Translations under genes and position numbers: made by a program
Assembly (NCBI GenBank): GCA_964019425.1
Contig: OZ025796.1
Location: 62,001-126,000, forward strand
Length of the DNA stretch: 64,000 nt
Direction: 5' to 3'
Source of the DNA: Flectonema sp. DT1601
Taxonomy: Eukaryota
Shown: one piece after another, positions 1 to 64,000 of the stretch
Numbering within the stretch: position 1 is the stretch's first letter
Layout of the letters: each line of letters begins with the position of its first letter
Notes under the pieces: model-generated
Databases searched by the model: none
What the model was told of the DNA's origin: nothing
What the model saw: the letters and a program-made list of their open reading frames with translations, nothing else

Positions 1-44
1 CTATAAATAGAATTAGGAAGCATTTACATATTGTGTGGAAGGAA

Positions 45-780
45 CGTCATTTTGTGTTGCCAAATCCCTGACGTTGGGATATCGACTCGACTAACCAGTT
101 GTGACTTCATATTAGAGAGAGGAAGATCCCATCTCTGAACTGCTTGAGTTTTCAAATAATAAAACAGCACATAGAACAGAATAACATGTTGTGTTACCAA
201 TTCCTAACGATGGAATGTGGCTTCATATTTGTTTCTTTCATAGTTTGCGATGCCCCCATTCAATTAAAAAGAAAAGAGAATGGGGAGCACAACAACTATT
301 GCCATAACCTAACGATGGCATGGCAGCATATTATGAGAGAGGAAGGTTTCTGAAAACGTTGTCAGATAACACAGAAATCAGAAATGTCATTTTGTGTCGC
401 CAAATTCCTAACGTTGGGATATGGCTGCATATTGTTTTCATTCAAATCAACTAACAAGTTGTAGAGAGGAAGATCCCATCTCTGAACTGTTTGAGTTTTA
501 TAAAACAGCACAGAGAACAGGATAACATGTTGTGTTGCCAATTCCTAACGGTGGAATGTGGCTTCATATTGGTTTCTTTCATAGTTTGCGATGCCCCCAT
601 TCAATTAAAAAGAAAAGAGAATTGGGGAGCACAACAACTATTGCCATAACCTAACGATGGCATGGCAGCATATTATGTGAGAGGAAGGTTTCTGAAAACG
701 TTGTCAGATAACACAGAAATCAGAAATGTCATTTTGTGTCGCCAAATTCCTAGCGGTAGAATATGGCTGCATATTGTTAA
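45..780. repeat. Degenerate tandem repeat, ~342-347 bp period, about 2 copies, with internal sub-repeats
   Basis: GGAAGATCCCATCTCTGAAC at 121 and 468. CTAACGATGGCATGGCAGCA at 309 and 651. A CAAATTCCTAACG-like motif recurs within each unit. Confidence 0.8.
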
Positions 781-1093
781 CCTTTTCGAAAGGATAATTT
801 TGCTGAGAATTCCTGCGAAGGAAGTGCTCAAAGAGAGGGAAACTCAAAAAGGGAAGTGTCGGTAAAAGTGGAAGAAAACAAAGGGAAAAAGGAAAATGGA
901 TGGGACAACTCAGTCAACAACATTTCTCCTCAAAGTGATGTCGACAACATGTATGACACAATTATTTAGATAAAGAGTTAGGTGGGTTATCTACTTTTTG
1001 GTTTCGTTTATTTAGTTTTCGTTCTGAAATCTCTTGTTCGGGTCCACAAAAGGTTACTCCCCGCGGTGCGCTGCCGAGCGTACTGGTGCTTAT

Positions 1094-1455
1094 TGCTGCT
1101 GTTGCTGCTGCGGTTACTGCTGCGGTTGCTGTTGCGGTTGCTGTTGCTGTTGCGGTTGCTGCTGCGGTGGTTGCTGCTGTAGCAGCTGCTGCGGTTGCTG
1201 TTGCAGTTGCTGCTGCTGTTGCTGTTGCGGTTGCAGTTGCTGTTGCAGTTGCTGCTGCGGTGGTTGCTGCTGCGGTTGCTGCTGCTGTTGCTGTTGCGGT
1301 TGCTGCTGCGGTGGTTGCTGCTGCTGTTGCTGTTGCGGTTGCTGTTGCAGTTGCTGCTGCTGTTGCTGCTGCAGTTGCTGTTGCAGTTGCTGCTGCTGTT
1401 GCTGTTGCTGTTGCAGTTGCAGTTGCTGTTGCTGCGATTGCTGTTGCTGCGATTG

Positions 1456-1498
<43 letters not shown>

Positions 1499-2370
1499 AG
1501 TTGCTGTTGCGGTTGCTGTTGCGGTTGCTGCTGCGGTTGCTGTTGCGGTTGCTGTTGCGGTTGCTGTTGCGGTTGCTGTTGCGGTTGCTGTTGCGGTTGC
1601 TGCTGCTGTTGCTGCGATTGCTGTTGCTGTTGCAGTTGCTGTTGCGGTTGCTGTTGTTGTTTCAGCAGCTGCTGCAATTGCTGCTGCGGCGTTAGTGGTG
1701 GCTGCGACATTTGTCGGTGCTGCCTCAGCATTTGCTGCAGTTGTTGCTCCTGTTGTTGCTGTAGCGTTTGTGGTGGCTGCGACATTTGTTGCTGCGATTG
1801 CTGTTGCAGCAGCTGCTGCTGTTGCGATTGTTGTTTCAGCAGCTGTTGCAATTGCTGCTGCGGCGTTAGTGGTGGCTGCGACATTTGTCGATGCTGCCAC
1901 AGCATTTGCTGCAGTTGTTGCTCTTTTTGCTGCTGTAGCGTTGGTGGTGGCTGCGACAGATGTTGATGCTGTGGCGGCTGCTGCTGTAGAAGTCTAAGAA
2001 GATCTTTCTCTTGAGGACTCTGATGTGACTGTTGCTGAGGTGGCGATGATTTAAGTAAAAACTGCATCACCTCAGGCGGAGGGACGTTTCCAGCCAGTAT
2101 TGCATTTGATATCATGTTCTTCCAGAAGGCGGTGTTTGCTTGACCATTGTTGGTTTGGTGCGGCTGATGGTGTTGGTGTTGGTGATGGTGGTGGTGCTGC
2201 TGCTGCTGATAGTGATGACTGTGGTGGTGCGGCTGCTGCTGATAGTGATGACTGTGGTGGTGGTTATTAATAATTGAGTGAGGCATAACTGGGGCAGAAG
2301 GCTGAGCAATCCCTGGTTGCTGCTGTTGCTGTTGTTGTTGTTGTTGTTGTTGTTGCATTTGCTGCTGCTG
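1094..2370. repeat. CAG/CAA/CCG trinucleotide-derived coding repeat (polyQ, QQQP) with higher-order peptide repeats
   Basis: Long (CTG/TTG/CGG)n runs on the + strand. QQLQQML..HRQMSQPPLTPQQQLQQLLKQQ occurs twice. Confidence 0.95.
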
Positions 2371-3696
2371 TGCAGTTTGATAACACATCTGAGATTGCAT
2401 CATCGGTTGATGACTACTCCTTTGATGATTATGAGAAGAGGCCGCCTGATTTAATAATTTATTTCCACTAATTTGATAAACTGATTTACTCTTAACTTGT
2501 TCCCGACACTGAATAATATCCTGAACTAATCCACTACAGAAAGTGCTGCTCGCACTCTTCGACGCAGCGATTTGCTTCGATGCCAATTCAAGGTTTTGCT
2601 GTGCTTGAGTGTACTCACCCATTTCAGCGAGCTTCCTTGACTGTTCCATGCTGTCAGCGGCAATGACGCGGTTTCGCTGTTCATCAACTTGCGGATTTGA
2701 TAAAGAGGTGTCTAATTCTGAGCAGTCAGTAGACCTGTCGACAGCAATGGAATCACCAACTGTTACTTTCACCCCATTACTGTCTAAGTATTCCACTCTG
2801 AAGTCTAGTAGGATCTGTTCTGTTGTTTCATTTGTATCTGAAGACAACTCGTCTAACTCAACTTCGATTATGAAATCTCTTTTTTCTGCCGAAAACAGAT
2901 CCTTCACTTTAAACACAGCAGTCTTATTATCATTGATGATACCGTTACTGAGTACTTTAGAAATGATTACTCCGTCTCTGCAGGTAGCTGTGACAGTGAT
3001 GTCAGTGGCTACCGTGGATGACAGACCACCGAGACACTCAGCAAAGGCTGGTCCGATATCATTAATGTCAGAAAGATAATAATAAAAACCATCTCCTGCT
3101 TCAGCCACATTCCTCAACAGGTCAGCGTTGTGATCAGAACCCAATCCGAACGTGTAGATTCTCATTTCTGTGTCGGATATTTGTAATTCTCTCTTCACAA
3201 CTTCAATAATCTCACTCGGGTATGACTTCCCTGTTGTTGGCTGTCCATCTGTGAAGACCCAAACGCTTTTTGTTTTCCTTTCTTTAACACATCGCAATGA
3301 TGAGATCCCAGATTGGAGAGCATCATACAGATTAGTAGACCCACCAGCCTTCAACTCTAATTGATTCACAATTGTTTTACGGCTTTCAGTTACTCTACCA
3401 CACTGATGTAACTGATTGTACAAAGTAGAGAAAACTCCAATTCCGAGATCGTCGTTTTCATTCAGCTCGTTAATAATGAACTTTGTAGCATCTGATACGA
3501 TGTGAAGCTTTCCGTACATCGATGAGCTGGTGTCGATAACACAATTCACTGCAATTGGTTTTCTTTCATTAACAGTTGGTGACTCTAAGTGAGACATGAC
3601 TAACATCTTCTGTTTAGTCTTTGGGAGTGTTGCGTACTCTGTCACGCCGTCTACTGCGATTTTCAATCCCTTGTTACTTGTTGTTTCGGTTGTCAT
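1114..3696 (-). CDS. von Willebrand factor A (vWA) domain protein with a very long Gln/Pro/His-rich C-terminal tail
   Basis: MIDAS motifs: CVIDTSSSM (DxSxS), GGSTNL, VFTDG, YTFGLG. First plausible ATG is at 3696 (MTTETTSNKG); the ORF extension to 3852 is AT-rich non-ATG sequence. Confidence 0.85.
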
Positions 3697-4186
3697 TTTT
3701 CTTTTGTTTTTGTTTTTTGAATTTCGTTTATAGTTTTCTCTCGGTAGCTTTACTTTGTGAGGATAGTGGTATAAAAAAGAAGCAGTTTCCAAGATGACGA
3801 AGAAGAAAGGCTGAGAAGAAAAATTAAACATAATAATAATTAGAAGGAACAAAAAAAAATTTAGAATTTTCCAAAGTCCCCTTCTCGTCAGTCAGTTATT
3901 ATTAATCTGTACCAGGAATGTAAATTAAAATACCTAAATAAACCTGCTTCAAATAAAACGTAAACGCTCACACCCCCAATGAGGGATGGGTTGAGTAGCA
4001 ATAGGTCTCAAATAGCTTCGAGAAGTCAGTCAAAAGAAACAAAAACATGGACTCTGCTAAGGTCCGGCAACACTATTAATGTGGTTGCCCAGAAAGGGGG
4101 GAACTTATTTTTTTTTTTTTTTTTTTTCATTTCTTTCCCCCCCGGTCATTAAGTTAAGGCTTTAACAAAAAGAAAAGAAAATTTGG

Positions 4187-4217
<31 letters not shown>

Positions 4218-4560
4218 CTTATTCTTGATAAGGTGGATACCTCCGTTTATTTATTTATATGGCAACCTTGAGGGAAGCAGTTCTCCGAATGTCATCCGAG
4301 AAAATTAGTAATCTTCAAAAGTACAAACTGAATGCAAGCTGCTGCTAGCCACAGTGGTATGGAGAGGTAAGAAACCCTGAGTAAAACGTTCAACTCATTT
4401 TGCTTCGAAAAAACCTCCTCCAGTTTGTTAAAAATAAAGGCAAGGGGTAGGCAGGCATTGATCATTGACACTGATCAAATTGGTCTACAAAAAGAAAAGG
4501 ATATTCGGAGTACAAAACTAACAAGTTACGAAAATACAGAGAGAGAGGATACGAAGATAA

Positions 4561-7500
4561 TTAGTTCATTTCATAAATAATTCCGTCAGGTCTCATTATG
4601 TCCTGTTTTGTTTGGTTTTAAATTACCCACAGTAAACACCAGTAAACACCAGTAAACACTTTAAAAAAAACAAATAGTACACACATCCTCATCAGTGAGA
4701 TCCACTGAGATTTCAATAACCTCATTAGAAGTTTCTAAAGCAGCCAACACCTGAGCCTTGGTAGTTACGCGAGTCTTGTCAATCGCAACGATGTGCATTC
4801 CTCTTTCTAAATTACTCTGATGACGATTGCGACACGATGTTATTATCAAATTATCATTAACTTCAATATAAAAAGGTTCAGAATCACCTCTGACTACAAC
4901 ATGAGGAACTTCTCTTAACCTCCCTTGGTTTTCATACCAATTGTCTTGAGTAACACTTTCTCGGAGTTTTCTTAATTTTGTCTTAACGTACCTTATAAAG
5001 TGTACGATGTGCTCACAGAGGACACCTTCAAAAACTCCACAAATAATATGTTCACCCATTAAGACGTCAGATATAATATCCATAAGTGATTGTTTCTGTC
5101 TCGGTTCTCCCAAACTTTTCAAGAAACTGCAGGCAGCGTCACTAACTGCTTCCATCACATCTAAAACTGTATCAGTAGCATGTGATTGCAAGTAACTCCG
5201 ATACCGTTCTTCGATTGTTTCAATTAAAGTTTCAGGTAGTCTCTCATGATATACTAATTCAATGTGTGATGTCAACCAATCACTTTTTTCCATTTTCTCT
5301 AATAGCAATACCATTACTTCTCTGACATGAGATAGTTGAACACCACACAGACTATTAGCAGTCAACGGAATGGTTTTTTTTATCCATCCCTTCCTCACAG
5401 CGTCATACAAACTCTCTGTAGGTTCTGTGTCGCGATCTTTAAATGCTGCAACCAGAACAGACAACAACATTGTAATCTGATCCTCAGAAAATCCCTTCGT
5501 AGCTTCCGTCAAGGTTTTCAGTTGAGGAGTACTAAGACGATTGCAGTGTCTGTCAGGTTGGACAGCAAGCTGTTTTGTTATCATTATTTTTTTTTTTCTG
5601 ACAAGAAAGTAGTAAACCCAACGCTAAGACATACCAAATCAATAGCAGATTGCTCAACTTCGTTAGACACGACGGGTTCTTCAGGATCCAGGAATCGGAA
5701 TGGCTGTTTTAATATTATTTTTTAAACCCATCCAATGTTGTGAAGTAAACACAGAAGTCACATCAAATAACAAAACACACCGCAAGGTAAGGCATTTCAA
5801 TCTTAGGAAGGATCAAACCAGAAGCGAAGCTCAATTCCTTTTCGATGCCGTTCCAGTCGACTTTAAATGAACGCGTCTCAGTGTCGTACTTCGCATGACT
5901 CCTGCACACTTCTCCAAGAGCAGAGTGTCCGAGTTCCTGCAACAGCAGGTCCGGGCGACTCGGTGAGAACGACGACAGGTCAACGTCCTCAATCTGAATC
6001 TTCGTGTGCTTCGCAACAATCGCTTGACACTTGTTGTACTTGTCAGTCAGTGAAGTCAGAGCAGCCTTAATCATATTCTTGTGTTGAGGATAAGGAGAGT
6101 CCGTGAACGTCAACCAGAAGTCCAGTGTTCCCGGCAATCCCGGAATGTTCCCTCCTCTTCGGATGTCATCGATGATCACATTAATTCCTCCCTGTTGACA
6201 TTCGAAATCAATCGGACCCACGTTCGTCATGAACTTGTTCCAGTTTTCTTGAATCCTCTTCAGCTCATCCACAGCTATCAAATACTGCGACTCGTGAGTG
6301 TGCTCTTCGAACAGTTCTAACACCGACCTGAATGGAGTCATCAGTTCATCTTCACCATCCGTGTACTTTAGAAGTAATCTGTTACTCAACATTCTCTGAA
6401 CTCTGTTTGAGAAACTGTACAGATCTGTAAGCAGAGGTGCCAACAACGCCAACTTCACATTCTCGTGGAGCGCCATCGTCAACAGCTCAGGTGTCTCTTC
6501 TGCACTCAAACGCTCAATAGCAGTGCGAATAGAACCCTCTCTCGGTAAGTCCAGAAAGTGTTGAGACTTCCAGTGAGTCAAAACGTTCAACGCGTGACAA
6601 GCGTCTTGTTGTGGTTTTGCGAGGAGCTTTTTGTCATTGTATCTCTGCCACAGAGCTTCGACTTCTCTCTCTGCTTCCATCGCTTCAGCTCTCGATTTGA
6701 AAGATTCCATTTTCAACACATCCGACGTCATCAATTGATGTGAGAAGTATGAAAAGATTTTCTGCGTCTCATCAACTGACAACCCAGTGAAGACTCCCAT
6801 GTGAAGATGGTAGGCAATACTTCTTTCAGTCATTTGATGAACAAGATGACGGTAATCACTAATTCCTTGTTGATATCCATGAATTCGTTCTCTGATAGTC
6901 GGAGAGAACATCCACTCCCACAGAGTTTTGAAGCTTTCCGGCCAGAGAGTCAACTGAATAGCGAGGGCACCGAATTCGACAGCCCACAACAAGTAACAAG
7001 CCCCAGTACTCAGCACCTCCTGTCCTCTGGAATACGAAGCGATCGCTCCGTTCTCATCTAATTGGGTGACGCAATCAAACTTGTAGCAACCTCCGTGTGT
7101 AACATCTCCGCCAGTCTTATCCCCAGGTAGGTAACGATGCTTCTGAGCATCCACATCGAAGAACATTGAGCCCATGAATGACTTCGGGTAGGCGCAAGCA
7201 ACACATAGTGATGTTATTATCACTTCAGTCCAGTCGCTTTTAAATCCTGCCAGTAGTGTTAGTGATATGTCAACTTCACAAGTCGGATAATCTTTTACTC
7301 TCCTCGCATCGAATGCGATGCCCAGCACTCGAAGTAGCTTTGCATCTAATTTAAGAACTTTTGCGAGTTCCTCGTTCTCAAGAAACTTGTCGGCCATTGG
7401 GTGACTGCTATTTTCACCAAAGAAACACTTAAAAGCAGCGTAGTAAAATAATAATCTTGTTGATTCTACTCCACGAATAGGAGCCCAGTCAACAATCATT

Positions 7501-10500
7501 TTCACAACCTTGTTGACTTGTTCCAAACTAGTGCTCTGCATGTCACCTGAGAGCATCATCTCTCTTTGAAGTTGCAAGAATGGAGTGTGAAGAGGATCTT
7601 CAATATCTACAACAAACGGAAGGTCACCAGCTTTTGCCTTCAGAGGTTCTGAGTTCTGACACTTGTGACGCATCGCTTCTCCGCAGATTGTTGGCATTGC
7701 ACCGACTCTGCCGGAATCCGAATCCACAACCTGGTCCTGCATATACAACAGCATCGACTTGGTACCCATTCCTCTCAGTGATCCAATTCCTGATTCTAAT
7801 GTGTTCATGAAAGTGAGTAAAGAGTTTTCTATTTCTAAATCTGGAGGATTGTTAATCAGCTTCAAGTCTTCCTGAGATAATCGTTCTGGACACTTGTAAC
7901 CAGCTGGCTCAAAGATACGCTTCGCTAACTTTGAAATCTTTTCAACTGTTTCATTGTTTTCCATGAATGATGGAGCCCAGTCTCTCTTGTCTTGTTGTTC
8001 AACAGGTCTGATAAAAACAACAGCAAGAGCAATTATAAAAGCAGCTTCCTTAGCCTTCATCATAACTGATAACAATGCTTTCTTACTTGTTGGAGAATCT
8101 TCAAACTCAGACAACATAACATTGTAGCTCTCGCAATTCCTCAAGCATGTGTCGACTAACACGTGCTCAGCATCCATTCCGAGGTCGTTATCATAACAAA
8201 CATCATAGACAGCGAGATACAATTTAGAATTCATCGACTTCTCCGCGTTTTTCCCGTTGGGATTGTAACTCTCGCACTTCGATCCCATCTTCTTCCCGGT
8301 CTCCCCCTCCGCCGCACTCTGAATCCACTTTTGCATCACTCCGTTCTTTGCCAACTCCACTGGAGCTGGAATACTGGATCCACGCGTCTCATTCAGCTGT
8401 CGGATGATCCGAGCAGCCATCGAACGAGTTACGTTGCTGCTGCCCTTCGCAACCACGAGACCGATGACGAACTGAGGAACCTTCGAATCCGATGTGAAAT
8501 CTCTGGAAAGCGATGCCAACTGCAGTGCGACTCTGCATGTCGAAGAGGGGTGCTCCTTGAGAAGGCTCTCAATGATCTTCAGATCAACAGGAACTGTTCC
8601 CTCACTCGCAGTATTGCAACTCGACTTGATAAAACTCTGAAACAGATCAATCGACTTCTTGTTCAGTTTATCGATTCCACTGATCACCGCTCCGATGATC
8701 GACAAGCAAGGCGCATGTTTGCTCTGTACAATCCATTCACTAGTCACTCGATGAAGCATCGATGAGCAAGCAGTCTTGAACTCTCCCAAACGGTTCTCAG
8801 CCATTTCAGGGAACGCTTCCAGCAGTAGCTGAGGACCCAATTCATGGGCAACCCAAGCAGCGTTGTGACCACTTTCCTGACTGATGATAGATGGAGGCTT
8901 CCTCTTATCAAGTGCGCCCATAGCCGCCAGTGGCACCATCGCCATGATGTAGTCATCCACAGCAGCCGACGCAACAGAACACAGAGCACGAATACTCCAA
9001 ACAGTTTCCTCTTTACCAGGAAAGTATAGTTGATGAAGTCCTCTAACTAATTCAAATACCCAGTTCAGAACATTCTCAACGATACGCAAGTCGCTGTATC
9101 TAATTCGACGTCTAATGTGATCACTTAAGAAAGCTAGCACTAACTCTCTATCAGATTGCACAGCGTCAACAAGTTCTCTAACCATTTCATCACCAAATCT
9201 TCTCTCCAACTCAGAGGCTGTTGCGACCACATCAACTGCATTGCTTGCCACTGGAAGGGTCTCAATGATAGATGATGATCCAGGAAGAGATGGCATGGAA
9301 ACACCGACGTAAATCGTATCCAAAGTGCTGACCTTCTTCCTTCTCAGTATGTCGAAAGTCGTCGCCCGTGACGCTACCTCAAGGGCCTTCGCTACAATCG
9401 TGTCACTCTTCGCCAACTCCTTCTCCTTCCCTTTTTGCGATGCAAGACAGAGCAACGCAGAAGCATTCCGGTCATCCAACAAGAACCTCAGCGCAAATGT
9501 CAACAGCGCGCGAGGCGCCTTGTTTTCTTCGTCGATCAACCGTTGCGCCAAACTCAGCGACTGCCCGTCCTGTGCAGCAACTTCCTTCGCCATCTCAACG
9601 AGTTCCAACTCCGTCGGCTGACGGGCTCTGTAGAAGTTCACCACCACCTTCTTCACCTTCGGGCACACCTTGAACAGCTTCTTTGCAATAGCAACCTGCT
9701 CGTCGAACGGCCGCTTCAGGTCGTACAGCGCAGACGCTGGATCCTCCTCCGGAACAGGCACCCACTTGGTCGCAGCCTCGCTCTGCGCCTGCATCAACGT
9801 GTTCATCGCACGGTCCAGCAACACCTCCAGATCCCTCCATTCTGGAATTGGTCTTGGAGCCCTCTTCCCGACGATCATCGGGTCAACGTACTGCTGCAGG
9901 TCGAGCTTCACGTGCTCCGCCGCAGCATCCAGATACACCTGATCCCATCCTGATCCGAACAGTGGAGTGCAGTTACTCGCCTCCGTCAGGTTCGAGTTCT
10001 GGAACGACTGGATGATCACGACTGCTTTGTCTGTCACCATGTCCTTCTCCTTCTCCCGCACATCTGGACGCGAGCTCAGCAAGTACCGCACCTCACGGCA
10101 CTCAGGCTTTCCGAGAGAGTCCGGGCTCATGATTAGCACAAAAACGTACTGCTCCGGATCCGTCGTGAAACGGTACAGCTCCTCCTTCAAGTCCTCCCGC
10201 CCGCGTTCAGATTCCAGCAGCCCGTCCAGAGAAAGGTGCGTCAGGTGCTCGATCGGCTCCAACAGTGACGGGAAGTCTGCGTTCGACGGTGAGAACACCA
10301 CCGACCGAAGCCAGTCCGCATCATCCCCGACTCCGCCCGTGGCTGACGGTGCCACCTTGTCTCGCAGATCTTCCAGGTACCCCGTCAGATCCCAAGGTGC
10401 CAAGTCTCGGAAGTACGCACGCAGGTACGCCGGTGCATCCTTCTTCAGCACTCTCTGAGCCAGAAGCATCCCCTCCGGTTTCAGAACCTGCAACATTCGG

Positions 10501-13500
10501 CAAGAGCTCGCCTTCCACCTCGCGTCGTCTGCGTTGCTCCCAGCCAAGAACCCGTCCAATGCATCGTCGTTTCGGATACGCAAGTTCACCGGCAGGTTCA
10601 TCAGAGTTCCCTGTTGAACCCCTTCCAATATCACAGAGTCGAACGTATCCACATCCGAGTCTCCGAACAGGCAACGATTCCGCACTGCTAGTGTCTTCTG
10701 GAACTTCGCTAACTTCTGCCTCACTTCCATCGCCGCCTCTCTCTCCTCGGGTTTCAGCTTCGCCAACGCGAACTCCAGAATGTCTTGCACCGTAATCGGG
10801 AACTTCTCCAGACGGTTCAGGAACGGAGAAGGCAGCACGTTCCCCATTCCCGTCAGCTCCCTCTTCGTCACGTGCACGATACACTGGAAATCTCGGTGCA
10901 CTCGCTTGTACTCCAGAGCCGCCCCCACAGCCACCGCCACGAAGTGCAGCGTCTCGTTCGCCCCGCTGCTTGCTACCACATAGTTCTGGTTGAACACGTC
11001 GAACAGGCACGCGTCGATGTCTCTCGTGTTGGTCAGCCACACCGTCCGTCCGGCCTCCATCGCCGCCACGATCTGCGACACCACCGTCACAGGCATCAGC
11101 TCGTCCCCGTATGAAAGTGAACTCAACGACAAAACACTCAGGTTGTTGAACTGCTCCACTCCCGTCTGCCGCAGCAGCTGAAGCATCGAACCGTCCTCCG
11201 TCGTGTCCACCAGCAGCTTGAACCGCACCCACATGTCGTTCAGGTTCTTCCCCGAAGCCTTCTCCGTCGCACGGTTGTTGTCCTTCAGCGAGTCGATCAC
11301 CACGTCCAGCTTCCGACGCAGCATCGGCTTCAGCTCATCAACCGAGTACGCCCCGTCCACCTCCCCGAGCGCCTCTCCGAACCTCCGCAGCGCCGCGTCG
11401 AAGTATTCCGAAGGTCCGTTGAAGTTCCGCTCCAACGCCCGCAGCACCAGCTCCGGCGACACCGTGATCAGCCCTTCCCCCGAGTTGTTTCGACGGATGT
11501 ATCGCATCATGTGGAACAAGTCTCGCAACCCAAACCACCAACGGAACTTCAAGCTCGGGTCGAACCCGACCAGCGTCTCCTCCTCGTCTTCCTTCGGAGG
11601 AGGGACCAATCGGTGGAACGCATCGCAGCAAGCCGGGATGATCCGCTTCGACACTTCGCACAGTCCCCGCACCCCGTGCTTGCTCAAGATCCCCGCACAC
11701 ATGTTCGTCAGTTCCTCCGGACGCGGCTTCGCCATGAACACCGTCACGCATCGGTTCCCGATTGCCGTGTCCAGCGACGTGTTCGTCATCAACACCGAAG
11801 CCAAGTTCGCCCCTTCCAGGTAGTAGTGCAGCACCTTCAGCGCCCACTTCCGCTCCACCGTCGCCCCCTTCACCAAACCAGCCTCGTCCACGAACAGCAG
11901 CGTTCGCTTGTTCAGTGTTCCAGAGCTGTCGTTCTCCAATTGCTTCTGGTACGCTTCCTCGCACTTCTTCTTGATCTCGTCCGCGCTGCTCTGCGCGGAT
12001 CCCTGGTAACGGCAGATGTCCGAAATGTGGCAGAAGTCTTTCCAGAACAGTCCGCATCCCTGCATGTTGTCTCGGATGATGTTGTTCGAAAGCGTCTTCG
12101 AAGTCCCCGGAGCTCCCTGCAAGATCACCGCCAACCGCAGCTCGAAGCAAACCATCTGCACGAACAGGTTCTCCATCAGCCCCTGGTGAGCGTACACCGC
12201 ATCCGGAAGCTTCAAGTGGTCGCTGTGGCAGTGGTACGTCACCGCCCGTTGCACCACCGTGTCGAACGCCACTCCCTGCGGGAACGCACGCACTTGCTTC
12301 TCCTCGTCCTCCCCCGCAAGCTGCGACAGCCGCTCCGTCAGCGCCTTCGACAGAGACGCCCGCTGCTCAGGAGGGAACCGGAAGTAGTACGAACACGCCA
12401 TGGCCACCGTCATCGCTGACAGCGTCCGGTCCCAAACATCAGCAGCCTGCTTCCCGTTGAACGAAATGTAGTCCACCCCCTGCTTGTAGAAGAAGTCGAA
12501 CAGCTTCATCGTTCGGTGAATGTCTCGCTGCGAAACCGTCGATCTCTTGTGAGCAACTGCCCGCTGCGCGAACTTGTGCGTGTGCAGCAGCAGGTCCGAC
12601 AGCGCCCGCAGCTGCGACTGACGGATCGATGCCGCGAACAGGTTTCGGTTGCTTCCCATCAGCCGCATGATGAACATCTCCCGTTGGTTCGCCGCCAGCT
12701 GCTTCCACGGAACAATGTGCTCCTTCAGCGCTGGCTGCATCGGAGTCACGTCGAACCCGAGCTTCTCCCCAGACTCCTTCGTCTGCTTCTTCGTCTCCTC
12801 CTCCGGGTACTCCTCCACATCCAGTCCCTCCAGCGACGCGTCCTTCGTCGTCGGGTTCACCGCTCCCAAGAACGACACGTTCGGTGGCAGGATTCCGTTC
12901 GTCTCCGGGTGACTCAACTCCCACTTATCCCAATACCGATCCACCACAATTCTCTTAATCAATCCCAACATGTTCGTAGCATTCATCTCATCGATCATTA
13001 TCATGAAGTTGATCGTCGGACACTTCAAAGCCTTCTCCAGCATCGGAGACATTTGATCGAACAACATATCCACCGTCATGTCGTATCTCATCAGGATGAT
13101 CAGTGAACTCTTCGACCGCTTCAGAGTCAGAGTTCTCCTCAGCAGGTCTGCGAGAGCCTCACCGGAATTCTCACCTCCATCTGAAAGGTCACGGAGGAGA
13201 CTAGGTGGCGGGTCGAGGATCGGAGAAAGTCGAATTTGGTTTCTCAGCTCTGCGCGAACTGCTCGGCACAGGGCAGGACCGTTTGCCTTCGCCGCAGTGA
13301 AAGCTTCCTTAGCCCAGGTTTGAATTCCATCAAAAAGATGTCTTTTGTTTAGAATCGATTCAAATTGTGAAAAACTCGCGCCCGCAAGTTTCCTCATCGT
13401 CTGAGAACTGAGTGCGCTTCCCATGGTGTCACGAATTTGTCCAACGAGGAAACCACCACTCACTCTATTTAATGAATTCACAACTTCTTCGAGTGCGGTA

Positions 13501-16500
13501 TAGAGTTTTTCAGAACGCTCTTTATCATTTCCAATGTCTTTGGGTACTCCAGAGTTTAGTATCTTAACGGAATCCCTAAACTTCTGCTTGCGAGGGTCGT
13601 CTAATATCTCAGCAATGTTTGGATTAGATATTCTGTCATTGATCAGAGGTCCTAAAACATCGTTAACACATTCTCTCAGGTAGTCTAAGGCGTCGAAGTC
13701 ACCCTTGTCTACTAATATTCTCATACATTGAATCGAACGAACACTTCCGTTTGCAAAGTTAGCGTCTACAATGATTCCTGTCTTTCCATATCCGAGACTA
13801 ACGTCAGGTTCTCCGTCAGGAAATAGTTTCTTTAGTTCCTTTGTTTGCTTTACCCATTTCGCAAATGTTGAGATCAAATCATTATGACCTTCTCTCTTTA
13901 CGGCTGCTGATGCATTTGGAGGAAGTTGTAGTAAGTCAGAAAGCATTGTTACAGCGTAACTCTTTCCTGTTCCTGATGGCCCTTGAAGAATTGGTGGATC
14001 CTGAATTCTAAGATGGCAATACATTTGAACTAACTTCTGTAAGAAGTCAGGGATGAGGACGTAGTTTTGTCCTCTCAAAGCCGTCACGGCGCTACGTTTC
14101 TCAATACAAAGTTCATCAGCCAAAGATTCGATGAGTGTGTGAAGTGGTGCAGTGCTTTGCTGTTCGCGTCGTTTTTGAGCAGCGGCACGGAGTTGTTGTT
14201 TCTGACCCTTTTCATCAGATTTGTCTGCTTTCATTTGAAGCATGAAATCCAATCGCTCATCAGTTTCATCGATTATTGCTTGTCGTAGTTTTTGTAATGC
14301 GGTAACAGCTTCCCCCTCAAAAGGTTCTGCAAGCTTGTCCATTGAGAACTCCATTCGTTGTTTGATACCACCACCCATAACAACAATATGATAATTATCC
14401 TTACTATGAGGGAATAACATCGTATGCATTTCATGCATTAATGTTCTTACAACTAGAGCTTGTTTCTTTGTTCTTCTTGCTGAGTCAAGTGATTTTAACT
14501 TTGTTATATACATCTTATATTGGTACACGAGATGCTTTAATGATCTGACTAACATTCTGTTAGTAATAGTTTCCATTTGTAATTCTAATTCCTGTCTTTC
14601 AACTGCCGGTATCGATTCAATCTCAACGGTGTCATGTCCAAGACACATTAGCTTTAATGTATTCAGATCATGTTTATTGTCACTTGGAACATCAGTGAGA
14701 GTATCTTTAATGAAGCTCATTGCTTCTTGAGCACCAGGTACTTCCTTAATATCAAAATCGTCTAAAGTGCCAGCAGTAGCTAAACCAGAACACGCCAACA
14801 GAGTGATATCAGTCATCCCATTTGACCGTTTCCATGGACCATTCACATCCTTTTCTCTTCCGAGAGATTCCTTCGCGTCAGGAGGATGTTGGAACTCGAC
14901 AACCAAATGCCAAGTCTTCTTCGGAATCGAAACGGCCAGACCGCTGTTCGATTCGATCCGACCAAAGAAGATCAGAGAATCCAAAACCTGATTGACGATC
15001 TGAGGGTCACTGTCTTGTCCGACGTGAATCACTAGCAGTCCGTGTCGTTCCCTCATCGGTCCCATCAGCCGAGTGCAGATCTCATCCAGCGAGTTCTTCG
15101 TCGAATCCAAATCCAAGCGAGTCGGTAACACGCTTCCGAACTCTCCAGACTTGATCTTCTTGTCTATCGAATAAGACTTTCCAGTTCCACATCTCTGAAG
15201 GTAGTAAGTGATTGACTTGAAGTTGTTCAGCTCACAGCATCTACCCATCGCCCACTTCTTCCACTTCACGTCACACGACAAGTTGTCCACGTACTCCACA
15301 GTCTCGTCACTCCCATCACCGCCCGTCACCACAGCGATCAGTTCTTTGTGCTCGTGTTTCCCTTCTGTCGCGAGCCGCACCTCATTCTGTTGGTCCGGTG
15401 ACAACAAGTTCAGGTTCATCACAACGAGTCTTCCCTTTTTCGTCTGCTTGTACAGCTGCAGGAACGCCCTCACGTTCTCCGCTGGTGTCTGCGCAGTGCA
15501 GTCCAACACGTGGTAAGGACGCACGTCTCCCTCATGCAGCGCTATCGCAAATAACTTCCTGTCTGACACAGCTAATCTACTGGTGTCTACGATAGCTCCC
15601 TCGACAGTACGAGTCTGCAGTTGTCCGTAACGGGCCGCCGCCGGGTCGTAGTTGCATGAAATTCGAGGGTCCTTCGCGTTCTTGTTCTTCTTCCTCAGAA
15701 TTTGCAACAGTTTTCCGATTCTGTCCAACGTGCTCAGGGCTCCTTCCGCAATCACCGCCTTCGCTACAGCCGTCGACTCCCAATCTGTGAACATCTCCAG
15801 TCCGTTCGTTGAACCCTCGGCTGCCTCCCTCAGTGCGATACGGAGCTCAGCCGCTCGGCAGACTGCGCCAGTCGATTTCTCGATTGTGTGCCAGACAGCG
15901 AGTTCGTCTTCAGTCATGGAGTCCATTGAAGACTTTGAAACAGTCGCCTGAAGTTGTACAGCAGGTCGAAAGTCAACAGATTGAAGTTCTGGAATATTAC
16001 TTTTATTAGCACTTTCCCAACCAGTACCAAATTCATGGCGGTTCCAATACAGACCTGAAGCATCTTGTTTTAACTCTTCAAGTGATGAGCAGGCCAATAC
16101 ATTAACTCTCGCTCCTTCACGCCAACTCTTACCATCTCCCCAAGTCCACTTCGTACAGTAGTGTGGGAATGGTTGATCCATTGAAGACATGTACAGCCCT
16201 TCGGTATTCTTTCCATTTTTAAAGGAAACCACCCATCTCTGCACATTCGAATCTCTGCTGAGGCGAAGTTCATCATTTTCATAAATGACGAATCCCTTCT
16301 TGTCAGTCTGCTTCTGAAGTGTCAGAATACCACCAGGACGAGACTTTGATACGACTCTGATACAATAAGGCTTCTCTTGGAATCCATCAACAACAGTCCA
16401 TCTCAGAGGTTCTGATCCAATCCTCGCTGTTCCCTTGCACGGGTTCGACCAAGCAACAGGTCTTTCTGCAGCATCAGTGACGCACCAACGACCGTCCCAA

Positions 16501-19500
16501 TAAGTCATTCTGTATTTTCCATCTTTTCTGTTGTAGGTAGGAATCCATCTTCTGTAGAGACCATCACAGATGCCATCCTTTTCTTTATCAGGAGGAGTAG
16601 TTCCTTTAATTACAACTGATACATCATCAAGACATGATGACTCTTGAGAATGATGACTAAAGAATGTACACTTCACATCCTTTCCTCTGAAGACGACGTA
16701 TGGTACTAAAGGTCCTTCAACCTTTGGAAAGTTCTTAGTGGTGACAGAATTGAATAATCTCTCACCATCTGAATGAATGTCGATAGTTCCTTCACCAAGA
16801 TCAACAGTGAAGCTTAGTCTGACCTCAAGAGGTTTCGTGTCAGCATTAGTACTTCCTAAGTTACGAGTATGCTTAAGAACGAATACACTTCCATCACGTC
16901 TAGCTTGCATTGCAAACATTGAGGTATCAGGTTCTGTTGACTTGTTGAGAGGAACACCTGGAGCAGCAACACCAATACCAACATGTTCTGAAAGATTTCT
17001 CCCTTTGACAAGTATTGAAAAGGTATGAGGACCTGGTCCTACCATTACTCTGTTTCCTAATGCGATTGTTTCTGTTTCTGTTTCTGAAATAACAGTTGGT
17101 CCATCGATCTTTAATCCCTTTCCAATATGCTCTGTGTTCCATCCGAGTACCTCATCGACTGGCTCACCAGGACTGATGACCGCTTTAGCAGTCTTATTGA
17201 CTAGGTAAACACAAGGCTTTAGACTTCTACTAACGTCGGTAAACCGAGCAAGGTTTCTCCTACCGTTTAACTTGAAGTCGATTGTCTTCGCTTTCTGATC
17301 ATAAATAACGGTGATGATATCACCACTTCGGAATGCTCTGGCGTTGTCAACATCGAGTCCATTGTGTCTGAGAGTACCATTTCTCATATACCAATAGGCA
17401 CTCTCTTTGTTGGGAGACTCGTCTACCGGCTTTCCAAGATCAAGGTCCTTCGTACAGAGACCTATTCTTGAAGCAAAGACGTCACCTGTGATCTTTATTC
17501 TCCATATCAACGCTGGTGCTGGAGAGACTGCGATGGCAGGTGCTGTGCCGCGCATTTTCGTAACTTCTCTGCCATTCGCAGATATGATCGCGTCTTTAGT
17601 TGTAACTAACCAAATATAAGCAGGAATTACTGTGGCTGTAAAGTTTGGTTTCGCCTTTGCTGACTCGGTGTTGAATTCCTTAGCGAGATCGGAAATCTTT
17701 TTAGTTCTTTTGTTATTAACTGCAACGATACGCATGCCTGCTTCGAATCCGAGTGATTCCCACACGGAGTACTTCGCACAACTTATAACATAAAGTGTGC
17801 TCGCCATCTCCTTCAGTCCGAGGGCCTCTAAAACCTTCGGTGACTGAACGTGAATGTTGTGTTCCGCACCTCTGCAATCATCAGACCACTTCTCAACAAT
17901 CGTGAATGCATCGTCAGCCTGTACTTTTGCGTTCAAACAAGGCTGTTCGTTTAAGAATCCGTGACTGTCACTTTCCCTCCAGTCACCCATCTGCCATGGC
18001 TGAAGGTAAGATTCATTATCAGACATCGATACTAATAATCTCCTCGCGTTCATTACAGGTTTATCATACACAACCCATCCACCAGCAACAGGAGAGAGTA
18101 CTAATCCGTCTTCACGTTTGTACATCCAGAGACCCTTTTCAAACTCTCCATCACAGACACCAAGTCCTTCAAATAGTAAAGGTTCGTTGTCTTCAGGGAG
18201 CTTTACAAAAGGTATTGATGCAAATTTACGGGTCTGAATTGCTGTCGACAAGACGCTTACTGACATGTCCACAGTTTCATATTCATGGACGGCGGCTGCT
18301 CTCTCAACGCGTTGAATCATTTTCATCTTTCCCTTTCTCCAACTCAGTAAGCGACCCATATCCTGTATCGAGTGTGTTATGCTGGCTGTGCTTCTCATTA
18401 ACTCAGCAGTTCTCACAAGCTCAGCAGGAGTGACACAGATAATCTCCGGGTACTTCTGACACATTTTCACAAACAGGGAAGTCGTGCTCTCGGAGTCCTT
18501 CGCCCACTGGCCCTCCAATGACTGCAGCATCTGAGTCAGACGAGCAGCGTCATCATGTCTGAAAGTGATTCTCCTCGATCTGAACTCAATGTGACCCTCA
18601 CTGAAGAGGGCACACGCCGTGTTGAAAGCCCTCATCACCTCACGTGCTTGGTTAGCGAACACTTCCAATGAACTGTGCTCATTACGCTGCAACGTTGCTC
18701 TGTAGACAAGATCACTGTACTCAGCCATGTTTCGCAACTTACCGTCGTGAGCATCGAATTCGAGAGCAGGTTGCCCAGTTGTTGGGAGGTTGATGATGAT
18801 CAAAGCAGCACTTCTATCAATGTAGTCATCCTCATCAACTTGAATACCTTCCGGGATTCCCTGAAGTCCTGATGCGTAGTGACAGACGATTATCATTCTG
18901 TCTGTAGTTCCTGACTGTTCTTTAATCATCTTCACTAGTTTCTCAATCTCATCAACAGCAGTCATCTTCTCAAGCTTCTTTTGAATGTTTCGCACGTCTT
19001 GCAGGGTGTCATCTCCAAACGAGTTGTTCATCAGCGACCAGAACCCATCGCCAGTGATATCAGACCCAGCCACGAACCCGCTGTTCGAAATAGGAATTCG
19101 CATCTCAACACCACTGTAGGGGATGTCACCTTGCTCACCAGCGTCTCTCTTGTCTTGAATTAATTGTGATCTCCTCTCATTGAATTGCTCTACGTATGCT
19201 GAAGACGCCCACACGAATGGATTCACAAAGTTTGTCAAGTTGAAGAAAGTCTGGAAAGAAGCGTGTTGCAAATCTGTCGAGTTCGAAAGAACTGACGCAA
19301 GACCTTCATCCTGTGCCTCAGGGTTCTCACGAGTGAATTCAACCAACTCCGTGCAGTTGTACACCGTCCTCATGATTTCCAGAACACGGTGCTCACAACC
19401 ACAACTCACTCGCTTGATTTCAGTCGAACGTATCTTCGCATCTTTCAACGTCACCTTCGACAAGTCATCGTCGAGAAGGATACGTTTTTCAGTTTCGTTG

Positions 19501-22500
19501 AAGAACTGCGAGTGGAATCTCAAATCCTTTTGAGGAGAGTTCACCATTCTTCTCAGAATTTCCAAGTCGTGTACGACAAAACGAAGAGGAAGACCTCCGT
19601 CAAGGAGAGCGTTGATGGCATCTTTGTCTGCCTTGATCTCCTCCATCAGAGCCTTCTCTTGTCTTTTTCTACCCTGCTCGTAGTTTCCATCAGGCGGGTG
19701 AAGCCCAGCAACAGCCTGTTCGATGGTGCTATCCAATTTGATACTTGACAGAGACTTGCAAGCATCTCCGAAGGAATTTTGGAATTCAGCCAGTGAGACT
19801 CCCTTGTTGTCACACAGAATGAGAAAGTGTGCTCGCAGTAACGGACTCGATGTAGCATGCGGTAGAGTAAGAGCTTCTCCGAGTGTCACACCAGCCTTCT
19901 TCACCAGCTTCTCGAGATCATCCAAGTTCACGAGTTCCTTGCGTACAATGGATTCCGTAAATTCATTCAAAAGTTCTCCCGCTCCTTTAACTTCCCATTG
20001 CTCTACGAGTTCCCTCAGTACATTACCGCTGTGCTCAAGCTTCTCAATCGGGGCGTTGAAGTCAAGTTCTGGAAATGTGATTCCATTACGTTCATGAATT
20101 CCACTGTGCTGTTTAGATAAAGAGTACACATGTCGACTGATGCGGTGACTATTCAATCGATTTTGGAATTCTTTAGTAGCTGTTTCGATTCTCATCGCAA
20201 AGTTCTTAGCTGGAGTAAACTTACTCTCCAGAAGACACACCTGCTTTAAGTCAATTGGAATGGAGTCCCACTTGACTGATCGTGAGTCAAAGTACACAGA
20301 CAGCAGAGTGTCAGCAGCATCAGCACGAATACCCGTCAGCTCTGACATCTCTCTTGCGGTGCATAGAATCCAATCATCAAGTCCATGAATCTTTTGAGTG
20401 ATTACTATTCTCTCACAACAAAGTCCCCATAACTTTATCATAAAGTCTCCATACTCTTTTGTATGATCAGATCTCTTACGATGTGCAAACACACGTTTAA
20501 GTAAAGGAAGTGATGCCATTCCTCTGTAGTTCTCTAACCATCTAGCATCCCAACCTGAAATAATATCTCTCAATTGTGGAACACAAGCAGAAATAGCTCT
20601 CTTACCCCAAGAACAAGTAACTGGGTTAACAGTTGATCTTTGAAACCAACAGATATGACGATCACCTCCCCATGAACCAGAAATATAATCTGGACTACGG
20701 GAGGTACCCTGAGCGATGAGAACTACCTGAAAAGTAACATCTCTTGATTCAGGTACGTTGAGTAACGACATGTGTTCTCGTTTCATTGACCGTTTGATGG
20801 TCAGGGTAAAGCGAAGTTCAACATCTCCATATTTCACATTAGAAATGATTCCAGAAGACAGAGCTGGATGGTTCAAAGCAATATGATGACCAGTAACAGT
20901 GAAGGCATCAGGATAACAAAGATTATTAAATCCATTCAACCAAGTCCATCCTCCATCAAAATCATGACGAGACACGAGAGAGAGTGCATTGACAACAGCA
21001 AGTGGGTCACCACTCTGACGAACTTCTGTCTGTGTGATGAGCTTCAGGGAAGCCATCACACCAGTTGGTGTTGGCTGCAGATCTTTCTCTTCGAATGCCA
21101 ACCCGTATATGGATATTAAATTGACGCAAGGATGTCTCATCGCTTGACTGTGCAGCCATCCCTTCGGACCAGAAATCGTTCCCTTCAACTTCGTATCGGA
21201 ATCCTCAATCGCACGAAGTACTACGATCAGAGTCTCTGGATAGCAGTGGCGGACATTAAACTTGTCTCCCCTGTCTCCAAGAAACTGTAACAGTGACGAT
21301 GCGAATCCAGGTAACTCGCTGAACGCCTTCTTACACTTATCGTACAGGTCAGGGGCAGGAGGGGCCTTGAGAGTTGTTTGGAGAACACGAGAGGCGAATG
21401 ATACGACAGGCTCCCCACGATATTCATCCTTTTGGAGAATGATTTTTTCAAACCTGTTTGGATTTGATTCGTCTCTCAATATAATTGGAATTCTTGTTTC
21501 ATTACTCTGATGATGTTGATGTTGTGGAAGAGGGATCCAAATTGTGTACTTCTCGAGTTGAATTCCGAAATGTGGAGTAATCTTAGGAGTGGGACAGAAT
21601 GGGAAGTCCGTGTCATCTTCAAGTTTAACGCACACGGCAGTAATACGAGTGGGTAAGAGACCAAATATATCTACTCTGTAACCTTCTTCTCGACGAGTTG
21701 AATGAGAGAAGTTCAATTCACAGCCGCAGGTGTACCACCTTCCCTGTAGAATGCGATCTCCTCTTCGCATTCCACGTCTTCCCATTGGGTTGCCTGCAAT
21801 TAGTTCATCATCTCCAATGAAATCACCAGCACCACTACGGGCTGACTCTTGTTTTGCTTGCTCAACACGAGTGTCAGTTCCTAATATTCCAAAAGACTCT
21901 TCATGAGGAATACCTTCAGCTGAGTGGTGTAGAATATATTCAGCTTCGGTATCGTCAACTCGTACCAGTGAAAAGTCATTCATTGGAGCTGTGCTGAAAG
22001 AGCTTGCTTGCCACATTAGTAGTTCTGCTGCCCTCCTGCTGTCAAAATACTTTTCGAGAGCCTGTCGGATGACGTCGGACCAATTTAACGCTTCTTTTGA
22101 TATTGCTGAAACAAATTCCGACAGCATTGCAAATGCTGCGGATGGAAGCTTACCATACGGCAACTTGTTAGCTGATTTCCGCATCAGTTTTATGATTTGA
22201 TTGTTCAGAGGAGTTCCACAGAGGATTTCGATACTCGAAAAGTCTCGTTTTTTACTACTTTCAGCCATCCGAAGGCAACACAAGACTATACTCTCATGTA
22301 TAAGAAGAGTGTCTTTAGTCAAAGATTCTAAGATGTGTTGCTCAGACTCGATGGGAAACTCTTCCTGTGAAACTACTTTACACAAAGTTTGATAAGCACA
22401 CATCATAACAATTAGTACAAGTGGAATAGTTGTAGAAGAGTACTCTTCACATAACCTTCTAGTACATTCAGTAACTGTTCTCAAAATCGGATAAAACTGA

Positions 22501-22727
22501 CAGGCTGTTGGAACTTTTCTGTGTCTATCGTTCAACTCCTTTGCGTTTTCAGTAAATAATCTTTTGAAGATGACTATAATATATGTTGCTGCATCTTCAT
22601 TCCAGGTACCAGTGAGAAGAGATTTCAAATTCACCTCCCAATTCTCAGTAATACCAACAAGTTTTTTCAGATCTGCCTGCGGTAGCTCAATATTTAATTC
22701 GTTCTGGACGCCTACATTATCTCGCAT
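4561..22727 (-). CDS. Giant RNF213/mysterin-like multi-AAA+ ATPase, paralog A (~5,980 aa). Predicted exons 22727-5781, 5703-5635, 5569-4685, 4602-4561
   Basis: 5654-aa ORF with YLQRCGTGKSY, LQGPSGTGKS..IMIDEMN, LQGAPGTSKTLS..LLFVDEAGL, FGLRDLFHMMRY, LERNFNG, FDVFNQNY, RVHRDFQCIV and PSPFLNRLEK, matching the RNF213 AAA-core motif series in order. Three phase-0 GT..CAG introns join the ORF in frame to a 69-nt exon, the 4661-5584 ORF and a terminal DIMRPDGIIYEMN* exon. Confidence 0.88.
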
Positions 22728-22767
22728 TTTATTTCAACTGTTGAAAAAGAGAAGTCATCCATTGTTT

Positions 22768-23103
22768 TAAACCCATACTCTCATCTACTAATTGGTAGAG
22801 TAAACCCATACTCTCATCTACTAATTGGTAGAGTAAACCCATACTCTCATCTACTAATTGGTAGAGTAAACCCATACTCTCATCTACTAATTGGTAGAGT
22901 AAACCCATACTCTCATCTACTAATTGGTAGAGTAAACCCATACTCTCATCTACTAATTGGTAGAGTAAACCCATACTCTCATCTACTAATTGGTAGAGTA
23001 AACCCATACTCTCATCTACTAATTGGTAGAGTAAACCCATACTCTCATCTACTAATTGGTAGAGTAAACCCATACTCTCATCTACTAATTGGTAGAGTAA
23101 ACC
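22768..23103. repeat. Perfect 33-bp minisatellite, 10 copies plus 6 nt
   Basis: TAAACCCATACTCTCATCTACTAATTGGTAGAG repeats at 22768, 22801 ... 23065 with no spacers. Confidence 0.97.
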
Positions 23104-23270
23104 TTGACCTGATGTGTGAATTATATTATGATAAAGTTTATAAAAAATAAAAATAAAAATTATAATTATATATGTGTTTTTGTTTCCATAAGGGAACATA
23201 AGTGCACCAGGGGTTTGAATGTTTGAATTTACAAAATACAAACATAGCGACCATTCAACAATCTGTTAAG

Positions 23271-23435
23271 GATACAGTAAAGGTGTGGATGCTTAACTTT
23301 AGCCTTTTGAAGGAAGTAACTATTTAGGGTTTCGAGAGTAATCTATATACCTCTTTACCTCTATTCTCTCATCATCAGTTGTGTAGATGCAAGTCAAGTC
23401 AATTATTGTGACTGAAACACTCCAGTTTTGCAGGA
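23271..23435 (-). repeat. Diverged direct repeat, copy 1 (candidate Penelope pseudo-LTR with hammerhead-like core)
   Basis: Aligns by eye with 28395-28550. The minus strand reads CTGATGA-TGAGAGAAT...ATTACTCTC-GAAAC. Confidence 0.65.
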
Positions 23436-23769
23436 CTGGAGTATAGTTACTTTTAGTTTATTTTATCGGAATATAAGAGGGGAACGAAGGTAGAAAAAAA
23501 AATTTAAAAAAAAGTGGTGAAATGGGGGGGGTAACTTGATACTAATGTTAAATGGAAAGCAACTTGAAACTGGCAAAAACGAGAATAGGGTTCGGCCAAA
23601 CCTGGTTGCAATATAAGAAATCAACAGTTGGTATCGATAAAAAATCCCATATGTGCTGTCGAATACGGGGATTCGGGGGCCACGTACTACAGGTTGAGCG
23701 CCCCATGCCCTGTAGCCCGTTACAGCTTAAATAGTATTCCTTCACACTTCAAAGGTAAATAAATATTAA

Positions 23770-25511
23770 CCCTTACACCACCGTAATAACCCCCAAAACA
23801 ACGGGTCCAAGATTTTACTGTTTTTTCAAAAAGAGAAAAGGTACCCCCCCAGAAAACCTATATACCAAACCGGACACAACTACTCCTACGGGTCAATAGC
23901 ACCTGTCACCCACACACCTAACGGTGCGTACCTTGGTGCGTTGTTGCACATTCAGCAGAACTAACAAAGTCGGCAGTGTCGCAATAACGTACTCAACGGT
24001 TTCCATTCATAGCAGCTGCATGTTATTCCCTTCCCGTATTTTGAAAGGGATGATGTTTCTGCGCAACATCATGTCAGAGGGAGCCCAAGTAAAGAGAATG
24101 CCAAATCACGGCCGATATTAAATCGAAAAATCAGATTTTTTCCCTGTTTTTTGAGCTTGTAAAAGTCCTCTGTGGTCGCGGAAAATACGCAAACAACCTG
24201 CATCATGGCACAGCAGGTTCAGACACACAGGAGGATTACCGCATCGGGGTTGATGAGCTCGAAAAATATAAATAACATCGATCCCAGATCATGGAACTTC
24301 ATTAGTAACAGTGCAGCTACTCAGATCAGACCGTGTTGGGCTGGATTTATAAACTTCCACCTCTTTACCCCACCAGCCTGGCATACTAGATTTTTGGGAA
24401 GTTGGCGGTTTAGGAACATCACAAGGAATTTTGTAGTTTTGGAGGATGTGATACCTTTTGAAACATGGGTAAGCACAAAGCGCTTGGTTGCATCGCTCAC
24501 AGTAATCTAGTGATTGTGTGCGCTTTGCGCGAACTGCACACCGACGAGCCTTTTCCATCTTTCCGGGGTAGTGTCCCAAAGCTGGCTTGAGGCGATCAGG
24601 GATTGATACTGATTGTGGAGAAGGCGGTACTGATGGTGTTATTAATAGTGTTGGTGCCGCTCTGGTACGTTTAAATGTACCTATAAGCTGCCCAAAACAA
24701 AGCCAATTTGAAGGATAAGAATCTCTTGCTTCTCCAGCCAGATTCACTATTATCCGTCCAAATTCTACCATGCCCACGTCGCATCAGGATAAAGGAATTC
24801 AAAATACACGTCTCCACTTCGGATCCTCATGCTCGGGAGCAGGTAATATCGCAGAGAAGTGTAAGTTCCTCAGTATTTAGGCAAAGCGATTACGTGAAAA
24901 CACTTGCGGAAAGAACAACAGGGGGGTCAACAGCATGTCATTCAAACCCCAGGAATCCCCCAGGTTAGATTTTATTGGGAGGCGCGTCAGTAGTGTTGTG
25001 CCAACAAAGGCCCTTCGCTCCTGCGTGCTGGTTTTAAATTTTCTTCCCCTCTGTGAGGCTTAGACCTCAGAGTTTTTCTTCATCAGCTGGAAAACTGATT
25101 ATCCGAAGAAAAACTCAAAAACCTGCAGCTCCGACTTGCGTGCAACTCTAATCTTTAACGTTTCTTGGAAACGCGTTTTTATTCTAACCCTTGTTACCTC
25201 CCCTCCCCATTTGGGGTCAGATACTTCGTCAAGTGACGAATCGGAGCACACCGACGATGGATTAACAAATACTGTTGCATCCTCATCAGAACTGTGGACC
25301 GACATATTTCCCAAGTTGATTTTGGCCAGCTTTAGCAAATGGAAAATTTACCATTTAATAAAAACTATTGCGGCGCAACACGTAAGGAACATAAAAGACA
25401 TTGCAATAATACCTCTCCCGTGAAATCGTTGTACTCAGAAATGTAAAATTTTCACTTAGCAAAAAAAATTTTTTTTTTCAGACTGATATATCAGCTCCGG
25501 TGGTGTAAGGG
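23770..25511 (-). mobile_element. Non-autonomous, internally deleted piggyBac-family DNA transposon
   Basis: Perfect 14-bp TIRs CCCTTACACCACCG (23770-23783) and CGGTGGTGTAAGGG (25498-25511). TTAA TSDs at 23766-23769 and 25512-25515. Minus-strand remnant of the piggyBac C-terminal Cys-rich domain (HYPGK..RRCAVR..YCERCNQALCAYPCFKRYH) and an acidic N-terminal remnant (25099-25338). Confidence 0.93.
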
Positions 25512-25549
25512 TTAAAGGAAAATTAAAAAAAGGAAAAACTATTTTTGGG

Positions 25550-26430
25550 TTGGCAAAAATAATAAAGGAAATAAAGAATAAAAATAAAATTATTTCTGGT
25601 TCGTAGCACACTACCAACATCATAATTAACGTTGTCGAAGGTTAAAAGGTTCATAGTGGCACCCGCTTTCGATATAAGAGTATCAGCGTCGACAAAATTA
25701 GGACACATTTTCGCTAGTTCAGGTACTATTAAATTCATAAAAGCCTCATAATTCCATTGCGACATAGTAAATACGGTGCATTGTTTTCCGTGACCAATCA
25801 TTTCAGAAGTGTATTCCTTTGTGTTTGCATCAACTCCGTCTGTGAAAAAAAAAAGAAAGTCTTTACATTGGATCGAAAAATTCTCTCTCTTGTATTGGTC
25901 ACCTTCTTTGATTCGTCAGTCTCTTTGTCAGGTTCTTTCGTTTCCTCAATCAAAGTTTCACAGTTGACAGAAGTACCTGCAATCCATCTTAGGCGGATGT
26001 CTGGGATCTTATGCAGTTTAAAAATCCCATATAAGTACGGCACTGCGCCAGTGATTTTTGGAAATTTGAGTTCCTTATTTGTTTTCATTAACCCGTCTGT
26101 TAAAACATTTTCCATTTGTTCGTAACTTTCCATTTCATTTTTCAATAACTCACAATAATAAGCTTTGCACATTACTGCGCAATCATGTCTTGCTTTATCT
26201 ACTGGGAGGAATACGACATGTTTTTTTAGGTCCTTTAATTCTTTCATACACTTTGCTAAAGGTGCATCGTTGGGTAAGGGTTTTAATTGTATTTGTGAAG
26301 TGAATTCTTCCTTCAGCCATCTATTTAAGACTTCGGCGTTTGCTTCTCTGTCGCTTTTAGTTGTCCCAATCATGAATCTCGTTACTTTTTCGGTAAACCA
26401 ATCAGCTGCTTCATGAAGTTCTTGTGTCAT
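25550..26430 (-). mobile_element. Degenerate Penelope-like retroelement reverse-transcriptase fragment
   Basis: ORF 25798-26430 contains VVFLPVDK..AVMCKAYY..PYLYGIFKLHKIPDIRLRWI, resembling the PLE RT N-terminal motifs (ADKG..Y..P.LYGLPKIHK..RPIV). The frame breaks down afterwards. Confidence 0.7.
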
Positions 26431-27180
26431 CTCATGTTGTGAACAGTGAATACGGTAAAGTATTCATAACTTTAGTACCTCTTTTAGTTGATCACTACAT
26501 TTCAAAGAAGAACAATGTCCTGAAACATGTTTTGTATTACAATTATCTTCTTTATATTGATAACAAGGACATTGTTTATCATTTAGTGGAGGTGACTTTT
26601 CTAACTCAATCGTATTTGTGTTAAATATTTTCGATCCTAAAGTTCTGCTGAGTCCATAGGATGGTTCTTTTCTAAGATCTTCTGGTCTTTAAATGCAACA
26701 GTGTGAACAGAACTTTCATCTTTGGCTCTGCGAACTACTGATTTGGCAATTCCAAACGGTATATGGTCAAGAGCTAAAGATAATTGGGATTTGTTAGTTA
26801 GTATCATTAATTTTAGAACAGAAAAGTGAGAATAAGAAAAGTAGAGATTAATAAAAGAAAAGTATTCATTTCTGCAGTTTCCTAACATTAAAGGGTAATA
26901 GAATATGTAGTTAGAATATGAGTTTATAAAAAAGTGCACTAAAATAAGATATGTAGTTAGTATCATTAATCTGTATATTATGAGTGCTCTAGGATGGTAA
27001 CTCACAGTAACAGAGGACCCAATCCGTGGCCATATCCGAAGATTTCGCATGGATTGTTGAAGTAGCATCGACTGAAGATTAATAAATACCAATCTCCAGC
27101 TTTCCGCCTCGCCTAGCTTATTAACTATCGAACTAAAATAAAAAAAAAAAAAAAACCAAAAAAAAAAAGAAAAATAATAA

Positions 27181-27211
<31 letters not shown>

Positions 27212-28394
27212 AAATCAACAAAATTAAAACGGGATACAACAATAACACTGATTAGTTAGTTTAGTTAGCAAAATACAAACTGATGACTACGAGGGGTCTG
27301 GGTAGCCCGCATCAGTAAGGACCCAATCGCGAATATTGTAGTTTCATAGTATTGGCTGGAAGTGATCGACTTCCAGCCTCCACCTTGCCCAGAGGCTAAC
27401 AGGTTGTAAACAACTAAAGAAAATAAAAGAGAAATGATCCGGGAGTGGGGGGAAGGTGAAAAAAAATAAAAAATCTTCTTTCTTTCATATACATCTTTCT
27501 TTATAATACGACCACATGTGCCATATGCCCACACTCCACGAAAGAAAATAGAAAACCACGGAACAGTACCGAAGATCGTTCACCCCCAGTTGTCCAAAGC
27601 ATTATAAGTGTACTGTGGGCTTACCGAAAAGCTTTAGAAATGCACCACAAAAGATTTGGGCAGCACATAGCCATATCACTCAGCAAGAAATGAAAACCAA
27701 AAGGATCAGGTAAGATGACAGTCAGTTTAAGGTCATAACTGCGCCGGACCTGTACTGATAATATACTAAAGCACTCGTAGAGCATTAAAAATTAACGCTA
27801 GGTTGGCAGCAGCCATTTATTTGAATCGAACCACACTGGATCGATCCGCGTAAATTAGAAGACCTAATCTTCTCCAGGAATGAATTAAAATGTTGGTTTT
27901 TGTTTTTATCCGAATTCAAGAAACAGTATATCTCCAAGTCCCATAGACTTTTTCGATTTCATTTGCGTTATAAACTTCTGAGATCAGTTTTCTGACTTCC
28001 TCCTTACACTTCGAATCAAGTGTGGTAACAGTGGAATGAACGGACAAACCTCCGTATTTTGGGATAAATTATTAATTAATAATTTTGCATGAGTGTTATT
28101 AATAAAGGAAACTGTTAACTCTAAAATGGTTACTATTTTTTTGGGAAGCTTGACCCTAAAACTGCTTTTTAAAAAATAAAAATGGTAAAATTAAATAAAA
28201 ATAATGAAAAGAGATTAAAGCTTTCTCAAGAAGGCTAAGGAAACGAAAGGGAAAAAAGTTGTCAGGGGATTATTGAAAGCAGGGGATGAAGGTCGGGTCA
28301 GGGCTACTTCCCAGCCAGGGGGGATGTATGTTCGATTTTGTAAAAATTACAACTGTGTTGTATCATACATAAAGATAATTTAACATTAGTTTTA

Positions 28395-28550
28395 AATACA
28401 GTGACTACGGGTGATGCGCAACTTAGCATATTAAAGTAACTATAGGTTTCGAGAGTAATCCATATACCTCTTACCTCTATTCTCTCTCATCACTATGGTG
28501 TAGAAGTAAGTCAGTCAAATGTTGAGACTGAGTCATTCCAGTTTGCAGGG
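28395..28550 (-). repeat. Diverged direct repeat, copy 2 (candidate Penelope pseudo-LTR with hammerhead-like core)
   Basis: Shares AAGTAACTAT..GGTTTCGAGAGTAATC..TATACCTC..TTACCTCTATTCTCTC with 23271-23435. Confidence 0.65.
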
Positions 28551-28974
28551 GGGGTTAACTGTTCGAGTTTGTACGTAAAATACAAATGTTTTAGATTTTA
28601 GATGTTAGAGTTCTCACAAAATTGACCTTCATGGTTAAGGGTTACCTCAGTATTTTCTATCTGTAGTTTATGTAACAGGAATGTACTTTCTTTCAATAAA
28701 GAAAACAAAATGACGTAAGACAGTTAGATTTACATTATTTGAATTATACGAATTACAATAATATTTATCTCTAAATGTTGTCCTAATTCAAAGGGGCTAC
28801 GGGCCAACTCAGGTAACTGACAAAGAAACTTGATTTTATGCGTCCTTTGAAATCCTACATTCCGTTCTTTATTTTTATTTCATTTTCCGTGACATAATTT
28901 CTTTGCACGTGGGAAGAGAACGCCGCTACGACCAATGCTGCCTAAAGTTAGATCAGAGAAATTCCATTGTAACT

Positions 28975-30550
28975 CCGGAATATCCGCAGGGGGGGGACTT
29001 TGATACGATACGAAAAGATTTATCTGGGAAGAATACTGCAGGTCTTTGCACAAAAAAGAATCGGCACCTCACTAAATAATTCTCACACTTTGTTTTTGTT
29101 TGTGCGCAACCGGAAACAAGCCTATAAAGTAAGGGTGTTAACGTTACGCTGCCACAATTCTCTTTCGCTCGTAAAACATGTCTTCGAGATGAAAAAATAA
29201 AAATACTGTCACCATGAAACAGGAGGCGTTGAACATTGCCGGAATATCCGCAGGGGGGACCTTTGATACGATACGAAAAGATTTATCGCAGGGGGGGGAA
29301 CTTTGATACGATACGAAAAGATTTATCTGGGAAGAATACTGCAGGTCTTTGCACAAAAAAGAATCGGCACCTCACTAAATAATTCTCACACTTTGTTTTT
29401 GTTTGTGCGCAACCGGAAACAAGCCTATAAAGTAAGGGTGTTAACGTTACGCTGCCACAATTCTCTTTCGCTCGTAAAACATGTCTTCGAGATGAAAAAG
29501 AATCGGCACCTCACTAAATAATTCTCACACTTTGTTTTTGTTTGTGCGCAACCGGACCCCTTAATATTTAAAACACTTCTCTAATTTCTTTTAGGGACGC
29601 ACGCATTTCGCTCTACCCTTGATATTTAAAACACTACCCCAGTTTTTTTGTTTTTTTTTTAGGGGGGGGGGGGGGAACTTTGATACGATACGAAAAGATT
29701 TATCTGGGAAGAATACTGCAGGTCTTTGCACAAAAAAATAAAAATACTGTCACCATGAAACAGAAGGCGTTGAACATTGCCTGGTTTCTTTGGTGGAGGC
29801 CACGTGAACGTAGTTGAGCACCTCTTGCCTACGCTACCGTAACAGTGAAAAACAGCTGTAAATTAAAATCAATGTGAAAAAAATAAAATGAAACCAAAGG
29901 TTAACAGTGGACGAATCCGACGTAAGGCTTTCCTAGACTACTCGAGTCTTCAGCGGTCCGCTCGGTGATAGCAGCCTAGGAAGGACAAGCTCACCCATCT
30001 GCCTGGAGACCATTCAAATTGGCTCGCTCTAAATTGGCGACCTAAACGCTCTACCCTATCGCCGCGATTGCCACTGACAACCTCTAACCAACTATACTAC
30101 GACCAAACATAAGGGGAAAGGGGAAAGTGTGCTTATACCTGTACAGCCACGACTCTCGATTTCCGTAGTGGAGCCCCCCGCGGCACTCCCTATATAGTGC
30201 ACTATGCTTGTCTCTTTTGCTATATAACTTGTCCCTTGGGCTATATAGGAAAAGCAGCAAAGAACTCAACATGGAAAAAGCCGTTAAAACATTAGTCTGG
30301 TTAAAACGGATCGGTGGGTAAAATTACGCAAGAACAACCATAAGGTCTCCCACGGTTTAATGTAGCACATCTCCACGCCAGTCTCAATGACCGAGGTAAT
30401 GTACTAAGGGGGAACTTTGATACGATACGAAAAGATTTATCTGGGAAGAATACTGCAGGTCTTTGCACAAAAAAATAAAAATACTGTCACCATGAAACAG
30501 AAGGCGTTGAACATTGCCTGGTTTCTTTGGTGGAGGCCACGTGAACCGGG
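28975..30550. repeat. Rearranged cluster of near-identical repeats
   Basis: CTTTGATACGATACGAAAAGATTTATCTGGGAAGAATACTGCAGGTCTTTGCAC occurs near 28998, 29301, 29678 and 30415, with a truncated copy near 29261. Sub-blocks are shuffled between copies. Confidence 0.9.
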
Positions 30551-31444
30551 GGGGGGGGGGGTTGTGGTAACGAAATTCGTCAAGAACATTCTCAGTCACT
30601 GGAACGCTGGATATTTATTATTTTTATGTTTTTTAACGGACTATAAAATAAATATGAGAAAGATTCTCATCAAAGTTGAGAACCGAGTCCAAGAAAATAG
30701 AAAAATAAGGAAATCACAGACGAGAGAACGAACAAGGTAAAGATGCTGAACTACATACCAACAATAAAACAGCTACACTAAGACGGGTGATATTATACGA
30801 GCGATCGTGAACAGAAAAAAATAAAAAATAAATACGCGCGTGAAAACTAAAATCAGTGCAAATGGAAGAAAACAGATATAATAAAAAAGTTTATTTTGTC
30901 CATTATTTTTTGACAAATTAAAAAGAGAGGTGGATAAATAAGCCAAGGTTAACACGCGACAAAATAGCTGAAACTAACTCTCAAATCGATAGGGAACACG
31001 CTCACAGATTGAGCGTCCCATCCCGTAGTCCGTTACAACTTACACTTAAACAAGATAAAGAAAAAAAAAAACAGTTCTTTTTTATAGCTATATCGCAGCA
31101 CACTACTCTTCTGTTATAAAAACAAAAGTACAAATGTTTCGAGGACAGTTTGTTTATGAAGGCAAGGTATGAACTTCGAAAAAAAAAAAAAAAAAAAACA
31201 CTAAAATTACGGAAAAAGTGCGCGTGCGACTTTCTCAAAAAACACAGAATCTGGGTGAGTTCACGTCTTTTTCGCGTGGACTCAATGAAGCTGTGTTCCT
31301 TTCCTTGCCTAACTATATACAGATGGTAGAAGAATGGAATAAGAAGGACTCGCATCCCTGAAACAAGGCAAGGGTAATAAGAAAAAGCAACAGCAGCAAT
31401 AGCTAGTTGAGGGAAGGTAAAATAAGGGAATATATTAATTATAT

Positions 31445-34400
31445 TTAGTCATAGTCAGGCATTTCTTCATCGTGGTCAGCACCACCTTCTCCATCACCTG
31501 CATTAGCGCGTAGCTGTTTGTTTAATTGTTCGGCATGTTTTCTTTCTGTTTGCTCGGATGAGAGAGCTTTCTGAAGACGAGAACACTTGGCTTCCAATTC
31601 TTTGCTCGATTCACAAGTCTTTTTTAGTTCTGCCTGCAGTCTCGCAATCTCCTCTCTATCGTCTCTTTTTTGTTTTAACAGCTTTTCATCAATCGCCTGT
31701 AGACCTGCTTTCTCACTCTTTGTTCTTCTCAAAAGGCTTGAGTTCTGTCTTTCAATAGCGCCAATCTTCGCTGCTGTCGCACCTGCATCAGTAGCAGGCT
31801 GGTCATCACCGACTGAGAAGCTTCCACCATTGTGAGATACCATACTAGGAAGACCTGATGGGTTTCTACGGAGAGATGCTTTTCTTTGAAGAACTTTGAC
31901 CTGTTATGTTAAAAGTTTGATTAGCACACATTATGTTAATACATCCTTCCCCCCCCCTTAACTATATTATAAAGAATAACATACATCTCCACTCAAATCC
32001 TTCGAAGGCTGTCTAAGACCTAGTCCTGATGCAAGTCTTGGTAATCCCTGATTTTAAAGTATTTTTTTTATTTTTAAAAAGTGAATGTTACCTGAAAAAT
32101 GTTATTAACAACATACAGGTGTTGATATCGATGTTTGTCTCGGTAAGTCACCTCCTTCTTCCTTATCGAATAAGATAGTTGAGGTGGCGCGTTCTAGTTC
32201 ATCCTGTGGTGGTGGTTGTTGTTTGTTGTTATTAAAGTCTTTAAAACAGAAATAAATTCCATACAGTGCTGGTATCGATTTCTACAGAGATTTCGAAGAT
32301 CTTCGACACCTTCAGCAGGCATTGCTCCACCTGCTCCCTAACGTGAACGCGAGTGCTGTCAATTGCAACGATTCTCATACCACGTTCAAGTTTACTTCGA
32401 CTGACAGGACCTTCATTGATTGTTGTAATTACTAAGTCATCATCATACATAAATCCAAGTTCATCATGAGCTTCATCTTCATTAACAACAATCACATAAG
32501 GGAGTTCTGTTAGCATTCCTTCATCTTCATGCCAACTGTTTTGAGTCATACTTTCTCTCAACTTTCTTATTTTTCTCTTTATAAATCTAATAAAGTGAAC
32601 AACATGTTCACAAAGAATTCCCTCAAATAATTCATAAAGACTGTCATCCATTAACGCTACAGCGATATTTTCCATAAGAGGTTGCTTTGGATCCTCTAGA
32701 CTGTCGAGGTATACGCAAGTAGTGTCATCAACAGCAGCGAGTAACTCGAGCATGTTTGATATACTTTCAGCATCATAGAGTCTGATGAGGTATCGCTCTT
32801 CAACTGCCGCAAGAACAGGTTCAGGTATCTTCTCAAGGAATGCGAATCCAATGTGTGATGTCAACCAATCACCACGTTCCATCTTTTCAAGAAAGATTGC
32901 AATAACTTCTCTCACTTGAGACACTGAAACACGTGGAAGTGCTTGTGAAGTCAGAGGCATAGTTGTCTTCTGTACCCATCTCTTCTTTAAAGCCGCAAAC
33001 AGACTTCCCTTCGGATCTGTATCATGAGCTTTAAACGTCGCAACCAACCCGAGCATTTGTTGAGTGATGTTATCTTCTGTAAATCCTTTTGAAGCTTCTC
33101 TCAAAGCAGAGTCTTGGGCGGGTGTTAATTTCACGCAATGACGGTCTGGCTGTACGGTCAGCTGTTTTTTATTTTTTAGTAAATAATCAAAAGAATCCAG
33201 TTCTTAAATCTCACAGTGGGTACTGATATAAAGACTGGCACCCTCCGAATTATCTAAATTCATAAATAACATACCAAGTCCATCGCCGATTGCTCAACTT
33301 CAGTAGAGACAACGGGTTCTTCAGGATCACGGAATCGGAATGGCTGTATTGTTGTTTTTGTTGTTGTTAGTTTTTCATATAAATAATAGAACAGTTGCAA
33401 AGTTTACTATCCTTGAGGTAGTGTTTTAGTGAACCGCTATCAAGAAAACAAAATAACAAAACACACCGCAAGGTAAGGCATTTCAATCTTAGGAAGGATC
33501 AAACCAGAAGCGAAGCTCAATTCCTTTTCGATGCCGTTCCAGTCGACTTTAAATGAACGCGTCTCAGTGTCGTACTTCGCATGACTCCTGCACACTTCTC
33601 CAAGAGCAGAGTGTCCGAGTTCCTGCAACAGCAGGTCCGGGCGACTCGGTGAGAACGACGACAGGTCAACGTCCTCAATCTGAATCTTCGTGTGCTTCGC
33701 AACAATCGCTTGACACTTGTTGTACTTGTCAGTCAGTGAAGTCAGAGCAGCCTTAATCATATTCTTGTGTTGAGGATAAGGAGAGTCCGTGAACGTCAAC
33801 CAGAAGTCCAGTGTTCCCGGCAATCCCGGAATGTTCCCTCCTCTTCGGATGTCATCGATGATCACATTAATTCCTCCCTGTTGACATTCGAAATCAATCG
33901 GACCCACGTTCGTCATGAACTTGTTCCAGTTTTCTTGAATCCTCTTCAGCTCATCCACAGCTATCAAATACTGCGACTCGTGAGTGTGCTCTTCGAACAG
34001 TTCTAACACCGACCTGAATGGAGTCATCAGTTCATCTTCACCATCCGTGTACTTTAGAAGTAATCTGTTACTCAACATTCTCTGAACTCTGTTTGAGAAA
34101 CTGTACAGATCTGTAAGCAGAGGTGCCAACAACGCCAACTTCACATTCTCGTGGAGCGCCATCGTCAACAGCTCAGGTGTCTCTTCTGCACTCAAACGCT
34201 CAATAGCAGTGCGAATAGAACCCTCTCTCGGTAAGTTAACAAAACGTTGGTATCTCCAATTCGTTAATACTCTGAGTGCGTGACAAGCGTCTTGTTGTGG
34301 TTTTGTGAGTAGCTTTCTGTCTGTTGTTGTGTACCTCTTCCACAGAGATTCGACTTCTCTCTCTGCTTCCATCGCTTCAGCTCTCGATTTGAAAGATTCA

Positions 34401-37400
34401 TTCTTTACAAGTCTATCACTAATCATTAGCTTTTCGACGAAGAACGAAAAGATTTTCTGCGTCTCATCAACTGACAACCCAGTGAAGACTCCCATGTGAA
34501 GATGGTAGGCAATACTTCTTTCAGTCATTTGATGAACAAGATGACGGTAATCACTAATTCCTTGTTGATATCCATGAATTCGTTCTCTGATAGTCGGAGA
34601 GAACATCCACTCCCACAGAGTTTTGAAGCTTTCCGGCCAGAGAGTCAACTGAATAGCGAGGGCACCGAATTCGACAGCCCACAACAAGTAACAAGCACCA
34701 GTACTCAGCACCTCCTGTCCTCTGGAATACGAAGCGATCGCTCCGCTTTCATCTAATTGGGTGACGCAATCAAACTTGTAGCAACCTCCGTGTGTGACAT
34801 CTCCACCAGTCTTATCTCCAGGTATGAAACGATGCTTCTGAGCATCCACATCGAAGAACATTGAGCCCATGAATGACTTCGGGTAGGCGCAAGCAACACA
34901 TAGTGATGTTATTATCATTTCAGTCCAGTCGTTTTCAAATCCTCTCATTAGCGAAGACGTCAAGTCGACTTCTCCATTTGAGTAATCCTTACACTTCTTA
35001 TTATCAAATGCCATACCAAGTACACGTAACAATTTGTTGTCTAAGTGGAGAGCACTTTTCAGGGAAGCATTTTCAAGGAATTTATCAGCCATTGGATGGA
35101 CTGCAACTTCACCAAAGAAACACTTAAAGGAGACGTAAAAGAGTAGTAGTCTGGCCTTTTGAACTCCGTGTATTGGGACCCAGTCAACAATCATTTTCAC
35201 AACCTTGTTGACCTGTTCCAAACTAGTGCTCTGCATGTCACCTGAGAGCATCATCTCTCTTTGAAGTTGCAAGAATGGAGTGTGAAGAGGATCTTCAATA
35301 TCTACAACAAACGGAAGGTCACCAGCTTTTGCCTTCAGAGGTTCTGAGTTCTGACACTTGTGACGCATCGCTTCTCCGCAGATTGTTGGCATTGCACCGA
35401 CTCTGCCGGAATCCGAATCCACAACCTGGTCCTGCATATACAACAGCATCGACTTGGTACCCATTCCTCTCAGTGATCCAATTCCTGATTCTAATGTGTT
35501 CATGAAAGTGAGTAAAGAGTTTTCTATTTCTAAATCTGGAGGATTATCGATTAACTTCGAATCCTCAGACGACAAACGAGCAGGGCACTTGTAACCAGCT
35601 GGCTCAAAGATACGCTTCGCTAACTTTGAAATCTTTTCAACTGCTTCCTTGTTTTCCATGAATGATGGAGCCCAGTCTCTCTTGTCTTGTTGTTCAGATG
35701 GTCTCATGAATACGACAGCTAACGAAACAATAAAAGCAGCTTCCTTAGCCTTCATCATAACCGAAAGAATGGACTTTCCTTCAATCGAAGCTCTAGCGGA
35801 AGCAGTAAGCAACTCCTCATAGCTCTCGCATTTCCTCAAGCAGGCGTCGACTAACACGTGCTCAGCATCCATTCCGAGGTCGTTATCATAACAAACATCA
35901 TAGACAGCGAGATACAATTTAGAATTCATCGACTTCTCCGCGTTTTTCCCGTTGGGATTGTAACTCTCGCACTTCGATCCCATCTTCTTCCCGGTCTCCC
36001 CCTCAGCCGCACTCTGAATCCACTTTTGCATCACTCCGTTCTTTGCCAACTCCACTGGAGCTGGAATACTGGATCCACGCGTCTCATTCAGCTGTCGGAT
36101 GATCCGAGCAGCCATCGAACGAGTTACGTTGCTGCTGCCCTTCGCAACCACGAGACCGATGACGAACTGAGGAACCTTCGAATCCGATGTGAAATCTCTG
36201 GAAAGCGATGCCAACTGCAGTGCGACTCTGCATGTCGAAGAGGGGTGCTCCTTGAGAAGGCTCTCAATGATCTTCAGATCAACAGGAACTGTTCCCTCAC
36301 TTGCAGTATTGCAACTCGACTTGATAAAACTCTGAAACAGATCAATCGACTTCTTGTTCAGTTTATCGATTCCACTGATCACCGCTCCGATGATCGACAA
36401 GCAAGGCGCATGTTTGCTCTGTACAATCCATTCACTAGTCACTCGATGAAGCATCGATGAGCAAGCAGTCTTGAACTCTCCCAAACGGTTCTCAGCCATT
36501 TCAGGGAACGCTTCCAGCAGTAGCTGAGGACCCAATTCGTGGGCAACCCAAGCAGCGTTGTGACCACTTTCCTGACTGATGATAGATGGAGGCTTCCTCT
36601 TATCAAGTGCGCCCATAGCCGCCAGTGGCACCATCGCCATGATGTAGTCATCCACAGCAGCCGACGCAACAGAACACAGAGCACGAATACTCCAAACAGT
36701 TTCCTCTTTACCAGGAAAGTATAGTTGATGAAGTCCTCTAACTAATTCAAATACCCAGTTCAGAACATTCTCAACGATTACAATATTGCTGTAACGAACT
36801 CTGCACCTAATGTGATCTCTTAGGAATGATAATACAAGTGAATGATCAGAATGTACAGCACCAACAAGTTCTCTAACCATTTCATCATCATGTTTCAATT
36901 CAAGATCTGCTGCAGTCTGCACAACATCTACAGCATTGCTTGCCACTGGAAGGGTCTCAATGATAGATGATGATCCAGGAAGAGATGGCATGGAAACACC
37001 GACGTAAATCGTATCCAAAGTGCTGACCTTCTTCCTTCTCAGTATGTCGAAAGTCGTTGCCCGTGACGCTACCTCAAGGGCCTTCGCTACAATCGTGTCA
37101 CTCTTCGCCAACTCCTTCTCCTTCCCTTTTTGCGATGCAAGACAGAGCAACGCAGAAGCATTCCGGTCATCCAACAAGAACCTCAGCGCAAATGTCAACA
37201 GCGCGCGAGGCGCCTTGTTTTCTTCGTCGATCAACCGTTGCGCCAAACTCAGCGACTGCCCGTCCTGTGCAGCAACTTCCTTCGCCATCTCAACGAGTTC
37301 CAACTCCGTCGGCTGACGGGCTCTGTAGAAGTTCACCACCACCTTCTTCACCTTCGGGCACACCTTGAACAGCTTCTTTGCAATAGCAACCTGCTCGTCG

Positions 37401-40400
37401 AACGGCCGCTTCAGGTCGTACAACGCAGAAGCTGGATCCTCCTCCGGAACAGGCACCCACTTGGTCGCAGCCTCGCTCTGCGCCTGCATCAACGTGTTCA
37501 TCGCACGGTCCAGCAATACCTCCAGATCCCTCCATTCTGGAATTGGTCTTGGAGCCCTCTTCCCGACGATCATCGGGTCAACGTACTGCTGCAGGTCGAG
37601 CTTCACGTGCTCCGCCGCAGCATCCAGATACACCTGATCCCATCCCGATCCGAACAGTGGAGTGCAGTTACTCGCCTCCGTCAGGTTCGAGTTCTGGAAC
37701 GACTGGATGATCACAACTGCTTTGTCTGTCACCATGTCCTTCTCCTTCTCCCGCACATCGGGACGCGAGCTCAGCAAGTACCGCACCTCACGGCACTCAG
37801 GCTTTCCGAGAGAGTCCGGGCTCATGATTAGCACAAAAACGTACTGCTCCGGATCCGTCGTGAAACGGTACAGCTCCTCCTTCAAGTCCTCCTGTCCGCG
37901 TTCAGATTCCAGCAGCCCGTCCAGAGAAAGGTGCGTCAGGTGCTCGATCGGCTCCAACAGTGACGGGAAGTCTGCGTTCGACGGTGAGAACACCACCGAC
38001 CGAAGCCAGTCCGCATCATCCCCAACTCCGCCCGTGGCTGACGGTGCCACCTTGTCTCGCAGATCCCGCAGGTACCCCGTCAGATCCCAAGGTGCCAAGT
38101 CTCGGAAGTACGCACGCAGGTACGCCGGTGCATCGCTCTTCAGCACTCTCTGAGCCAGAAGCATCCCCTCCGGTTTCAGAACCTGCAACATTCGGCAAGA
38201 GCTCGCCTTCCACCTCGCGTCGTCTGCGTTGCTCCCAGCCAAGAACCCGTCCAATGCATCGTCGTTTCGGATACGCAAGTTCACCGGCAGGTCCATCAGA
38301 GTTCCCTGTTGAACCCCTTCCAGTATCACAGAGTCGAACGTATCCACATCCGAGTCTCCGAACAGGCAACGATTCCGTACCGACAGCGTAGTCTGGAACT
38401 TCGCTAACTTCTGCCTCACTTCCATCGCCGCCTCTCTCTCCTCGGGTTTCAGCTTCGCCAACGCGAACTCCAGAATGTCTTGCACCGTAATCGGGAACTT
38501 CTCCAGACGGTTCAGGAACGGAGAAGGCAGCACGTTCCCCATTCCCGTCAGCTCCCTCTTCGTCACGTGCACGATACACTGGAAATCTCGGTGCACTCGC
38601 TTGTACTCCAGAGCCGCCCCCACAGCCACCGCCACGAAGTGCAGCGTCTCGTTCGCCCCGCTGCTCGCTACCACATAGTTCTGGTTGAACACGTCGAACA
38701 GGCACGCGTCGATGTCTCTCGTGTTGGTCAGCCACACCGTCCGTCCGGCCTCCATCGCCGCCACGATCTGCGACACCACCGTCACAGGCATCAGCTCGTC
38801 CCCGTATGAAAGTGAACTCAACGACAAAACACTCAGGTTGTTGAACTGCTCCACTCCCGTCTGCCGCAGCAGCTGAAGCATCGAACCGTCCTCCGTCGTG
38901 TCCACCAGCAGCTTGAACCGCACCCACATGTCGTTCAGGTTCTTCCCCGAAGCCTTCTCCGTCGCACGGTTGTTGTCCTTCAGCGAGTCGATCACCACGT
39001 CCAGCTTCCGACGCAGCATCGGCTTCAGCTCATCAACCGAGTACGCCCCGTCCACCTCCCCGAGCGCCTCTCCGAACCTCCGCAGCGCCGCGTCGAAGTA
39101 TTCCGAAGGTCCGTTGAAGTTCCGCTCCAACGCCCGCAGCACCAGCTCCGGCGACACCGTGATCAGCCCTTCCCCCGAGTTGTTTCGACGGATGTATCGC
39201 ATCATGTGGAACAAGTCTCGCAACCCAAACCACCAACGGAACTTCAAGCTCGGGTCGAACCCGACCAGCGTCTCCTCCTCGTCTTCCTTCGGAGGAGGGA
39301 CCAATCGGTGGAACGCATCGCAGCAAGCCGGGATGATCCGCTTCGACACTTCGCACAGTCCCCGCACCCCGTGCTTGCTCAAGATCCCCGCACACATGTT
39401 CGTCAGTTCCTCCGGACGCGGCTTCGCCATGAACACCGTCACGCATCGGTTCCCGATTGCCGTGTCCAGCGACGTGTTCGTCATCAACACCGAAGCCAAG
39501 TTCGCCCCTTCCAGGTAGTAGTGCAGCACCTTCAGCGCCCACTTCCGCTCCACCGTCGCCCCCTTCACCAAACCAGCCTCGTCCACGAACAGCAGCGTTC
39601 GCTTGTTCAGTGTTCCAGAGCTGTCGTTCTCCAATTGCTTCTGGTACGCTTCCTCGCACTTCTTCTTGATCTCGTCCGCGCTGCTCTGCGCGGATCCCTG
39701 GTAACGGCAGATGTCCGAAATGTGACAGAAGTCTTTCCAGAACAGTCCGCATCCCTGCATGTTGTCTCGGATGATGTTGTTCGAAAGCGTCTTCGAAGTC
39801 CCCGGAGCTCCCTGCAAGATCACCGCCAACCGCAGCTCGAAGCAAACCATCTGCACGAACAGGTTCTCCATCAGCCCCTGGTGAGCGTACACCGCATCCG
39901 GAAGCTTCAAGTGGTCGCTGTGGCAGTGGTACGTCACCGCCCGTTGCACCACCGTGTCGAACGCCACTCCCTGCGGGAACGCACGCACTTGCTTCTCCTC
40001 GTCCTCCCCCGCAAGCTGCGACAGCCGCTCCGTCAGCGCCTTCGACAGAGACGCCCGCTGCTCAGGAGGGAACCGGAAGTAGTACGAACACGCCATGGCC
40101 ACCGTCATCGCTGACAGCGTCCGGTCCCAAACATCAGCAGCCTGCTTCCCGTTGAACGAAATGTAGTCCACCCCCTGCTTGTAGAAGAAGTCGAACAGCT
40201 TCATCGTTCGGTGAATGTCTCGCTGCGAAACCGTCGATCTCTTGTGAGCAACTGCCCGTTGCGCGAACTTGTGCGTGTGCAGCAGCAGGTCCGACAGCGC
40301 CCGCAGCTGCGACTGACGGATCGATGCCGCGAACAGGTTTCGGTTGCTTCCCATCAGCCGCATGATGAACATCTCCCGCTGGTTCGCCGCCAGCTGCTTC

Positions 40401-43400
40401 CACGGAACAATGTGCTCCTTCAGCGCTGGCTGCATCGGAGTCACGTCGAACCCGAGCTTCTCCCCGGACTCCTTCGTCTGCTTCTTCGTCTCCTCCTCCG
40501 GGTACTCCTCCACATCCAGTCCCTCCAGCGACGCGTCCTTCGTCGTCGGGTTCACCGCTCCCAAGAACGACACGTTCGGTGGCAGGATTCCGTTCGTCTC
40601 CGGGTGACTCAACTCCCACTTATCCCAATACCGATCCACCACAATTCTCTTAATCAATCCCAACATGTTCGTAGCATTCATCTCATCGATCATTATCATG
40701 AAGTTGATCGTCGGACACTTCAAAGCCTTCTCCAGCATCGGAGACATTTGATCGAACAACATTTCCACCGTCATGTCGTATCTCATCAGGATGATCAGTG
40801 AACTCTTCGACCGCTTCAGAGTCAGAGTTCTCCTCAGCAGGTCTGCGAGAGCCTCACCGGAATTCTCACCTCCATCTGAAAGGTCACGGAGGAGACTAGG
40901 TGGCGGGTCGAGGATCGGAGAAAGTCGAATTTGGTTTCTCAGCTCTGCGCGAACTGCTCGGCACAGGGCGGGACCGTTTGCCTTCGCCGCAATGAAAGCT
41001 TCCTTAGCCCACCTTATGGAACCGTCAAGGGAATGCTTTTTCGTAAGAATACTTTGCATTTGGCCATAACTAGCACCTGCAAAGCTCTTCATCTGAGATG
41101 AACTCAATACGCTTCCCATGGTGTCACGAATTTGTCCAACAAGAAATCCTCCACTTACGATGGCTAGTGACCTTACAATCTCATCGAGGGAAGCAAAAAT
41201 CTTTTCTGCTGCCTCCTTGTCTTTTCCCTCTTCTCTTTCAACTCCGTCTTTCATGATAGCAATGGCATCTCTGAATGCTTGTTTTCTAGGGTTGTCAACA
41301 ACATCAGCAATGTTCGGATTAGATATTCTGTCAGCAATAAGAGGTCCTAAAACATCGTTAACACATTTTCTCAGGTAGTCTAAGGCGTCGTAGTCACCCT
41401 TGTCAGCTAACAGTCTCATACATTGAACTGGAGGATGCTTAGCCTCTTCCATAGTCGCTTCAAGCATGATTCCCATCTTTCCAATCTTAACATCAGCATC
41501 ACCATCAGGGAATAGTTTCTTTATGCCGGGATCAGTTCTGATGAATTTATTGAAGACCGCAATTAAATCATTGTGACCTTCTCTTTTAAATGCTGCTGAT
41601 GCATTTGGAGGAAGCTGCAACAACTCAGAAAGCATAGCAACAGCGTAACTCTTTCCTGTTCCTGATGGCCCTTGAAGAATTGGTGGATCCTGAATTCTAA
41701 GATGGCAATACATTTGAACTAACTTCTGTAAGAAGTCAGGGATGAGGACGTAGTTCTTTCCTCGAAGAGCGGTGAGGGCAGTTTTCTTTTCGATGCAAAC
41801 TTCATCAGCCAAACTATCAATTAATGAATAAAGAGGTGCACGAGAACGTTCAAGACGTTGTTTCTCAGCCATCTCACGAAGTCTCTCTTTTTGCTTAACA
41901 GTGTCCGTCTTGTCAGCTTTCATAGATATCATAAAGTCAATACGTTCTTCAGACTCATCGATCATTGCTTTTTTAAGTTTTTGAATAGCAGTCACTGGCT
42001 CTCCTTCAAAACGTTGATTAAGCTGATCAATTGAAAATTCCATTCGTTGTTTGATGGTACCAGTCATTACAACAATATGAACATTATCCTTACTATCAGG
42101 GTTAATCATCGTATGCATTTCATGCATAAATGTTCTTACGACTAGAGCTTGTTTCTTTGTTCTTCTCAGAGAGGCTGGGTCTCTCTGTTTGTGAGTATAC
42201 ATCTTATATTGGTACACAAGATGCTTTAATGATCTGACTAACATTCTGTGAGTTATCTTTTCTAACTCTAATTCTAAGTCAAGCTTTTGGATTTCAGGAA
42301 GAGAATCGACTTCAACAGTGTCATGTCCAAGACACATTAGTTTAAGTGATGTGACATCATGTTTACTATCACTTGGTATGTCTTGTAAGTTATCTTTAAT
42401 CCACTCAACTGCTTCTTGAGCACCAGGTACAGCATTTATATCGAAGTTCTCGAGAGCTCCAGCAGTAGCTAAACCAGAACACGCCAACAGAGTGATATCA
42501 GTCATCCCATTTGACCGTTTCCATGGACCATTCACATCCTTTTCTCTTCCGAGAGATTCCTTCGCGTCAGGAGGATGTTGGAACTCGACAACCAAATGCC
42601 AAGTCTTCTTCGGAATCGAAACGGCCAGACCGCTGTTCGATTCGATCCGACCAAAGAAGATCAGAGAATCCAAAACCTGATTGACGATCTGAGGGTCACT
42701 GTCTTGTCCGACGTGAATCACTAGCAGTCCGTGTCGTTCCCTCATCGGTCCCATCAGCCGAGTGCAGATCTCATCCAGCGAGTTCTTCGTCGAATCCAAA
42801 TCCAAGCGAGTCGGTAACACGCTTCCGAACTCTCCAGACTTGATCTTCTTGTCTATCGAATAAGACTTTCCAGTTCCACATCTCTGAAGGTAGTAAGTGA
42901 TCGACTTGAAGTTGTTCAGCTCACAGCATCTACCCATCGCCCACTTCTTCCACTTCACGTCACACGACAAGTTGTCCACGTACTCCACAGTCTCGTCACT
43001 CCCATCACCGCCCGTCACCACAGCGATCAGTTCTTTGTGCTCGTGTTTCCCTTCTGTCGCGAGCCGCACCTCATTCTGTTGGTCCGGTGACAACAAGTTC
43101 AGGTTCATCACAACGAGTCTTCCCTTTTTCGTCTGCTTGTACAGCTGCAGGAACGCCCTCACGTTCTCCGCTGGTGTCTGCGCAGTGCAGTCCAACACGT
43201 GGTAAGGACGCACGTCTCCCTCATGCAGCGCTATCGCAAACAACTTCCTGTCTGACACAGCTAATCTACTGGTGTCTACGATAGCTCCCTCAACAGTACG
43301 AGTCTGCAGTTGTCCGTAACGGGCCGCCGCCGGGTCGTAGTTGCATGAAATTCGAGGGTCCTTCGCGTTCTTGTTCTTCTTCCTCAGAATTTGCAACAGT

Positions 43401-46400
43401 TTTCCGATTCTGTCCAACGTGCTCAGGGCTCCTTCCGCAATCACCGCCTTCGCTACAGCCGTCGACTCCCAATCTGTGAACAGTTCTAGTCCGTTCGTTG
43501 AACCCTCGGCTGCCTCCCTCAGTGCGATACGGAGCTCAGCCGCTCGGCAGACTGCTCCAGTCGATTTCTCGATTGTGTGCCAGACAGCGAGTTCGTCATC
43601 GGTCAGTTTATCGGTTGCAACCTTCGAAACCAAATCATTCTTTATGTTTACTATTGCCTGGAGCTGGACAACAGACTTTAGTTTACGAACAGCTAATTCA
43701 GGAAGATCAATACTCATAGCGTTATCCCAACCGGTACCAAATTCATGGCGGTTCCAATACAGACCTGAAGCATCTTGTTTTAACTCTTCAAGTGATGAGC
43801 AGGCCAATACATTAACTCTCGCTCCTTCACGCCAACTCTTACCATCTCCCCAAGTCCACTTCGTACAGTAGTGTGGGAATGGTTGATCCATTGAAGACAT
43901 GTACAGCCCTTCGGTATTCTTTCCATTTTTAAAGGAAACCACCCATCTCTGCACATTCGAATCTCTGCTGAGGCGAAGTTCATCATTTTCATAAATGACG
44001 AATCCCTTCTTGTCAGTCTGCTTCTGAAGTGTCAGAATACCACCAGGACGAGACTTTGATACGACTCTGATACAATAAGGCTTCTCTTGGAATCCATCAA
44101 CAACAGTCCATCTCAGAGGTTCTGATCCAATCCTCGCTGTTCCCTTGCACGGGTTCGACCAAGCAACAGGTCTTTCTGCAGCATCAGTGACGCACCAACG
44201 ACCGTCCCAATAAGTCATTCTGTATTTTCCATCTTTTCTGTTGTAGGTAGGAATCCATCTTCTGTAGAGACCATCACAGACGCCATCACTACCCTTACCT
44301 GAAGTAGTTGGAGTGGTTCCCTTAACTACAACTGATGCGCTTTGTACATCCGAAATTGACTGAGGTCCAGCAGAGCTGACGAAAGTACACTTCACATCCT
44401 TTCCGTTGATTACAACATAGGGAACAAGAGGACCATCAGCTCTCGGGAAATCCTTAGTAGTAACGGAGTTAAACATACGCTCTCCGTCACAGAGACAACC
44501 GATTGTGCCCTCTCCCAAGTCAACAGTGAAGGTAAATGTGAACTCTTGAGAGTTTTGGTTTGTTGTAGTTCCCATGTTACTTGAGTTCTTAAGAATGAAA
44601 ACACTTCCATTCTGCTTCAGTCGCATACCAAACATTGAAGTTTCTGGGTCTGTTGCCTTATCAAGTGAAACACCTGGAGCAGCAACACCAATACTCAGAA
44701 ATTCATTAAGAGAACGACCCTTTGCGTGGATGGAGAATGTATGAGGACCTGGTCCTACCATTACTCTGTTTCCTAATGCTACCGTTGGTGATTCAGTCTC
44801 TGATGTCACAGTTGGTCCATCGATCTTCAATCCCTTTCCGATTTGTACCGAATTCCAACCCAATACCTCATCGACTGGCTCACCAGGACTGATGACCGCT
44901 TTAGCAGTCTTATTGACTAGGTAAACACAAGGCCTTAAGCTTCCCTTGACTTCGGTAAACCGAGCAAGGTTTCTCCTACCGTTTAACTTGAAGTCGATTG
45001 TCTTCGCTTTCTGATCATAAATAACGGTGATGATATCACCACTTCGGAATGCTCTGGCGTTGTCAACATCGAGTCCATTGTGTCTGAGAGTACCATTTCT
45101 CATATACCAATAGGCACTCTCTTTGTTGGGAGACTCGTCTACCGGCTTTCCAAGATCAAGGTCCTTCGTACAGAGACCTATTCTTGAAGCAAAGACGTCA
45201 CCTGTGATCTTTATTCTCCAAACCTTGGCAGGTGCCGGGGAGATAGCAATGGCAGGTGCTGTGCCACGTACTTTGACAATTTCTCTTCCGTTAGCAGAGA
45301 TATCGGCTGATTTTGAACACACCAACCAAATATAAGCAGGAATTACTGTGGCTGTAAAGTTTGGTTTTGATTTCGTTGCTTCAGAACGGAACTCTTTTGC
45401 GAGATCAGAAATCTTTTTAGTTCTTTTGTTATTAACTGCAACGATACGCATGCCTGCTTCGAATCCAACGGATTCCCACAGTGAGAATTCCGGGCAGTCA
45501 GTTATGTAAAGTGTGCTCGCCATCTCCTTCAGTCCGAGGGATTTCAATGAACTTCCGCACTGAACGTGAATGTTGTGTTCCGCACCTCTGCAATCATCAG
45601 ACCACTTCTCAACAATCGTGAATGCATCGTCAGCCTGTACTTTTGCGTTCAAACAAGGCTGTTCGTTTAAGAATCCGTGACTGTCACTTTCCCTCCAGTC
45701 ACCCATCTGCCATGGCTGAAGGTAAGATTCATTATCAGACATCGATACTAATAATCTCCTCGCGTTCATTACAGGTTTATCATACACAACCCATCCACCA
45801 GCAACAGGAGAGAGTACTAATCCGTCTTCACGTTTGTACATCCAGAGACCCTTTTCAAACTCTCCATCACAGACACCAAGTCCTTCAAATAGTAAAGGTT
45901 CGTTGTCTTCAGGGAGCTTTCCCACCACCGATACTCCCCTCTTAGAATGCAGTGGTGTTGTTTTAACTCTGATAGAGACATCCTCAATTGATCCTCCCTC
46001 TTGAACGGCACTTGTTTTCTCAACGCGTTGAATCATTTTCATCTTTCCCTTTCTCCAGTTTTGTAAACGACTCACGTCTTGTACGAAGTTGCTTAACGCA
46101 GCAGTACTTCTCATTAACTCAGCAGTTCTCACAAGCTCAGCAGGAGTGACACAGATAATCTCCGGGTACTTCTGACACATTTTCACAAACAGGGAAGTCG
46201 TGCTCTCGGAGTCCTTCGCCCACTGGCCCTCCAATGACTGCAGCATCTGAGTCAGACGAGCAGCGTCATCATGTCTGAAAGTGATTCTCCTCGATCTGAA
46301 CTCAATGTGACCCTCACTGAAGAGGGCACACGCCGTGTTGAAAGCCCTCATCACCTCACGTGCTTGGTTAGCGAACACTTCCAATGAACTGTGCTCATTA

Positions 46401-49400
46401 CGCTGCAACGTCGCTCTGTAGACAAGATCACTGTACTCAGCCATGTTTCGCAACTTACCGTCGTGAGCATCGAATTCGAGAGCAGGTTGCCCAGTTGTTG
46501 GGAGGTTGATGATAATCAAAGCAGCACTTCTATCAATGTAGTCATCCTCATCAACTTGAATACCTTCCGGGATTCCCTGAAGTCCTGATGCGTAGTGACA
46601 GACGATTATCATTCTGTCTGTAGTTCCTGACTGTTCTTTAATCATCTTCACTAGTTTCTCAATCTCATCAACAGCAGTCATCTTCTCAAGCTTCTTTTGA
46701 ATGTTTCGCACGTCTTGCAGGGTGTCATCTCCAAATGAGTTGTTCATCAGCGACCAGAACCCATCGCCAGTGATATCAGACCCAGCCACGAACCCACTGT
46801 TCGAAATAGGAATTCTCATCTCAACACCACTGTAGGGGATGTCACCTTGCTCACCAGCGTCTCTCTTGTCTTGAATTAATTGTGATCTCCTCTCATTGAA
46901 TTGCTCTACGTATGCTGAAGACGCCCACACGAATGGATTCACAAAGTTTGTCAAGTTGAAGAAAGTCTGGAAAGAAGCGTGTTGCAAATCTCTAGAGTTC
47001 GAAAGAACTGATGCAAGACCTTCATCCTGTGCTTCAGGGTTCTCACGAGTGAATTCAACCAACTCCGTACAGTTGTACACCGTCCTCATGATTTCCAGAA
47101 CACGGTGCTCACAACCACAACTCACTCGCTTGATTTCAGTCGAACGTATCTTCGCATCTTTCAACGTCACCTTCGACAAGTCATCGTCGAGAAGGATACG
47201 TTTTTCAGTTTCGTTGAAGAACTGCGAGTGGAATCTCAAATCCTTTTGAGGAGAGTTCACCATTTTTCTCAGAATTTCCAAGTCGTGTACGACAAAACGA
47301 AGAGGAAGACCTCCGTCAAGGAGAGCATCGATGGCTTCTGGGTCTGTGCCGATCCGCTCCATCAGAGCCTTCTCTTGTCTTTTTCTACCCTGCTCGTAGT
47401 TTCCATCAGGCGGGTGAAGCCCAGCAACAGCCTGTTCGATGGTGCTATCCAATTTGATACTTGACAGAGACTTGCAAGCATCTCTGAAAGAATTTTGGAA
47501 TTCAGCCAGTGAGACTCCCTTGTTGTCACACAGAATGAGAAAGTGTGCTCGCAGTAACGGACTCGATGTAGCATGCGGTAGAGTAAGAGCTTCTCCGAGT
47601 GTCACACCAGCCTTCTTCACCAGCTTCTCGAGATCATCCAAGTTCACGAGTTCCTTGCGTACAATGGATTCCGTAAATTCATTCAAAAGTTCTCCCGCTC
47701 CTTTAACTTCCCATTGCTCTACGAGTTCCCTCAGTACATTACCGCTGTGCTCAAGGTTCTTAATAGGGGCGTTGAAGTCAAGTTCTGGAAATGTGATTCC
47801 ATTACGTTCATGAATTCCACTGTGCTGTTTAGATAAAGAGTACACATGTCGACTGATGCGGTGACTATTCAATCGATTTTGGAATTCTTTAGTAGCTGTT
47901 TCGATTCTCTTAGTGAACGCACCTACCGGAGTGTACTTACTCTTCAACAGCTGAACGAGATTTACGTCAATTGGAATGGAGTCCCACTTAACAGAACGTG
48001 AGTCAAAGTAAACAGACAGCAGGGCATCTGCAGCATCAGCACGAATACCCTTGAATCTTGCCATCTCTTGAACATCACCTTTTATTCTATCAGAAGAAAA
48101 GATCCAGTTGTCGAGTTCGTGAACCTTTTGAGTGATTACGATTCTCTCACAGCACAGTCTCCAGAGATTCAAAATGAAGTCACCGTAATCCTTTGAGTGA
48201 TCTTTTCTATCACGATCAGCAAATACTCTTTTAATTAAACCAACTGACGGAACACCTGAATGAGTCTCTAGCCATCTAGCATCCCATTGAGAGATGTTAT
48301 CTCTTAGCATTGGGAAACAGGCAGCAATGGCTTGCTTACCCCAGACACAAGAAGCGGTCACTACTGAAGATCTTTCATACTTACACAAGTGTTGATCCAT
48401 ACCGGAACTCCAGTAACCAGTTACTGTATCAGGGCTTCGTACAGCTCCTTGAACCATTGAAAGAACTACAGCGAATGTTTTGTCTCTAGGTTCGTGCATA
48501 TCGATGTCAGCCATTGAGAACCTCTCTGACCTTTTCTCTTTCTTCACCGTAATTCTAAATCTCAGTTCGAGATCACTGTACTTCACATCAGATACGATTC
48601 CAGATGAAAGAGCTGGATGGTTCAAAGCAATATGATGACCAGTTATTTTAAAGGCTTCAGGATAGTTTCGATTATTAAATCCATTCAACCAAGTCCATCC
48701 TCCATCAAAATCATGACGAGACACGAGAGAGAGTGCATTGACAACAGCAAGTGGGTCACCACTCTGACGAACTTCTGTCTGTGTGATGAGCTTCAGGGAA
48801 GCCATCACACCAGTTGGTGTTGGCTGCAGATCTTTCTCTTCGAATGCCAACCCGTATATGGATATTAAATTGACGCAAGGATGTCTCATCGCTTGACTGT
48901 GCAGCCATCCCTTCGGACCAGAAATCGTTCCCTTCAACTTCGTATCGGAATCCTCAATCGCACGAAGTACTACGATCAGAGTCTCCGGATAGCAGTGGCG
49001 GACATTAAACTTGTCTCCCCTGTCTCCAAGAAACTGTAACAGTGACGATGCGAATCCAGGTAACTCGCTGAACGCCTTCTTACACTTATCGTACAGGTCA
49101 GGGGCAGGAGGTGCCTTCAAAGAGGTTTGAAGAATTCTCGAAGCGAATGCGACGACAGTTTCTCCACCAATTTCATCCTTTTGGAAAATAAATTTCCAAA
49201 CCTTGTCCGTGTTCCTCTCTTGAAGGATAACTGAAAGCTTTGTGTGCTCGCTGTACGAATGATGGTCCATTGAAGGAAGGGGTAACCAGAGTAGGAAGTC
49301 CTCGAGCCCGATACCAAAGTGAGGAATTATTTTACTCACAGGACACTGAGGAAATTGCTCACTTTCCAGCTTAAAGCACTTCGTCAGCTGGGGTTCGCTG

Positions 49401-50641
49401 CCCGAACAGATGAACTCGACTACTATGTTGTCGTGGCTCTTCTGGTTGAACCGAAGTTCAATTCCGTGGTCGCAAACCCATCTTCCGATAATAGCGCGCT
49501 CTCCTCCTCCTCTGCGTCCTCTTCCCACACCAACGCCGTCCTCACCAAGATCAGTATTTCCGCCGCCACGACCTGCTTCCTGTTTAGCCTGTTCGATACG
49601 AGAATCGTCACCTAACAGATTCCAAACCTCCTCAGGAGGAACTCCGTCTGCAGCGTGATGCAAAATGTTATCGGCCTCATTATTATCGAGCAACACTGGT
49701 CCAAAATCATCCGATCTTGGAGCCGTAGACTTTGGGTTTGCCTGCCACAATAGCAACTCCGCAGCACGTCTGCTGTCGACAGGAGCTTCGAGAAGCTCAG
49801 AAATAATCTTTATCCATTTTTGTTGAGTCAGACGCATAGAAGCAATGTACTCCATCAGGTAAGCGAAGGCTGCAGCAGCGTGCTTACCGTATGGAAGTCT
49901 GCGAGCCCATTCCTTTATTTTTTTGACACAACTTTCGGATAGCCTGCTCTCTCTAATAAGTCCCAAGTCCTGTAGACCTCTCTCACGGTGAGTACTGGCT
50001 TCAGCCATTCTGATACAGGCCGAGGTAATCATTTCATAAATAGCAAGTCTGTCTCTTGAGATAGCATCCACTAAGTGTTGCTCATCTTCTGTGCATCGCT
50101 CATTGGCTACAATACCCTTCAGGACTTCATGTACGCAGATCATTATCGTAAGTACCACTGAGCTTGTTGTTTTTTTGTACTCTTCACATAATTTTCGTGT
50201 TTCAAAAGTAACTTGTTGGACAGTCTTGTAGAATTTTCCCACAATCGGTACTCTGATTGCTGTTTTCCCGTGATCTGAGTACTCCTTTCCGTTCCTAGAG
50301 AGGGAAACAGCGAATCCATTGAAGATGAAAGAAGCGCATTCCTCGTGCCACTTTCCTTTCATGATTTCCGTAAGGAAACGAGTCCAGTTCACAGCAGCTT
50401 CTGTAAGAAGGTGGGGCTCTGCAGGAGGCTCTCTCATGACGACAATATCGTCGAGACCCATTCCTCCTAACCCCATCATCCCACCTATCCCACCCCCCAA
50501 ACCCATCATTCCTCCCATTCCTCCCATGCCCATCCCTCCCATTCCCATCCCTCCCATGCCCATCATTCGGCCTCCGGGATACCCACCACCCGCCCGCCGT
50601 CGATCCCTCATCATCCGTTCCCTTTCAATGTCTCTCCTCAT
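31445..50641 (-). CDS. Giant RNF213/mysterin-like multi-AAA+ ATPase, paralog B (~6,250 aa). Predicted exons 50641-33467, 33343-33275, 33161-32265, 32203-32117, 32047-31985, 31900-31445
   Basis: 5744-aa ORF with the same AAA motif series as paralog A; first ATG at 50641. Five phase-0 GT..CAG introns link it in frame to the ORFs at 32241-33134 and 31445-31843. The first two intron positions are identical to paralog A and the third is at an equivalent position. Confidence 0.88.
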
Positions 50642-50959
50642 CTTCGGCGAAAAACAGACGTCGGTTTTGTTCAAGTGGTGGTATCAATGGAGCTGTAGAT
50701 ATAAATAACATATAGACATTACACAAATATAAATAAATAAATTAACTTCTCATAGGTCGTGTCTAAGTCGAATACCTGTGGGGATATGAAAGGATCACTT
50801 TTATGATTCTTTTATTGTGTTTTAAAGCAAACAGAATAATCTAGAAGTATGTTTTAATATCTAAAAAGCGGAGAAAACCGCTGCTTGCGGATGGCTGAGG
50901 GGATTTTGGAATATCATATAAAAAAAATAAAAAAAACTTAATAACGTAAATAAGTATTT

Positions 50960-53905
50960 CTATAAATTAACGGCTCCTAACGTGTGAATAGCAGAGCTGT
51001 AGTTAAGCTGAACTGGACGAGACATCTTTGCCAACACATCACGACTCACGTAGTCGAATAAGGTTCTCAAATCAGAGTCAGTCTCATGGTAAGAAGACGT
51101 GTGATAAATACTAACAATATGATCATAAAAAACAACATCTTCAGCAGACATATCCGGAAAGATGTGAAGCTTTGTATTTGGTGGTAGTGATAAACGAGTA
51201 GTTCCCTCTTCAGTAGCAACTTGACATTTCCACAAGTAATTTGGGGATTTATTTTCCAACACCATCCCAACTGGTAGTGTGGTATCTTCTCTCCACCACA
51301 CTGAGGTAGGACTTTGATCTCCATTTGCATAAGGTTTGGCATCTTGACCCTTCCCTTGACGACAAACAGTAGAGTAGTACATATCTCCAAGTTGCTTTTT
51401 TGAAACTTCTCGGAAGTGAGCTACTCCAGACTCTGAAACTTCTGTTCCCAATCCCAACACATATTGTGAAACCTCTGAGCCAGTTGGCAGATCAACTCTT
51501 GAAGGAATTATAATATACTCACTTCCTGATTGTAGTGTTAGCTCTACAGCAACAGGAGGATCATCTGGACCAGCTAATGGTGTTCCAGTAGTAGGAACCA
51601 GAGTTACTACTTCGTAAGCAATCATCGGGTTTGGATCTTTTTTTAAGACAGCGATTCCAAGAGTAGGGCATCGGACTCCGGGAGATGCTGGCTGTAGTTG
51701 AATGACTGCTCTGGTTGTTTTAAATGTTTCAATCACAGTAACAAAGTTCGGATATTTTCCGAATAGTTCTCCGTGAACTCGGATGTCTCCCCAGCCACTG
51801 CGGAGATGACAAACTGTTAAAGTTGAGAAGTTTTGAAATATACTTTCTAAAGGCATCCAAGTCGTGCTATTCTTCCTGTCAGAGTCGACAACTGTTGTGT
51901 CGTAATTGTGATAGAGATTCTGTGATATGTTTTGTTTCCAAATATCATCTGACCAACCCCATGGACCATTCCATTTCACATCACCTCTAAGCCTTAGTAG
52001 TCTAAATCCATTGTAACTGACAGCTGATAAGACAGTCGCTGATGATAATGACATCTCAGATTCACTATTTGTGATTATTTTATCATCTGATGGGTTCGGC
52101 TCAACATCACTTCCAGCAACACAGATAATACAATCTTGTTCTAACCAAAGTTGTAATTCATCCCAGAAAGCATCTGTATCAATCTGTTGAGTACTAAGGT
52201 TTATACGATGATATGCTGCTCCCGTAAACAGAGCGAGAGCTCTACCAATGGTACCAAAACGGAGTGAGGAATAGCTTCCAGCTAACCAGGCTGAAGTCTT
52301 CTCAAGGAGGTGAACCCAAAGTTCATTTGACTGAATTGTTGAATAAGCGGGACCACCAGGTTGAGATATATAACAAGGAATCCAGGTATCACAAGTAATA
52401 GTCATCCACCAACCTGATGTACAAACACGAGTTAGGTAACTACCAAAGGGTAAATTATATTCAGGAAGACAGCTATGAAGCAGTTCTTTGTGTTCCGCTA
52501 AGGCTCTTGCTGCAGCAACCCACCATCTGTGACCTAACCTACCACTTGATATTGATGTTGAAGGGATCTCTGCAATCACCTGAGCTGCTTCTCGATGAAT
52601 TGAAAGAAATTGTTGCGGCCTTTTTAGAATTAGTCCTTCGCTTTCCTGAACGTCAGATATCATCGTTTCGATGAAATCCAAATCAACGAACAGTTTCTGT
52701 TCTTCGGAACATCGTTGACTGAGTTGTTCTGATCCTTGTTCTGATGATTTCATTTGTCGAACTAATCGGATTTCAGTATTCAATCTCTCCGACATGTATG
52801 CAGCTATCGCTGTGCTGTCGAAATCGAAATCGAGGTGTAGTTTACTGAGTGAAAAGCCTTCTGGTTCACGTGAATCAGATGCGATAGGAAGCAAGTAACC
52901 AAGCTGATAATCCTTATCCAAACTATGAAACGAGAAATCAATTCGAAAAGGAACACCATTAGCCGGTACACTAGCAAGTGACCCTGTTTCACCTGGCAGT
53001 AATTTTACAGTATGTCCATTTAAGGTTATTGTTACTAAGTTGGGAGCTGTATTTTGTAGTGAGACTGCTACCTGTTCAAAGGGATTGCCGTCACACTGCA
53101 AGTTGATGTTGAGATTTGAAACTCTGCTCGCCGAGGAATCAAAACCACACACTGGAATTACAGAACTTGGTAAGATACTTTCAGTTAATCGGATGTCTCC
53201 TTCAGTAGTTATGGTCGCTGATGTATTCGCAATTGGTATTGTTGTTATTCCAATTGATGGAGAGGTCACGGATATCTTTATTGATTGGGTAAGTGATAAG
53301 TTTGATAGTGACAACACAACTCCCTCAACTTTATGGGGACTCAAAACATTCTGAGTCAATGAAAGAGTATGATGAGGTGAAGCAGGACTGCTATGTTGAA
53401 TAGGGAGCATTTCACTAACCTTTGGAGGTAATGGAGACATAGTCCTCTGTGGTAGCATTGGAACCCGCTGATGAGGTTTTGATGCCATCGGAGTCACTGA
53501 TATTATTTCATCTTCTGACGTTCTCCGAACAGATATCGCCTTAGAAAGACATTCAGCAGTCTTTGATGAAAGACATACAATAGTCCAAGTTTTATTATTA
53601 GCTGTTAACAGTACAGTTCTACCATTGCTTTTATTACTTTGTATATCCGATATGTTAATTTCTGCTTGAATTCCAATAAAAACAACACTTGATTTCGTGA
53701 CCCTAACGCCAGCTGGTTCATTATCGATAACAATCCCATCACTGAATACGATATCGTCTATGACTTTCATATCTGAAAATGAAAAATACCCAGGAGACGT
53801 TTCATTCAACAGCGTTATATACTTCTCTGTTGCGGCTAACAACTCGAAATAAGCAGAAGACGATAATTTGATAGTTCCATCTGGGGAGGGAGGACTCCCA
53901 TTCAT
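50960..53905 (-). CDS. Calpain-like protein, predicted catalytically inactive
   Basis: GRLGHRWWVAAARALAEH (vs QGxLGDCW), ELWVHLLEKTSAWLAGSYSSL, ALALFTG, RLLRLRGDVKWNGPW, then a domain III-like region (EYIIIPS). Likely start MNGSPP at 53905. Confidence 0.85.
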   Translation of the reverse strand: MNGSPPSPDGTIKLSSSAYFELLAATEKYITLLNETSPGYFSFSDMKVIDDIVFSDGIVIDNEPAGVRVTKSSVVFIGIQAEINISDIQSNKSNGRTVLLTANNKTWTIVCLSSKTAECLSKAISVRRTSEDEIISVTPMASKPHQRVPMLPQRTMSPLPPKVSEMLPIQHSSPASPHHTLSLTQNVLSPHKVEGVVLSLSNLSLTQSIKISVTSPSIGITTIPIANTSATITTEGDIRLTESILPSSVIPVCGFDSSASRVSNLNINLQCDGNPFEQVAVSLQNTAPNLVTITLNGHTVKLLPGETGSLASVPANGVPFRIDFSFHSLDKDYQLGYLLPIASDSREPEGFSLSKLHLDFDFDSTAIAAYMSERLNTEIRLVRQMKSSEQGSEQLSQRCSEEQKLFVDLDFIETMISDVQESEGLILKRPQQFLSIHREAAQVIAEIPSTSISSGRLGHRWWVAAARALAEHKELLHSCLPEYNLPFGSYLTRVCTSGWWMTITCDTWIPCYISQPGGPAYSTIQSNELWVHLLEKTSAWLAGSYSSLRFGTIGRALALFTGAAYHRINLSTQQIDTDAFWDELQLWLEQDCIICVAGSDVEPNPSDDKIITNSESEMSLSSATVLSAVSYNGFRLLRLRGDVKWNGPWGWSDDIWKQNISQNLYHNYDTTVVDSDRKNSTTWMPLESIFQNFSTLTVCHLRSGWGDIRVHGELFGKYPNFVTVIETFKTTRAVIQLQPASPGVRCPTLGIAVLKKDPNPMIAYEVVTLVPTTGTPLAGPDDPPVAVELTLQSGSEYIIIPSRVDLPTGSEVSQYVLGLGTEVSESGVAHFREVSKKQLGDMYYSTVCRQGKGQDAKPYANGDQSPTSVWWREDTTLPVGMVLENKSPNYLWKCQVATEEGTTRLSLPPNTKLHIFPDMSAEDVVFYDHIVSIYHTSSYHETDSDLRTLFDYVSRDVLAKMSRPVQLNYSSAIHTLGAVNL

Positions 53906-54579
53906 GTTACTAAAAATCCTGTTTTTTATGTGTTTTTTTTCTCTCACGGTAGAAGTCAATACTAAAAAAAAAAAAAGAATTAAAACCAACACAACTTCGA
54001 ATATAAGTGATTTTTTTATCCTGTTTAAAATTAAATACAAAATAAACACCAAAAAAAGGTACTCCAAAACACAACTACGACAACATCAGCCTCATCGGGT
54101 AATAAGAGTATAAGCCATTGGACGGCTAAAACAAAGCATTACCTCACAGAGAGATGCTTTGATAGAAGAGAATTCAAACTGAGAACAGTAAAGGGTCTCA
54201 TCCCATACAACTCGGGGGGTGGAGAACCAAAAAGAAAAGAAAATAAAATTCGTTTCCATAACATAAAGGAACATATCCCTTTGTTTGAGGTTAATTAAAA
54301 AAAAAAGAAAAAAGAAGGACAGCAATTTCAAAGAAACGTGGACAAAACACACGCAGTTCGCAAACGATAATGATATATAAAGACATCGTTAAAGGCAACG
54401 ATTGTGCGTCTACGCACACCATTAAAAATAAAACATCAGATTCTACTTTCATATGTTGTTGTGTGAGTTAGGTATTTCCAAGACGATAGAAAGATGTTTT
54501 GGAAAGGAGTCGACTTTTTCTGAGTGCTAACTCCCTCTTAGAGATGACCAACGCCTTTCTTATATAGTTCTCAGTTTCT

Positions 54580-56652
54580 TCAAATCGCTGATACCGCTGT
54601 CGGTCTCATAGTATGTAAGAAGCTAGTGGCATCAGCAGATTGCCTTTCAACTTCTTTTGTACTCCATCCCAACTCTGACGCCATCTGTTTTGAATATTTC
54701 GTTTCAGGTATTCAAAGGTTCATAAAATAAGATAATAAAATAATGTAAACGCATACCAGAGTTGCAACACGAGGAATGCTTGCGGCGGCTGCATCAGCAT
54801 CGAGGAACGCAAGACGGGTTCGACGAGCGAGGACGTCAGTAATATTGAGAGCGTATTCATGTCTGCAAGCGAATATTACTTCTGCTTCCAGCATTGGGTA
54901 CTTTGAATATAACTTACGATAGTTACGAGCATCTTCACCAGGTTCCTTACCCCGTCTCGTTGTTTCCATATTTCTAGCTATCTGAGCTACGACAAGAGCA
55001 CGAGTTCCATAATTAGAGACTAAGTGTCTAGCAACACCTTTGGGAAAGTCATACTCTTCACGAAGAGTAATTACAATTCTTTGAAAGTCACCTTTACATA
55101 ACAATCCTCCTCTGTCTGCACCAACAAGCTGAGCCTCAAGAGTTGTACAAGGTCTTGCCTTATTAGAGAGAACTTGATCTTTGTTAAGAACAGCATCAAC
55201 AGCGTCTTCTGCCATTCTTCTATATGTCGTCCACTTACCTCCACAGACGGTGATAAGACCTCCGTCAGATATTTCGACAATGTGCTCGCGAGCTATTTCT
55301 TTAGTGTCTTTAGCATCAGGGTTTCTTACGAGAGGTCTGAGACCTGCCCAAGTTGCTCTGATTTCAGATCTTCTGACGGGTCTACTGAGTAGGGCGTTTG
55401 CTTCTTTTAAAATGAATTCTATCTCATCTTCAGTAGTTTTTGGAAGATCAACTACATCAGTTTTGTGATCAGTTGTTCCAGCGATTGTACTTCCCTCCCA
55501 AGGAAGGAAATACAATACTCTACCGTCAGCTGTCGTTCTAACAAAACCCATTCTGTCTGGTGATAAATAGTCTGGTAACACTAAGTGAGCTCCCTGAGCA
55601 GGGATAACTATTTCTTCTACATCTGGGTTGGCCATTTTCCTTATGCTGTCACTGAATGGACCAGTAGCGTTAATTACTTTCTTCGACTTGATGTTGAATT
55701 CCTCCCCAGTTACGAAATCCTTAACAGAAGCACCCGTTATGTTATAATTAGATTGTCCTTGAGTTCCCGTGTTAGTTAGCGACAACACTCCAATGTGATT
55801 GGCAGCAACAGCTCCGTGTTGGATTGCTGTCAGTGCGATTGAGATGTTCATTCGAGTGTCGTTCATCTGTCCATCGTATATTACTAAGCAACCTTTTAAA
55901 TTACGTTCCTCAGAATCCTTGTCCTTTAGAGAAGGGTAGTTGTATTTAGCTTCTGCTGTAGAAATATAATGAGAACTCGGCACCAGTCTTCTACTGCCGG
56001 CAAGGAAATCATACATCTTACCTCCGAGCCAGAATACTGGAACTTCCCACCATTTATACATTGGAATCATCATAGGTAATGGTCTTGTCATGTATGGTGC
56101 TGACTCTATCATGAAAGCACGCTCGTATAGATCGTTACATACAACGTCGTAGTTTGCCTTGTTGAATGTCAGATTAGTGAATAAATCAGAAAACGTATCG
56201 GGCATCTTTTTCTGAAATGTTAACATCAGATAACGAATCCCGCCATGAATTAGTTTGGTACTGCGACTACTGGTTCCTGAGGCGTAGTCGTGTCGTTCTA
56301 CCAGTGCGACTTTTAGTCCTCTTCTTGCCGCGTCTAGAGCAATACCAGATCCGGTTGCTCCACCTCCGATAACTAAGACGTCAAACTCTTCAGTCTTTAA
56401 TCTGGATAACTGTTCTTGTCTAGTTGGAGGTACCCAAAGTCTAATTAGATGGCCGTCTTCACACATTACTGGTTCTGCCTTTGACCACGACTCCATGTGT
56501 ACTTCTCTGTGTGTAACAGCTGCTCCTAACTGTGCTTGTGGTATTGCTGAAGTGTACTGAGTTCGAAGTCTCTCTCTTGTAACTCTTGTTGACCAGTACC
56601 ATCCTCCAGCTCCTGCCGTAGCAGCAAATGCCAGAGCAGAGTGGGTTCTCAT
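54580..56652 (-). CDS. GPD2: Mitochondrial FAD-dependent glycerol-3-phosphate dehydrogenase. Exons 56652-54757, 54684-54580
   Basis: DVLVIGGGATGSG, SGTSSRSTKLIHGGIRYL, YDGQMND, INATGPFSD, WAGLRPLV, GGKWTTYR, DVLARRTRLAFLD. A GTATGC..AAACAG intron restores MASELGW. Confidence 0.95.
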
Positions 56653-57060
56653 ATTAATTTTTTTGTATTTTACTCCCTCTCTGCTGGAATAGAAATAATA
56701 TCTTCAGAGAAAAATAAATAAAACAAATCGCCACCACCACCCAAGGATTAGTTCTCATGTTTCGTGTGGTCTCCCTGCTGTCGGAAACTTGTTGATGGTC
56801 GGTTTTCAAAAATTGGGTTCTTTTTTTTTCTTTATGCGGTTTGCCTTTTCTTTCGATCACTTTTTTTTTTACTACGGCAGATATTCTTTTTTGATCAAAA
56901 AACTGTTACGGAAAATTGTGTACAAACTCTGTACGCAGCTGTAACTTCCAAACGTTACTCAAACTGTCTGATGCAGGAGAACGACAGCTGCCGCCATCCG
57001 CCACTGGGTGGTGTAGCGCAGTCTCTGAAAGAAGTGTTCAATACTCGTAATCAGATGATA

Positions 57061-57987
57061 TTATTCAGGTACCTTATGAGCGAAGGTAAGGTATCCTGTG
57101 TGTCCACGTTGTTGATTCAAAGGAACTAATTTCTTTAGAGGTGGTGGCGGTTGTTCACTTTCCTCATTCTCTTCCCGAGCAACATCTCCCTGTTTACGTT
57201 TCCTACGAGCTTCACGAGTAACAGATCTGACTGGATTGTACCAAACACTGTGTTCAGTGAATTCTCTGCGGAGTACTTCGTGAGTTCGTATTTCAGTAAA
57301 TCCCAATTCAGTTAATTTAAGACAGACTCTCTGCACTTGTTCAATACAAGGAGAGAAGTTACAGAAAACACCACCAGGTTTTAGAGTATGTTTCACTGCA
57401 GGAACGGCAAGGTGAGGACCAGGGACGTCAAGAAATAAACCGTCTGCGGTGTTTGCTGGAAGTCCGAATCCCCAGTCTTCATCAGAGCATCCTTCGGTGT
57501 GCTGAACGCAGACATCTCGAGCTTTAGCGACAACGATTGATTCGAGGCCGTGGTGTTGAAACTCTGCAGCTGCTGTTTTTGATCTTTCTTCGTGAAAATC
57601 AAAAGTTAACAATTTTCCAGTCGGATAAACAGCTCTTGCTAAACTGTGACTCAAACTACCACTACCAGTACCAGCTTCAACAACAACACTACCAGGTGAT
57701 AGTCCGAGTCTAGTGATCACGAGAGCGATGTCACATCCGTAGATTATTTGAGTTCTGTGTGGCAAACAATCAGTCCAAAACTCCATACTCGGCTTCAGGA
57801 GAAAAACTTCTCCCACCTTCGATCCCCATTTAGCTCCGATGAACCGATCGTGTTTATAATTTCCTTTCTTGCAATCAAACATCTTCCCTGACTGAATTGT
57901 TATAACCCTCTTAGCAGTGAATCCTAAATATGCAACAACAACATCTCCTTCTTTGATGGTGTCACTGTCAGTAGCTTTTCGTAACAT
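57061..57987 (-). CDS. TRM61: tRNA (adenine58-N1)-methyltransferase catalytic subunit
   Basis: LPHRTQIIY, VVEAGTGSGSLSH, FDFHEER, FLDVPGP, FSPCIEQV, GHTGYLTFA. ATG at 57987. Confidence 0.95.
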   Translation of the reverse strand: MLRKATDSDTIKEGDVVVAYLGFTAKRVITIQSGKMFDCKKGNYKHDRFIGAKWGSKVGEVFLLKPSMEFWTDCLPHRTQIIYGCDIALVITRLGLSPGSVVVEAGTGSGSLSHSLARAVYPTGKLLTFDFHEERSKTAAAEFQHHGLESIVVAKARDVCVQHTEGCSDEDWGFGLPANTADGLFLDVPGPHLAVPAVKHTLKPGGVFCNFSPCIEQVQRVCLKLTELGFTEIRTHEVLRREFTEHSVWYNPVRSVTREARRKRKQGDVAREENEESEQPPPPLKKLVPLNQQRGHTGYLTFAHKVPE

Positions 57988-58598
57988 GTTGAACGTAATT
58001 CTGGAATTGAAATAATGATAATTTAAATAAAAACGAGTCTGATCATTTTGTTTTAAACTTAACGAATCCAACAACAATCATGTACATAGATTTTTTTTTT
58101 TTTTTTTTTTTCCCCATCCAAAATTTAGTTCGAACGATAATACAGTGTTGTAGCAAATATGCTTTTCCCTTCTTTTTTTTTTTTTTTTTTTTTCTTAAAA
58201 ACAGTGAGTTGCAGGGCGTTAGTGGGATAAGTGCCAGCAGCTCATAAAAAAGTCGGGGCTTTTAGAAAAAAAAAAATATATAAAATAATAACAATAATAA
58301 AAAGGAGAATTCTCCGTTGCCTACATAAAAAAAAGTTTTTTCTCCGTTGCCTGCACCCAAAAAGTTTTTTCGCTGTTGTGAACAACTCTTTTTTTTTTTT
58401 CTCTAAAGAAAAAAATTTTTTTCTGGAAAAAAAAAAAAAAAAAAAAAAGAAAAAAGAATTGAGAAAAAAAAATCAGAGGTAGAATCTTCACATCTTCTCA
58501 CATTCTTGACAGTGTTTCCTTGTTAGACGAAAAGTTTTATAAAGCAAGAATAGAAAACACTATAAATGAATCAGATGATGAACTTGCATCGAAAAATA

Positions 58599-60643
58599 TT
58601 AAAGCTCATCAGATGATGAACTTGAATCACACTTCTTTCTCTTTCCGGATATCCGGTTTCTCCTAGTCGATGTATCGACAGTCTTCTTGGGGGCCGACTT
58701 CTTGGGGGCCGACTTCTTGGGGGCCGACTTCTTGGGGGCCGACTTCTTGGGGGCCGACTTCTTCGCTGATTTCTTCGGGGCCGATTTCTTAGGGGCTGAC
58801 TTCTTCGGGGCCGACTTCTCGTTTAGGGGGTTTTTACACGTCTTATTGTGGCCCACCTTACCACAACGACTACACAAGTTCTTTCCCTCCCCTTTGGAAG
58901 GAATCCTCTTCGTGGGGGCACCCTTTAGTTTCTTCGTTGTTGACGGTAACAGTTCAGTCTTCGCCGACTGAAACTGATACAGCCCAACTGGCCGTACTGG
59001 GTCGTCATACGCCTTTCGAAAGGCTTCCAAACGAAAGCAGGTTGGAACGTACTGCATCTTGTTGAAACCAAGAAACCTGTTTATTTAGTCCAATTAATTC
59101 GCCACAAGTAGCGTTGACCACGACAACAAAAAGACAAAAAGAAGAAGTACCTGATAGCCGCGCAGGTATGAACGCATGGCAAGGCAGTCTGCTCTGGGAG
59201 CAAACAGGTGCAAGCCATTTCTTTACCCACCAGCTTGACCAACTCCTGCCTCTGTCCATGTACAACGTTCGCTGTTTGTTGTTATTATCCCTGCAGATGA
59301 TTCTACAAGCCCCGAGAAAGATACCATACCTTCGAACACTTCGCCTTCGTGCATCACTGGTTCAACAGTGAACACTGCTGCTTCAACGGCAGCCGTCTCC
59401 ACGATCTCTCTAACCCACCCCAAAACCATCTCGTCATCACCCTCTGCATCGTGCGCACTACGCCGTCGCTCGTAGTGCCACTTCTCCACAATGCTGACAA
59501 TGCTGTTAAGCATCCCCAACACATTCTTGTCCCTGGCTGAAGAGATAACATTGTTAAACCCTTCAGCCAGGTTATTCGTACTTTGATTGTACGTCTTGGA
59601 GCGGATTGCACCGCGAGCCCAAGTCTCAGGCTCCTTTTCATCCAGGTATTCATGGAGCATTTCAAGCTCGTTCTCCTCCGCAGACTCACCAAGAGCATCA
59701 AACATCGGTAGAAACCTGTACGAAGGTGCCGTACACAGATGTTTGAACCTACCAAACATCTCCTTGCCGAACTTGGCCTTGATGTTTCGACCCATGTGTG
59801 CATTTGAGGGCAATCACATCGTTGTAATCCCCACGAAGCACCGACAGTAGGCCCTTGTCCTGATCGGCCATAAGGCCAAACCCTTCGCCCAAAAACTCCG
59901 GAACCTTCACCGCCGACTCCAGCTTCCCAAGGAAGTACTTCCACCCTTCGGCGTCTTCATTGCCTATCAAGGCGAAACCCACAGGGAATTGACTTCCCAG
60001 TGGGTCCATTGCAACAAATGTAAGCAATGTCCCCAAGTAATGTAAGAAGCACCCATCAACAACCCCAAATCCCCCCGGACATGCACCTACACCCTCCAGC
60101 GATGCCCCCAAAGCAAGGAAAAAGGACTTAAACCTTCCACCCTCTTCTTTTATGTCCCACTGGGTACCTGGGTTTTGTTCCGCCAGTGAGGTGAACCAGG
60201 CCTGTAACCGGGTCACCATTGATCTCTTTATCGGCCTCTCCGAGGACCCGGTATACAGTATCCTTCCCTACTGTTATACCGCAAGACTTTAAGTCTTGTA
60301 CAAGGTGGGACTTTTTATATTTTGTACCCAACTCCTTGTATTTTGCCAGGGAAAGGTAGGCTATTGTGGTCTTGAGCCCGTACACCCTCCCCTCCCCAGG
60401 GTTGCAAGCGTCCGTATGCCGCAGCTGTGACACCGTCACAGTTCTCTCTTCACAACTCCCTGTAGCGCACACCCTCCACTCACATGAGTCGGATGTGCAA
60501 TGGAACGATATCCGGTTCTCACGCTTTTGTCTGCTAAACCTCCTTCCAGTGGAGCAGCAGGCGAGGGTGACGCTTGCCAGGAGTGCACTCTCGCTAGGGA
60601 AGACACGTCCCAGGGTTGGTGTCGGAACATTGAACACCGGCAC
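58599..60643 (-). pseudogene. Frameshifted MULE transposase (MuDR N-terminus, DDE domain, SWIM finger, CCHC knuckle, KKSAP tail)
   Basis: Spread over several frames: FHC..CEWRVCA, VVDGCFL..FPVGFA..E..W..F, ADQDKG, TNNLAEGFN, CTCLLPEQTALPCVH, CSRCGKVGHNKTC. Probable intron at 59077-59150. Confidence 0.85.
58683..58819. repeat. 15-bp coding tandem repeat encoding (KKSAP)n
   Basis: CTTCTTGGGGGCCGA-like units, about 9 copies. Confidence 0.9.
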
Positions 60644-60809
60644 GTTTATGGTCGGGACAGGTGTAACAGTATCCTCAGATGAAAAATTCTTTTAGGTGGA
60701 CTACAACGGAGAAAAATAAAGTTTTGGGGTAGCAACGGAGAATTTTCCTAATAAAAAGGACAAAGCTCTAGTCTCCCAAAAGTGTCAATTGTACCCTCTG
60801 GCCTTTGAG

Positions 60810-60844
<35 letters not shown>

Positions 60845-60963
60845 ATTTCAGATTAGCCTTATATTCCATTGAAATGAATGTAGAAAACACGACTGTCTCA
60901 CGGAGGGAATATCGGATTTTAATCTGCAACAGTTCCACGTCAGAAGATCAAGTATTAATATTA

Positions 60964-61458
60964 TCATTCTTTCATTATTGGAGACTTGCCGATGAAAGCT
61001 GCTGCTCTGATATCTTTGTAGGTCAAGGAGCCTTTTGGTTTCACCATCTTCGCATCAACGAGAAGATCTGTAATAACTTTTTCAGTTATCCTCTGGATAT
61101 TATATAAAGAAGCCCGACTGAATCTCGTCACAGTAGTGAATTCCCTAACACCCCTCTTGAATGAGGTGTGAGGTAGACAAGGCTTTACATTAGCTTGTTC
61201 ACAAATCAAAGGACCAGTTGTTCCTTCTTCTCTTCTAATTACTTCAGCGATGTCACTTGCGCTAACGTTTGGTTTGTTGTTATTTTTTGCTTCCAATGCG
61301 ATTATTTTGATGTATTCTTCTAAACCAGCTGTTAATGCAATCGCTGAATTCGTTGACATATGAAGTTTTCCGGTTTCTTTCTTCATTCTTGTTTTAACCC
61401 TTCCGGATGGTATCGTTGTTGCCGGAGATTTTCGTTTTGGAGCTTTTGACTTCGCCAT
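60964..61458 (-). CDS. Double histone-fold protein (H2A-like fold fused to an H3-like fold)
   Basis: N-half IPSGRVKTRMKK..MSTNSAIALTAGLEEY..VSASDIAEVIRREE resembles H2A. C-half LPHTSFKRGVRE..RFSRASLYNIQRITEKVITDLLVDA..LTYKDIRAA resembles H3. ATG at 61458, single exon. Confidence 0.75.
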   Translation of the reverse strand: MAKSKAPKRKSPATTIPSGRVKTRMKKETGKLHMSTNSAIALTAGLEEYIKIIALEAKNNNKPNVSASDIAEVIRREEGTTGPLICEQANVKPCLPHTSFKRGVREFTTVTRFSRASLYNIQRITEKVITDLLVDAKMVKPKGSLTYKDIRAAAFIGKSPIMKE

Positions 61459-62954
61459 CTCTTGTGTCGGAGAGTACTTTAAAAAGAAATAAAATAAATA
61501 AAACCGATAACAAGTAGAGAACGGGAAACACTAAGAACGTTTTTTTTTTTTTTTTTTTTTGAAAATCCAAACACTTGCACATCAAAGTAAGCTAACGGGA
61601 TATCAGTCATTTGATACCACACAACCGTAAAGACTCCCTCAGGCGTGAAGGGACGTTGTGACCATCAGTATTCGTGTTAAGACACACTGCCAGTGTCAAC
61701 GACGTTAAGCCTAACTAACCCCTTTGGGTATTATATTATTAAATTCCTGTTTTTTTGAAGGGGGAAAAAAAAGATATAATTTGAAAAGAATTTCACTGCA
61801 GTAGCATTCACTGTAAGGGTCTGCGAAAAAACAAGCGCAACCTCAAAAAAAGAAATAAATAAAAAAATTGCATACACAAGTGATTGTTGTCAATTATCGA
61901 AATTACCCTCCGCTGTGATATAAATTTTGTTTCTCTTGAGAATCAGTCAAAAAAGCAAAAGCACAAACAGAAAAAATACTCACTTGTCTTTTCATTCGTT
62001 TTTCTTTTTTTTTTTCAATCAGTCGAACCCTCAATTTCCTCCCAGGATGGAAAACTGTGTTAACTTCTAAAACGATTTTTTCTCTGAATAGGATTTTTCT
62101 GGTCGGTACTTTTGCCTTTGACTGATAAACTCTTTTTCTTATTCTGTTAAGTTTTTTTTTTTTTTCCAGTTTTTTCTCACTTTCCTTCAACAATTTGAAA
62201 TACGACCAGGCAGCACCTTTAGCTAGAATTCCGTTTCAAAAAAACAAACAAAAATCATCAAAAAAAAAAAAAAAAAACTGGAAGGAAAGAACTAAAAAAA
62301 AGAAGGCATAGCTTGCTGACCCACTAACAAACGAAAAAAAAAAAAGAGAGAAATATCTATCGATATTTTGCATAAGGGAAAATCATCACAATAACATTTG
62401 ATCCTTCGAAGACCTCATCACAGCGGCCCAATCAAGTCTGCTCGAAACAACATTCTGTAAACCTGGGCCAACTATGAATAAAATTATTGCTGTCGACACT
62501 AAACAAAAACTATCTGATGATGGGTTCACGTAAACATATACTCAAGTCCTCACACGTTTTCTTTTTTTTTTTTTTTTTTTTATTCAGTCGCATTCCTTCT
62601 TTTGTGGGATGATACAACCTAATTTACTATTTTTTTTTTTTCCTCTTTTTTTTTTTTTTATTCTTTTTTCCCTTCCTCCCTCAAGCCAAACGAGCTAGCT
62701 ATAAAAAAAAAGAAGTTCATCAGATATCCACTTGTCAGTTTTTTCTTAAAACTAAAAATCACAATTGAATAAAGGTTTAAATGTTCTTTGTTAGTTTCAA
62801 AAAAACAATTCCGAACAGAACGGCGTTGAAGTTTACTTCAACCGTCAACCTTTTGACTCTCCCGCTGTGACTAGCCTCCAATGACAATACAACTAAATCT
62901 GGACCTGCCAACAACCATCAGGTTTGCAAGTTCAGAATTATAGTTTTTTGTGTA

Positions 62955-64000
62955 CTACGCAGATTTTAAATTACTCCATTGGATGTCGAGGTCTTGTCCT
63001 TCCATCTTTGCTTCCCACAGAGGAGATAGTTCTCTGAGAGTCTTAACCGCGTGGACCACAGATTTTGCTGTGAAATCAATTTCTTCACTTGTAGTAAACC
63101 TTCCAATTCCAAAACGTAGTGAGGTGTGTGCAGTTTCCTCCGCTACTCCCAAAGCTCTTAGAACGTACGATGGTTCGAGAGAAGCAGACGTGCAGGCGCT
63201 TCCACTGCTGACAGCGATTTTGTTAATTCCCATCAGCAGGGATTCACCCTCAACACAATCAAAAGAAATATTTAAATTACCCGGGTATCTTGCTGTTGAT
63301 GCTAAGTCTGGTCCATTCATAAAGATTTCTGGCAGCTCTGAATTTAACGTATTCCAAAGTTGGTTAGCTAAGCCATTGATGTGGTCGCTGTCATTCTTCA
63401 TCTCACGAAGTGCTACTGAAGCAGCCTCACCTAAACCAACACAAAGTGGGGCCGGGACAGTTCCGGAACGAATTCCCTTCTCCTGACCTCCTCCACTGAT
63501 TGGTGAAGTGATTCTTGCTCTTGGTCTCTGTTCGTTTTTAGTTTACATCTAGTCAAAAAAAGATAACTACAATAAGAAATAAACACATACTCTTCTCACG
63601 TACAGGGCACCGATACCCTTCGGTCCATACATTTTATGACCAGAAATGGAAAGCAAATCAATCTTCAGTTTCTCAACATCAATTGGAATCTTTCCAACAG
63701 CCTGAGCAGCATCACAGTGGAATAGGATTTTACGTGCTCTGCAGAGTCGGCCTATTTCTTCGAGAGGTTGAATAACTCCGATCTCGTTATTAACAGCCAT
63801 GATACTCACTAATGAAGTCTCTGGAGTCATCGCTTCTTCTAACATGTCTAAAGCAACTACTCCTTCCTTATTAACAGGTAGGTATGTGACTTTAAAACCT
63901 TCCATTTCAAGTTGACGACAGCTCTCAAGAACGCACTTGTGCTCTGTTTGTAATGTTATTATGTGCTTCTTGGTCTCTTTACGGAAGTTTGCAGCTCCTT
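62955..64000 (-). CDS. NFS1: Cysteine desulfurase NFS1/IscS, 5' end beyond the window. Intron 63528-63590
   Basis: [79 protein letters not shown]. Confidence 0.96.

Follow-up and report, generated by a model that had tools for sequence, protein, structure and literature searches.

In animals, ubiquitylation of LPS is carried out by the RZ finger of RNF213, and the HECT and bacterial NEL (IpaH/SspH) E3 ligases use one cysteine nucleophile and no zinc, the NEL enzymes with a nearby Asp. For activity, mammalian RNF213 is reported to depend on its C-terminal domain and on the cysteine of the RZ finger, each of the four zinc ligands being described as necessary and mouse His4483 as required for full activity (PMC12075652), and its RING is reported to be dispensable (PMC11549300). 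Here we compare with these systems two giant genes in a 64,000-nucleotide stretch of DNA from the diplonemid Flectonema sp. DT1601, a marine flagellate (contig OZ025796.1, positions 62,001 to 126,000 of the forward strand), termed the window; all coordinates are positions within it.

Gene models and the AAA core

On the minus strand, long frames of 5,656 and 5,747 codons are modelled as two spliced genes.

4561..22727, minus strand: Gene 1, zinc-free RNF213-type protein, 4 exons, 5,980 aa
31445..50641, minus strand: Gene 2, 6 exons, 6,248 aa as modelled
22768..23103, no strand: 33-bp unit in an exact tandem array (10.2 copies), upstream of the Gene 1 start codon by 40 bases

The Gene 1 model (exons 22727-5781, 5703-5635, 5569-4685 and 4602-4561, minus strand) is free of internal stops with GT-AG boundaries at 3/3 introns, and 5/5 introns are GT-AG in Gene 2 (exons 50641-33467, 33343-33275, 33161-32265, 32203-32117, 32047-31985 and 31900-31445, minus strand). 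Exon junctions in both models are consistent with transcript-derived proteins of Flectonema neradi. The two proteins are 83% identical across the aligned part, Gene 2 carrying an additional C-terminal tail of ~200 aa. The models agree with a preliminary description of the locus, which had claimed tandem co-oriented paralogs of ~6,000 aa and a Gene 1 stop at 4561.

9858..15530, minus strand: AAA core of Gene 1, aa ~2400-4290, RNF213-type
13959-13982 and 12981-13001, minus strand: Walker A and Walker B of AAA3, Gene 1, both intact
12093-12116 and 11877-11897, minus strand: Walker A and Walker B of AAA4, Gene 1, both intact
13113..13925, minus strand: insertion of ~270 aa between Walker A and Walker B of AAA3, differing between the paralogs

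The Walker A and B sequence motifs of AAA3 and AAA4 are intact in both genes. RNF213 chains account for 9/10 of the PDB sequences listed for the AAA core (E 1e-18 to 1e-22), the tenth being a chance match, and no dynein or midasin chain is found at E<=1 or at E<=10; profile comparison of the core with RNF213 gives probabilities of 96.8% and 100%. The RNF213-type AAA series noted previously is thus upheld, the core lying nearer to RNF213 than to midasin or dynein as judged by sequence search rather than by an outgroup tree. Spacing between the AAA3 Walker motifs is 327 aa here versus 64 aa in axolotl RNF213, and the insertion has no Pfam match. At the N-terminus, aa 1-1500, in the place of the RNF213 stalk and CBM20, gave neither a Pfam match nor a match to the N-terminus of RZ-type RNF213 in profile comparison (probability <=0.5%).

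The E3 region and the loop in the RZ slot

6258..9860, minus strand: Gene 1 region at the position of the RNF213 E3 module, without RING
4961..6260, minus strand: C-terminal (E2-docking) domain of Gene 1 and preceding helices, RNF213-type
7008..7130, minus strand: zinc-free loop in the RZ slot of Gene 1, Asp5218-Cys5219, Cys codon 7071-7073
34757..34774, minus strand: Asp-Cys motif of Gene 2, Cys5292, codon 34766-34768
6198..6200, minus strand: Cys5510 of Gene 1, second strongly conserved cysteine, the aligned Cys being present also in RZ-type proteins

Sequence searches of the E3 region retrieved little. Phmmer with Gene 1 aa ~4000-5650 against the PDB gave 0 matches at E<=10, the sequence profile of the E3 region did not retrieve RNF213 from the PDB, returning two chance matches, and Pfam found no domain in common across 21 aligned members. 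For a model covering Gene 1 aa 4990-5649 only (pLDDT 78.8), every Foldseek match at E<=0.001 is to an RNF213 chain (8/8, E 2.2e-9), and VIA aligned 501 residues to human RNF213 4323-4977 with Z 22.2 and rmsd 21 A, the runner-up having Z 6.1. The overall rmsd of this match is high. A comparison of fold models with RNF213 structures, suggested in the preliminary description, thus matched RNF213 chains by both methods. In a wide VIA search of 48,161 representatives, in which RNF213 itself was not among the rows, nothing reached Z>=8 and no other catalytic fold was matched (best Z 6.8), a negative that by itself rejects no fold.

The C-terminal region aligns with that of RNF213 by hhalign (probability 98.5%, E 2.8e-15, 346 columns), and the motifs ENWNKF, LTSLTDKYN and VDWNGIEKEL, listed earlier as RNF213-like, are present in both genes within this alignment. 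Where vertebrate rows have Trp, in a column that we provisionally equate with mouse W5097 (an E2-contact residue, as is mouse E5108), neither gene has Trp, and nor does the protist protein P0032; the E2-contact Trp is apparently lost. By sequence and predicted fold, which match only RNF213, both genes belong to the RNF213 family.

Judged from their sequences, both the RING and RZ zinc fingers are missing from the two proteins. Neither a Pfam match nor a pattern for RING is present, the single CxxC being located after the core; the RZ finger (PF20173) is found in 0/21 aligned members, and none of its C-H-C-C zinc ligands is conserved in the Asp-Cys loop. The preliminary description did not mention this loss. 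A loop of ~40 residues, predicted without helix or strand, occupies the RZ slot between flanks that are the same as those of the RZ finger. Asp and Cys are invariant in close relatives (24/24), and Cys fills its profile column in 32/34 rows spanning the site, or 30/32 outside the seed alignment. Among 26 distant rows the two residues rank highest of the 401 columns, at 25/26 each against a median column of 0.27, in a sample biased by profile matching towards rows retaining seed-invariant residues. Cys is missing in one Hemistasia-labelled protein, and Ser takes its place in 2 of the 30 bdelloid proteins that align properly. Across 35 rows, no His is shared at any position within 25 residues of Cys, nor is any other Cys or His conserved within 25 residues of Cys5219; Cys5510 is kept in 33/33 rows covering it. 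One alignment sets the loop cysteine on the RZ nucleophile (human C4516) and another on the fourth zinc ligand, and window scores for the register, all with means <=0, lean slightly to the latter. These scores and the second alignment weaken the straightforward reading of Cys as the RZ nucleophile, which we favoured at first.

Added domains, relatives and the paralog mosaic

15888..18335, minus strand: Gene 1 insert before the first AAA unit, aa ~1465-2280, model pLDDT 79
17928..18200, minus strand: small beta-rich unit 1, within the insert, resembling unit 2 in profile comparison (96.6% probability)
17613..17870, minus strand: insert PDZ, aa ~1620-1705
17157..17615, minus strand: SPRY 1, Pfam PF00622
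16650..17159, minus strand: SPRY 2, within a patch differing between the paralogs
16062..16634, minus strand: beta-rich units 2 and 3, unit 3 weakly similar, probability 2-6%
43502..46084, minus strand: PDZ-SPRY-SPRY insert of Gene 2, counterpart of that in Gene 1
4691..4930, minus strand: C-terminal PDZ-like domain of Gene 1, weak, no Pfam match
32271-32531, minus strand: C-terminal PDZ-like counterpart in Gene 2, PDZ_2 E 0.03

The PDZ-SPRY-SPRY insert described previously is confirmed, SPRY by Pfam (E 1e-16 for the two domains) and fold, PDZ by fold and weakly by Pfam (E 0.05-0.2; Gene 1 PDZ_6 E 0.047). In Gene 1, SPRY 1 matches the HERC1 SPRY (Z 19.5, rmsd 2.1, 146 aligned), SPRY 2 the TRIM16L PRY-SPRY (Z 16.8, rmsd 2.2, 149 aligned) and the PDZ that of Dishevelled-3 (8s6a_B; Z 11.0, rmsd 2.1, 82/86 residues). 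Beta-rich unit 1 has no Pfam match, and a Pfam MVL match to the beta-rich units (E 0.017 over 17 residues only) was distrusted. The insert architecture is conserved across 16 aligned proteins, and the Gene 1 insert is missing from Namystynia relatives (blast gap against P0020-P0023). The PDZ-like domain following the C-terminal domain, absent from the preliminary description, gives Pfam E values of 4e-4 to 0.1 in relatives.

Close relatives are diplonemid proteins, several of them transcriptome-derived; these include close orthologues, against the untranscribed state named as refuting in the preliminary description. Members of the zinc-free subfamily include euglenozoan, heterolobosean and bdelloid-rotifer proteins, with many copies in bdelloids and accessory domains varying among SPRY, PDZ, SAM and WWE. 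Only the SPRY insert is restricted to some diplonemids; the zinc-free subfamily beneath it is widespread, and the family is not lineage-specific as had been proposed. The accompanying claim of expansion holds in part: each diplonemid species has at least 2-4 paralogs among the matches, a modest expansion. Diplonema papillatum carries the zinc-free type and a separate RZ type, and the two types fall on separate sides of the ATPase-only tree with support 100/100, in trees (LG+G4) that are unrooted and built without a dynein or midasin outgroup. Three zinc-free rows in which the anchor motif is missing were omitted from one tree, and the placement of P0025, a long branch in one ATPase tree, was disregarded. 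A search for short relatives gave one protein. The Atlas returned no result for the window's sequences and, for the poorly modelled homologue P0097, only rows at TM<0.4 and no usable feature match.

Tracts in which Gene 1 and Gene 2 are nearly identical alternate with patches of old divergence, a pattern consistent with gene conversion. This mosaic identity is a feature absent from the preliminary description. In the divergent patches pN (0.25) is lower than pS (0.60), and there is therefore no sign of positive selection. A difference at only 1.8% of synonymous sites over 3,567 codons might also arise through collapse or cross-polishing of repeats during assembly; we regard such an artefact as very improbable, as near-identical tracts retain scattered differences, several of the patches occur in Gene 1-type and Gene 2-type form among F. 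neradi transcript isoforms, which also carry the two tails, and F. neradi shares only 67-80% identity with some tracts that are identical in the two genes.

Proposed function and comparison with known systems

We give the two RNF213-family AAA+ giants, which have lost both zinc fingers, about an even chance of acting as ATP-gated ubiquitin ligases through the zinc-free Asp-Cys loop. The analysis itself establishes the RNF213-type ATPase core and its motifs, the predicted E3 scaffold and C-terminal domain, the loss of RING and RZ ligands, the conservation of Asp-Cys, the PDZ/SPRY additions and the paralog mosaic. By analogy with mammalian RNF213, ATP binding at AAA3/4 would turn the enzyme on, the C-terminal domain would be the docking site of E2~ubiquitin, and ubiquitin would move onto Cys5219 as a thioester and then to the target, with Asp5218 or some other residue replacing the lost His base. 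More speculatively, the PDZ and SPRY modules may pick targets or partners, bacteria in the cytosol, or their compartment, may be what is targeted, and the motor may be kept common by gene conversion while the variable patches maintain two specificities. Cytoplasmic bacteria are reported to live in some diplonemids (PMC5845003). An immune role would be by analogy, the RZ finger behind LPS ubiquitylation in animals being missing here.

A less probable but substantial alternative is that Cys is a structural remnant of the fourth RZ zinc ligand, binding metal or bonding partners such as Cys5510, the protein being a scaffold driven by ATP that has no ligase activity of its own or depends on a partner ligase. 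The register favouring that ligand, the complete conservation of Cys5510, the absence of a conserved nearby His and the apparent loss of the E2-contact Trp agree with a remnant; however, the model gives the loop neither helix nor strand, no further Cys or His is conserved within 25 residues, Cys5510 is present also in RZ-type proteins having a complete zinc site, and the C-terminal domain is retained whole. That the His base and apparently the E2-contact Trp have been lost would suit transfer of another ubiquitin-like protein, or a hydrolytic site, but the loop adjoins a retained E2-docking fold and no different catalytic fold was matched (best Z 6.8), and we consider this quite unlikely. It is somewhat doubtful, though a contender, that the proteins are active ligases with a housekeeping function (lipid droplets, protein quality control, feeding or flagellar apparatus), the PDZ and SPRY modules binding host proteins with no role in defence. 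Purifying selection on the divergent patches, modest copy number, an insert architecture constant across 16 aligned proteins and the separate RZ-type copy in D. papillatum, which could serve defence, are in keeping with housekeeping, whereas long-lived paralog pairs with variable surface patches, changing accessory domains and many bdelloid copies fit conflict-driven evolution without proving it.

Returning to the zinc-free ligase, we tentatively propose, as a broader and rather uncertain reading, an old undescribed RNF213 subfamily with a zinc-free, histidine-free Asp-Cys ubiquitin-transfer site, coexisting with the RZ type and multiplied in bdelloid rotifers and diplonemids, the diplonemid PDZ-SPRY-SPRY members being sensors kept distinct by patchwork conversion for cell-autonomous defence. 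Because mammalian activity needs every RZ zinc ligand, a widespread natural version without them probes the minimal active site and the exchangeability of catalytic loops on the scaffold. If true, this is a candidate class of cysteine E3 overlooked by Pfam, and D. papillatum, having both types and said to be genetically tractable (PMC5845003), is a testable handle on protist cell-autonomous immunity.

Among known systems, HECT and NEL ligases differ in fold and were unmatched in fold searches with the E3 region, their likeness to the Asp-Cys loop being a mechanistic analogy only. The TRIM B30.2/PRY-SPRY proteins have the SPRY fold in common, the best matches to SPRY 2 being domains of TRIM16L, TRIM25 and TRIM14 at 8-23% identity, a common fold that reveals no ligand. 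ZNFX1, an RZ-finger ligase, is described as a family precedent in which a cysteine-based E3 coupled to an ATPase serves defence (bioRxiv 2025.09.05.674436, 2025.10.14.682297); it differs in being an SF1 helicase with a zinc-dependent RZ and Cys/His pair, and is likened here by description, not sequence. RZ-type protist RNF213 proteins (D. papillatum DIPPA_15027, which is P0032, and the Mesostigma-labelled P0037) share the RNF213 core and the lack of a Pfam RING match, but retain the RZ finger (PF20173) absent from Gene 1 and Gene 2 and lie on the opposite side of the ATPase tree. With mammalian RNF213/mysterin (6tax, 7oik, 8s24, 9jwg) the two proteins share the AAA core, intact AAA3 and AAA4 motifs, domain order, a predicted E3-module scaffold and the C-terminal domain, whereas they have no RING, an N-terminal arm that is not alignable (probability <=0.5%) and a short Asp-Cys loop replacing the RZ zinc finger and His base, and they add a PDZ-SPRY-SPRY insert of ~815 aa before AAA1, an AAA3 insertion of ~270 aa and a C-terminal PDZ-like domain.

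Two giant genes of the RNF213 family

The preliminary description of two co-oriented giant genes proved correct. Two minus-strand giant frames, of 5,656 and 5,747 codons, are present in the window, and the corresponding gene models, G1 and G2, carry GT-AG introns and no internal stops, their small exons and both tails being backed by transcript-derived Flectonema neradi proteins. G1 and G2 are real genes.

Giant genes and neighbouring features (window positions, strand)
1114-3891, minus: VWA-domain gene directly downstream of G1 (Pfam VWA_3, E 6e-15), with a long Gln/Pro-rich tail
22727-4561, minus: G1, 4 exons, 5,980 aa
22768-23103: minisatellite made of 10.2 exact copies of a 33-bp unit, close to the G1 start on its upstream side
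24289-26463, minus: transposon remnants between G1 and G2 (DDE-type zinc finger, E 0.04); one frame, lacking a Pfam match, we take by motif to resemble a piece of Penelope-type reverse transcriptase
50641-31445, minus: G2, 6 exons, 6,248 aa
50960-54085, minus: calpain-like gene, upstream neighbour
54712-56703, minus: FAD glycerol-3-phosphate-dehydrogenase-like gene, upstream neighbour
57061-58077, minus: GCD14-type tRNA methyltransferase, upstream neighbour
58599-60691, minus: MULE/MuDR transposase, scattered across several frames
60964-61530, minus: 188-aa frame, possibly a histone doublet-like protein, with weak histone-fold matches (PF00808, E 0.0016, residues 39-82; PF00125, E 0.055, residues 112-162)
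62955-63998, minus: class-V aminotransferase gene cut by the window end, presumably cysteine-desulfurase-like

G1 residues ~2300-5650 matched 47 proteins among 6,102 candidates, the best being the frame of G2 itself (P0001) and transcript-derived diplonemid proteins: F. neradi (84% over this region), Diplonema japonicum, D. ambulator and Namystynia karyoxenos (names given for nine of ten looked up), together with D. papillatum DIPPA_20689 and DIPPA_23115. From these matches the host is taken to be a diplonemid closely related to F. neradi. Apart from one chance match, RNF213 chains are the sole PDB matches of the G1 AAA core. In profile comparison with 14 relatives that keep the RZ zinc finger (RZ-type), probabilities were 96.8% for AAA1-3, 100% for AAA3-6, 56% for the region directly after and 98.5% for the C-terminal domain; no alignment to RNF213 was obtained for the first 1,450 residues of G1. 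Both genes keep Walker A and B intact at AAA3 and AAA4, which PMC7311170 describes as the competent pair of sites in mouse RNF213. All eight Foldseek matches at E≤0.001 to the model of G1 residues 4990-5649 are RNF213, and this model aligns with human RNF213 4323-4977, a range which takes in the RZ finger (Z 22.2, 501 residues, rmsd 21 Å). The proteins are therefore true RNF213 family members by core and scaffold, as had been proposed from the ATPase and C-terminal motifs.

The PDZ-SPRY-SPRY insert noted previously is also borne out. An insert of ~815 aa lies directly N-terminal of AAA1, at a point across which Namystynia relatives are continuous, and its model contains one PDZ and two SPRY folds flanked by small beta-rich units, two of which are clearly related. 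AAA3 carries a ~270-aa insertion, and weak Pfam matches place a further PDZ-like domain after the C-terminal domain in G2 and relatives, with none in G1. Relatives P0020-P0026 (Namystynia for the four looked up) are zinc-free, lacking the RING and RZ fingers, and do not carry the SPRY insert; a Pfam SAM match is present in one of them, and others end in similar tails.

An Asp-Cys loop in the RZ slot

Neither Pfam nor pattern search detected a RING or RZ finger in G1 or G2, which are not RZ-finger ligases. In place of the RZ finger, its flanking sequences enclose a ~40-residue loop in which Asp5218 and Cys5219 are invariant in 24/24 close relatives. When 1.84 billion representatives were searched with a profile, 59 matched; among the 50 proteins then aligned no RZ pattern was found, and 34 span the site, with Cys in the column in 32 (30/32 outside the seed), one column off in one and lost in the other. 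In 26 distant rows (seed, likely diplonemid, fragment and unclassified rows dropped, 21 ids), Asp and Cys rank as the top two of 401 columns by conservation, each in 25/26 (column median 0.27). P0091 (label Hpha, read as Hemistasia) has lost the loop Cys and has a WWE domain.

Loop carriers named among 20 looked up include Lacrimia, Entosiphon, Willaertia, Rhizamoeba and Rotaria, one other bearing the sole label 'hemicentin'. A further search gave 32 bdelloid-rotifer clusters, with Cys in 28, Ser in two, one misaligned and one not covering the site. The bdelloid paralogs P0157 and P0158, in which Ser replaces the loop Cys, are natural controls; bdelloid P0166, with Ig and fibronectin-III Pfam matches, may be a gene-model fusion. 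In a tree of the ATPase core only, without outgroup, one branch separates zinc-free from RZ proteins (14 vs 8 rows, 100/100), and the separation is kept with five bdelloid rows added (SH 100). P0028, which is RNF213-like, 6,049 aa long and not assigned to either type, has VWA matches as well as additional AAA matches; it falls on the zinc-free side of this unrooted tree, and the Asp-Cys loop was not found in it. Both types are present in D. papillatum.

Mosaic divergence of the pair

Shared tracts (3,567 codons in total, pS 0.018), including 23 base-for-base identical runs of at least 60 codons, alternate between G1 and G2 with divergent patches (2,379 codons, pS 0.60, pN 0.25). The Walker motifs and Asp-Cys loop fall in shared tracts, while among the regions lying in divergent patches are the N-terminus, SPRY 2, the insertion in AAA3 and the last part of the C-terminal domain together with its PDZ-like domain. 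The comparison gave no sign of positive selection. Across nine F. neradi isoforms, several patches occur in the G1 as well as the G2 version, as do the tails, other patches being of G2 type only, and the duplication therefore likely predates the species split, with gene conversion later.

Putative role of the loop cysteine

Because the active-site slot holds an unstructured loop with a lone, near-invariant Cys, and the E2-docking fold is retained alongside, we infer that this Cys is somewhat more probably catalytic than not. The role is putative: the Cys falls on the RZ nucleophile in one alignment and on the fourth zinc ligand in another, with a window score that leans to the latter without supporting either; no conserved His was found near it in the aligned zinc-free proteins; and the column of the apparent E2-contact Trp does not hold Trp in G1 and G2. 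Mouse RNF213, according to PMC12075652, is inactive when any one of the zinc ligands is lost and less active without the His.

The literature searched, which included few subscription papers, yielded no description of zinc-free RNF213 in the available text of PMC11549300, PMC12075652, PMC7311170, PMC5845003, PMC11573180 and bioRxiv 2025.09.05.674436 and 2025.10.14.682297 among others, and nothing relevant on RNF213 in diplonemids or rotifers; published supplementary alignments, among them that in PMC12075652 (Supplementary Fig. 11a), may be relevant to the zinc-free question.

A defence role for the two proteins is slightly less likely than not. The fuller scheme is less likely still: an old zinc-free subfamily, multiplied in bdelloids and diplonemids, in which the Asp-Cys loop would be a new ubiquitin-transfer site and PDZ-SPRY-SPRY modules would act as sensors, forming a cell-autonomous defence system. 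For a zinc-free cysteine of this kind, the HECT and NEL domains offer a mechanistic analogy.

Follow-up and report, generated by a model that had tools for sequence, protein, structure and literature searches.

The two neighbouring giant RNF213-like genes of the marine protist Flectonema sp. DT1601, a diplonemid (OZ025796.1), are mosaics of near-identical and strongly diverged tracts, and gene conversion is very probably the cause of this mosaic. The duplication predates the split from the sister species Flectonema neradi. As a whole, the locus is probably best explained as a pair of conversion-shaped twin genes in which old islands of divergence have been kept by selection. Two copies lie within the window (the whole 64-kb stretch of DNA analysed), and no third copy was found in the spacer between them. 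Genes A and B are arranged in tandem on the same strand, 27.7 kb apart. Each opens with a first exon of about 17 kb, and the encoded proteins are 5980 aa (A) and 6248 aa (B) long.

5781..22727, minus strand: gene A exon 1 (5649 codons), encoding a giant RNF213-like protein with AAA+ ATPase and E3 fold
4561..5703, minus strand: gene A exons 2-4 (5703-5635, 5569-4685, 4602-4561), GT-AG introns, diverged tail
33467..50641, minus strand: gene B exon 1 (5725 codons), with an N-terminal extension rich in Gly and Met
31445..33343, minus strand: gene B exons 2-6 (33343-33275, 33161-32265, 32203-32117, 32047-31985, 31900-31445), tail

A two-state HMM on the codon alignment of exon 1 separates 42 near-identical tracts (4054 codons, pS 0.015) from 42 diverged tracts (1582 codons, pS 0.76, i.e. 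saturated) that alternate with them. The patchwork described in the original prediction is thus borne out, at a finer grain than claimed, and uniform synonymous divergence along the gene is not seen. In a run test using 4624 degenerate codons with an identical amino acid and 5000 shuffles, the longest identical run was 337 codons (shuffles: mean 61, max 126) and the number of runs 460 (shuffles: mean 857, min 803). Runs are therefore fewer and longer than in the shuffles, and the mosaic is not due to chance. Short identical tracts also exceed chance (24 seen, at most 13 in 600 redraws); perfectly identical tracts of 10-25 codons are embedded in saturated DNA, while 27 diverged tracts of 20 codons or fewer persist beside converted DNA.

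The four blocks predicted to be almost base-identical differ at 0 of 774 nt (5774-6548), 34 of 4068 nt (9250-13320), 28 of 1803 nt (18390-20192) and 2 of 444 nt (20922-21365). That list was incomplete, as identical tracts also lie at 14772-15791, 16026-16568, 17844-18203, 8127-9083, 7485-7850 and 6753-7100. Predicted divergence was found at the N-terminus (51.6% nt identity), at 20193-20921 (67.2%), in the second SPRY (70.0%) and in the C-terminal exons, where 157/317 aa of the spliced tails are identical. The stretch 13317-14771, which had been called a diverged insert, is diverged (71.8% nt identity), but only ~13920-13100 is inserted relative to RNF213, as a segment of about 275 aa between Walker A and B of AAA3; 14770-14070 can be aligned to the RNF213 AAA core. 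The blocks are given below in gene A coordinates.

21363..22727, minus strand: largest diverged block, with helical repeats and a predicted beta-barrel; A aa 1-455 (B 50641-49112)
21767-21423, minus strand: predicted N-terminal beta-barrel, A aa 321-435
20922..21362, minus strand: identical tract predicted to form a helical linker that joins the two beta domains; aa 456-602 (B 49111-48671)
20193..20921, minus strand: diverged block, aa 603-845, covering the greater part of a second predicted beta domain (aa 592-699); F. neradi has A- and B-types as well
18393..20192, minus strand: stalk-like region, aa 846-1445 (B 47908-46109), near-identical apart from two small islands
15792..18392, minus strand: cassette between stalk and AAA ring, aa 1446-2312, 37% diverged with many small islands; Trp-rich repeats, weak PDZ-like segment, SPRY1 and SPRY2
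17504-17184, minus strand: SPRY1, mostly identical between A and B
about 17030-16660, minus strand: SPRY2, mostly diverged between A and B
14772..15791, minus strand: identical tract containing the AAA2-type Walker A (15197); aa 2313-2652 (B 43480-42461)
13317..14771, minus strand: diverged region, aa 2653-3137 (B 42460-41012), end of the AAA2 region and most of the AAA3 insertion
9240..13316, minus strand: AAA3 Walker B to hinge, aa 3138-4496 (B 41011-36935); the longest stretch of A/B identity, with GC4 0.6-0.8 and a single 5-codon island at 10697-10683
6549..9239, minus strand: region of the E3 module, identical for the most part but with small diverged islands; RNF213 is the only match to its predicted fold
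7071..7073, minus strand: Cys5219, part of an identical tract; its invariant G-D...D-C loop is located where RNF213 has the RZ finger
5765..6548, minus strand: terminal identical tract (B 34234-33451), 0 differences, extending 16 nt into intron 1

Base composition follows the same tracts. Fourfold-site GC (GC4) is 0.26-0.28 in diverged tracts and 0.20-0.31 in four neighbouring genes, and reaches 0.59 in identical tracts of 300 or more codons. The rank correlation for raised GC4 in identical tracts is 0.59 (Spearman, p 4e-5, 42 tracts). With growing distance from a diverged block, GC4 takes the values 0.22, 0.33, 0.37, 0.48, 0.53, 0.59 and 0.74. Residue conservation has no added effect on GC4 once distance is fitted, and a climb independent of conservation is as expected from GC-biased conversion. 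The locus also provides an unusually clean dose-response of this process inside one exon, in Euglenozoa.

The comparison with a sister species, suggested earlier as a check, was made on F. neradi transcripts. In these, both types appear only for the tail and for three internal regions; transcripts covering the first 455 aa, the SPRY cassette and the E3 islands are of one type (mostly B). In the diverged tracts of the three internal regions, 80 sites group by paralog, 7 by species and 3 are crossed; the corresponding counts are 0, 7 and 0 in the identical tracts and 35, 3 and 5 in the tail. The tree topology is (A,A'),(B,B') when built from diverged columns and becomes (A,B) with identical columns. 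Since F. neradi contains A-type and B-type versions of the same blocks, the duplication is older than speciation. Its A-type tail matches that of gene A at 209/318 aa, and its B-type tail that of gene B at 232/324 aa. Within shared tracts, paralogs are closer than orthologs (A and B 99% aa identity, A and F. neradi 90%) and both copies bear species-specific changes; outside the three regions, A equals B yet is unlike F. neradi at 364 of 3767 positions. No A-type N-terminus from F. neradi was found among shorter proteins matching the N-terminal 2300 aa of A (0/7992 candidates), and a scan of metagenome contigs gave no relative (36 pattern matches, 0 confirmed). Identical and diverged blocks are also present in Namystynia isoform groups, which were left uncounted because Trinity path sharing can produce such patterns.

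Homology to RNF213 was seen by phmmer (E 3e-22) and in HHalign matches that are colinear, from which six AAA units are inferred. AAA3 and AAA4 have intact Walker A and B motifs in a dynein-like AAA+ core, as in RNF213. Every Walker motif examined falls in an identical tract; that of AAA3 (Walker A at 13982) sits in one of 38 codons within the diverged region 13317..14771. Together with the sister-species site patterns, the block trees and the GC gradient, this lends good support to the claim that segmental gene conversion homogenises the motor. A model of the E3 module (pLDDT 82) matches RNF213 by Foldseek (E 1.2e-8, TM 0.41-0.50), and all five of its matches below E 1e-3 are to RNF213. A RING was found neither by Pfam in either protein at E 0.01 nor among the precomputed domains of diplonemid homologs. 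Similarly, zf-RZ gave no match at E 1, and the RZ zinc ligands (C4505, H4509, C4525, C4528) are missing from the equivalent loop of about 35 aa. The D-C pair is invariant in 27/27 aligned sequences, and global HHalign sets Cys5219 on the cysteine of the RZ D/E-C-G (RNF213 C4516), at a probability of 0.5%. Cys5219 is a putative candidate nucleophile. The family points to an RNF213-type E3 without RING or RZ zinc, with putative ligase activity.

At the N-terminus, the beta domain at aa 321-435 best matches barrels of the avidin/Gid4/lipocalin type (Z ~8, rmsd 2.9-3.5, 91-110 aligned); CBM20 was not among the 50 VIA rows for this domain, which still leaves CBM20 admissible. The two N-terminal beta domains have no profile similarity to each other (0.3%). 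Both are largely diverged between A and B, while the intervening helices are identical. For the N-terminal model, Foldseek returned generic helical-repeat matches only, and the Trp-rich repeat fell in unnamed ESM Atlas clusters only (0.90, low recognition). The gene B tail has a weak PDZ-like match and an additional C-terminal segment missing from A.

An assembly or polishing artefact, in which one copy was overwritten with reads from the other or two haplotypes ended up as a tandem pair, is very unlikely. Exact A/B runs do reach about 1 kb, and P0001, a protein from another assembly, shows that the locus can collapse or recombine: it begins as B and ends as A in one fused chain, and the change-over lies between aa ~3220 and 4011, inside the longest identical stretch. 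Such pairs collapse into false or real fusions in assemblies. However, P0001 reproduces copy-specific residues inside shared tracts and holds no third-type residue, and the architecture is the same in the independent F. neradi transcriptome. As to a constant copy number, which would set conversion apart from unequal crossover, the window and F. neradi each show two types, against the single fusion in P0001. Nor can an artefact give rise to the GC gradient; the 58 residual differences are mostly synonymous (pN/pS 0.14), and the DNA flanking A and B is not duplicated. Just as unlikely are a young duplication whose core is under very strong purifying selection while a few segments change in bursts, and islands derived from a third, unlinked paralog. 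Distant paralogs do exist in F. neradi and relatives, and a short import could account for the 5-codon island at 10697-10683, which lies in the tract richest in GC. Purifying selection, though, does not hold synonymous sites at 1.5% beside saturated neighbours, and the islands fall with F. neradi A' and B' in one clade that excludes every other paralog; these site patterns and trees largely refute both versions.

A different reading accepts conversion and makes the islands passive: poorly constrained segments would gather mismatch clusters that stop conversion and then diverge freely. We consider this rather unlikely, and think it somewhat probable that selection, not a purely mechanical barrier, protects the islands. 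Family-wide conservation is lower in diverged tracts (0.39) than in identical ones (0.57), so that they would escape conversion first without selection for difference; a fall in GC toward boundaries is expected under either model, and pairwise dN/dS in diverged tracts is below 1 (dN 0.41, dS saturated), i.e. there is no pairwise positive selection. Of 28 settings in neutral simulations where conversion stopped at a barrier of 2-3 clustered mismatches, four gave mosaics, with 61-87% identical codons and 22-34 islands. Most settings, however, ended nearly all-identical or nearly all-diverged, and the islands of the mosaic ones were younger (pS 0.58-0.63 against 0.76 observed). Control simulations with selection gave 1-4 small islands, against the 27 observed. 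All 42/42 diverged tracts carry at least one amino-acid change, which was downgraded as proof of selection, neutral runs having given 0-2 purely synonymous islands. Against passive islands, the identical 10-25-codon tracts inside saturated DNA indicate that conversion can work beside heterology, and residues conserved in other genera have changed at 14-19% in diverged tracts against 1.5% in shared ones. When family conservation is matched, between-species change is 1.6-12 times faster in diverged tracts, which equally fits relaxed constraint through redundancy. The same AAA2/AAA3-insert region is variable in three genera, independent transcript variant pairs of D. japonicum and R. euleeides differing there as well.

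Under selection for difference, long-running GC-biased conversion between the tandem twins would keep the 42 tracts near-identical, and conversions overwriting paralog-specific residues would be removed, letting the old islands persist. The diverged modules (N-terminal beta domains, SPRY2, AAA3 insert and tail) may then represent two target-recognition variants riding on one motor and one catalytic site. By homology only, the twins may act like RNF213, coating intracellular microbes or membranes in an ATP-dependent way and ubiquitylating them through a cysteine; we put forward this functional part tentatively, as possible but short of probable. Thus, of the earlier proposal that the engine is homogenised and the diverged segments set specificity, the former stands and the latter, including upkeep by selection, is plausible only, given dN 0.41, the neutral mosaics and the lower family conservation. 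More speculative still, and on balance doubtful, is a diplonemid cell-autonomous defence against intracellular bacteria by RNF213-like ligases whose catalytic cysteine is zinc-free. These would have diversified as converted twins with shared motor and active site and swappable recognition modules, the AAA2/AAA3-insert cassette having diverged independently in at least three genera and P0001-type crossovers giving new front/back combinations. The islands provide a natural map of the parts of a 650-kDa RNF213-like protein that are free to differ between motor-sharing copies. This map bears on how RNF213 recognises targets and makes the question testable by domain swaps.

Among known systems, two-copy mosaic pairs include the human red/green opsins, RHD/RHCE, BMP8A/B, DDX19A/B and TUBG1/2, copepod GOT1p1/p2 and Arabidopsis halleri HMA4. 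They share with A and B (PMC3924837, PMC2720389, PMC3728101, 10.1101/2025.10.29.685298) close copies, paralogs partly closer than orthologs, higher third-position GC where converted, and divergence islands with boundaries kept across species. Unlike them, the present pair has 84 alternating tracts in one 17-kb exon, most boundaries without an intron or large indel, islands of down to 3-20 codons whose synonymous sites are saturated, and a GC4 range of 0.2-0.8 within one reading frame. RNF213 (mysterin) itself resembles the pair in its colinear stalk, AAA core, hinge and E3 module, in the intact AAA3/AAA4 Walker motifs and in the E3 fold. Strongest divergence at the N-terminal region is a further likeness, this region of simian RNF213 being under positive selection (PMC11549300). 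No RING was found in the diplonemid proteins, and they differ further in having an invariant D-C instead of the RZ zinc ligands, an N-terminal beta domain resembling avidin/lipocalin/Gid4-type barrels with no CBM20 among the matches listed, an inserted SPRY-SPRY cassette, the AAA3 insert, PDZ-like segments and a converted paralog.

The tandem arrays of Trypanosoma brucei (PMC1855330) are likewise euglenozoan same-strand duplicates with homogenisation and differentiation in one locus; here the copies number just two, 27.7 kb apart, and their islands predate speciation. The likeness to MHC or plant NLR (R gene) clusters drawn in the original prediction extends to the putative immune role, to the mix of conserved and variable modules and to conversion among paralogs (PMC3924837). 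It is weaker than that to the opsin or RHD/RHCE type, as two copies are seen and conversion erases diversity. MHC and NLR clusters have many paralogs, pseudogene donors and conversion that creates haplotype diversity, whereas here both copies are intact, and dN/dS above 1 of the kind found there is not seen in the pairwise comparison (dN 0.41, pS 0.76, saturated). Overall, the process is already known from opsins and mammalian pairs, while the family, the grain and the zinc-less E3 site appear to be new.

The RNF213-like giant genes A and B lie 27.7 kb apart, with the neighbouring genes on the same strand:

1114-3891, minus strand, vWA protein with a long poly-Gln tail
22727-5781, minus strand, giant reading frame of gene A
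50641-33467, minus strand, giant reading frame of gene B
50960-54085, minus strand, calpain-like protein
54712-56703, minus strand, FAD glycerol-3-phosphate dehydrogenase-like protein
57061-58077, minus strand, GCD14 tRNA methyltransferase
62955-63542, minus strand, class V aminotransferase

The two reading frames align over 15.8 kb at 91%. With the further exons joined across short GT-AG introns, three for A and five for B, the full proteins are 5980 aa (A) and 6248 aa (B) long; residue numbers below are those of A. Their nearest named relatives are all diplonemid, with Flectonema neradi first (about 90% at the amino acid level in shared tracts), followed by Diplonema, Rhynchopus, Lacrimia and Namystynia, which places the source organism among the diplonemids, near F. 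neradi. A perfect 66-bp tandem repeat (22768-23103) stands just upstream of gene A, and a cluster of short near-identical direct repeats of 35-213 bp (28985-30546) lies downstream of gene B. Two spacer segments (24289-24783 and 25798-26463) are probable mobile-element remnants; one weakly matches a DDE_Tnp_1-like zinc finger (E 0.04), and the other is a fragment that looks like the first part of a Penelope-type reverse transcriptase.

The original prediction described a patchwork of near-identical and diverged blocks between the copies, attributed to segmental gene conversion. The four near-identical blocks differ at 0/774, 34/4068, 28/1803 and 2/444 nucleotides, and the diverged blocks show 52-72% nucleotide identity, which confirms both kinds of block named in the prediction. 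Codon alignment likewise showed that pS is not uniform along exon 1, where a two-state HMM on codon identity called 42 identical tracts, with 4054 codons at pS 0.015 and pN 0.002, and 42 diverged ones, with 1582 aligned codons at pS 0.76 and pN 0.32. Among the 4624 codons that encode the same residue in A and B, synonymous differences were strongly clustered (460 runs versus a shuffle mean of 857 and minimum of 803; n = 5000 shuffles). Identical tracts of up to 25 codons numbered 24, whereas none of 600 redraws gave more than 13; individual tracts of 6-8 codons may be due to chance. Identity stops 16 nt inside intron 1, and beyond this the exons for the tail have diverged.

Gene conversion between A and B, the cause originally proposed, very probably produced this mosaic, as indicated by base composition, site patterns and a switch of tree with tract class. 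Diverged tracts have a GC at fourfold sites (GC4) of 0.26-0.28, and four neighbouring genes one of 0.20-0.31; with distance from a diverged block it climbs from 0.22 to 0.74. Distance alone gave a log-likelihood gain of 149, to which residue conservation added 0.6, taking no share of the rise. An increase in third-position GC is an accepted mark of conversion (PMC2720389). The 4-kb shared stretch richest in GC is interrupted near its centre by a five-codon island (10697-10683; four synonymous and two nonsynonymous differences), around which GC shows no dip when resolved to 150 codons.

Nine transcript isoforms of F. neradi include A-type (A') and B-type (B') versions of the tail and of aa 600-890, 2218-2273 and 2653-3203; these are Trinity paths, and both types are visible for only part of the gene. 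Diverged-tract sites grouped by paralog in 80 cases, by species in seven and crosswise in three, versus 0, 7 and 0 in identical tracts; the corresponding tail counts were 35, 3 and 5. Trees from diverged columns gave (A,A') and (B,B') within one Flectonema clade, the A,A' support being only 0.75-0.81, and those from identical columns gave (A,B) with support of 1.0. Tract boundaries move by tens of codons between species; in particular, aa 846-892 are identical between A and B here but not in F. neradi. A protein from another assembly (P0001) carries the B or A residue at every position and never a third, even where the copies differ within shared tracts. Its front is of B type and its back of A type, the change falling between aa ~3220 and 4011 (13070-10700), in the longest shared tract; this fusion would be either a collapse or a true product of unequal crossover (recombinant haplotype). 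Because of the GC4 gradient, the presence of both types in F. neradi and the copy-specific residues of P0001, the mosaic is very unlikely to be an artefact.

The diverged fraction is highest in the N-terminal 890 aa (76%) and the AAA3 insert (60%), followed by the cassette (37%), AAA1-2 (31%), hinge/E3 (15%), stalk (3%) and AAA3-6 core (1%). Each of the five Walker motifs examined, like the D-C motif, falls in an identical tract, which for the AAA3 Walker A is one of 38 codons within a diverged region. Most of SPRY1 is shared, and most of SPRY2 is diverged. An N-terminal model (pLDDT 83) has two beta domains, each largely diverged, separated by helices that are identical; the first domain resembles avidin/Gid4/lipocalin-type barrels (Z ~8), a lead only. 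Positive selection is reported for the N-terminal CBM20 and stalk of simian RNF213, although point mutants left a binding role unproven (PMC11549300).

Transcript variants of two other diplonemids differ in the AAA2/AAA3-insert region, as A and B do. Diplonema japonicum isoforms (homologues P0003/P0054) differ in a single block (A-equivalent aa 2744-3103), with 87 of 113 differing sites within window-diverged tracts versus 27% expected; those of R. euleeides (P0007/P0056) differ most extensively at aa 2878-3011 (19 of 41 sites versus 20% expected). Each pair, which may be paralogs or alleles, groups inside its own species, indicating independent origins. Two RNF213-like isoform groups of Namystynia (P0025/P0026/P0078-P0081 and P0027/P0028/P0082) also combine long identical and long diverged blocks, and may represent either more converted pairs or chimeras made by Trinity.

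As to why islands persist, conversion across 27.7 kb would hold most of exon 1 identical and push GC up, its reach ending 16 nt into intron 1, while selection would remove conversions that overwrite paralog-specific residues, as in the opsin-type model (PMC3924837). We lean towards islands kept by selection, a reading that fits their short, saturated form, the quicker turnover of residues that are conserved elsewhere (14-19% in diverged versus 1.5% in shared tracts) and the recurrence in three genera. Alternatively, islands may be passive, marking a barrier to conversion that needs no selection; they are indeed less conserved, as this expects, and 4 of 28 further neutral settings yielded 61-87% identity with 22-34 islands. 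However, the islands in those four settings were younger than observed, and a first set of simulations (40 settings, two seeds each) was mostly all-or-none, one run reaching 68% identity with 17 islands. Six selection-control simulations better matched pS and amino acid divergence but gave too few small islands; all these simulations are abstract, crude and mostly single-seed, and do not decide between selection and a passive barrier.

The only strong PDB sequence matches are to RNF213 (E 3e-22), and a model of aa 4801-5649 matched RNF213 alone. Profile matches run in the same order as an RNF213-type alignment:

aa 1089-1451, stalk, 82%
aa 2386-2935, AAA1-2, 96-97%
aa 3213-4195, AAA3-6, 100%
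to aa 4566, hinge, 96%
aa 5237-5644, E3 core, 84%

Unlike RNF213, A and B add about 275 aa inside AAA3 and a cassette of two SPRY domains, Trp-rich repeats and a weak PDZ-like segment, and they lack the RING and the RZ zinc ligands; they are classed here as RNF213-like rather than as RNF213. Three Trp-rich repeats (18200-17850 and 16640-16026) flank the SPRY pair; no Pfam family matched them, and the first and second are related (HHalign probability 95%). An invariant G-D...D-C loop (Cys5219; 7140-7010 in A; homologues P0002-P0029 and P0083-P0088) occupies the RZ finger position, Cys5219 being aligned with the nucleophile position by a low-probability global alignment. The RZ nucleophile of RNF213 is C4516 (PMC11549300), and the loop is a candidate cysteine-type E3 active site of a new kind.

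Diplonemids harbour bacterial endosymbionts (PMC13598402, PMC12171722), which would make a defence role plausible; immune specificity of the diverged parts is suggested only tentatively and is somewhat doubtful. The family is apparently undescribed. No paper on RNF213 in diplonemids was found in a search largely of open-access articles without their supplements, and genome-paper supplements could list such genes. Only PMC11573180 matched both RNF213 and Euglenozoa, and in the parts available none of the other papers listed treated this family, protist homologues or conversion between such paralogs. Concerted evolution of this type is known in mammalian pairs (PMC2720389), copepod GOT1 (PMC3728101), HMA4 (10.1101/2025.10.29.685298) and trypanosome arrays (PMC1855330), and the A/B pair is a real, unusually fine-grained mosaic case of it.

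Follow-up and report, generated by a model that had tools for sequence, protein, structure and literature searches.

A conserved PDZ-like and tandem-SPRY module in RNF213-like double-AAA giants of diplonemid protists, and its patchy divergence between tandem paralogs

We find that a module made up of a Trp-rich unit, a PDZ-like fold, two SPRY domains and two further Trp-rich units (in the order W1, PDZ-like, SPRY-1, SPRY-2, W2, W3; Table 1) lies ~700 residues ahead of the first P-loop of an RNF213-like double-AAA protein in Flectonema sp. DT1601, and that it is a conserved unit of such giants, seen only in diplonemid protists. The window, meaning the whole stretch of 64,000 nucleotides analysed here, carries two tandem 17-kb copies of the gene, paralogs A and B, which are 28 kb apart and whose flanks share no DNA similarity (blastn, E 1e-5). 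We consider it reasonably probable that the module is a lineage-specific partner-docking device, and that the pattern of likeness between the paralogs reflects GC-biased gene conversion that spared older cassettes held under purifying selection.

The region flagged by the initial annotation (16100-18200, minus strand) corresponds to residues 1510-2209 of the 5654-residue open reading frame of paralog A, in which a regular-expression search finds two P-loops (Walker A; residues 2916 and 3538) and two motifs resembling Walker B (residues 3242 and 3610). All of the PDZ and SPRY peptides quoted in that annotation are present in frame 1 of the region, inside this single reading frame, and the positions it gave for the PDZ-like segment (~17630-17860) and for SPRY-2 of the paralog (44330-44870) agree with those in Table 1. 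Its domain calls, namely a PDZ-like segment, two SPRY domains and Trp-rich beta flanks before an RNF213-like AAA core, also prove right by Pfam, phmmer and predicted fold.

Table 1. Features of the two paralogs and of the module in paralog A (positions in the window; P0001 is the module sequence, P0005 a Flectonema neradi protein)
Feature	Position	Strand	Basis or remarks
Paralog A, giant first exon	5763..22727	-	5654-aa ORF (ORF list and translation)
Paralog A, further exons	~5703-5626, 5569-4685	-	Short introns between; tblastn with P0005 tail
W1, first Trp-rich all-beta unit	17901..18179	-	P0001 ~8-100; predicted strands, low pLDDT 44-66
PDZ-like domain	17616..17873	-	P0001 110-195; predicted fold
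SPRY-1	17166..17615	-	P0001 196-345; Pfam PF00622 and predicted fold
SPRY-2	16650..17165	-	P0001 346-517; closest folds PRY-SPRY/B30.2
W2, second Trp-rich beta unit	16365..16571	-	P0001 544-612; model 2 residues 8-65
W3, third Trp-rich beta unit	16089..16364	-	Model 2 residues ~69-165; pLDDT blocks 71-93
Paralog B, giant first exon	33440..50641	-	5733 aa counted from first ATG
Paralog B, module copy	43805-45919	-	Within paralog B exon
Paralog B, SPRY-2	44336-44869	-	Within paralog B exon
Paralog B, tail exons	~33161-32274, 32203-31448	-	tblastn with P0005 tail

The Pfam search proposed in the initial annotation bore out SPRY-1 but left SPRY-2 on its own and the PDZ-like segment below cut-off. 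SPRY-1 scored 44.7 bits with PF00622 against a cut-off of 26.3 (residues 13-119 of the translation of 17121-17540, minus strand; profile positions 4-115 of 121), whereas SPRY-2 of copy A alone gave no Pfam match and that of copy B alone reached 23.5 bits (E 6.4e-5); the PDZ-like segment scored 17.1 bits with PDZ_6 (cut-off 27) and 15.6 with PDZ (cut-off 23.2). Over the whole 700-residue piece, the SPRY family is found in two stretches at E 9.5e-18, with SPRY-2 counted as the second. Structure prediction, another of the checks proposed, returned the PDZ fold and both SPRY folds. The AlphaFold model of the module (model 1) was built from 7 sequences and is of moderate quality only (mean pLDDT 66.8, pTM 0.47), its individual domains having pLDDT values of ~72-88 except in the SPRY-2 loops, which are low. 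SPRY-1 is closest to the HERC1 SPRY domain (4qt6) both by phmmer (E 1.5e-6) and by superposition of the predicted fold (Z 17.3, rmsd 2.5, 144 of 159 residues aligned; VIA-align). By the same method, the SPRY-2 model (residues 346-516) is closest to the TRIM16L PRY-SPRY domain 6sjh (Z 15.8, rmsd 3.0, 153 residues aligned), with TRIM14 (Z 15.3) and TRIM5alpha (Z 12.9) also matching and many TRIM and butyrophilin B30.2 domains aligned over model residues 346-521 at Z 13-15. Foldseek matches to the tandem SPRY domains of ryanodine receptors, to SPSB2 and to RanBPM range from E 1e-6 to 5e-10.

The PDZ fold has six strands and two helices. The PDZ-like domain has the predicted topology E-E-E-H-E-H-E (pLDDT 72-88), and model residues 112-194 superpose on the Dvl3 PDZ domain 8s6a (Z 10.8, rmsd 2.1, 82 of 86 aligned), with several further PDZ matches at Z 9.9-10.3, of which Par-6 (Z 10.2), USH1C, NHERF, MPDZ and whirlin fall at Z 9.9-10.2 (VIA-align). 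In PDZ domains, a conserved loop of the GLGF type, which precedes strand 2, binds the carboxylate. Alignments reveal no conserved loop of this type here, the corresponding residues being LGL in copy A and MDL, LDV, LGL or LDL in relatives; we therefore class the segment as a PDZ-like fold only, and classical C-terminal peptide binding by it is doubtful. The Trp-rich flanks appear in the models to be three copies of one all-beta unit, to which no solved structure is clearly related. W1, which had no match in a Pfam scan, locally resembles both W2 and W3, with z values of 6.3 and 5.5, respectively, relative to 300 shuffles. In model 2, which has an overall pLDDT of 81.4, the solved-structure matches of W2 are beta-propeller-blade-like only (Z 3.4-4.1), while W3 is best matched by residues 870-1158 of DNMT5 7r76 (Z 8.0, rmsd 2.8, 90 aligned; next match Z 5.0) and had no Foldseek match at E <= 0.001.

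Downstream of the module, the AAA core matched mouse and human RNF213 chains at E 1.4e-22 over ~760 residues in a phmmer search of PDB sequences (query residues 1030-1792 to RNF213 residues 1918-2633), and RNF213 chains made up nine of its ten matches; the C-terminal 1245 residues had no PDB sequence match. No RING domain was found by Pfam in any of five pieces of copy A (E <= 1) or by regular expression in any of 14 relatives, and the RING family is absent from the Pfam annotations of the 26 diplonemid-type rows returned by the AAA-core search. PF20173, which we take to be the RZ-type zinc finger (one source label supports the name), was likewise not found in copy A (Pfam, E <= 1, with two tail-exon ORFs scanned at E <= 0.01), and it is listed for none of the 26 diplonemid-type rows, as against 26 fungal, animal and other rows.

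A search with the module among 1.84 billion representative sequences gave 29 matches at E <= 1e-3, including 19 at E <= 1e-30; almost all are giant proteins, and the whole module recurs in only ~20 protein clusters. A diplonemid name was reached, directly or through a cluster-mate, for 15 of the 20 clusters looked up, and every named cluster is diplonemid. The 18 members that carry a strict P-loop have it ~650-1420 residues past the module start, and a seven-sequence alignment of the module contains 133 invariant columns. Of the 89 rows of the AAA-core search, 20 have SPRY (PF00622) among their listed families, all 20 among the best 26 and none among the 63 others; in this search, the combination of an RNF213-type AAA core with SPRY, which the initial annotation suggested looking for, occurs within this clade alone. 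In other clades, the same AAA core is combined with SAM, VWA, USP, RING or RZ domains instead.

The likely role of the module is docking, in which it would recruit partner or substrate proteins for the ATPase. Its PDZ-like and SPRY domains may bind peptide or protein, a suggestion drawn from the known roles of these folds, which do so in HERC1, SPSB, RanBPM/CTLH, TRIM and PDZ scaffold proteins. The same domains could instead be structural, the SPRY, PDZ-like and Trp-rich parts packing rigidly on the N-terminal arm or the AAA ring with no external ligand. Over 400-580 alignment columns, Foldseek places ryanodine receptors first (E 1e-7 to 7e-6); the tandem SPRY domains of these proteins are mainly structural, SPRY1-3 packing as scaffolding, so a scaffold role fits the module equally well, and it would agree with the even conservation of the module across the family, its fixed position relative to the P-loop and the unconserved GLGF-type loop. 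However, the number of SPRY domains varies, with an extra upstream copy in relatives P0020 and P0024, a kind of variation expected rather of adaptor modules, and the different interaction and enzyme domains that other clades place on the same AAA core suggest exchangeable targeting parts. We regard a purely structural role as unlikely.

The contrast between the paralogs reported in the initial annotation is real: the SPRY-1 core (A residues 1742-1830, positions 17238-17504) is identical to paralog B at the DNA level, whereas the SPRY-2 block (A residues 1901-2053) is 60% identical in protein. This contrast is one instance of a pattern in which ~12 DNA-identical blocks alternate with ~12 diverged blocks along the whole 17-kb gene, the diverged parts also covering the N-terminus and the first part of the AAA region. 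There are 33 runs in which 40 or more consecutive codons are identical in DNA, and together they cover 3217 of 5748 aligned codons; W1 (run 17844-18203) and W2 (run 16026-16568) fall within such runs, while the PDZ-like domain sits in a diverged block (amino acid identity 0.74, dN/dS 0.19). In codons of the identical type, the copies differ at 36 scattered positions over 9159 nt and GC3 is 0.63, against 0.34 (A) and 0.38 (B) for codons of the diverged type. The diverged blocks have pS of 0.31-0.79 and dS of ~1 or more. Copy B is clearly nearer to Flectonema neradi P0005 than it is to copy A in nine of the 12 diverged blocks, and within SPRY-2 it is 0.81 identical to P0005 as against 0.59 to copy A; P0005 was assembled by Trinity, with nine isoforms, and may itself be a paralog chimera. 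Across the identical blocks the two copies are the same, while P0005 is 0.79-0.94 identical to both. Flectonema transcript isoforms carry A-like or B-like versions in three of the 12 diverged blocks, and an A-type SPRY-2 did not turn up in any other species searched.

Copies of 17 kb that lie so close together and share kilobase-scale identical stretches are hard to assemble, and the alternation could in principle reflect collapsed or cross-polished tandem copies, in which case the paralog contrast would have no biological meaning. Both reading frames are nonetheless intact (5654 and 5733 codons), the differences within the identical-type parts are scattered, and the strong GC3 contrast between block types is present in both copies, a pattern that polishing would not produce. 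Moreover, switching from A-like to B-like blocks is also present among isoforms in the independent transcriptome of another species, and a recorded protein from a 481,603-bp contig has the same matches as copy B to the module (85%) and to the AAA core (100% over residues 3150-4100). An assembly artefact is very improbable indeed.

The initial annotation read SPRY-2 as part of a variable sensor module, which in its strongest form would be a rapidly diversifying, ligand-recognising sensor of the immune type, selected for new specificities like the B30.2 domain of TRIM5alpha. The fold likeness of SPRY-2 is indeed greatest to TRIM PRY-SPRY/B30.2 domains (Z 13-15.8), its divergence between the paralogs stands against an identical SPRY-1 core, some blocks keep both diverged versions in the second species, and vertebrate RNF213 acts in cell-autonomous immunity, as stated in the PMC11549300 abstract. 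The distribution of change nevertheless speaks against it, both on the refuting condition set in the initial annotation, a lack of enrichment in loops, and on dN/dS, block pattern, family conservation and outgroup distances. With loops defined by the DSSP state of predicted model 1 rather than by solvent exposure, and with paralogs A and B compared pairwise, substitutions in the SPRY-2 core show no excess in loops (26 of 63 loop sites vs 21 of 60 strand or helix sites; OR 1.31, p 0.58), and the same holds for residues 120-544 (OR 1.38, p 0.17). The dN/dS of the SPRY-2 block is 0.18, usual for the diverged blocks (0.13-0.51 in the 11 others with a finite value), although such block-averaged pairwise values, with dS near saturation, are compatible with a few positively selected sites. 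Family-wide, SPRY-2 is about as conserved as SPRY-1 (mean pairwise identity 0.35 vs 0.37 among 15 members); in SPRY-2 the two copies do not differ in their distance to 14 outgroup sequences (0.325 vs 0.331, Wilcoxon p 0.33); the similarity of the B copy to the Flectonema protein indicates slow evolution; and divergence is scattered over the ~12 blocks rather than confined to SPRY-2. We consider a diversifying sensor improbable, and the fast TRIM5-like version finds no support in the dN/dS or in the loop comparison, both pairwise and the latter on a predicted model.

The SPRY-2 difference looks like a side effect of gene conversion in patches rather than a sign of hypervariability. An old duplication would have been followed by recurrent GC-biased conversion that homogenised ~55-60% of the coding sequence, and the blocks that escaped, including the PDZ-like domain and SPRY-2, would have been kept under purifying selection. 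In such a mosaic of converted and escaped blocks, the switch from identical SPRY-1 to diverged SPRY-2 would mark the ends of conversion tracts. The high GC3 of the identical blocks could also reflect in part the codon bias of the most conserved regions rather than biased conversion. Under the docking and conversion reading that we favour, the diverged PDZ-like and SPRY-2 blocks may make paralogs A and B differ in their partners.

RNF213 (mysterin), the AAA-E3 ligase of animals, is likewise a giant of ~6000 residues with a long N-terminal arm ahead of its ring, and its homologous dynein-like AAA core has the two Walker A/Walker B pairs present here. In the excerpted description of PMC7311170, the mouse N-arm consists of a disordered region and then helical bundles, without PDZ or SPRY domains and unlike the module here, which agrees with the earlier statement that SPRY is absent from canonical RNF213. 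SPRY-2 superposes on the PRY-SPRY domains of TRIM restriction factors such as TRIM5alpha, but the RING-B-box-coiled-coil context of those factors is absent here, and SPRY-2 shows no sign of their diversifying selection or loop-focused variation. Ryanodine receptors, the best multi-domain Foldseek matches, also carry several SPRY domains in a row (SPRY1-3) inside a giant protein, although they are ion channels with no homology beyond the SPRY folds (identity 11-14%). Both sequence and fold place SPRY-1 closest, among solved structures, to the SPRY domain of the giant HECT E3 HERC1, which has a single SPRY with RLD, WD40 and HECT domains; while HERC1 differs from the family described here in having no AAA core, PDZ domain or Trp-rich units, in both cases SPRY forms part of a very large enzyme with many domains.

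All of the peptide strings that the initial annotation had quoted from the flagged module are present in its 700-residue translation, P0001, which lies within the first of two giant frames carried by the tandem paralogs A and B. Both giant frames are incomplete genes, and P0005, the closest transcript-derived relative (6267 aa, from Flectonema neradi), extends past the end of the giant exon; short tail exons were placed downstream of each giant exon with this continuation. The first ATG of copy A is preceded, at a distance of about 40 bp, by a perfect tandem repeat, and a Gly/Met-rich N-terminal stretch is present in copy B and P0005 and absent from copy A. The products of the neighboring ORFs are ordinary eukaryotic proteins, and a tRNA scan across the window found no tRNA genes. 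Two ORFs located between the paralogs may be mobile-element remnants; neither these nor two ORFs of the tail exons had a Pfam match at E <= 0.01.

Features of the locus in window positions, alternating blocks of copy A across the module (residues of copy A), and predicted domains (residues of the module model)
Feature	Coordinates	Strand	Observation
VWA-domain protein, neighbor ORF	1114-3852	minus	long unbroken frame
Copy A tail exons	about 5703-5626 and 5569-4685		short, downstream of giant exon; tblastn with P0005 continuation
Copy A giant frame	5763-22727	minus	one open frame, 5654 codons
Module (P0001)	16100-18200	minus	700 residues, stop-free on translation; copy A residues 1510-2209
Tandem repeat	22768-23103		33 bp x 10.2 copies, 100% matches
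Inter-paralog ORF, 160 aa	24289-24771	minus	Cys/His-rich end
Inter-paralog ORF, 210 aa	25798-26430	minus	
Copy B tail exons	about 33161-32274 and 32203-31448		short, downstream of giant exon; tblastn with P0005 continuation
Copy B tail exon with PDZ-like-core resemblance	32241-33056	minus	holds a second, short stretch resembling the core; 'ERGMRIVAI' type motif
Copy B giant frame	33440-50641	minus	same strand as A, 28 kb further; 5733 codons counted from first ATG
Calpain-type protease, neighbor ORF	50960-54067	minus	long unbroken frame
FAD-dependent glycerol-3-phosphate dehydrogenase, neighbor ORF	54712-56652	minus	long unbroken frame
GCD14-type tRNA methyltransferase subunit, neighbor ORF	57061-58077	minus	long unbroken frame
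W1	copy A 1509-1628		identical to B
PDZ-like and first SPRY-1 strands	copy A 1629-1741		diverged, identity 0.74
SPRY-1 core	copy A 1742-1830		identical to B
SPRY-1 end, SPRY-2, linker	copy A 1831-2053		diverged, identity 0.84 then 0.60
W2 and W3	copy A 2054-2234		identical to B
PDZ-like domain	model 110-195		Dvl3 PDZ, Z 10.8, rmsd 2.1, 82/86 aligned (VIA-align)
SPRY-1	model 193-348		best solved match HERC1 SPRY, Z 17.3, rmsd 2.5, 144 aligned (VIA-align)
SPRY-2	model 346-517		TRIM16L PRY-SPRY, Z 15.8, rmsd 3.0, 153 aligned (VIA-align)

Scanned whole against Pfam, P0001 matched SPRY over two stretches (E 9.5e-18) and PDZ_6 only below threshold. Scanned in pieces, SPRY-1 reached 44.7 bits against a cut-off of 26.3, the PDZ-like piece scored 17.1 bits for PDZ_6 and 15.6 bits for PDZ, each under its cut-off, and SPRY-2 alone gave no match in copy A and 23.5 bits, slightly under the cut-off, in copy B. 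The sole match of the module to PDB sequences at E <= 0.001 was the HERC1 SPRY domain, on SPRY-1 (E 1.5e-6). The module was then modeled from an alignment (A1) of copies A and B with five relatives (7 sequences, 133 invariant columns), giving a mean pLDDT of 66.8 and a pTM of 0.47, with pLDDT of about 72-88 in the PDZ-like part and SPRY-1 and low values in the SPRY-2 loops. In a VIA-align comparison of this model to 48,161 chains, three domains were resolved by model range, with SPRY-2 also matching TRIM14 (Z 15.3) and many B30.2 domains (Z 13-15) and the PDZ-like domain matching five further PDZ domains (Z 9.9-10.2). Because three separate ranges of the model were matched to solved PDZ, SPRY and PRY-SPRY domains, the PDZ-like, SPRY-1 and SPRY-2 folds proposed in the initial annotation are supported as predictions. 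We limit the first name to "PDZ-like" because the GLGF-type loop is not kept in alignments across the family; the PDZ-like core also pairs weakly in phmmer with the C-terminus of another relative, P0013 (E 1.2). The number of SPRY domains appears to vary within the family, as the relatives from Diplonema ambulator and D. papillatum (P0020 and P0024) have an additional SPRY-like stretch upstream of W1.

Flanking these domains are Trp-rich beta units, of which W1, on the N-terminal side, is locally similar to the C-flank units W2 (z 6.3) and W3 (z 5.5) relative to 300 shuffles; similarity between W2 and W3 was not significant by the same measure (z 0.7), and a Pfam scan of the W1 flank returned no match. 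A second model, of the W2-W3 flank from a 10-sequence alignment (A2), was confident and all beta (pLDDT 81.4, pTM 0.70). Foldseek found nothing for this model at E <= 0.001, the best match being fascin (E 0.012, rmsd >15), and the best ESM Atlas match to the C flank, at 0.88, fell under the 0.9 lead level. In VIA-align, W2 had nothing but propeller-blade-like matches (Z 3.4-4.1), and W3 was aligned with part of DNMT5 (7r76) in the one row that reached Z 8.0, the next row being at Z 5.0. As Z 8 is, by the program's own note, typical for models without true relatives, we assign neither a DNMT5-like fold to W3 nor any fold to the W-rich units.

When 1.84 billion representatives were searched exhaustively by HMMER with the 700-aa query, 29 proteins matched at E <= 1e-3, of which 19 reached E <= 1e-30; most matches cover the module almost completely, and most of the proteins are 2500-6700 aa in length. 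A strict P-loop motif is found in 18 of the module proteins, in every case about 650-1420 residues past the module start. Diplonemid names were recovered, directly or via a cluster-mate, for 15 of 20 clusters looked up, and every named cluster is diplonemid: Diplonema papillatum, D. ambulator, D. japonicum, Rhynchopus humris, R. euleeides, Flectonema neradi, Sulcionema specki, Lacrimia lanifica, and Namystynia karyoxenos. The window is accordingly most likely diplonemid DNA, and the nearest named relative recovered is Flectonema neradi, whose identity is 78% in the module and 92% in the AAA core. With the AAA core as query, 89 giant proteins were recovered, and SPRY (PF00622) is listed for 20 of these, all within the 26 best rows, which are diplonemid-type, and for none of the remaining 63. 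These 63 rows come from rotifers, sponges, stramenopiles, dictyostelids, glomeromycete fungi, molluscs, and vertebrates, and list SAM, VWA, USP peptidase, RING families, and the RZ-type zinc finger (PF20173) as accessory families. Because SPRY is confined to diplonemid-type rows and other clades have other accessory families, the fusion of PDZ-like, SPRY and W-rich units to the AAA core is, judging by its sequence distribution, a lineage-specific architecture on a widespread core. That other clades surround this core with SAM, VWA, USP, or RING plus RZ supports a picture of the RNF213-type family as a conserved motor with putatively exchangeable targeting and effector parts.

The core itself is readily recognized: mouse and human RNF213 chains align with residues ~3240-4000 of copy A along ~760 residues (E 1.4e-22), all but one of the ten PDB matches of the copy A AAA region at E <= 1 are RNF213, and the two P-loops, at aa 2916 and 3538, are each followed by a Walker B-like motif. 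Pfam scans of all pieces of copy A matched no RING family at E <= 1, a regular expression for RING found none in 14 relatives, and the C-terminal 1245 aa matched nothing among PDB sequences at E <= 1.

Compared in 50-residue windows, the A and B proteins are either 100% or 40-80% identical, in alternation. In the DNA, 33 uninterrupted stretches of 40 or more identical codons cover 3217 of the 5748 aligned codons, and 41-codon smoothing resolves 25 alternating segments, of which 13 are diverged and 12 identical. Synonymous differences in the diverged blocks are near saturation (pS 0.31-0.79) with dN/dS of 0.13-0.51 by the Nei-Gojobori method; as pairwise block averages, dN/dS is 0.19 in the PDZ block and 0.18 in that of SPRY-2. 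Identical-type codons hold 36 differences in 9159 nucleotides at a GC3 of 0.63, and diverged-type codons have a GC3 of 0.34 in A and 0.38 in B; no DNA similarity was detectable between the flanks of the two genes. Along the window, GC content is highest, at 0.59, where each copy has its identical AAA block. In a three-way comparison, B is nearer to P0005 than to A in most diverged blocks (for SPRY-2, identity of 0.81 between B and P0005 versus 0.59 between A and B), whereas in the identical blocks A equals B and P0005 is only 0.79-0.94 identical. The Flectonema neradi cluster of P0005 (P0036-P0043) comprises nine Trinity isoforms of 6066-6277 aa that differ by swaps of whole diverged blocks, with A-like/B-like switching in 3 of 12 such blocks and a B-like SPRY-2 in all nine, suggesting that this species carries a mosaic pair like A and B, whose two copies are merged by transcriptome assemblers. 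No A-type SPRY-2 turned up in another species: none of the longer proteins (343-2000 aa) scored with the copy A SPRY-2 alone, and a region search of the giant proteins found no match nearer to A than to B in SPRY-2. The simplest account is that the A/B duplication predates the split from Flectonema, that repeated gene conversion, probably GC-biased, would later have homogenized part of the gene, and that a set of blocks would have remained distinct, held by purifying selection. Within a 17-kb exon, the pair offers a clean natural case of gene conversion acting block by block and leaving a strong GC3 footprint.

From this divergence the initial annotation had inferred a variable sensor module, a reading that it would give up if the substitutions were not enriched in surface loops. 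Using the secondary structure of the moderate model, we find no loop enrichment in the SPRY-2 core (26 of 63 loop versus 21 of 60 strand or helix positions substituted; OR 1.31, p 0.58), and the same comparison gave an OR of 1.02 for the PDZ block and 1.38 (p 0.17) for residues 120-544, which argues against the sensor reading. The A/B substitutions fall at family-variable positions (mean family conservation 0.41 versus 0.53 at unchanged sites), and SPRY-2 and SPRY-1 are equally conserved over 15 family members (mean pairwise identity 0.35 and 0.37). Degeneration of the copy A SPRY-2 is likewise rejected, because its frame is intact and 14 outgroup sequences lie equally far from A and B (0.325 for A and 0.331 for B; A lower in 9 of 14, p 0.33).

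By analogy with known PDZ and SPRY domains, we infer that the module probably acts as a docking platform of the N-terminal arm. Its PDZ-like and SPRY domains would recognize peptide motifs in partner or substrate proteins, either presenting these to the double-AAA motor or anchoring the motor itself, with the W-rich beta units as spacers or additional binding surfaces. The main rival is that the module is purely structural, as in ryanodine receptors, whose tandem SPRY domains were returned by Foldseek with the module model along with the SPRY domains of SPSB2 and RanBPM. The PDZ-like and SPRY-2 blocks persist in two ancient versions beside converted blocks, a state compatible with two partner specificities. 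We also put forward, tentatively, a broader scenario that we judge rather unlikely as a whole: diplonemids would have rebuilt an RNF213-type AAA machine without RING or RZ and gained a PDZ/double-SPRY/W-rich module with a new beta fold, and the paralogs would form a two-cassette system. Biased conversion would maintain identity in the motor and across most of the arm, selection would preserve the ancient alternative PDZ-like, SPRY-2, N-terminal, and first-AAA blocks, and each copy would thereby be sent to a target of its own.

Both the motor family and the folds of the domains were known before; what is new is the lineage-specific combination, the apparent lack of ligase fingers, the beta unit without an assigned fold, and the clear conversion mosaic. 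Family members with source labels carry only "hypothetical protein" or transcript names, making the domain map a new annotation. Among the open-access papers surveyed, we found no RNF213-like protein fused to SPRY by title or abstract, and no report on RNF213-like proteins in diplonemids. To our knowledge, RNF213 research has been almost confined to vertebrates, in which the protein is a moyamoya disease factor and an immune ligase, and the locus described here places an RNF213-type AAA core in a free-living protist lineage. In mouse RNF213, an N-arm consisting of a disordered region and helical bundles is followed by a linker, six AAA units, a hinge, and the E3 module, and the available text of the structure paper describes no SPRY or PDZ domain for the N-arm (PMC7311170). 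The AAA core is common to both, whereas the diplonemid proteins are without recognizable ligase fingers and have wholly different accessory domains.

Follow-up and report, generated by a model that had tools for sequence, protein, structure and literature searches.

Fusion has been proposed as the route by which the partner specificity of histones first arose. The eukaryotic double histone folds listed in a 2026 review are those of the SOS, ABTB2, Spt3 and HSIH proteins (PMC13088155), and H3/H4 doublets as well as triplets with an unpaired H2A have also been catalogued (PMC13520046). As far as these two sources go, fused histones keep their cognate partners, except for the flanking folds in triplets, and the review has tandem histone folds always pairing within the chain in the cases found so far. 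The eukaryotic double folds that it lists join H2B/H2A, H3/H4 or, in Spt3, a TAF pair. As for the Nucleocytoviricota, their repeats include the H2B-H2A and H4-H3 doublets of the Marseilleviridae, H2B-H2A-H3 triplets and the H2A-H2B doublets of Klosneuvirus and Indivirus. In the available portions of four reports, H2A is shown beside H3 within triplets or quadruplets only (PMC9145170, PMC11222145, PMC13681535, PMC10919886), and no description of an H2A-H3 fusion, doublet or dimer was found in the literature searched, outside of which lay subscription journals and most supplements and FigShare tables. Accessory histone-fold dimers (Dpb3-Dpb4/CHRAC, NC2, NF-Y, CENP-T-W and CENP-S-X) consist of separate chains; in the grouping given by Tromer et al. 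(10.1101/514885), CENP-X and CENP-W stand with H2A/NC2/DPOE, and CENP-S and CENP-T with H2B/H3/H4. Archaeal doublets, of the Methanopyrus HMk or halobacterial HpyA type, are compact, with a short junction suited to self-pairing.

The gene presented here lies in a 64,000-nt window of Flectonema sp. DT1601 (the whole stretch of DNA analysed, on contig OZ025796.1) and codes for a basic protein, P0001 (pI 10.11; 31 K+R vs. 15 D+E), the features of which are given in Table 1. The minus strand translates without an internal stop, and the plus strand has no open frame over the same positions, stops closing it. An earlier, sequence-only reading had announced a 164-aa intronless ORF with a short basic tail; both are present, and the product is collinear end to end with that of a transcript of Flectonema neradi. 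The pyrimidine tract and AG preceding the start codon are also found upstream of three neighbouring genes and, from their sequence, are likely to be a trans-splice acceptor.

Table 1. Features of the doublet gene and of the adjacent transposon, by position in the window.
Feature	Position	Strand	Remarks
MULE, 2445 bp	58304..60748	minus	terminal inverted repeats and perfect 9-bp target duplication; separate element from the doublet gene
Double histone fold protein ORF (P0001)	60964..61458	minus	164 aa, intronless
C-fold, residues 94-158, H3-like	60985..61179	minus	loop 1 shorter than in H3 by 4 aa; 3-aa gap ending helix 2
Linker, 15 aa	61180..61224	minus	no room for H2A docking domain and H3 alpha-N
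N-fold, residues 14-78, H2A-class (H2A / Dpb3 / NC2-alpha / CENP-W type)	61225..61419	minus	helix 1: 13/18 identical to the relative
Basic N-terminal tail, 13 aa	61420..61458	minus	4/13 identical to the F. neradi relative
Pyrimidine tract and AG	61477..61528	minus	18 nt before the ATG; likely trans-splice acceptor

The neighbours, as identified with Pfam, code for a calpain, a glycerol-3-phosphate-dehydrogenase-like FAD oxidoreductase, TRM61/GCD14 and a class-V aminotransferase, the last of which we take to be NFS1-like; the housekeeping setting noticed earlier is therefore borne out. All the identified genes of the window are on the minus strand, a run consistent with the polycistronic transcription described in diplonemids (PMC8061765). 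Since the adjacent TRM61 is also intronless, the absence of an intron in the doublet gene is no viral sign. Its GC3 (0.33) and its codon score (0.106) both fall inside the range of five host genes (0.063-0.167 for the score); its codon use is host-like and unlike that of the MULE ORFs (-0.12 to -0.25). Its stop codon lies 215 bp outside the MULE, beyond the right repeat and the target duplication, in agreement with the distance of about 200 bp first estimated. The ORF thus falls outside the TIR-bounded element, and its interpretation as a Pack-MULE or transposon cargo, which the sequence-only reading had put forward for checking, was ruled out. The transposase of the MULE is itself split into three or more ORF pieces, and the final one carries a CCHC-like motif and SAPKK repeats.

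Concerning relatives, a search of 1,835,955,588 representatives at E 0.001 returned two proteins, i.e. the doublet itself and P0002, a 186-aa product of a Trinity transcript of F. neradi in EukProt, which is 45% identical to the doublet over residues 5-160 (E 1.9e-27). Homologue searches confirmed one candidate in 41, two in 2073 and, of the longer ones, none in 7991. None of the pattern matches in metagenomes (488), in contigs of prokaryotic genomes (68) or in viral contigs (22) was confirmed as a relative, and no relatives were found in phages. The TRM61 of the window clusters with two F. neradi proteins (88 and 87% identity) and, F. neradi being a diplonemid (PMC8061765), the 88% identity of this neighbour indicates that the host of the window, a marine protist, is one too. 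The doublet evolves much faster than TRM61 (45 vs. 88% identity to F. neradi), so that P0002 could be a paralogue. Judged by the two sequences, the gene is conserved, with transcript evidence that is the relative's, and the doublet is lineage-restricted, as it is found in two diplonemid sequences only. The objection foreseen at the outset, namely that the ORF might be neither conserved nor expressed, is answered by this transcribed, 45%-identical relative.

In Pfam, P0001 shows PF00808 at residues 15-58 (19.7 bits, cut-off 21.4) and PF00125 at residues 88-138 (14.3 bits, cut-off 26.4). Its relative has two PF00808 stretches, with PF00808 above the cut-off (33.2 bits, E 6.6e-08), together with PF00125 at residues 101-146 (21.4 bits, under the cut-off of 26.4) and CENP-T_C on the C-half (13.9 bits, E 0.06). 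Among the 1348 six-frame segments of the window, the doublet ORF ranks first on both the H2A profile (12.3 bits, next 3.7) and the H3 profile (6.8 bits, next 4.8), and does not reach the top four on those of H2B, H4 and NF-YB; none of 300 shuffles attains its H3 or H2A scores. Two consecutive histone folds in one chain, divergent as had been suggested, are supported by these sequence comparisons. PHROGs and NCBIfam searches gave sub-threshold rows only, and a Rfam scan of the window gave no match.

The C-fold was compared with profiles built from the fetched loci, including 23 eukaryote-like H3 (from viral contigs) and 74 NF-YB. On the H3 profile, on which H2B sequences score up to 12.9 bits, the C-half reaches 11.2 bits in P0002 and 7.2 bits in P0001 (0/300 shuffles each). 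On the NF-YB, H2B and H4 profiles, the last two made of 5 and 3 sequences, respectively, it remains at or below 0 bits (-1.2 on the 74-sequence NF-YB profile). With hhalign, the match to H3 is 61% (E 8e-5, 77 columns) vs. less than 1% each for NF-YB, H2B and H4. Every histone row of the C-half in the PDB search is an H3 (best 17.7 bits, E 0.021), in listings where thioesterases score in the same range as histones; searched alone, the C-half had no match in Pfam or PDB. In a tree of 51 rows and 74 columns (random draws of 10/23 H3, 5/74 NF-YB and 8/35 archaeal singlets), the C-folds belong to the H3 group (80/77), where they sit on a long branch among viral repeat H3s outside crown H3, the branching order within being unresolved. 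AU tests rejected no origin tested for either fold: grouping the C-fold with crown H3 costs 0.18 log units (p 0.50), and with NF-YB the constrained tree is 10.1 log units worse (p 0.22). The phylogeny that had been called for therefore brought the C-fold into the H3 group and left host and viral origins undistinguished. As a whole, the C-fold is likely of H3 type by sequence, H3 being the best class, at a weak absolute score, in a panel without NC2-beta, Dpb4, TAF9, TAF11/13 and CENP-S/T. A reading of the doublet as H4-H3 was rejected on the H4 profile (at most 0 bits).

Two features used for recognising cenH3/CENP-A are a loop-1 insertion and the absence of the conserved helix-1 Gln (PMC7052976). 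Loop 1 of the C-fold has no insertion, being shorter than that of H3 by 4 (P0001) and 2 (P0002) residues, and the helix-1 Gln is replaced by Lys in both sequences. The loop-1 arginine of H3 before 'F' is present in both. The end of helix 2 lacks three residues and has no His, while the Asp of helix 3 is kept in P0001 and is Ala in P0002; the altered positions are presumably the His113 region and Asp123 in H3 numbering. In H3, the His at the end of helix 2 and the Asp of helix 3 build the H3-H3 four-helix bundle. Such a bundle is unlikely here, given the loss or replacement of the His113 region and, in the relative, an Ala in place of Asp123.

As for the N-fold, it scores 12.7 bits on the H2A profile, built from 6 sequences of which 5 come from viral doublets, and 17% with hhalign (E 1.4e-3). 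In the PDB ranking of the N-half, three H2B-H2A chimeras, whose scores sum two stretches, are followed by 5y26_B (21.7 bits), which we take to be fission-yeast Dpb3, H2A.Z (17.2 bits), NC2-alpha (16.4 bits) and CENP-W (15.3 bits). The free tree joins the N-folds to NF-YB (84/78), a join flagged as long-branch, and grouping them with H2A gains 0.97 log units over that tree (AU p 0.55). Going by these scores, the N-fold is likely H2A-class, with Dpb3-, NC2-alpha- and CENP-W-type folds fitting about as well as H2A. The H2A-then-H3 order claimed from the sequence holds for the H3-like C-fold and, at the class level only, for 'H2A'; the safe reading, likely on these comparisons, is an H2A-class fold followed by an H3-like fold. 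The non-canonical pairing claimed with it agrees with the H2A-type and H3-type classes, which are not partners in nucleosomes, and depends on a true derivation of the C-fold from H3. The possibility that the halves would match TAF, NF-Y or CENP-type folds instead was realised in part for the N-half, on which Dpb3, NC2-alpha and CENP-W score like H2A, and was not for the C-half.

The junction between the two folds, measured from the last helix of the first to the Phe position of H3 helix 1, is 26 and 24 residues long in the doublet pair vs. 55, 79, 82 and 101 residues for the viral H2A-H3 junctions with the same anchors (4/4). Viral H4-H3 doublets have junctions of 64-68 residues in 3 of 5 cases (the other two did not map), and viral H2B-H2A doublets of 47-63 residues (7/7). 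A junction of 24-26 residues offers no space for the H2A docking domain and the H3 alpha-N, which are therefore absent. With a second anchor, the junction of the doublet pair (29-31 residues) exceeds that of 34/34 archaeal doublets (18-25 residues), so that self-pairing is feasible. A global hhalign also fits N-helix 3 and the residues that follow (67-78, window 61225-61260) to the H3 alpha-N, which makes the domain boundary uncertain: on this alignment, the protein could also be a truncated H2A-class fold followed by an H3 with its alpha-N.

The most conserved parts of the two doublet sequences are N-helix 1 and C-loop 2 (8/11), and the least conserved are N-loop 2 (0/8 identical, with a 3-aa indel) and C-loop 1 (3/6, with a 2-aa indel); 22 basic positions are common to both. 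In the geometry of the histone handshake, N-loop 2 meets C-loop 1. Since these two loops would touch, their shared divergence, with indels in each, is a hint of self-pairing drawn from two sequences only. AlphaFold gave a pLDDT of 42 for the single-sequence model and 49 for the two-sequence model, the latter with six predicted helices, short-long-short twice, without a handshake and at an rmsd of about 15 Å to single-chain H2A-H2B. With Foldseek, the model had no match at E 0.001 in PDB and BFVD, the top rows being fused histones. VIA-align listed no histone in 50 rows (best Z 7.0, unrelated helical proteins) and is uninformative for a model of such low confidence.

The reading that we favour, tentatively and as one nearly as apt to be right as wrong, is that the gene belongs to the diplonemid host and codes for a small basic protein with a double histone fold, in which the H2A-class and H3-like folds would pair with each other and, as a module of their own, bind DNA outside the nucleosome core. 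The novel host histone-fold protein suggested earlier is thereby upheld by its conservation, its transcribed relative, the order of its folds and its host setting. Host histone-fold paralogues would have been fused and would then have diverged rapidly. The two folds would form an intramolecular handshake, which the low-confidence models do not confirm, and DNA would be contacted through the conserved basic surface of helix 1 and the loops, with neither a canonical H3-H3 tetramer nor H2A docking. The protein may then play a role like that of NC2, Dpb3-Dpb4/CHRAC or CENP-T-W, in which it would bend DNA or mark it for a chromatin machine. By analogy, its working mode is likely similar to that of the accessory dimers: its N-fold scores as well with them as with H2A, and CENP-T-W and CENP-S-X likewise combine an H2A-class with an H3/H4-class fold. 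Those dimers differ in being made of separate chains, and the C-fold of the doublet is nearer to H3 than to NF-YB or CENP-T.

Compared with SOS (its H domain), ABTB2, Spt3 and HSIH-DHF, the doublet likewise carries two histone folds in one eukaryotic chain and, like Spt3 and Cca3S, it is single-domain with low identity to core histones, going by the entries in PMC13088155 and PMC13520046. Unlike the double folds listed there, it appears to join an H2A-class to an H3-like fold instead of a cognate pair, is only 164 aa long and basic, and occurs in two diplonemids only. As for the archaeal doublets, their compactness and short junction are shared; archaeal profiles nevertheless give at most 6.0 bits per domain on the doublet (hhalign below 5%), the halves of which belong to different eukaryotic classes.

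The most serious alternative, although we consider it unlikely, is that a cognate accessory pair was fused and then diverged (Dpb3-Dpb4/CHRAC, NC2-alpha-NC2-beta, CENP-W-CENP-T or X-S, or a Spt3-like TAF13-TAF11), the mismatch being an artefact of classification; the doublet would then function like the dimer in question. The best single PDB match of the N-fold is indeed 5y26_B, above H2A.Z, the free tree joins the N-fold to NF-YB despite the long-branch flag, and the AU test tolerates a C-fold with NF-YB. Besides, P0002 has its two PF00808 stretches and its CENP-T_C match, and the pairing of an H2A-class with an H3-class fold is normal for CENP-T-W and S-X in the grouping cited above (10.1101/514885). 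The C-fold, however, scores below zero on the NF-YB profile, with less than 1% in hhalign and a constrained tree worse by 10.1 log units, and PF00125 outscores CENP-T_C on P0002 (21.4 vs. 13.9 bits). Both CENP matches (CENP-W 15.3 bits, CENP-T_C 13.9 bits) are below other families and below the cut-off. Spt3, TFIID-18kDa and TAFII28 are absent among the Pfam and PDB matches listed, from which filters dropped weak ones. Essential subunits of replication or transcription would, moreover, be expected in more diplonemids than the two sequences found. A disguised Dpb3-Dpb4 or NC2 fusion, if that is what the doublet is, would be a modest curiosity.

A domesticated giant-virus histone repeat, e.g. 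an H2B-H2A-H3 triplet that lost its H2B and had its junction shortened long ago, seems distinctly improbable. For the viral comparison, 18 loci were fetched that carry doublets (H2B-H2A and H4-H3), three H2B-H2A-H3 triplets and one quadruplet; the arrangement ascribed to the Nucleocytoviricota in the sequence-only reading does exist among them. The doublet shares with these repeats its fused, tail-poor and divergent folds and, with the triplets, an H2A directly before an H3. The position of the C-fold among viral repeat H3s in the free tree, with its order unresolved, points the same way, as do the viral top rows of Foldseek, which are histone repeats (best Indivirus, E 0.12), and the first two rows of Atlas, which are Nucleocytoviricota clusters (0.84 and 0.83, at lead level only, all scores being below 0.9). 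In addition, other chromatin-linked proteins of diplonemids are reported to be of apparent giant-virus origin (PMC11633173).

On the other hand, the doublet differs from the viral repeats in lacking an H2B, a docking domain and an alpha-N, in its junction of 24-26 vs. 47-101 residues, less than half of the shortest viral H2A-H3 one, and in its host locus and host codon use. Its profile gives at most 6.3 bits on the viral triplets, less than 3 bits on the quadruplet and 14.6 bits on the best viral H4-H3 doublet, which is no better than eukaryote-like H3 singlets (up to 15.3 bits), and the grouping of the C-fold with crown H3 is nearly free of cost in the tree. No relative was confirmed in viral contigs or among the 1.84 billion representatives, an NF-YB pattern had no match in viral contigs, no H2B-like segment was found upstream (best 1.9 bits, over 2.5 kb of the window), and none of the 16 window proteins scanned belongs to a viral hallmark family. 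The H2A part of the reversed Indivirus/Klosneuvirus doublets is without the 'PxGRV' start of the doublet, in a by-eye comparison with one supplement passage (PMC9145170). A recent viral capture is unsupported by these comparisons, and the endogenised or domesticated viral histone initially suspected found no positive support; the tree, which cannot place the C-fold, is compatible with an ancient viral origin. Among the viral contigs themselves, one (L171:1156-3377) carries an H4 singlet adjoining two adjacent H2B-H2A-H3 triplets, and another (L178:2-1138) an H2B-H2A-H3-H4 quadruplet.

Still less probable is a bridging variant subunit, the N-fold of which would take a free H2B and the C-fold a free H4; the product would be half a nucleosome or a nucleosome of reduced stability. 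The core-histone classes to which the two halves come closest do have H2B and H4 as their partners, and the loop-1 arginine is retained in both sequences, but the docking domain and the alpha-N are absent, and the H3-H3 bundle is unlikely on the grounds given above. As a precedent, a viral triplet does form nucleosome-like particles with H4 (PMC13681535). Finally, a chance resemblance to histones or a decaying relic is scarcely credible: P0001 is indeed under both Pfam cut-offs and the structure searches are without a significant match, but P0002 exceeds the PF00808 cut-off (E 6.6e-08), none of the 300 shuffles attains the H3 scores, and, at 45% identity, neither ORF is interrupted, most of the conservation being in helix 1 and loop 2.

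As far as the two sequences can tell, the double histone fold, whose halves appear to be mismatched, is real and, in the literature searched, undescribed. If true, a compact, basic and transcribed doublet of H2A-class and H3-like folds would show in a living organism whether a new histone-fold pair can arise by tethering, and would lend itself easily to expression and structure determination; should non-cognate self-pairing be confirmed, fusion would be seen to rewire histone partner specificity in a living eukaryote. The doublet is also a putative component of the chromatin of diplonemids, a group in which the kinetochore is still largely to be identified (PMC11633173). The more specific proposal of an expressed single chain in which non-cognate H2A and H3 folds pair with each other and bind diplonemid chromatin, where it might serve the kinetochore as a DNA-binding part comparable to CENP-T-W, is improbable. 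The significance of the doublet is that of two sequences and a weak class assignment, the function being a deduction from them.

Apart from the doublet, the window holds two intronless ORFs in tandem, which code for 5654 and 5733 aa (positions 5763-22727 and 33440-50641), about 27.7 kb apart, with DNA identity in blocks (75 to 100%) and a GC3 of 0.51-0.52, differing from that of the housekeeping genes. SPRY, in the first ORF, is the only domain recognised by Pfam; Walker-A-like motifs can also be seen, and both ORFs are presumably RNF213-like. A 33-bp tandem repeat (22702-23163) lies immediately upstream of the first giant ORF, and directly downstream of each is one of two similar-looking, Pfam-negative ORFs of 307 and 271 aa (4661-5584 and 32241-33056, respectively). 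Lastly, positions 1114-3831 code for a protein with a vWA domain, the tail of which is very long and rich in glutamine.
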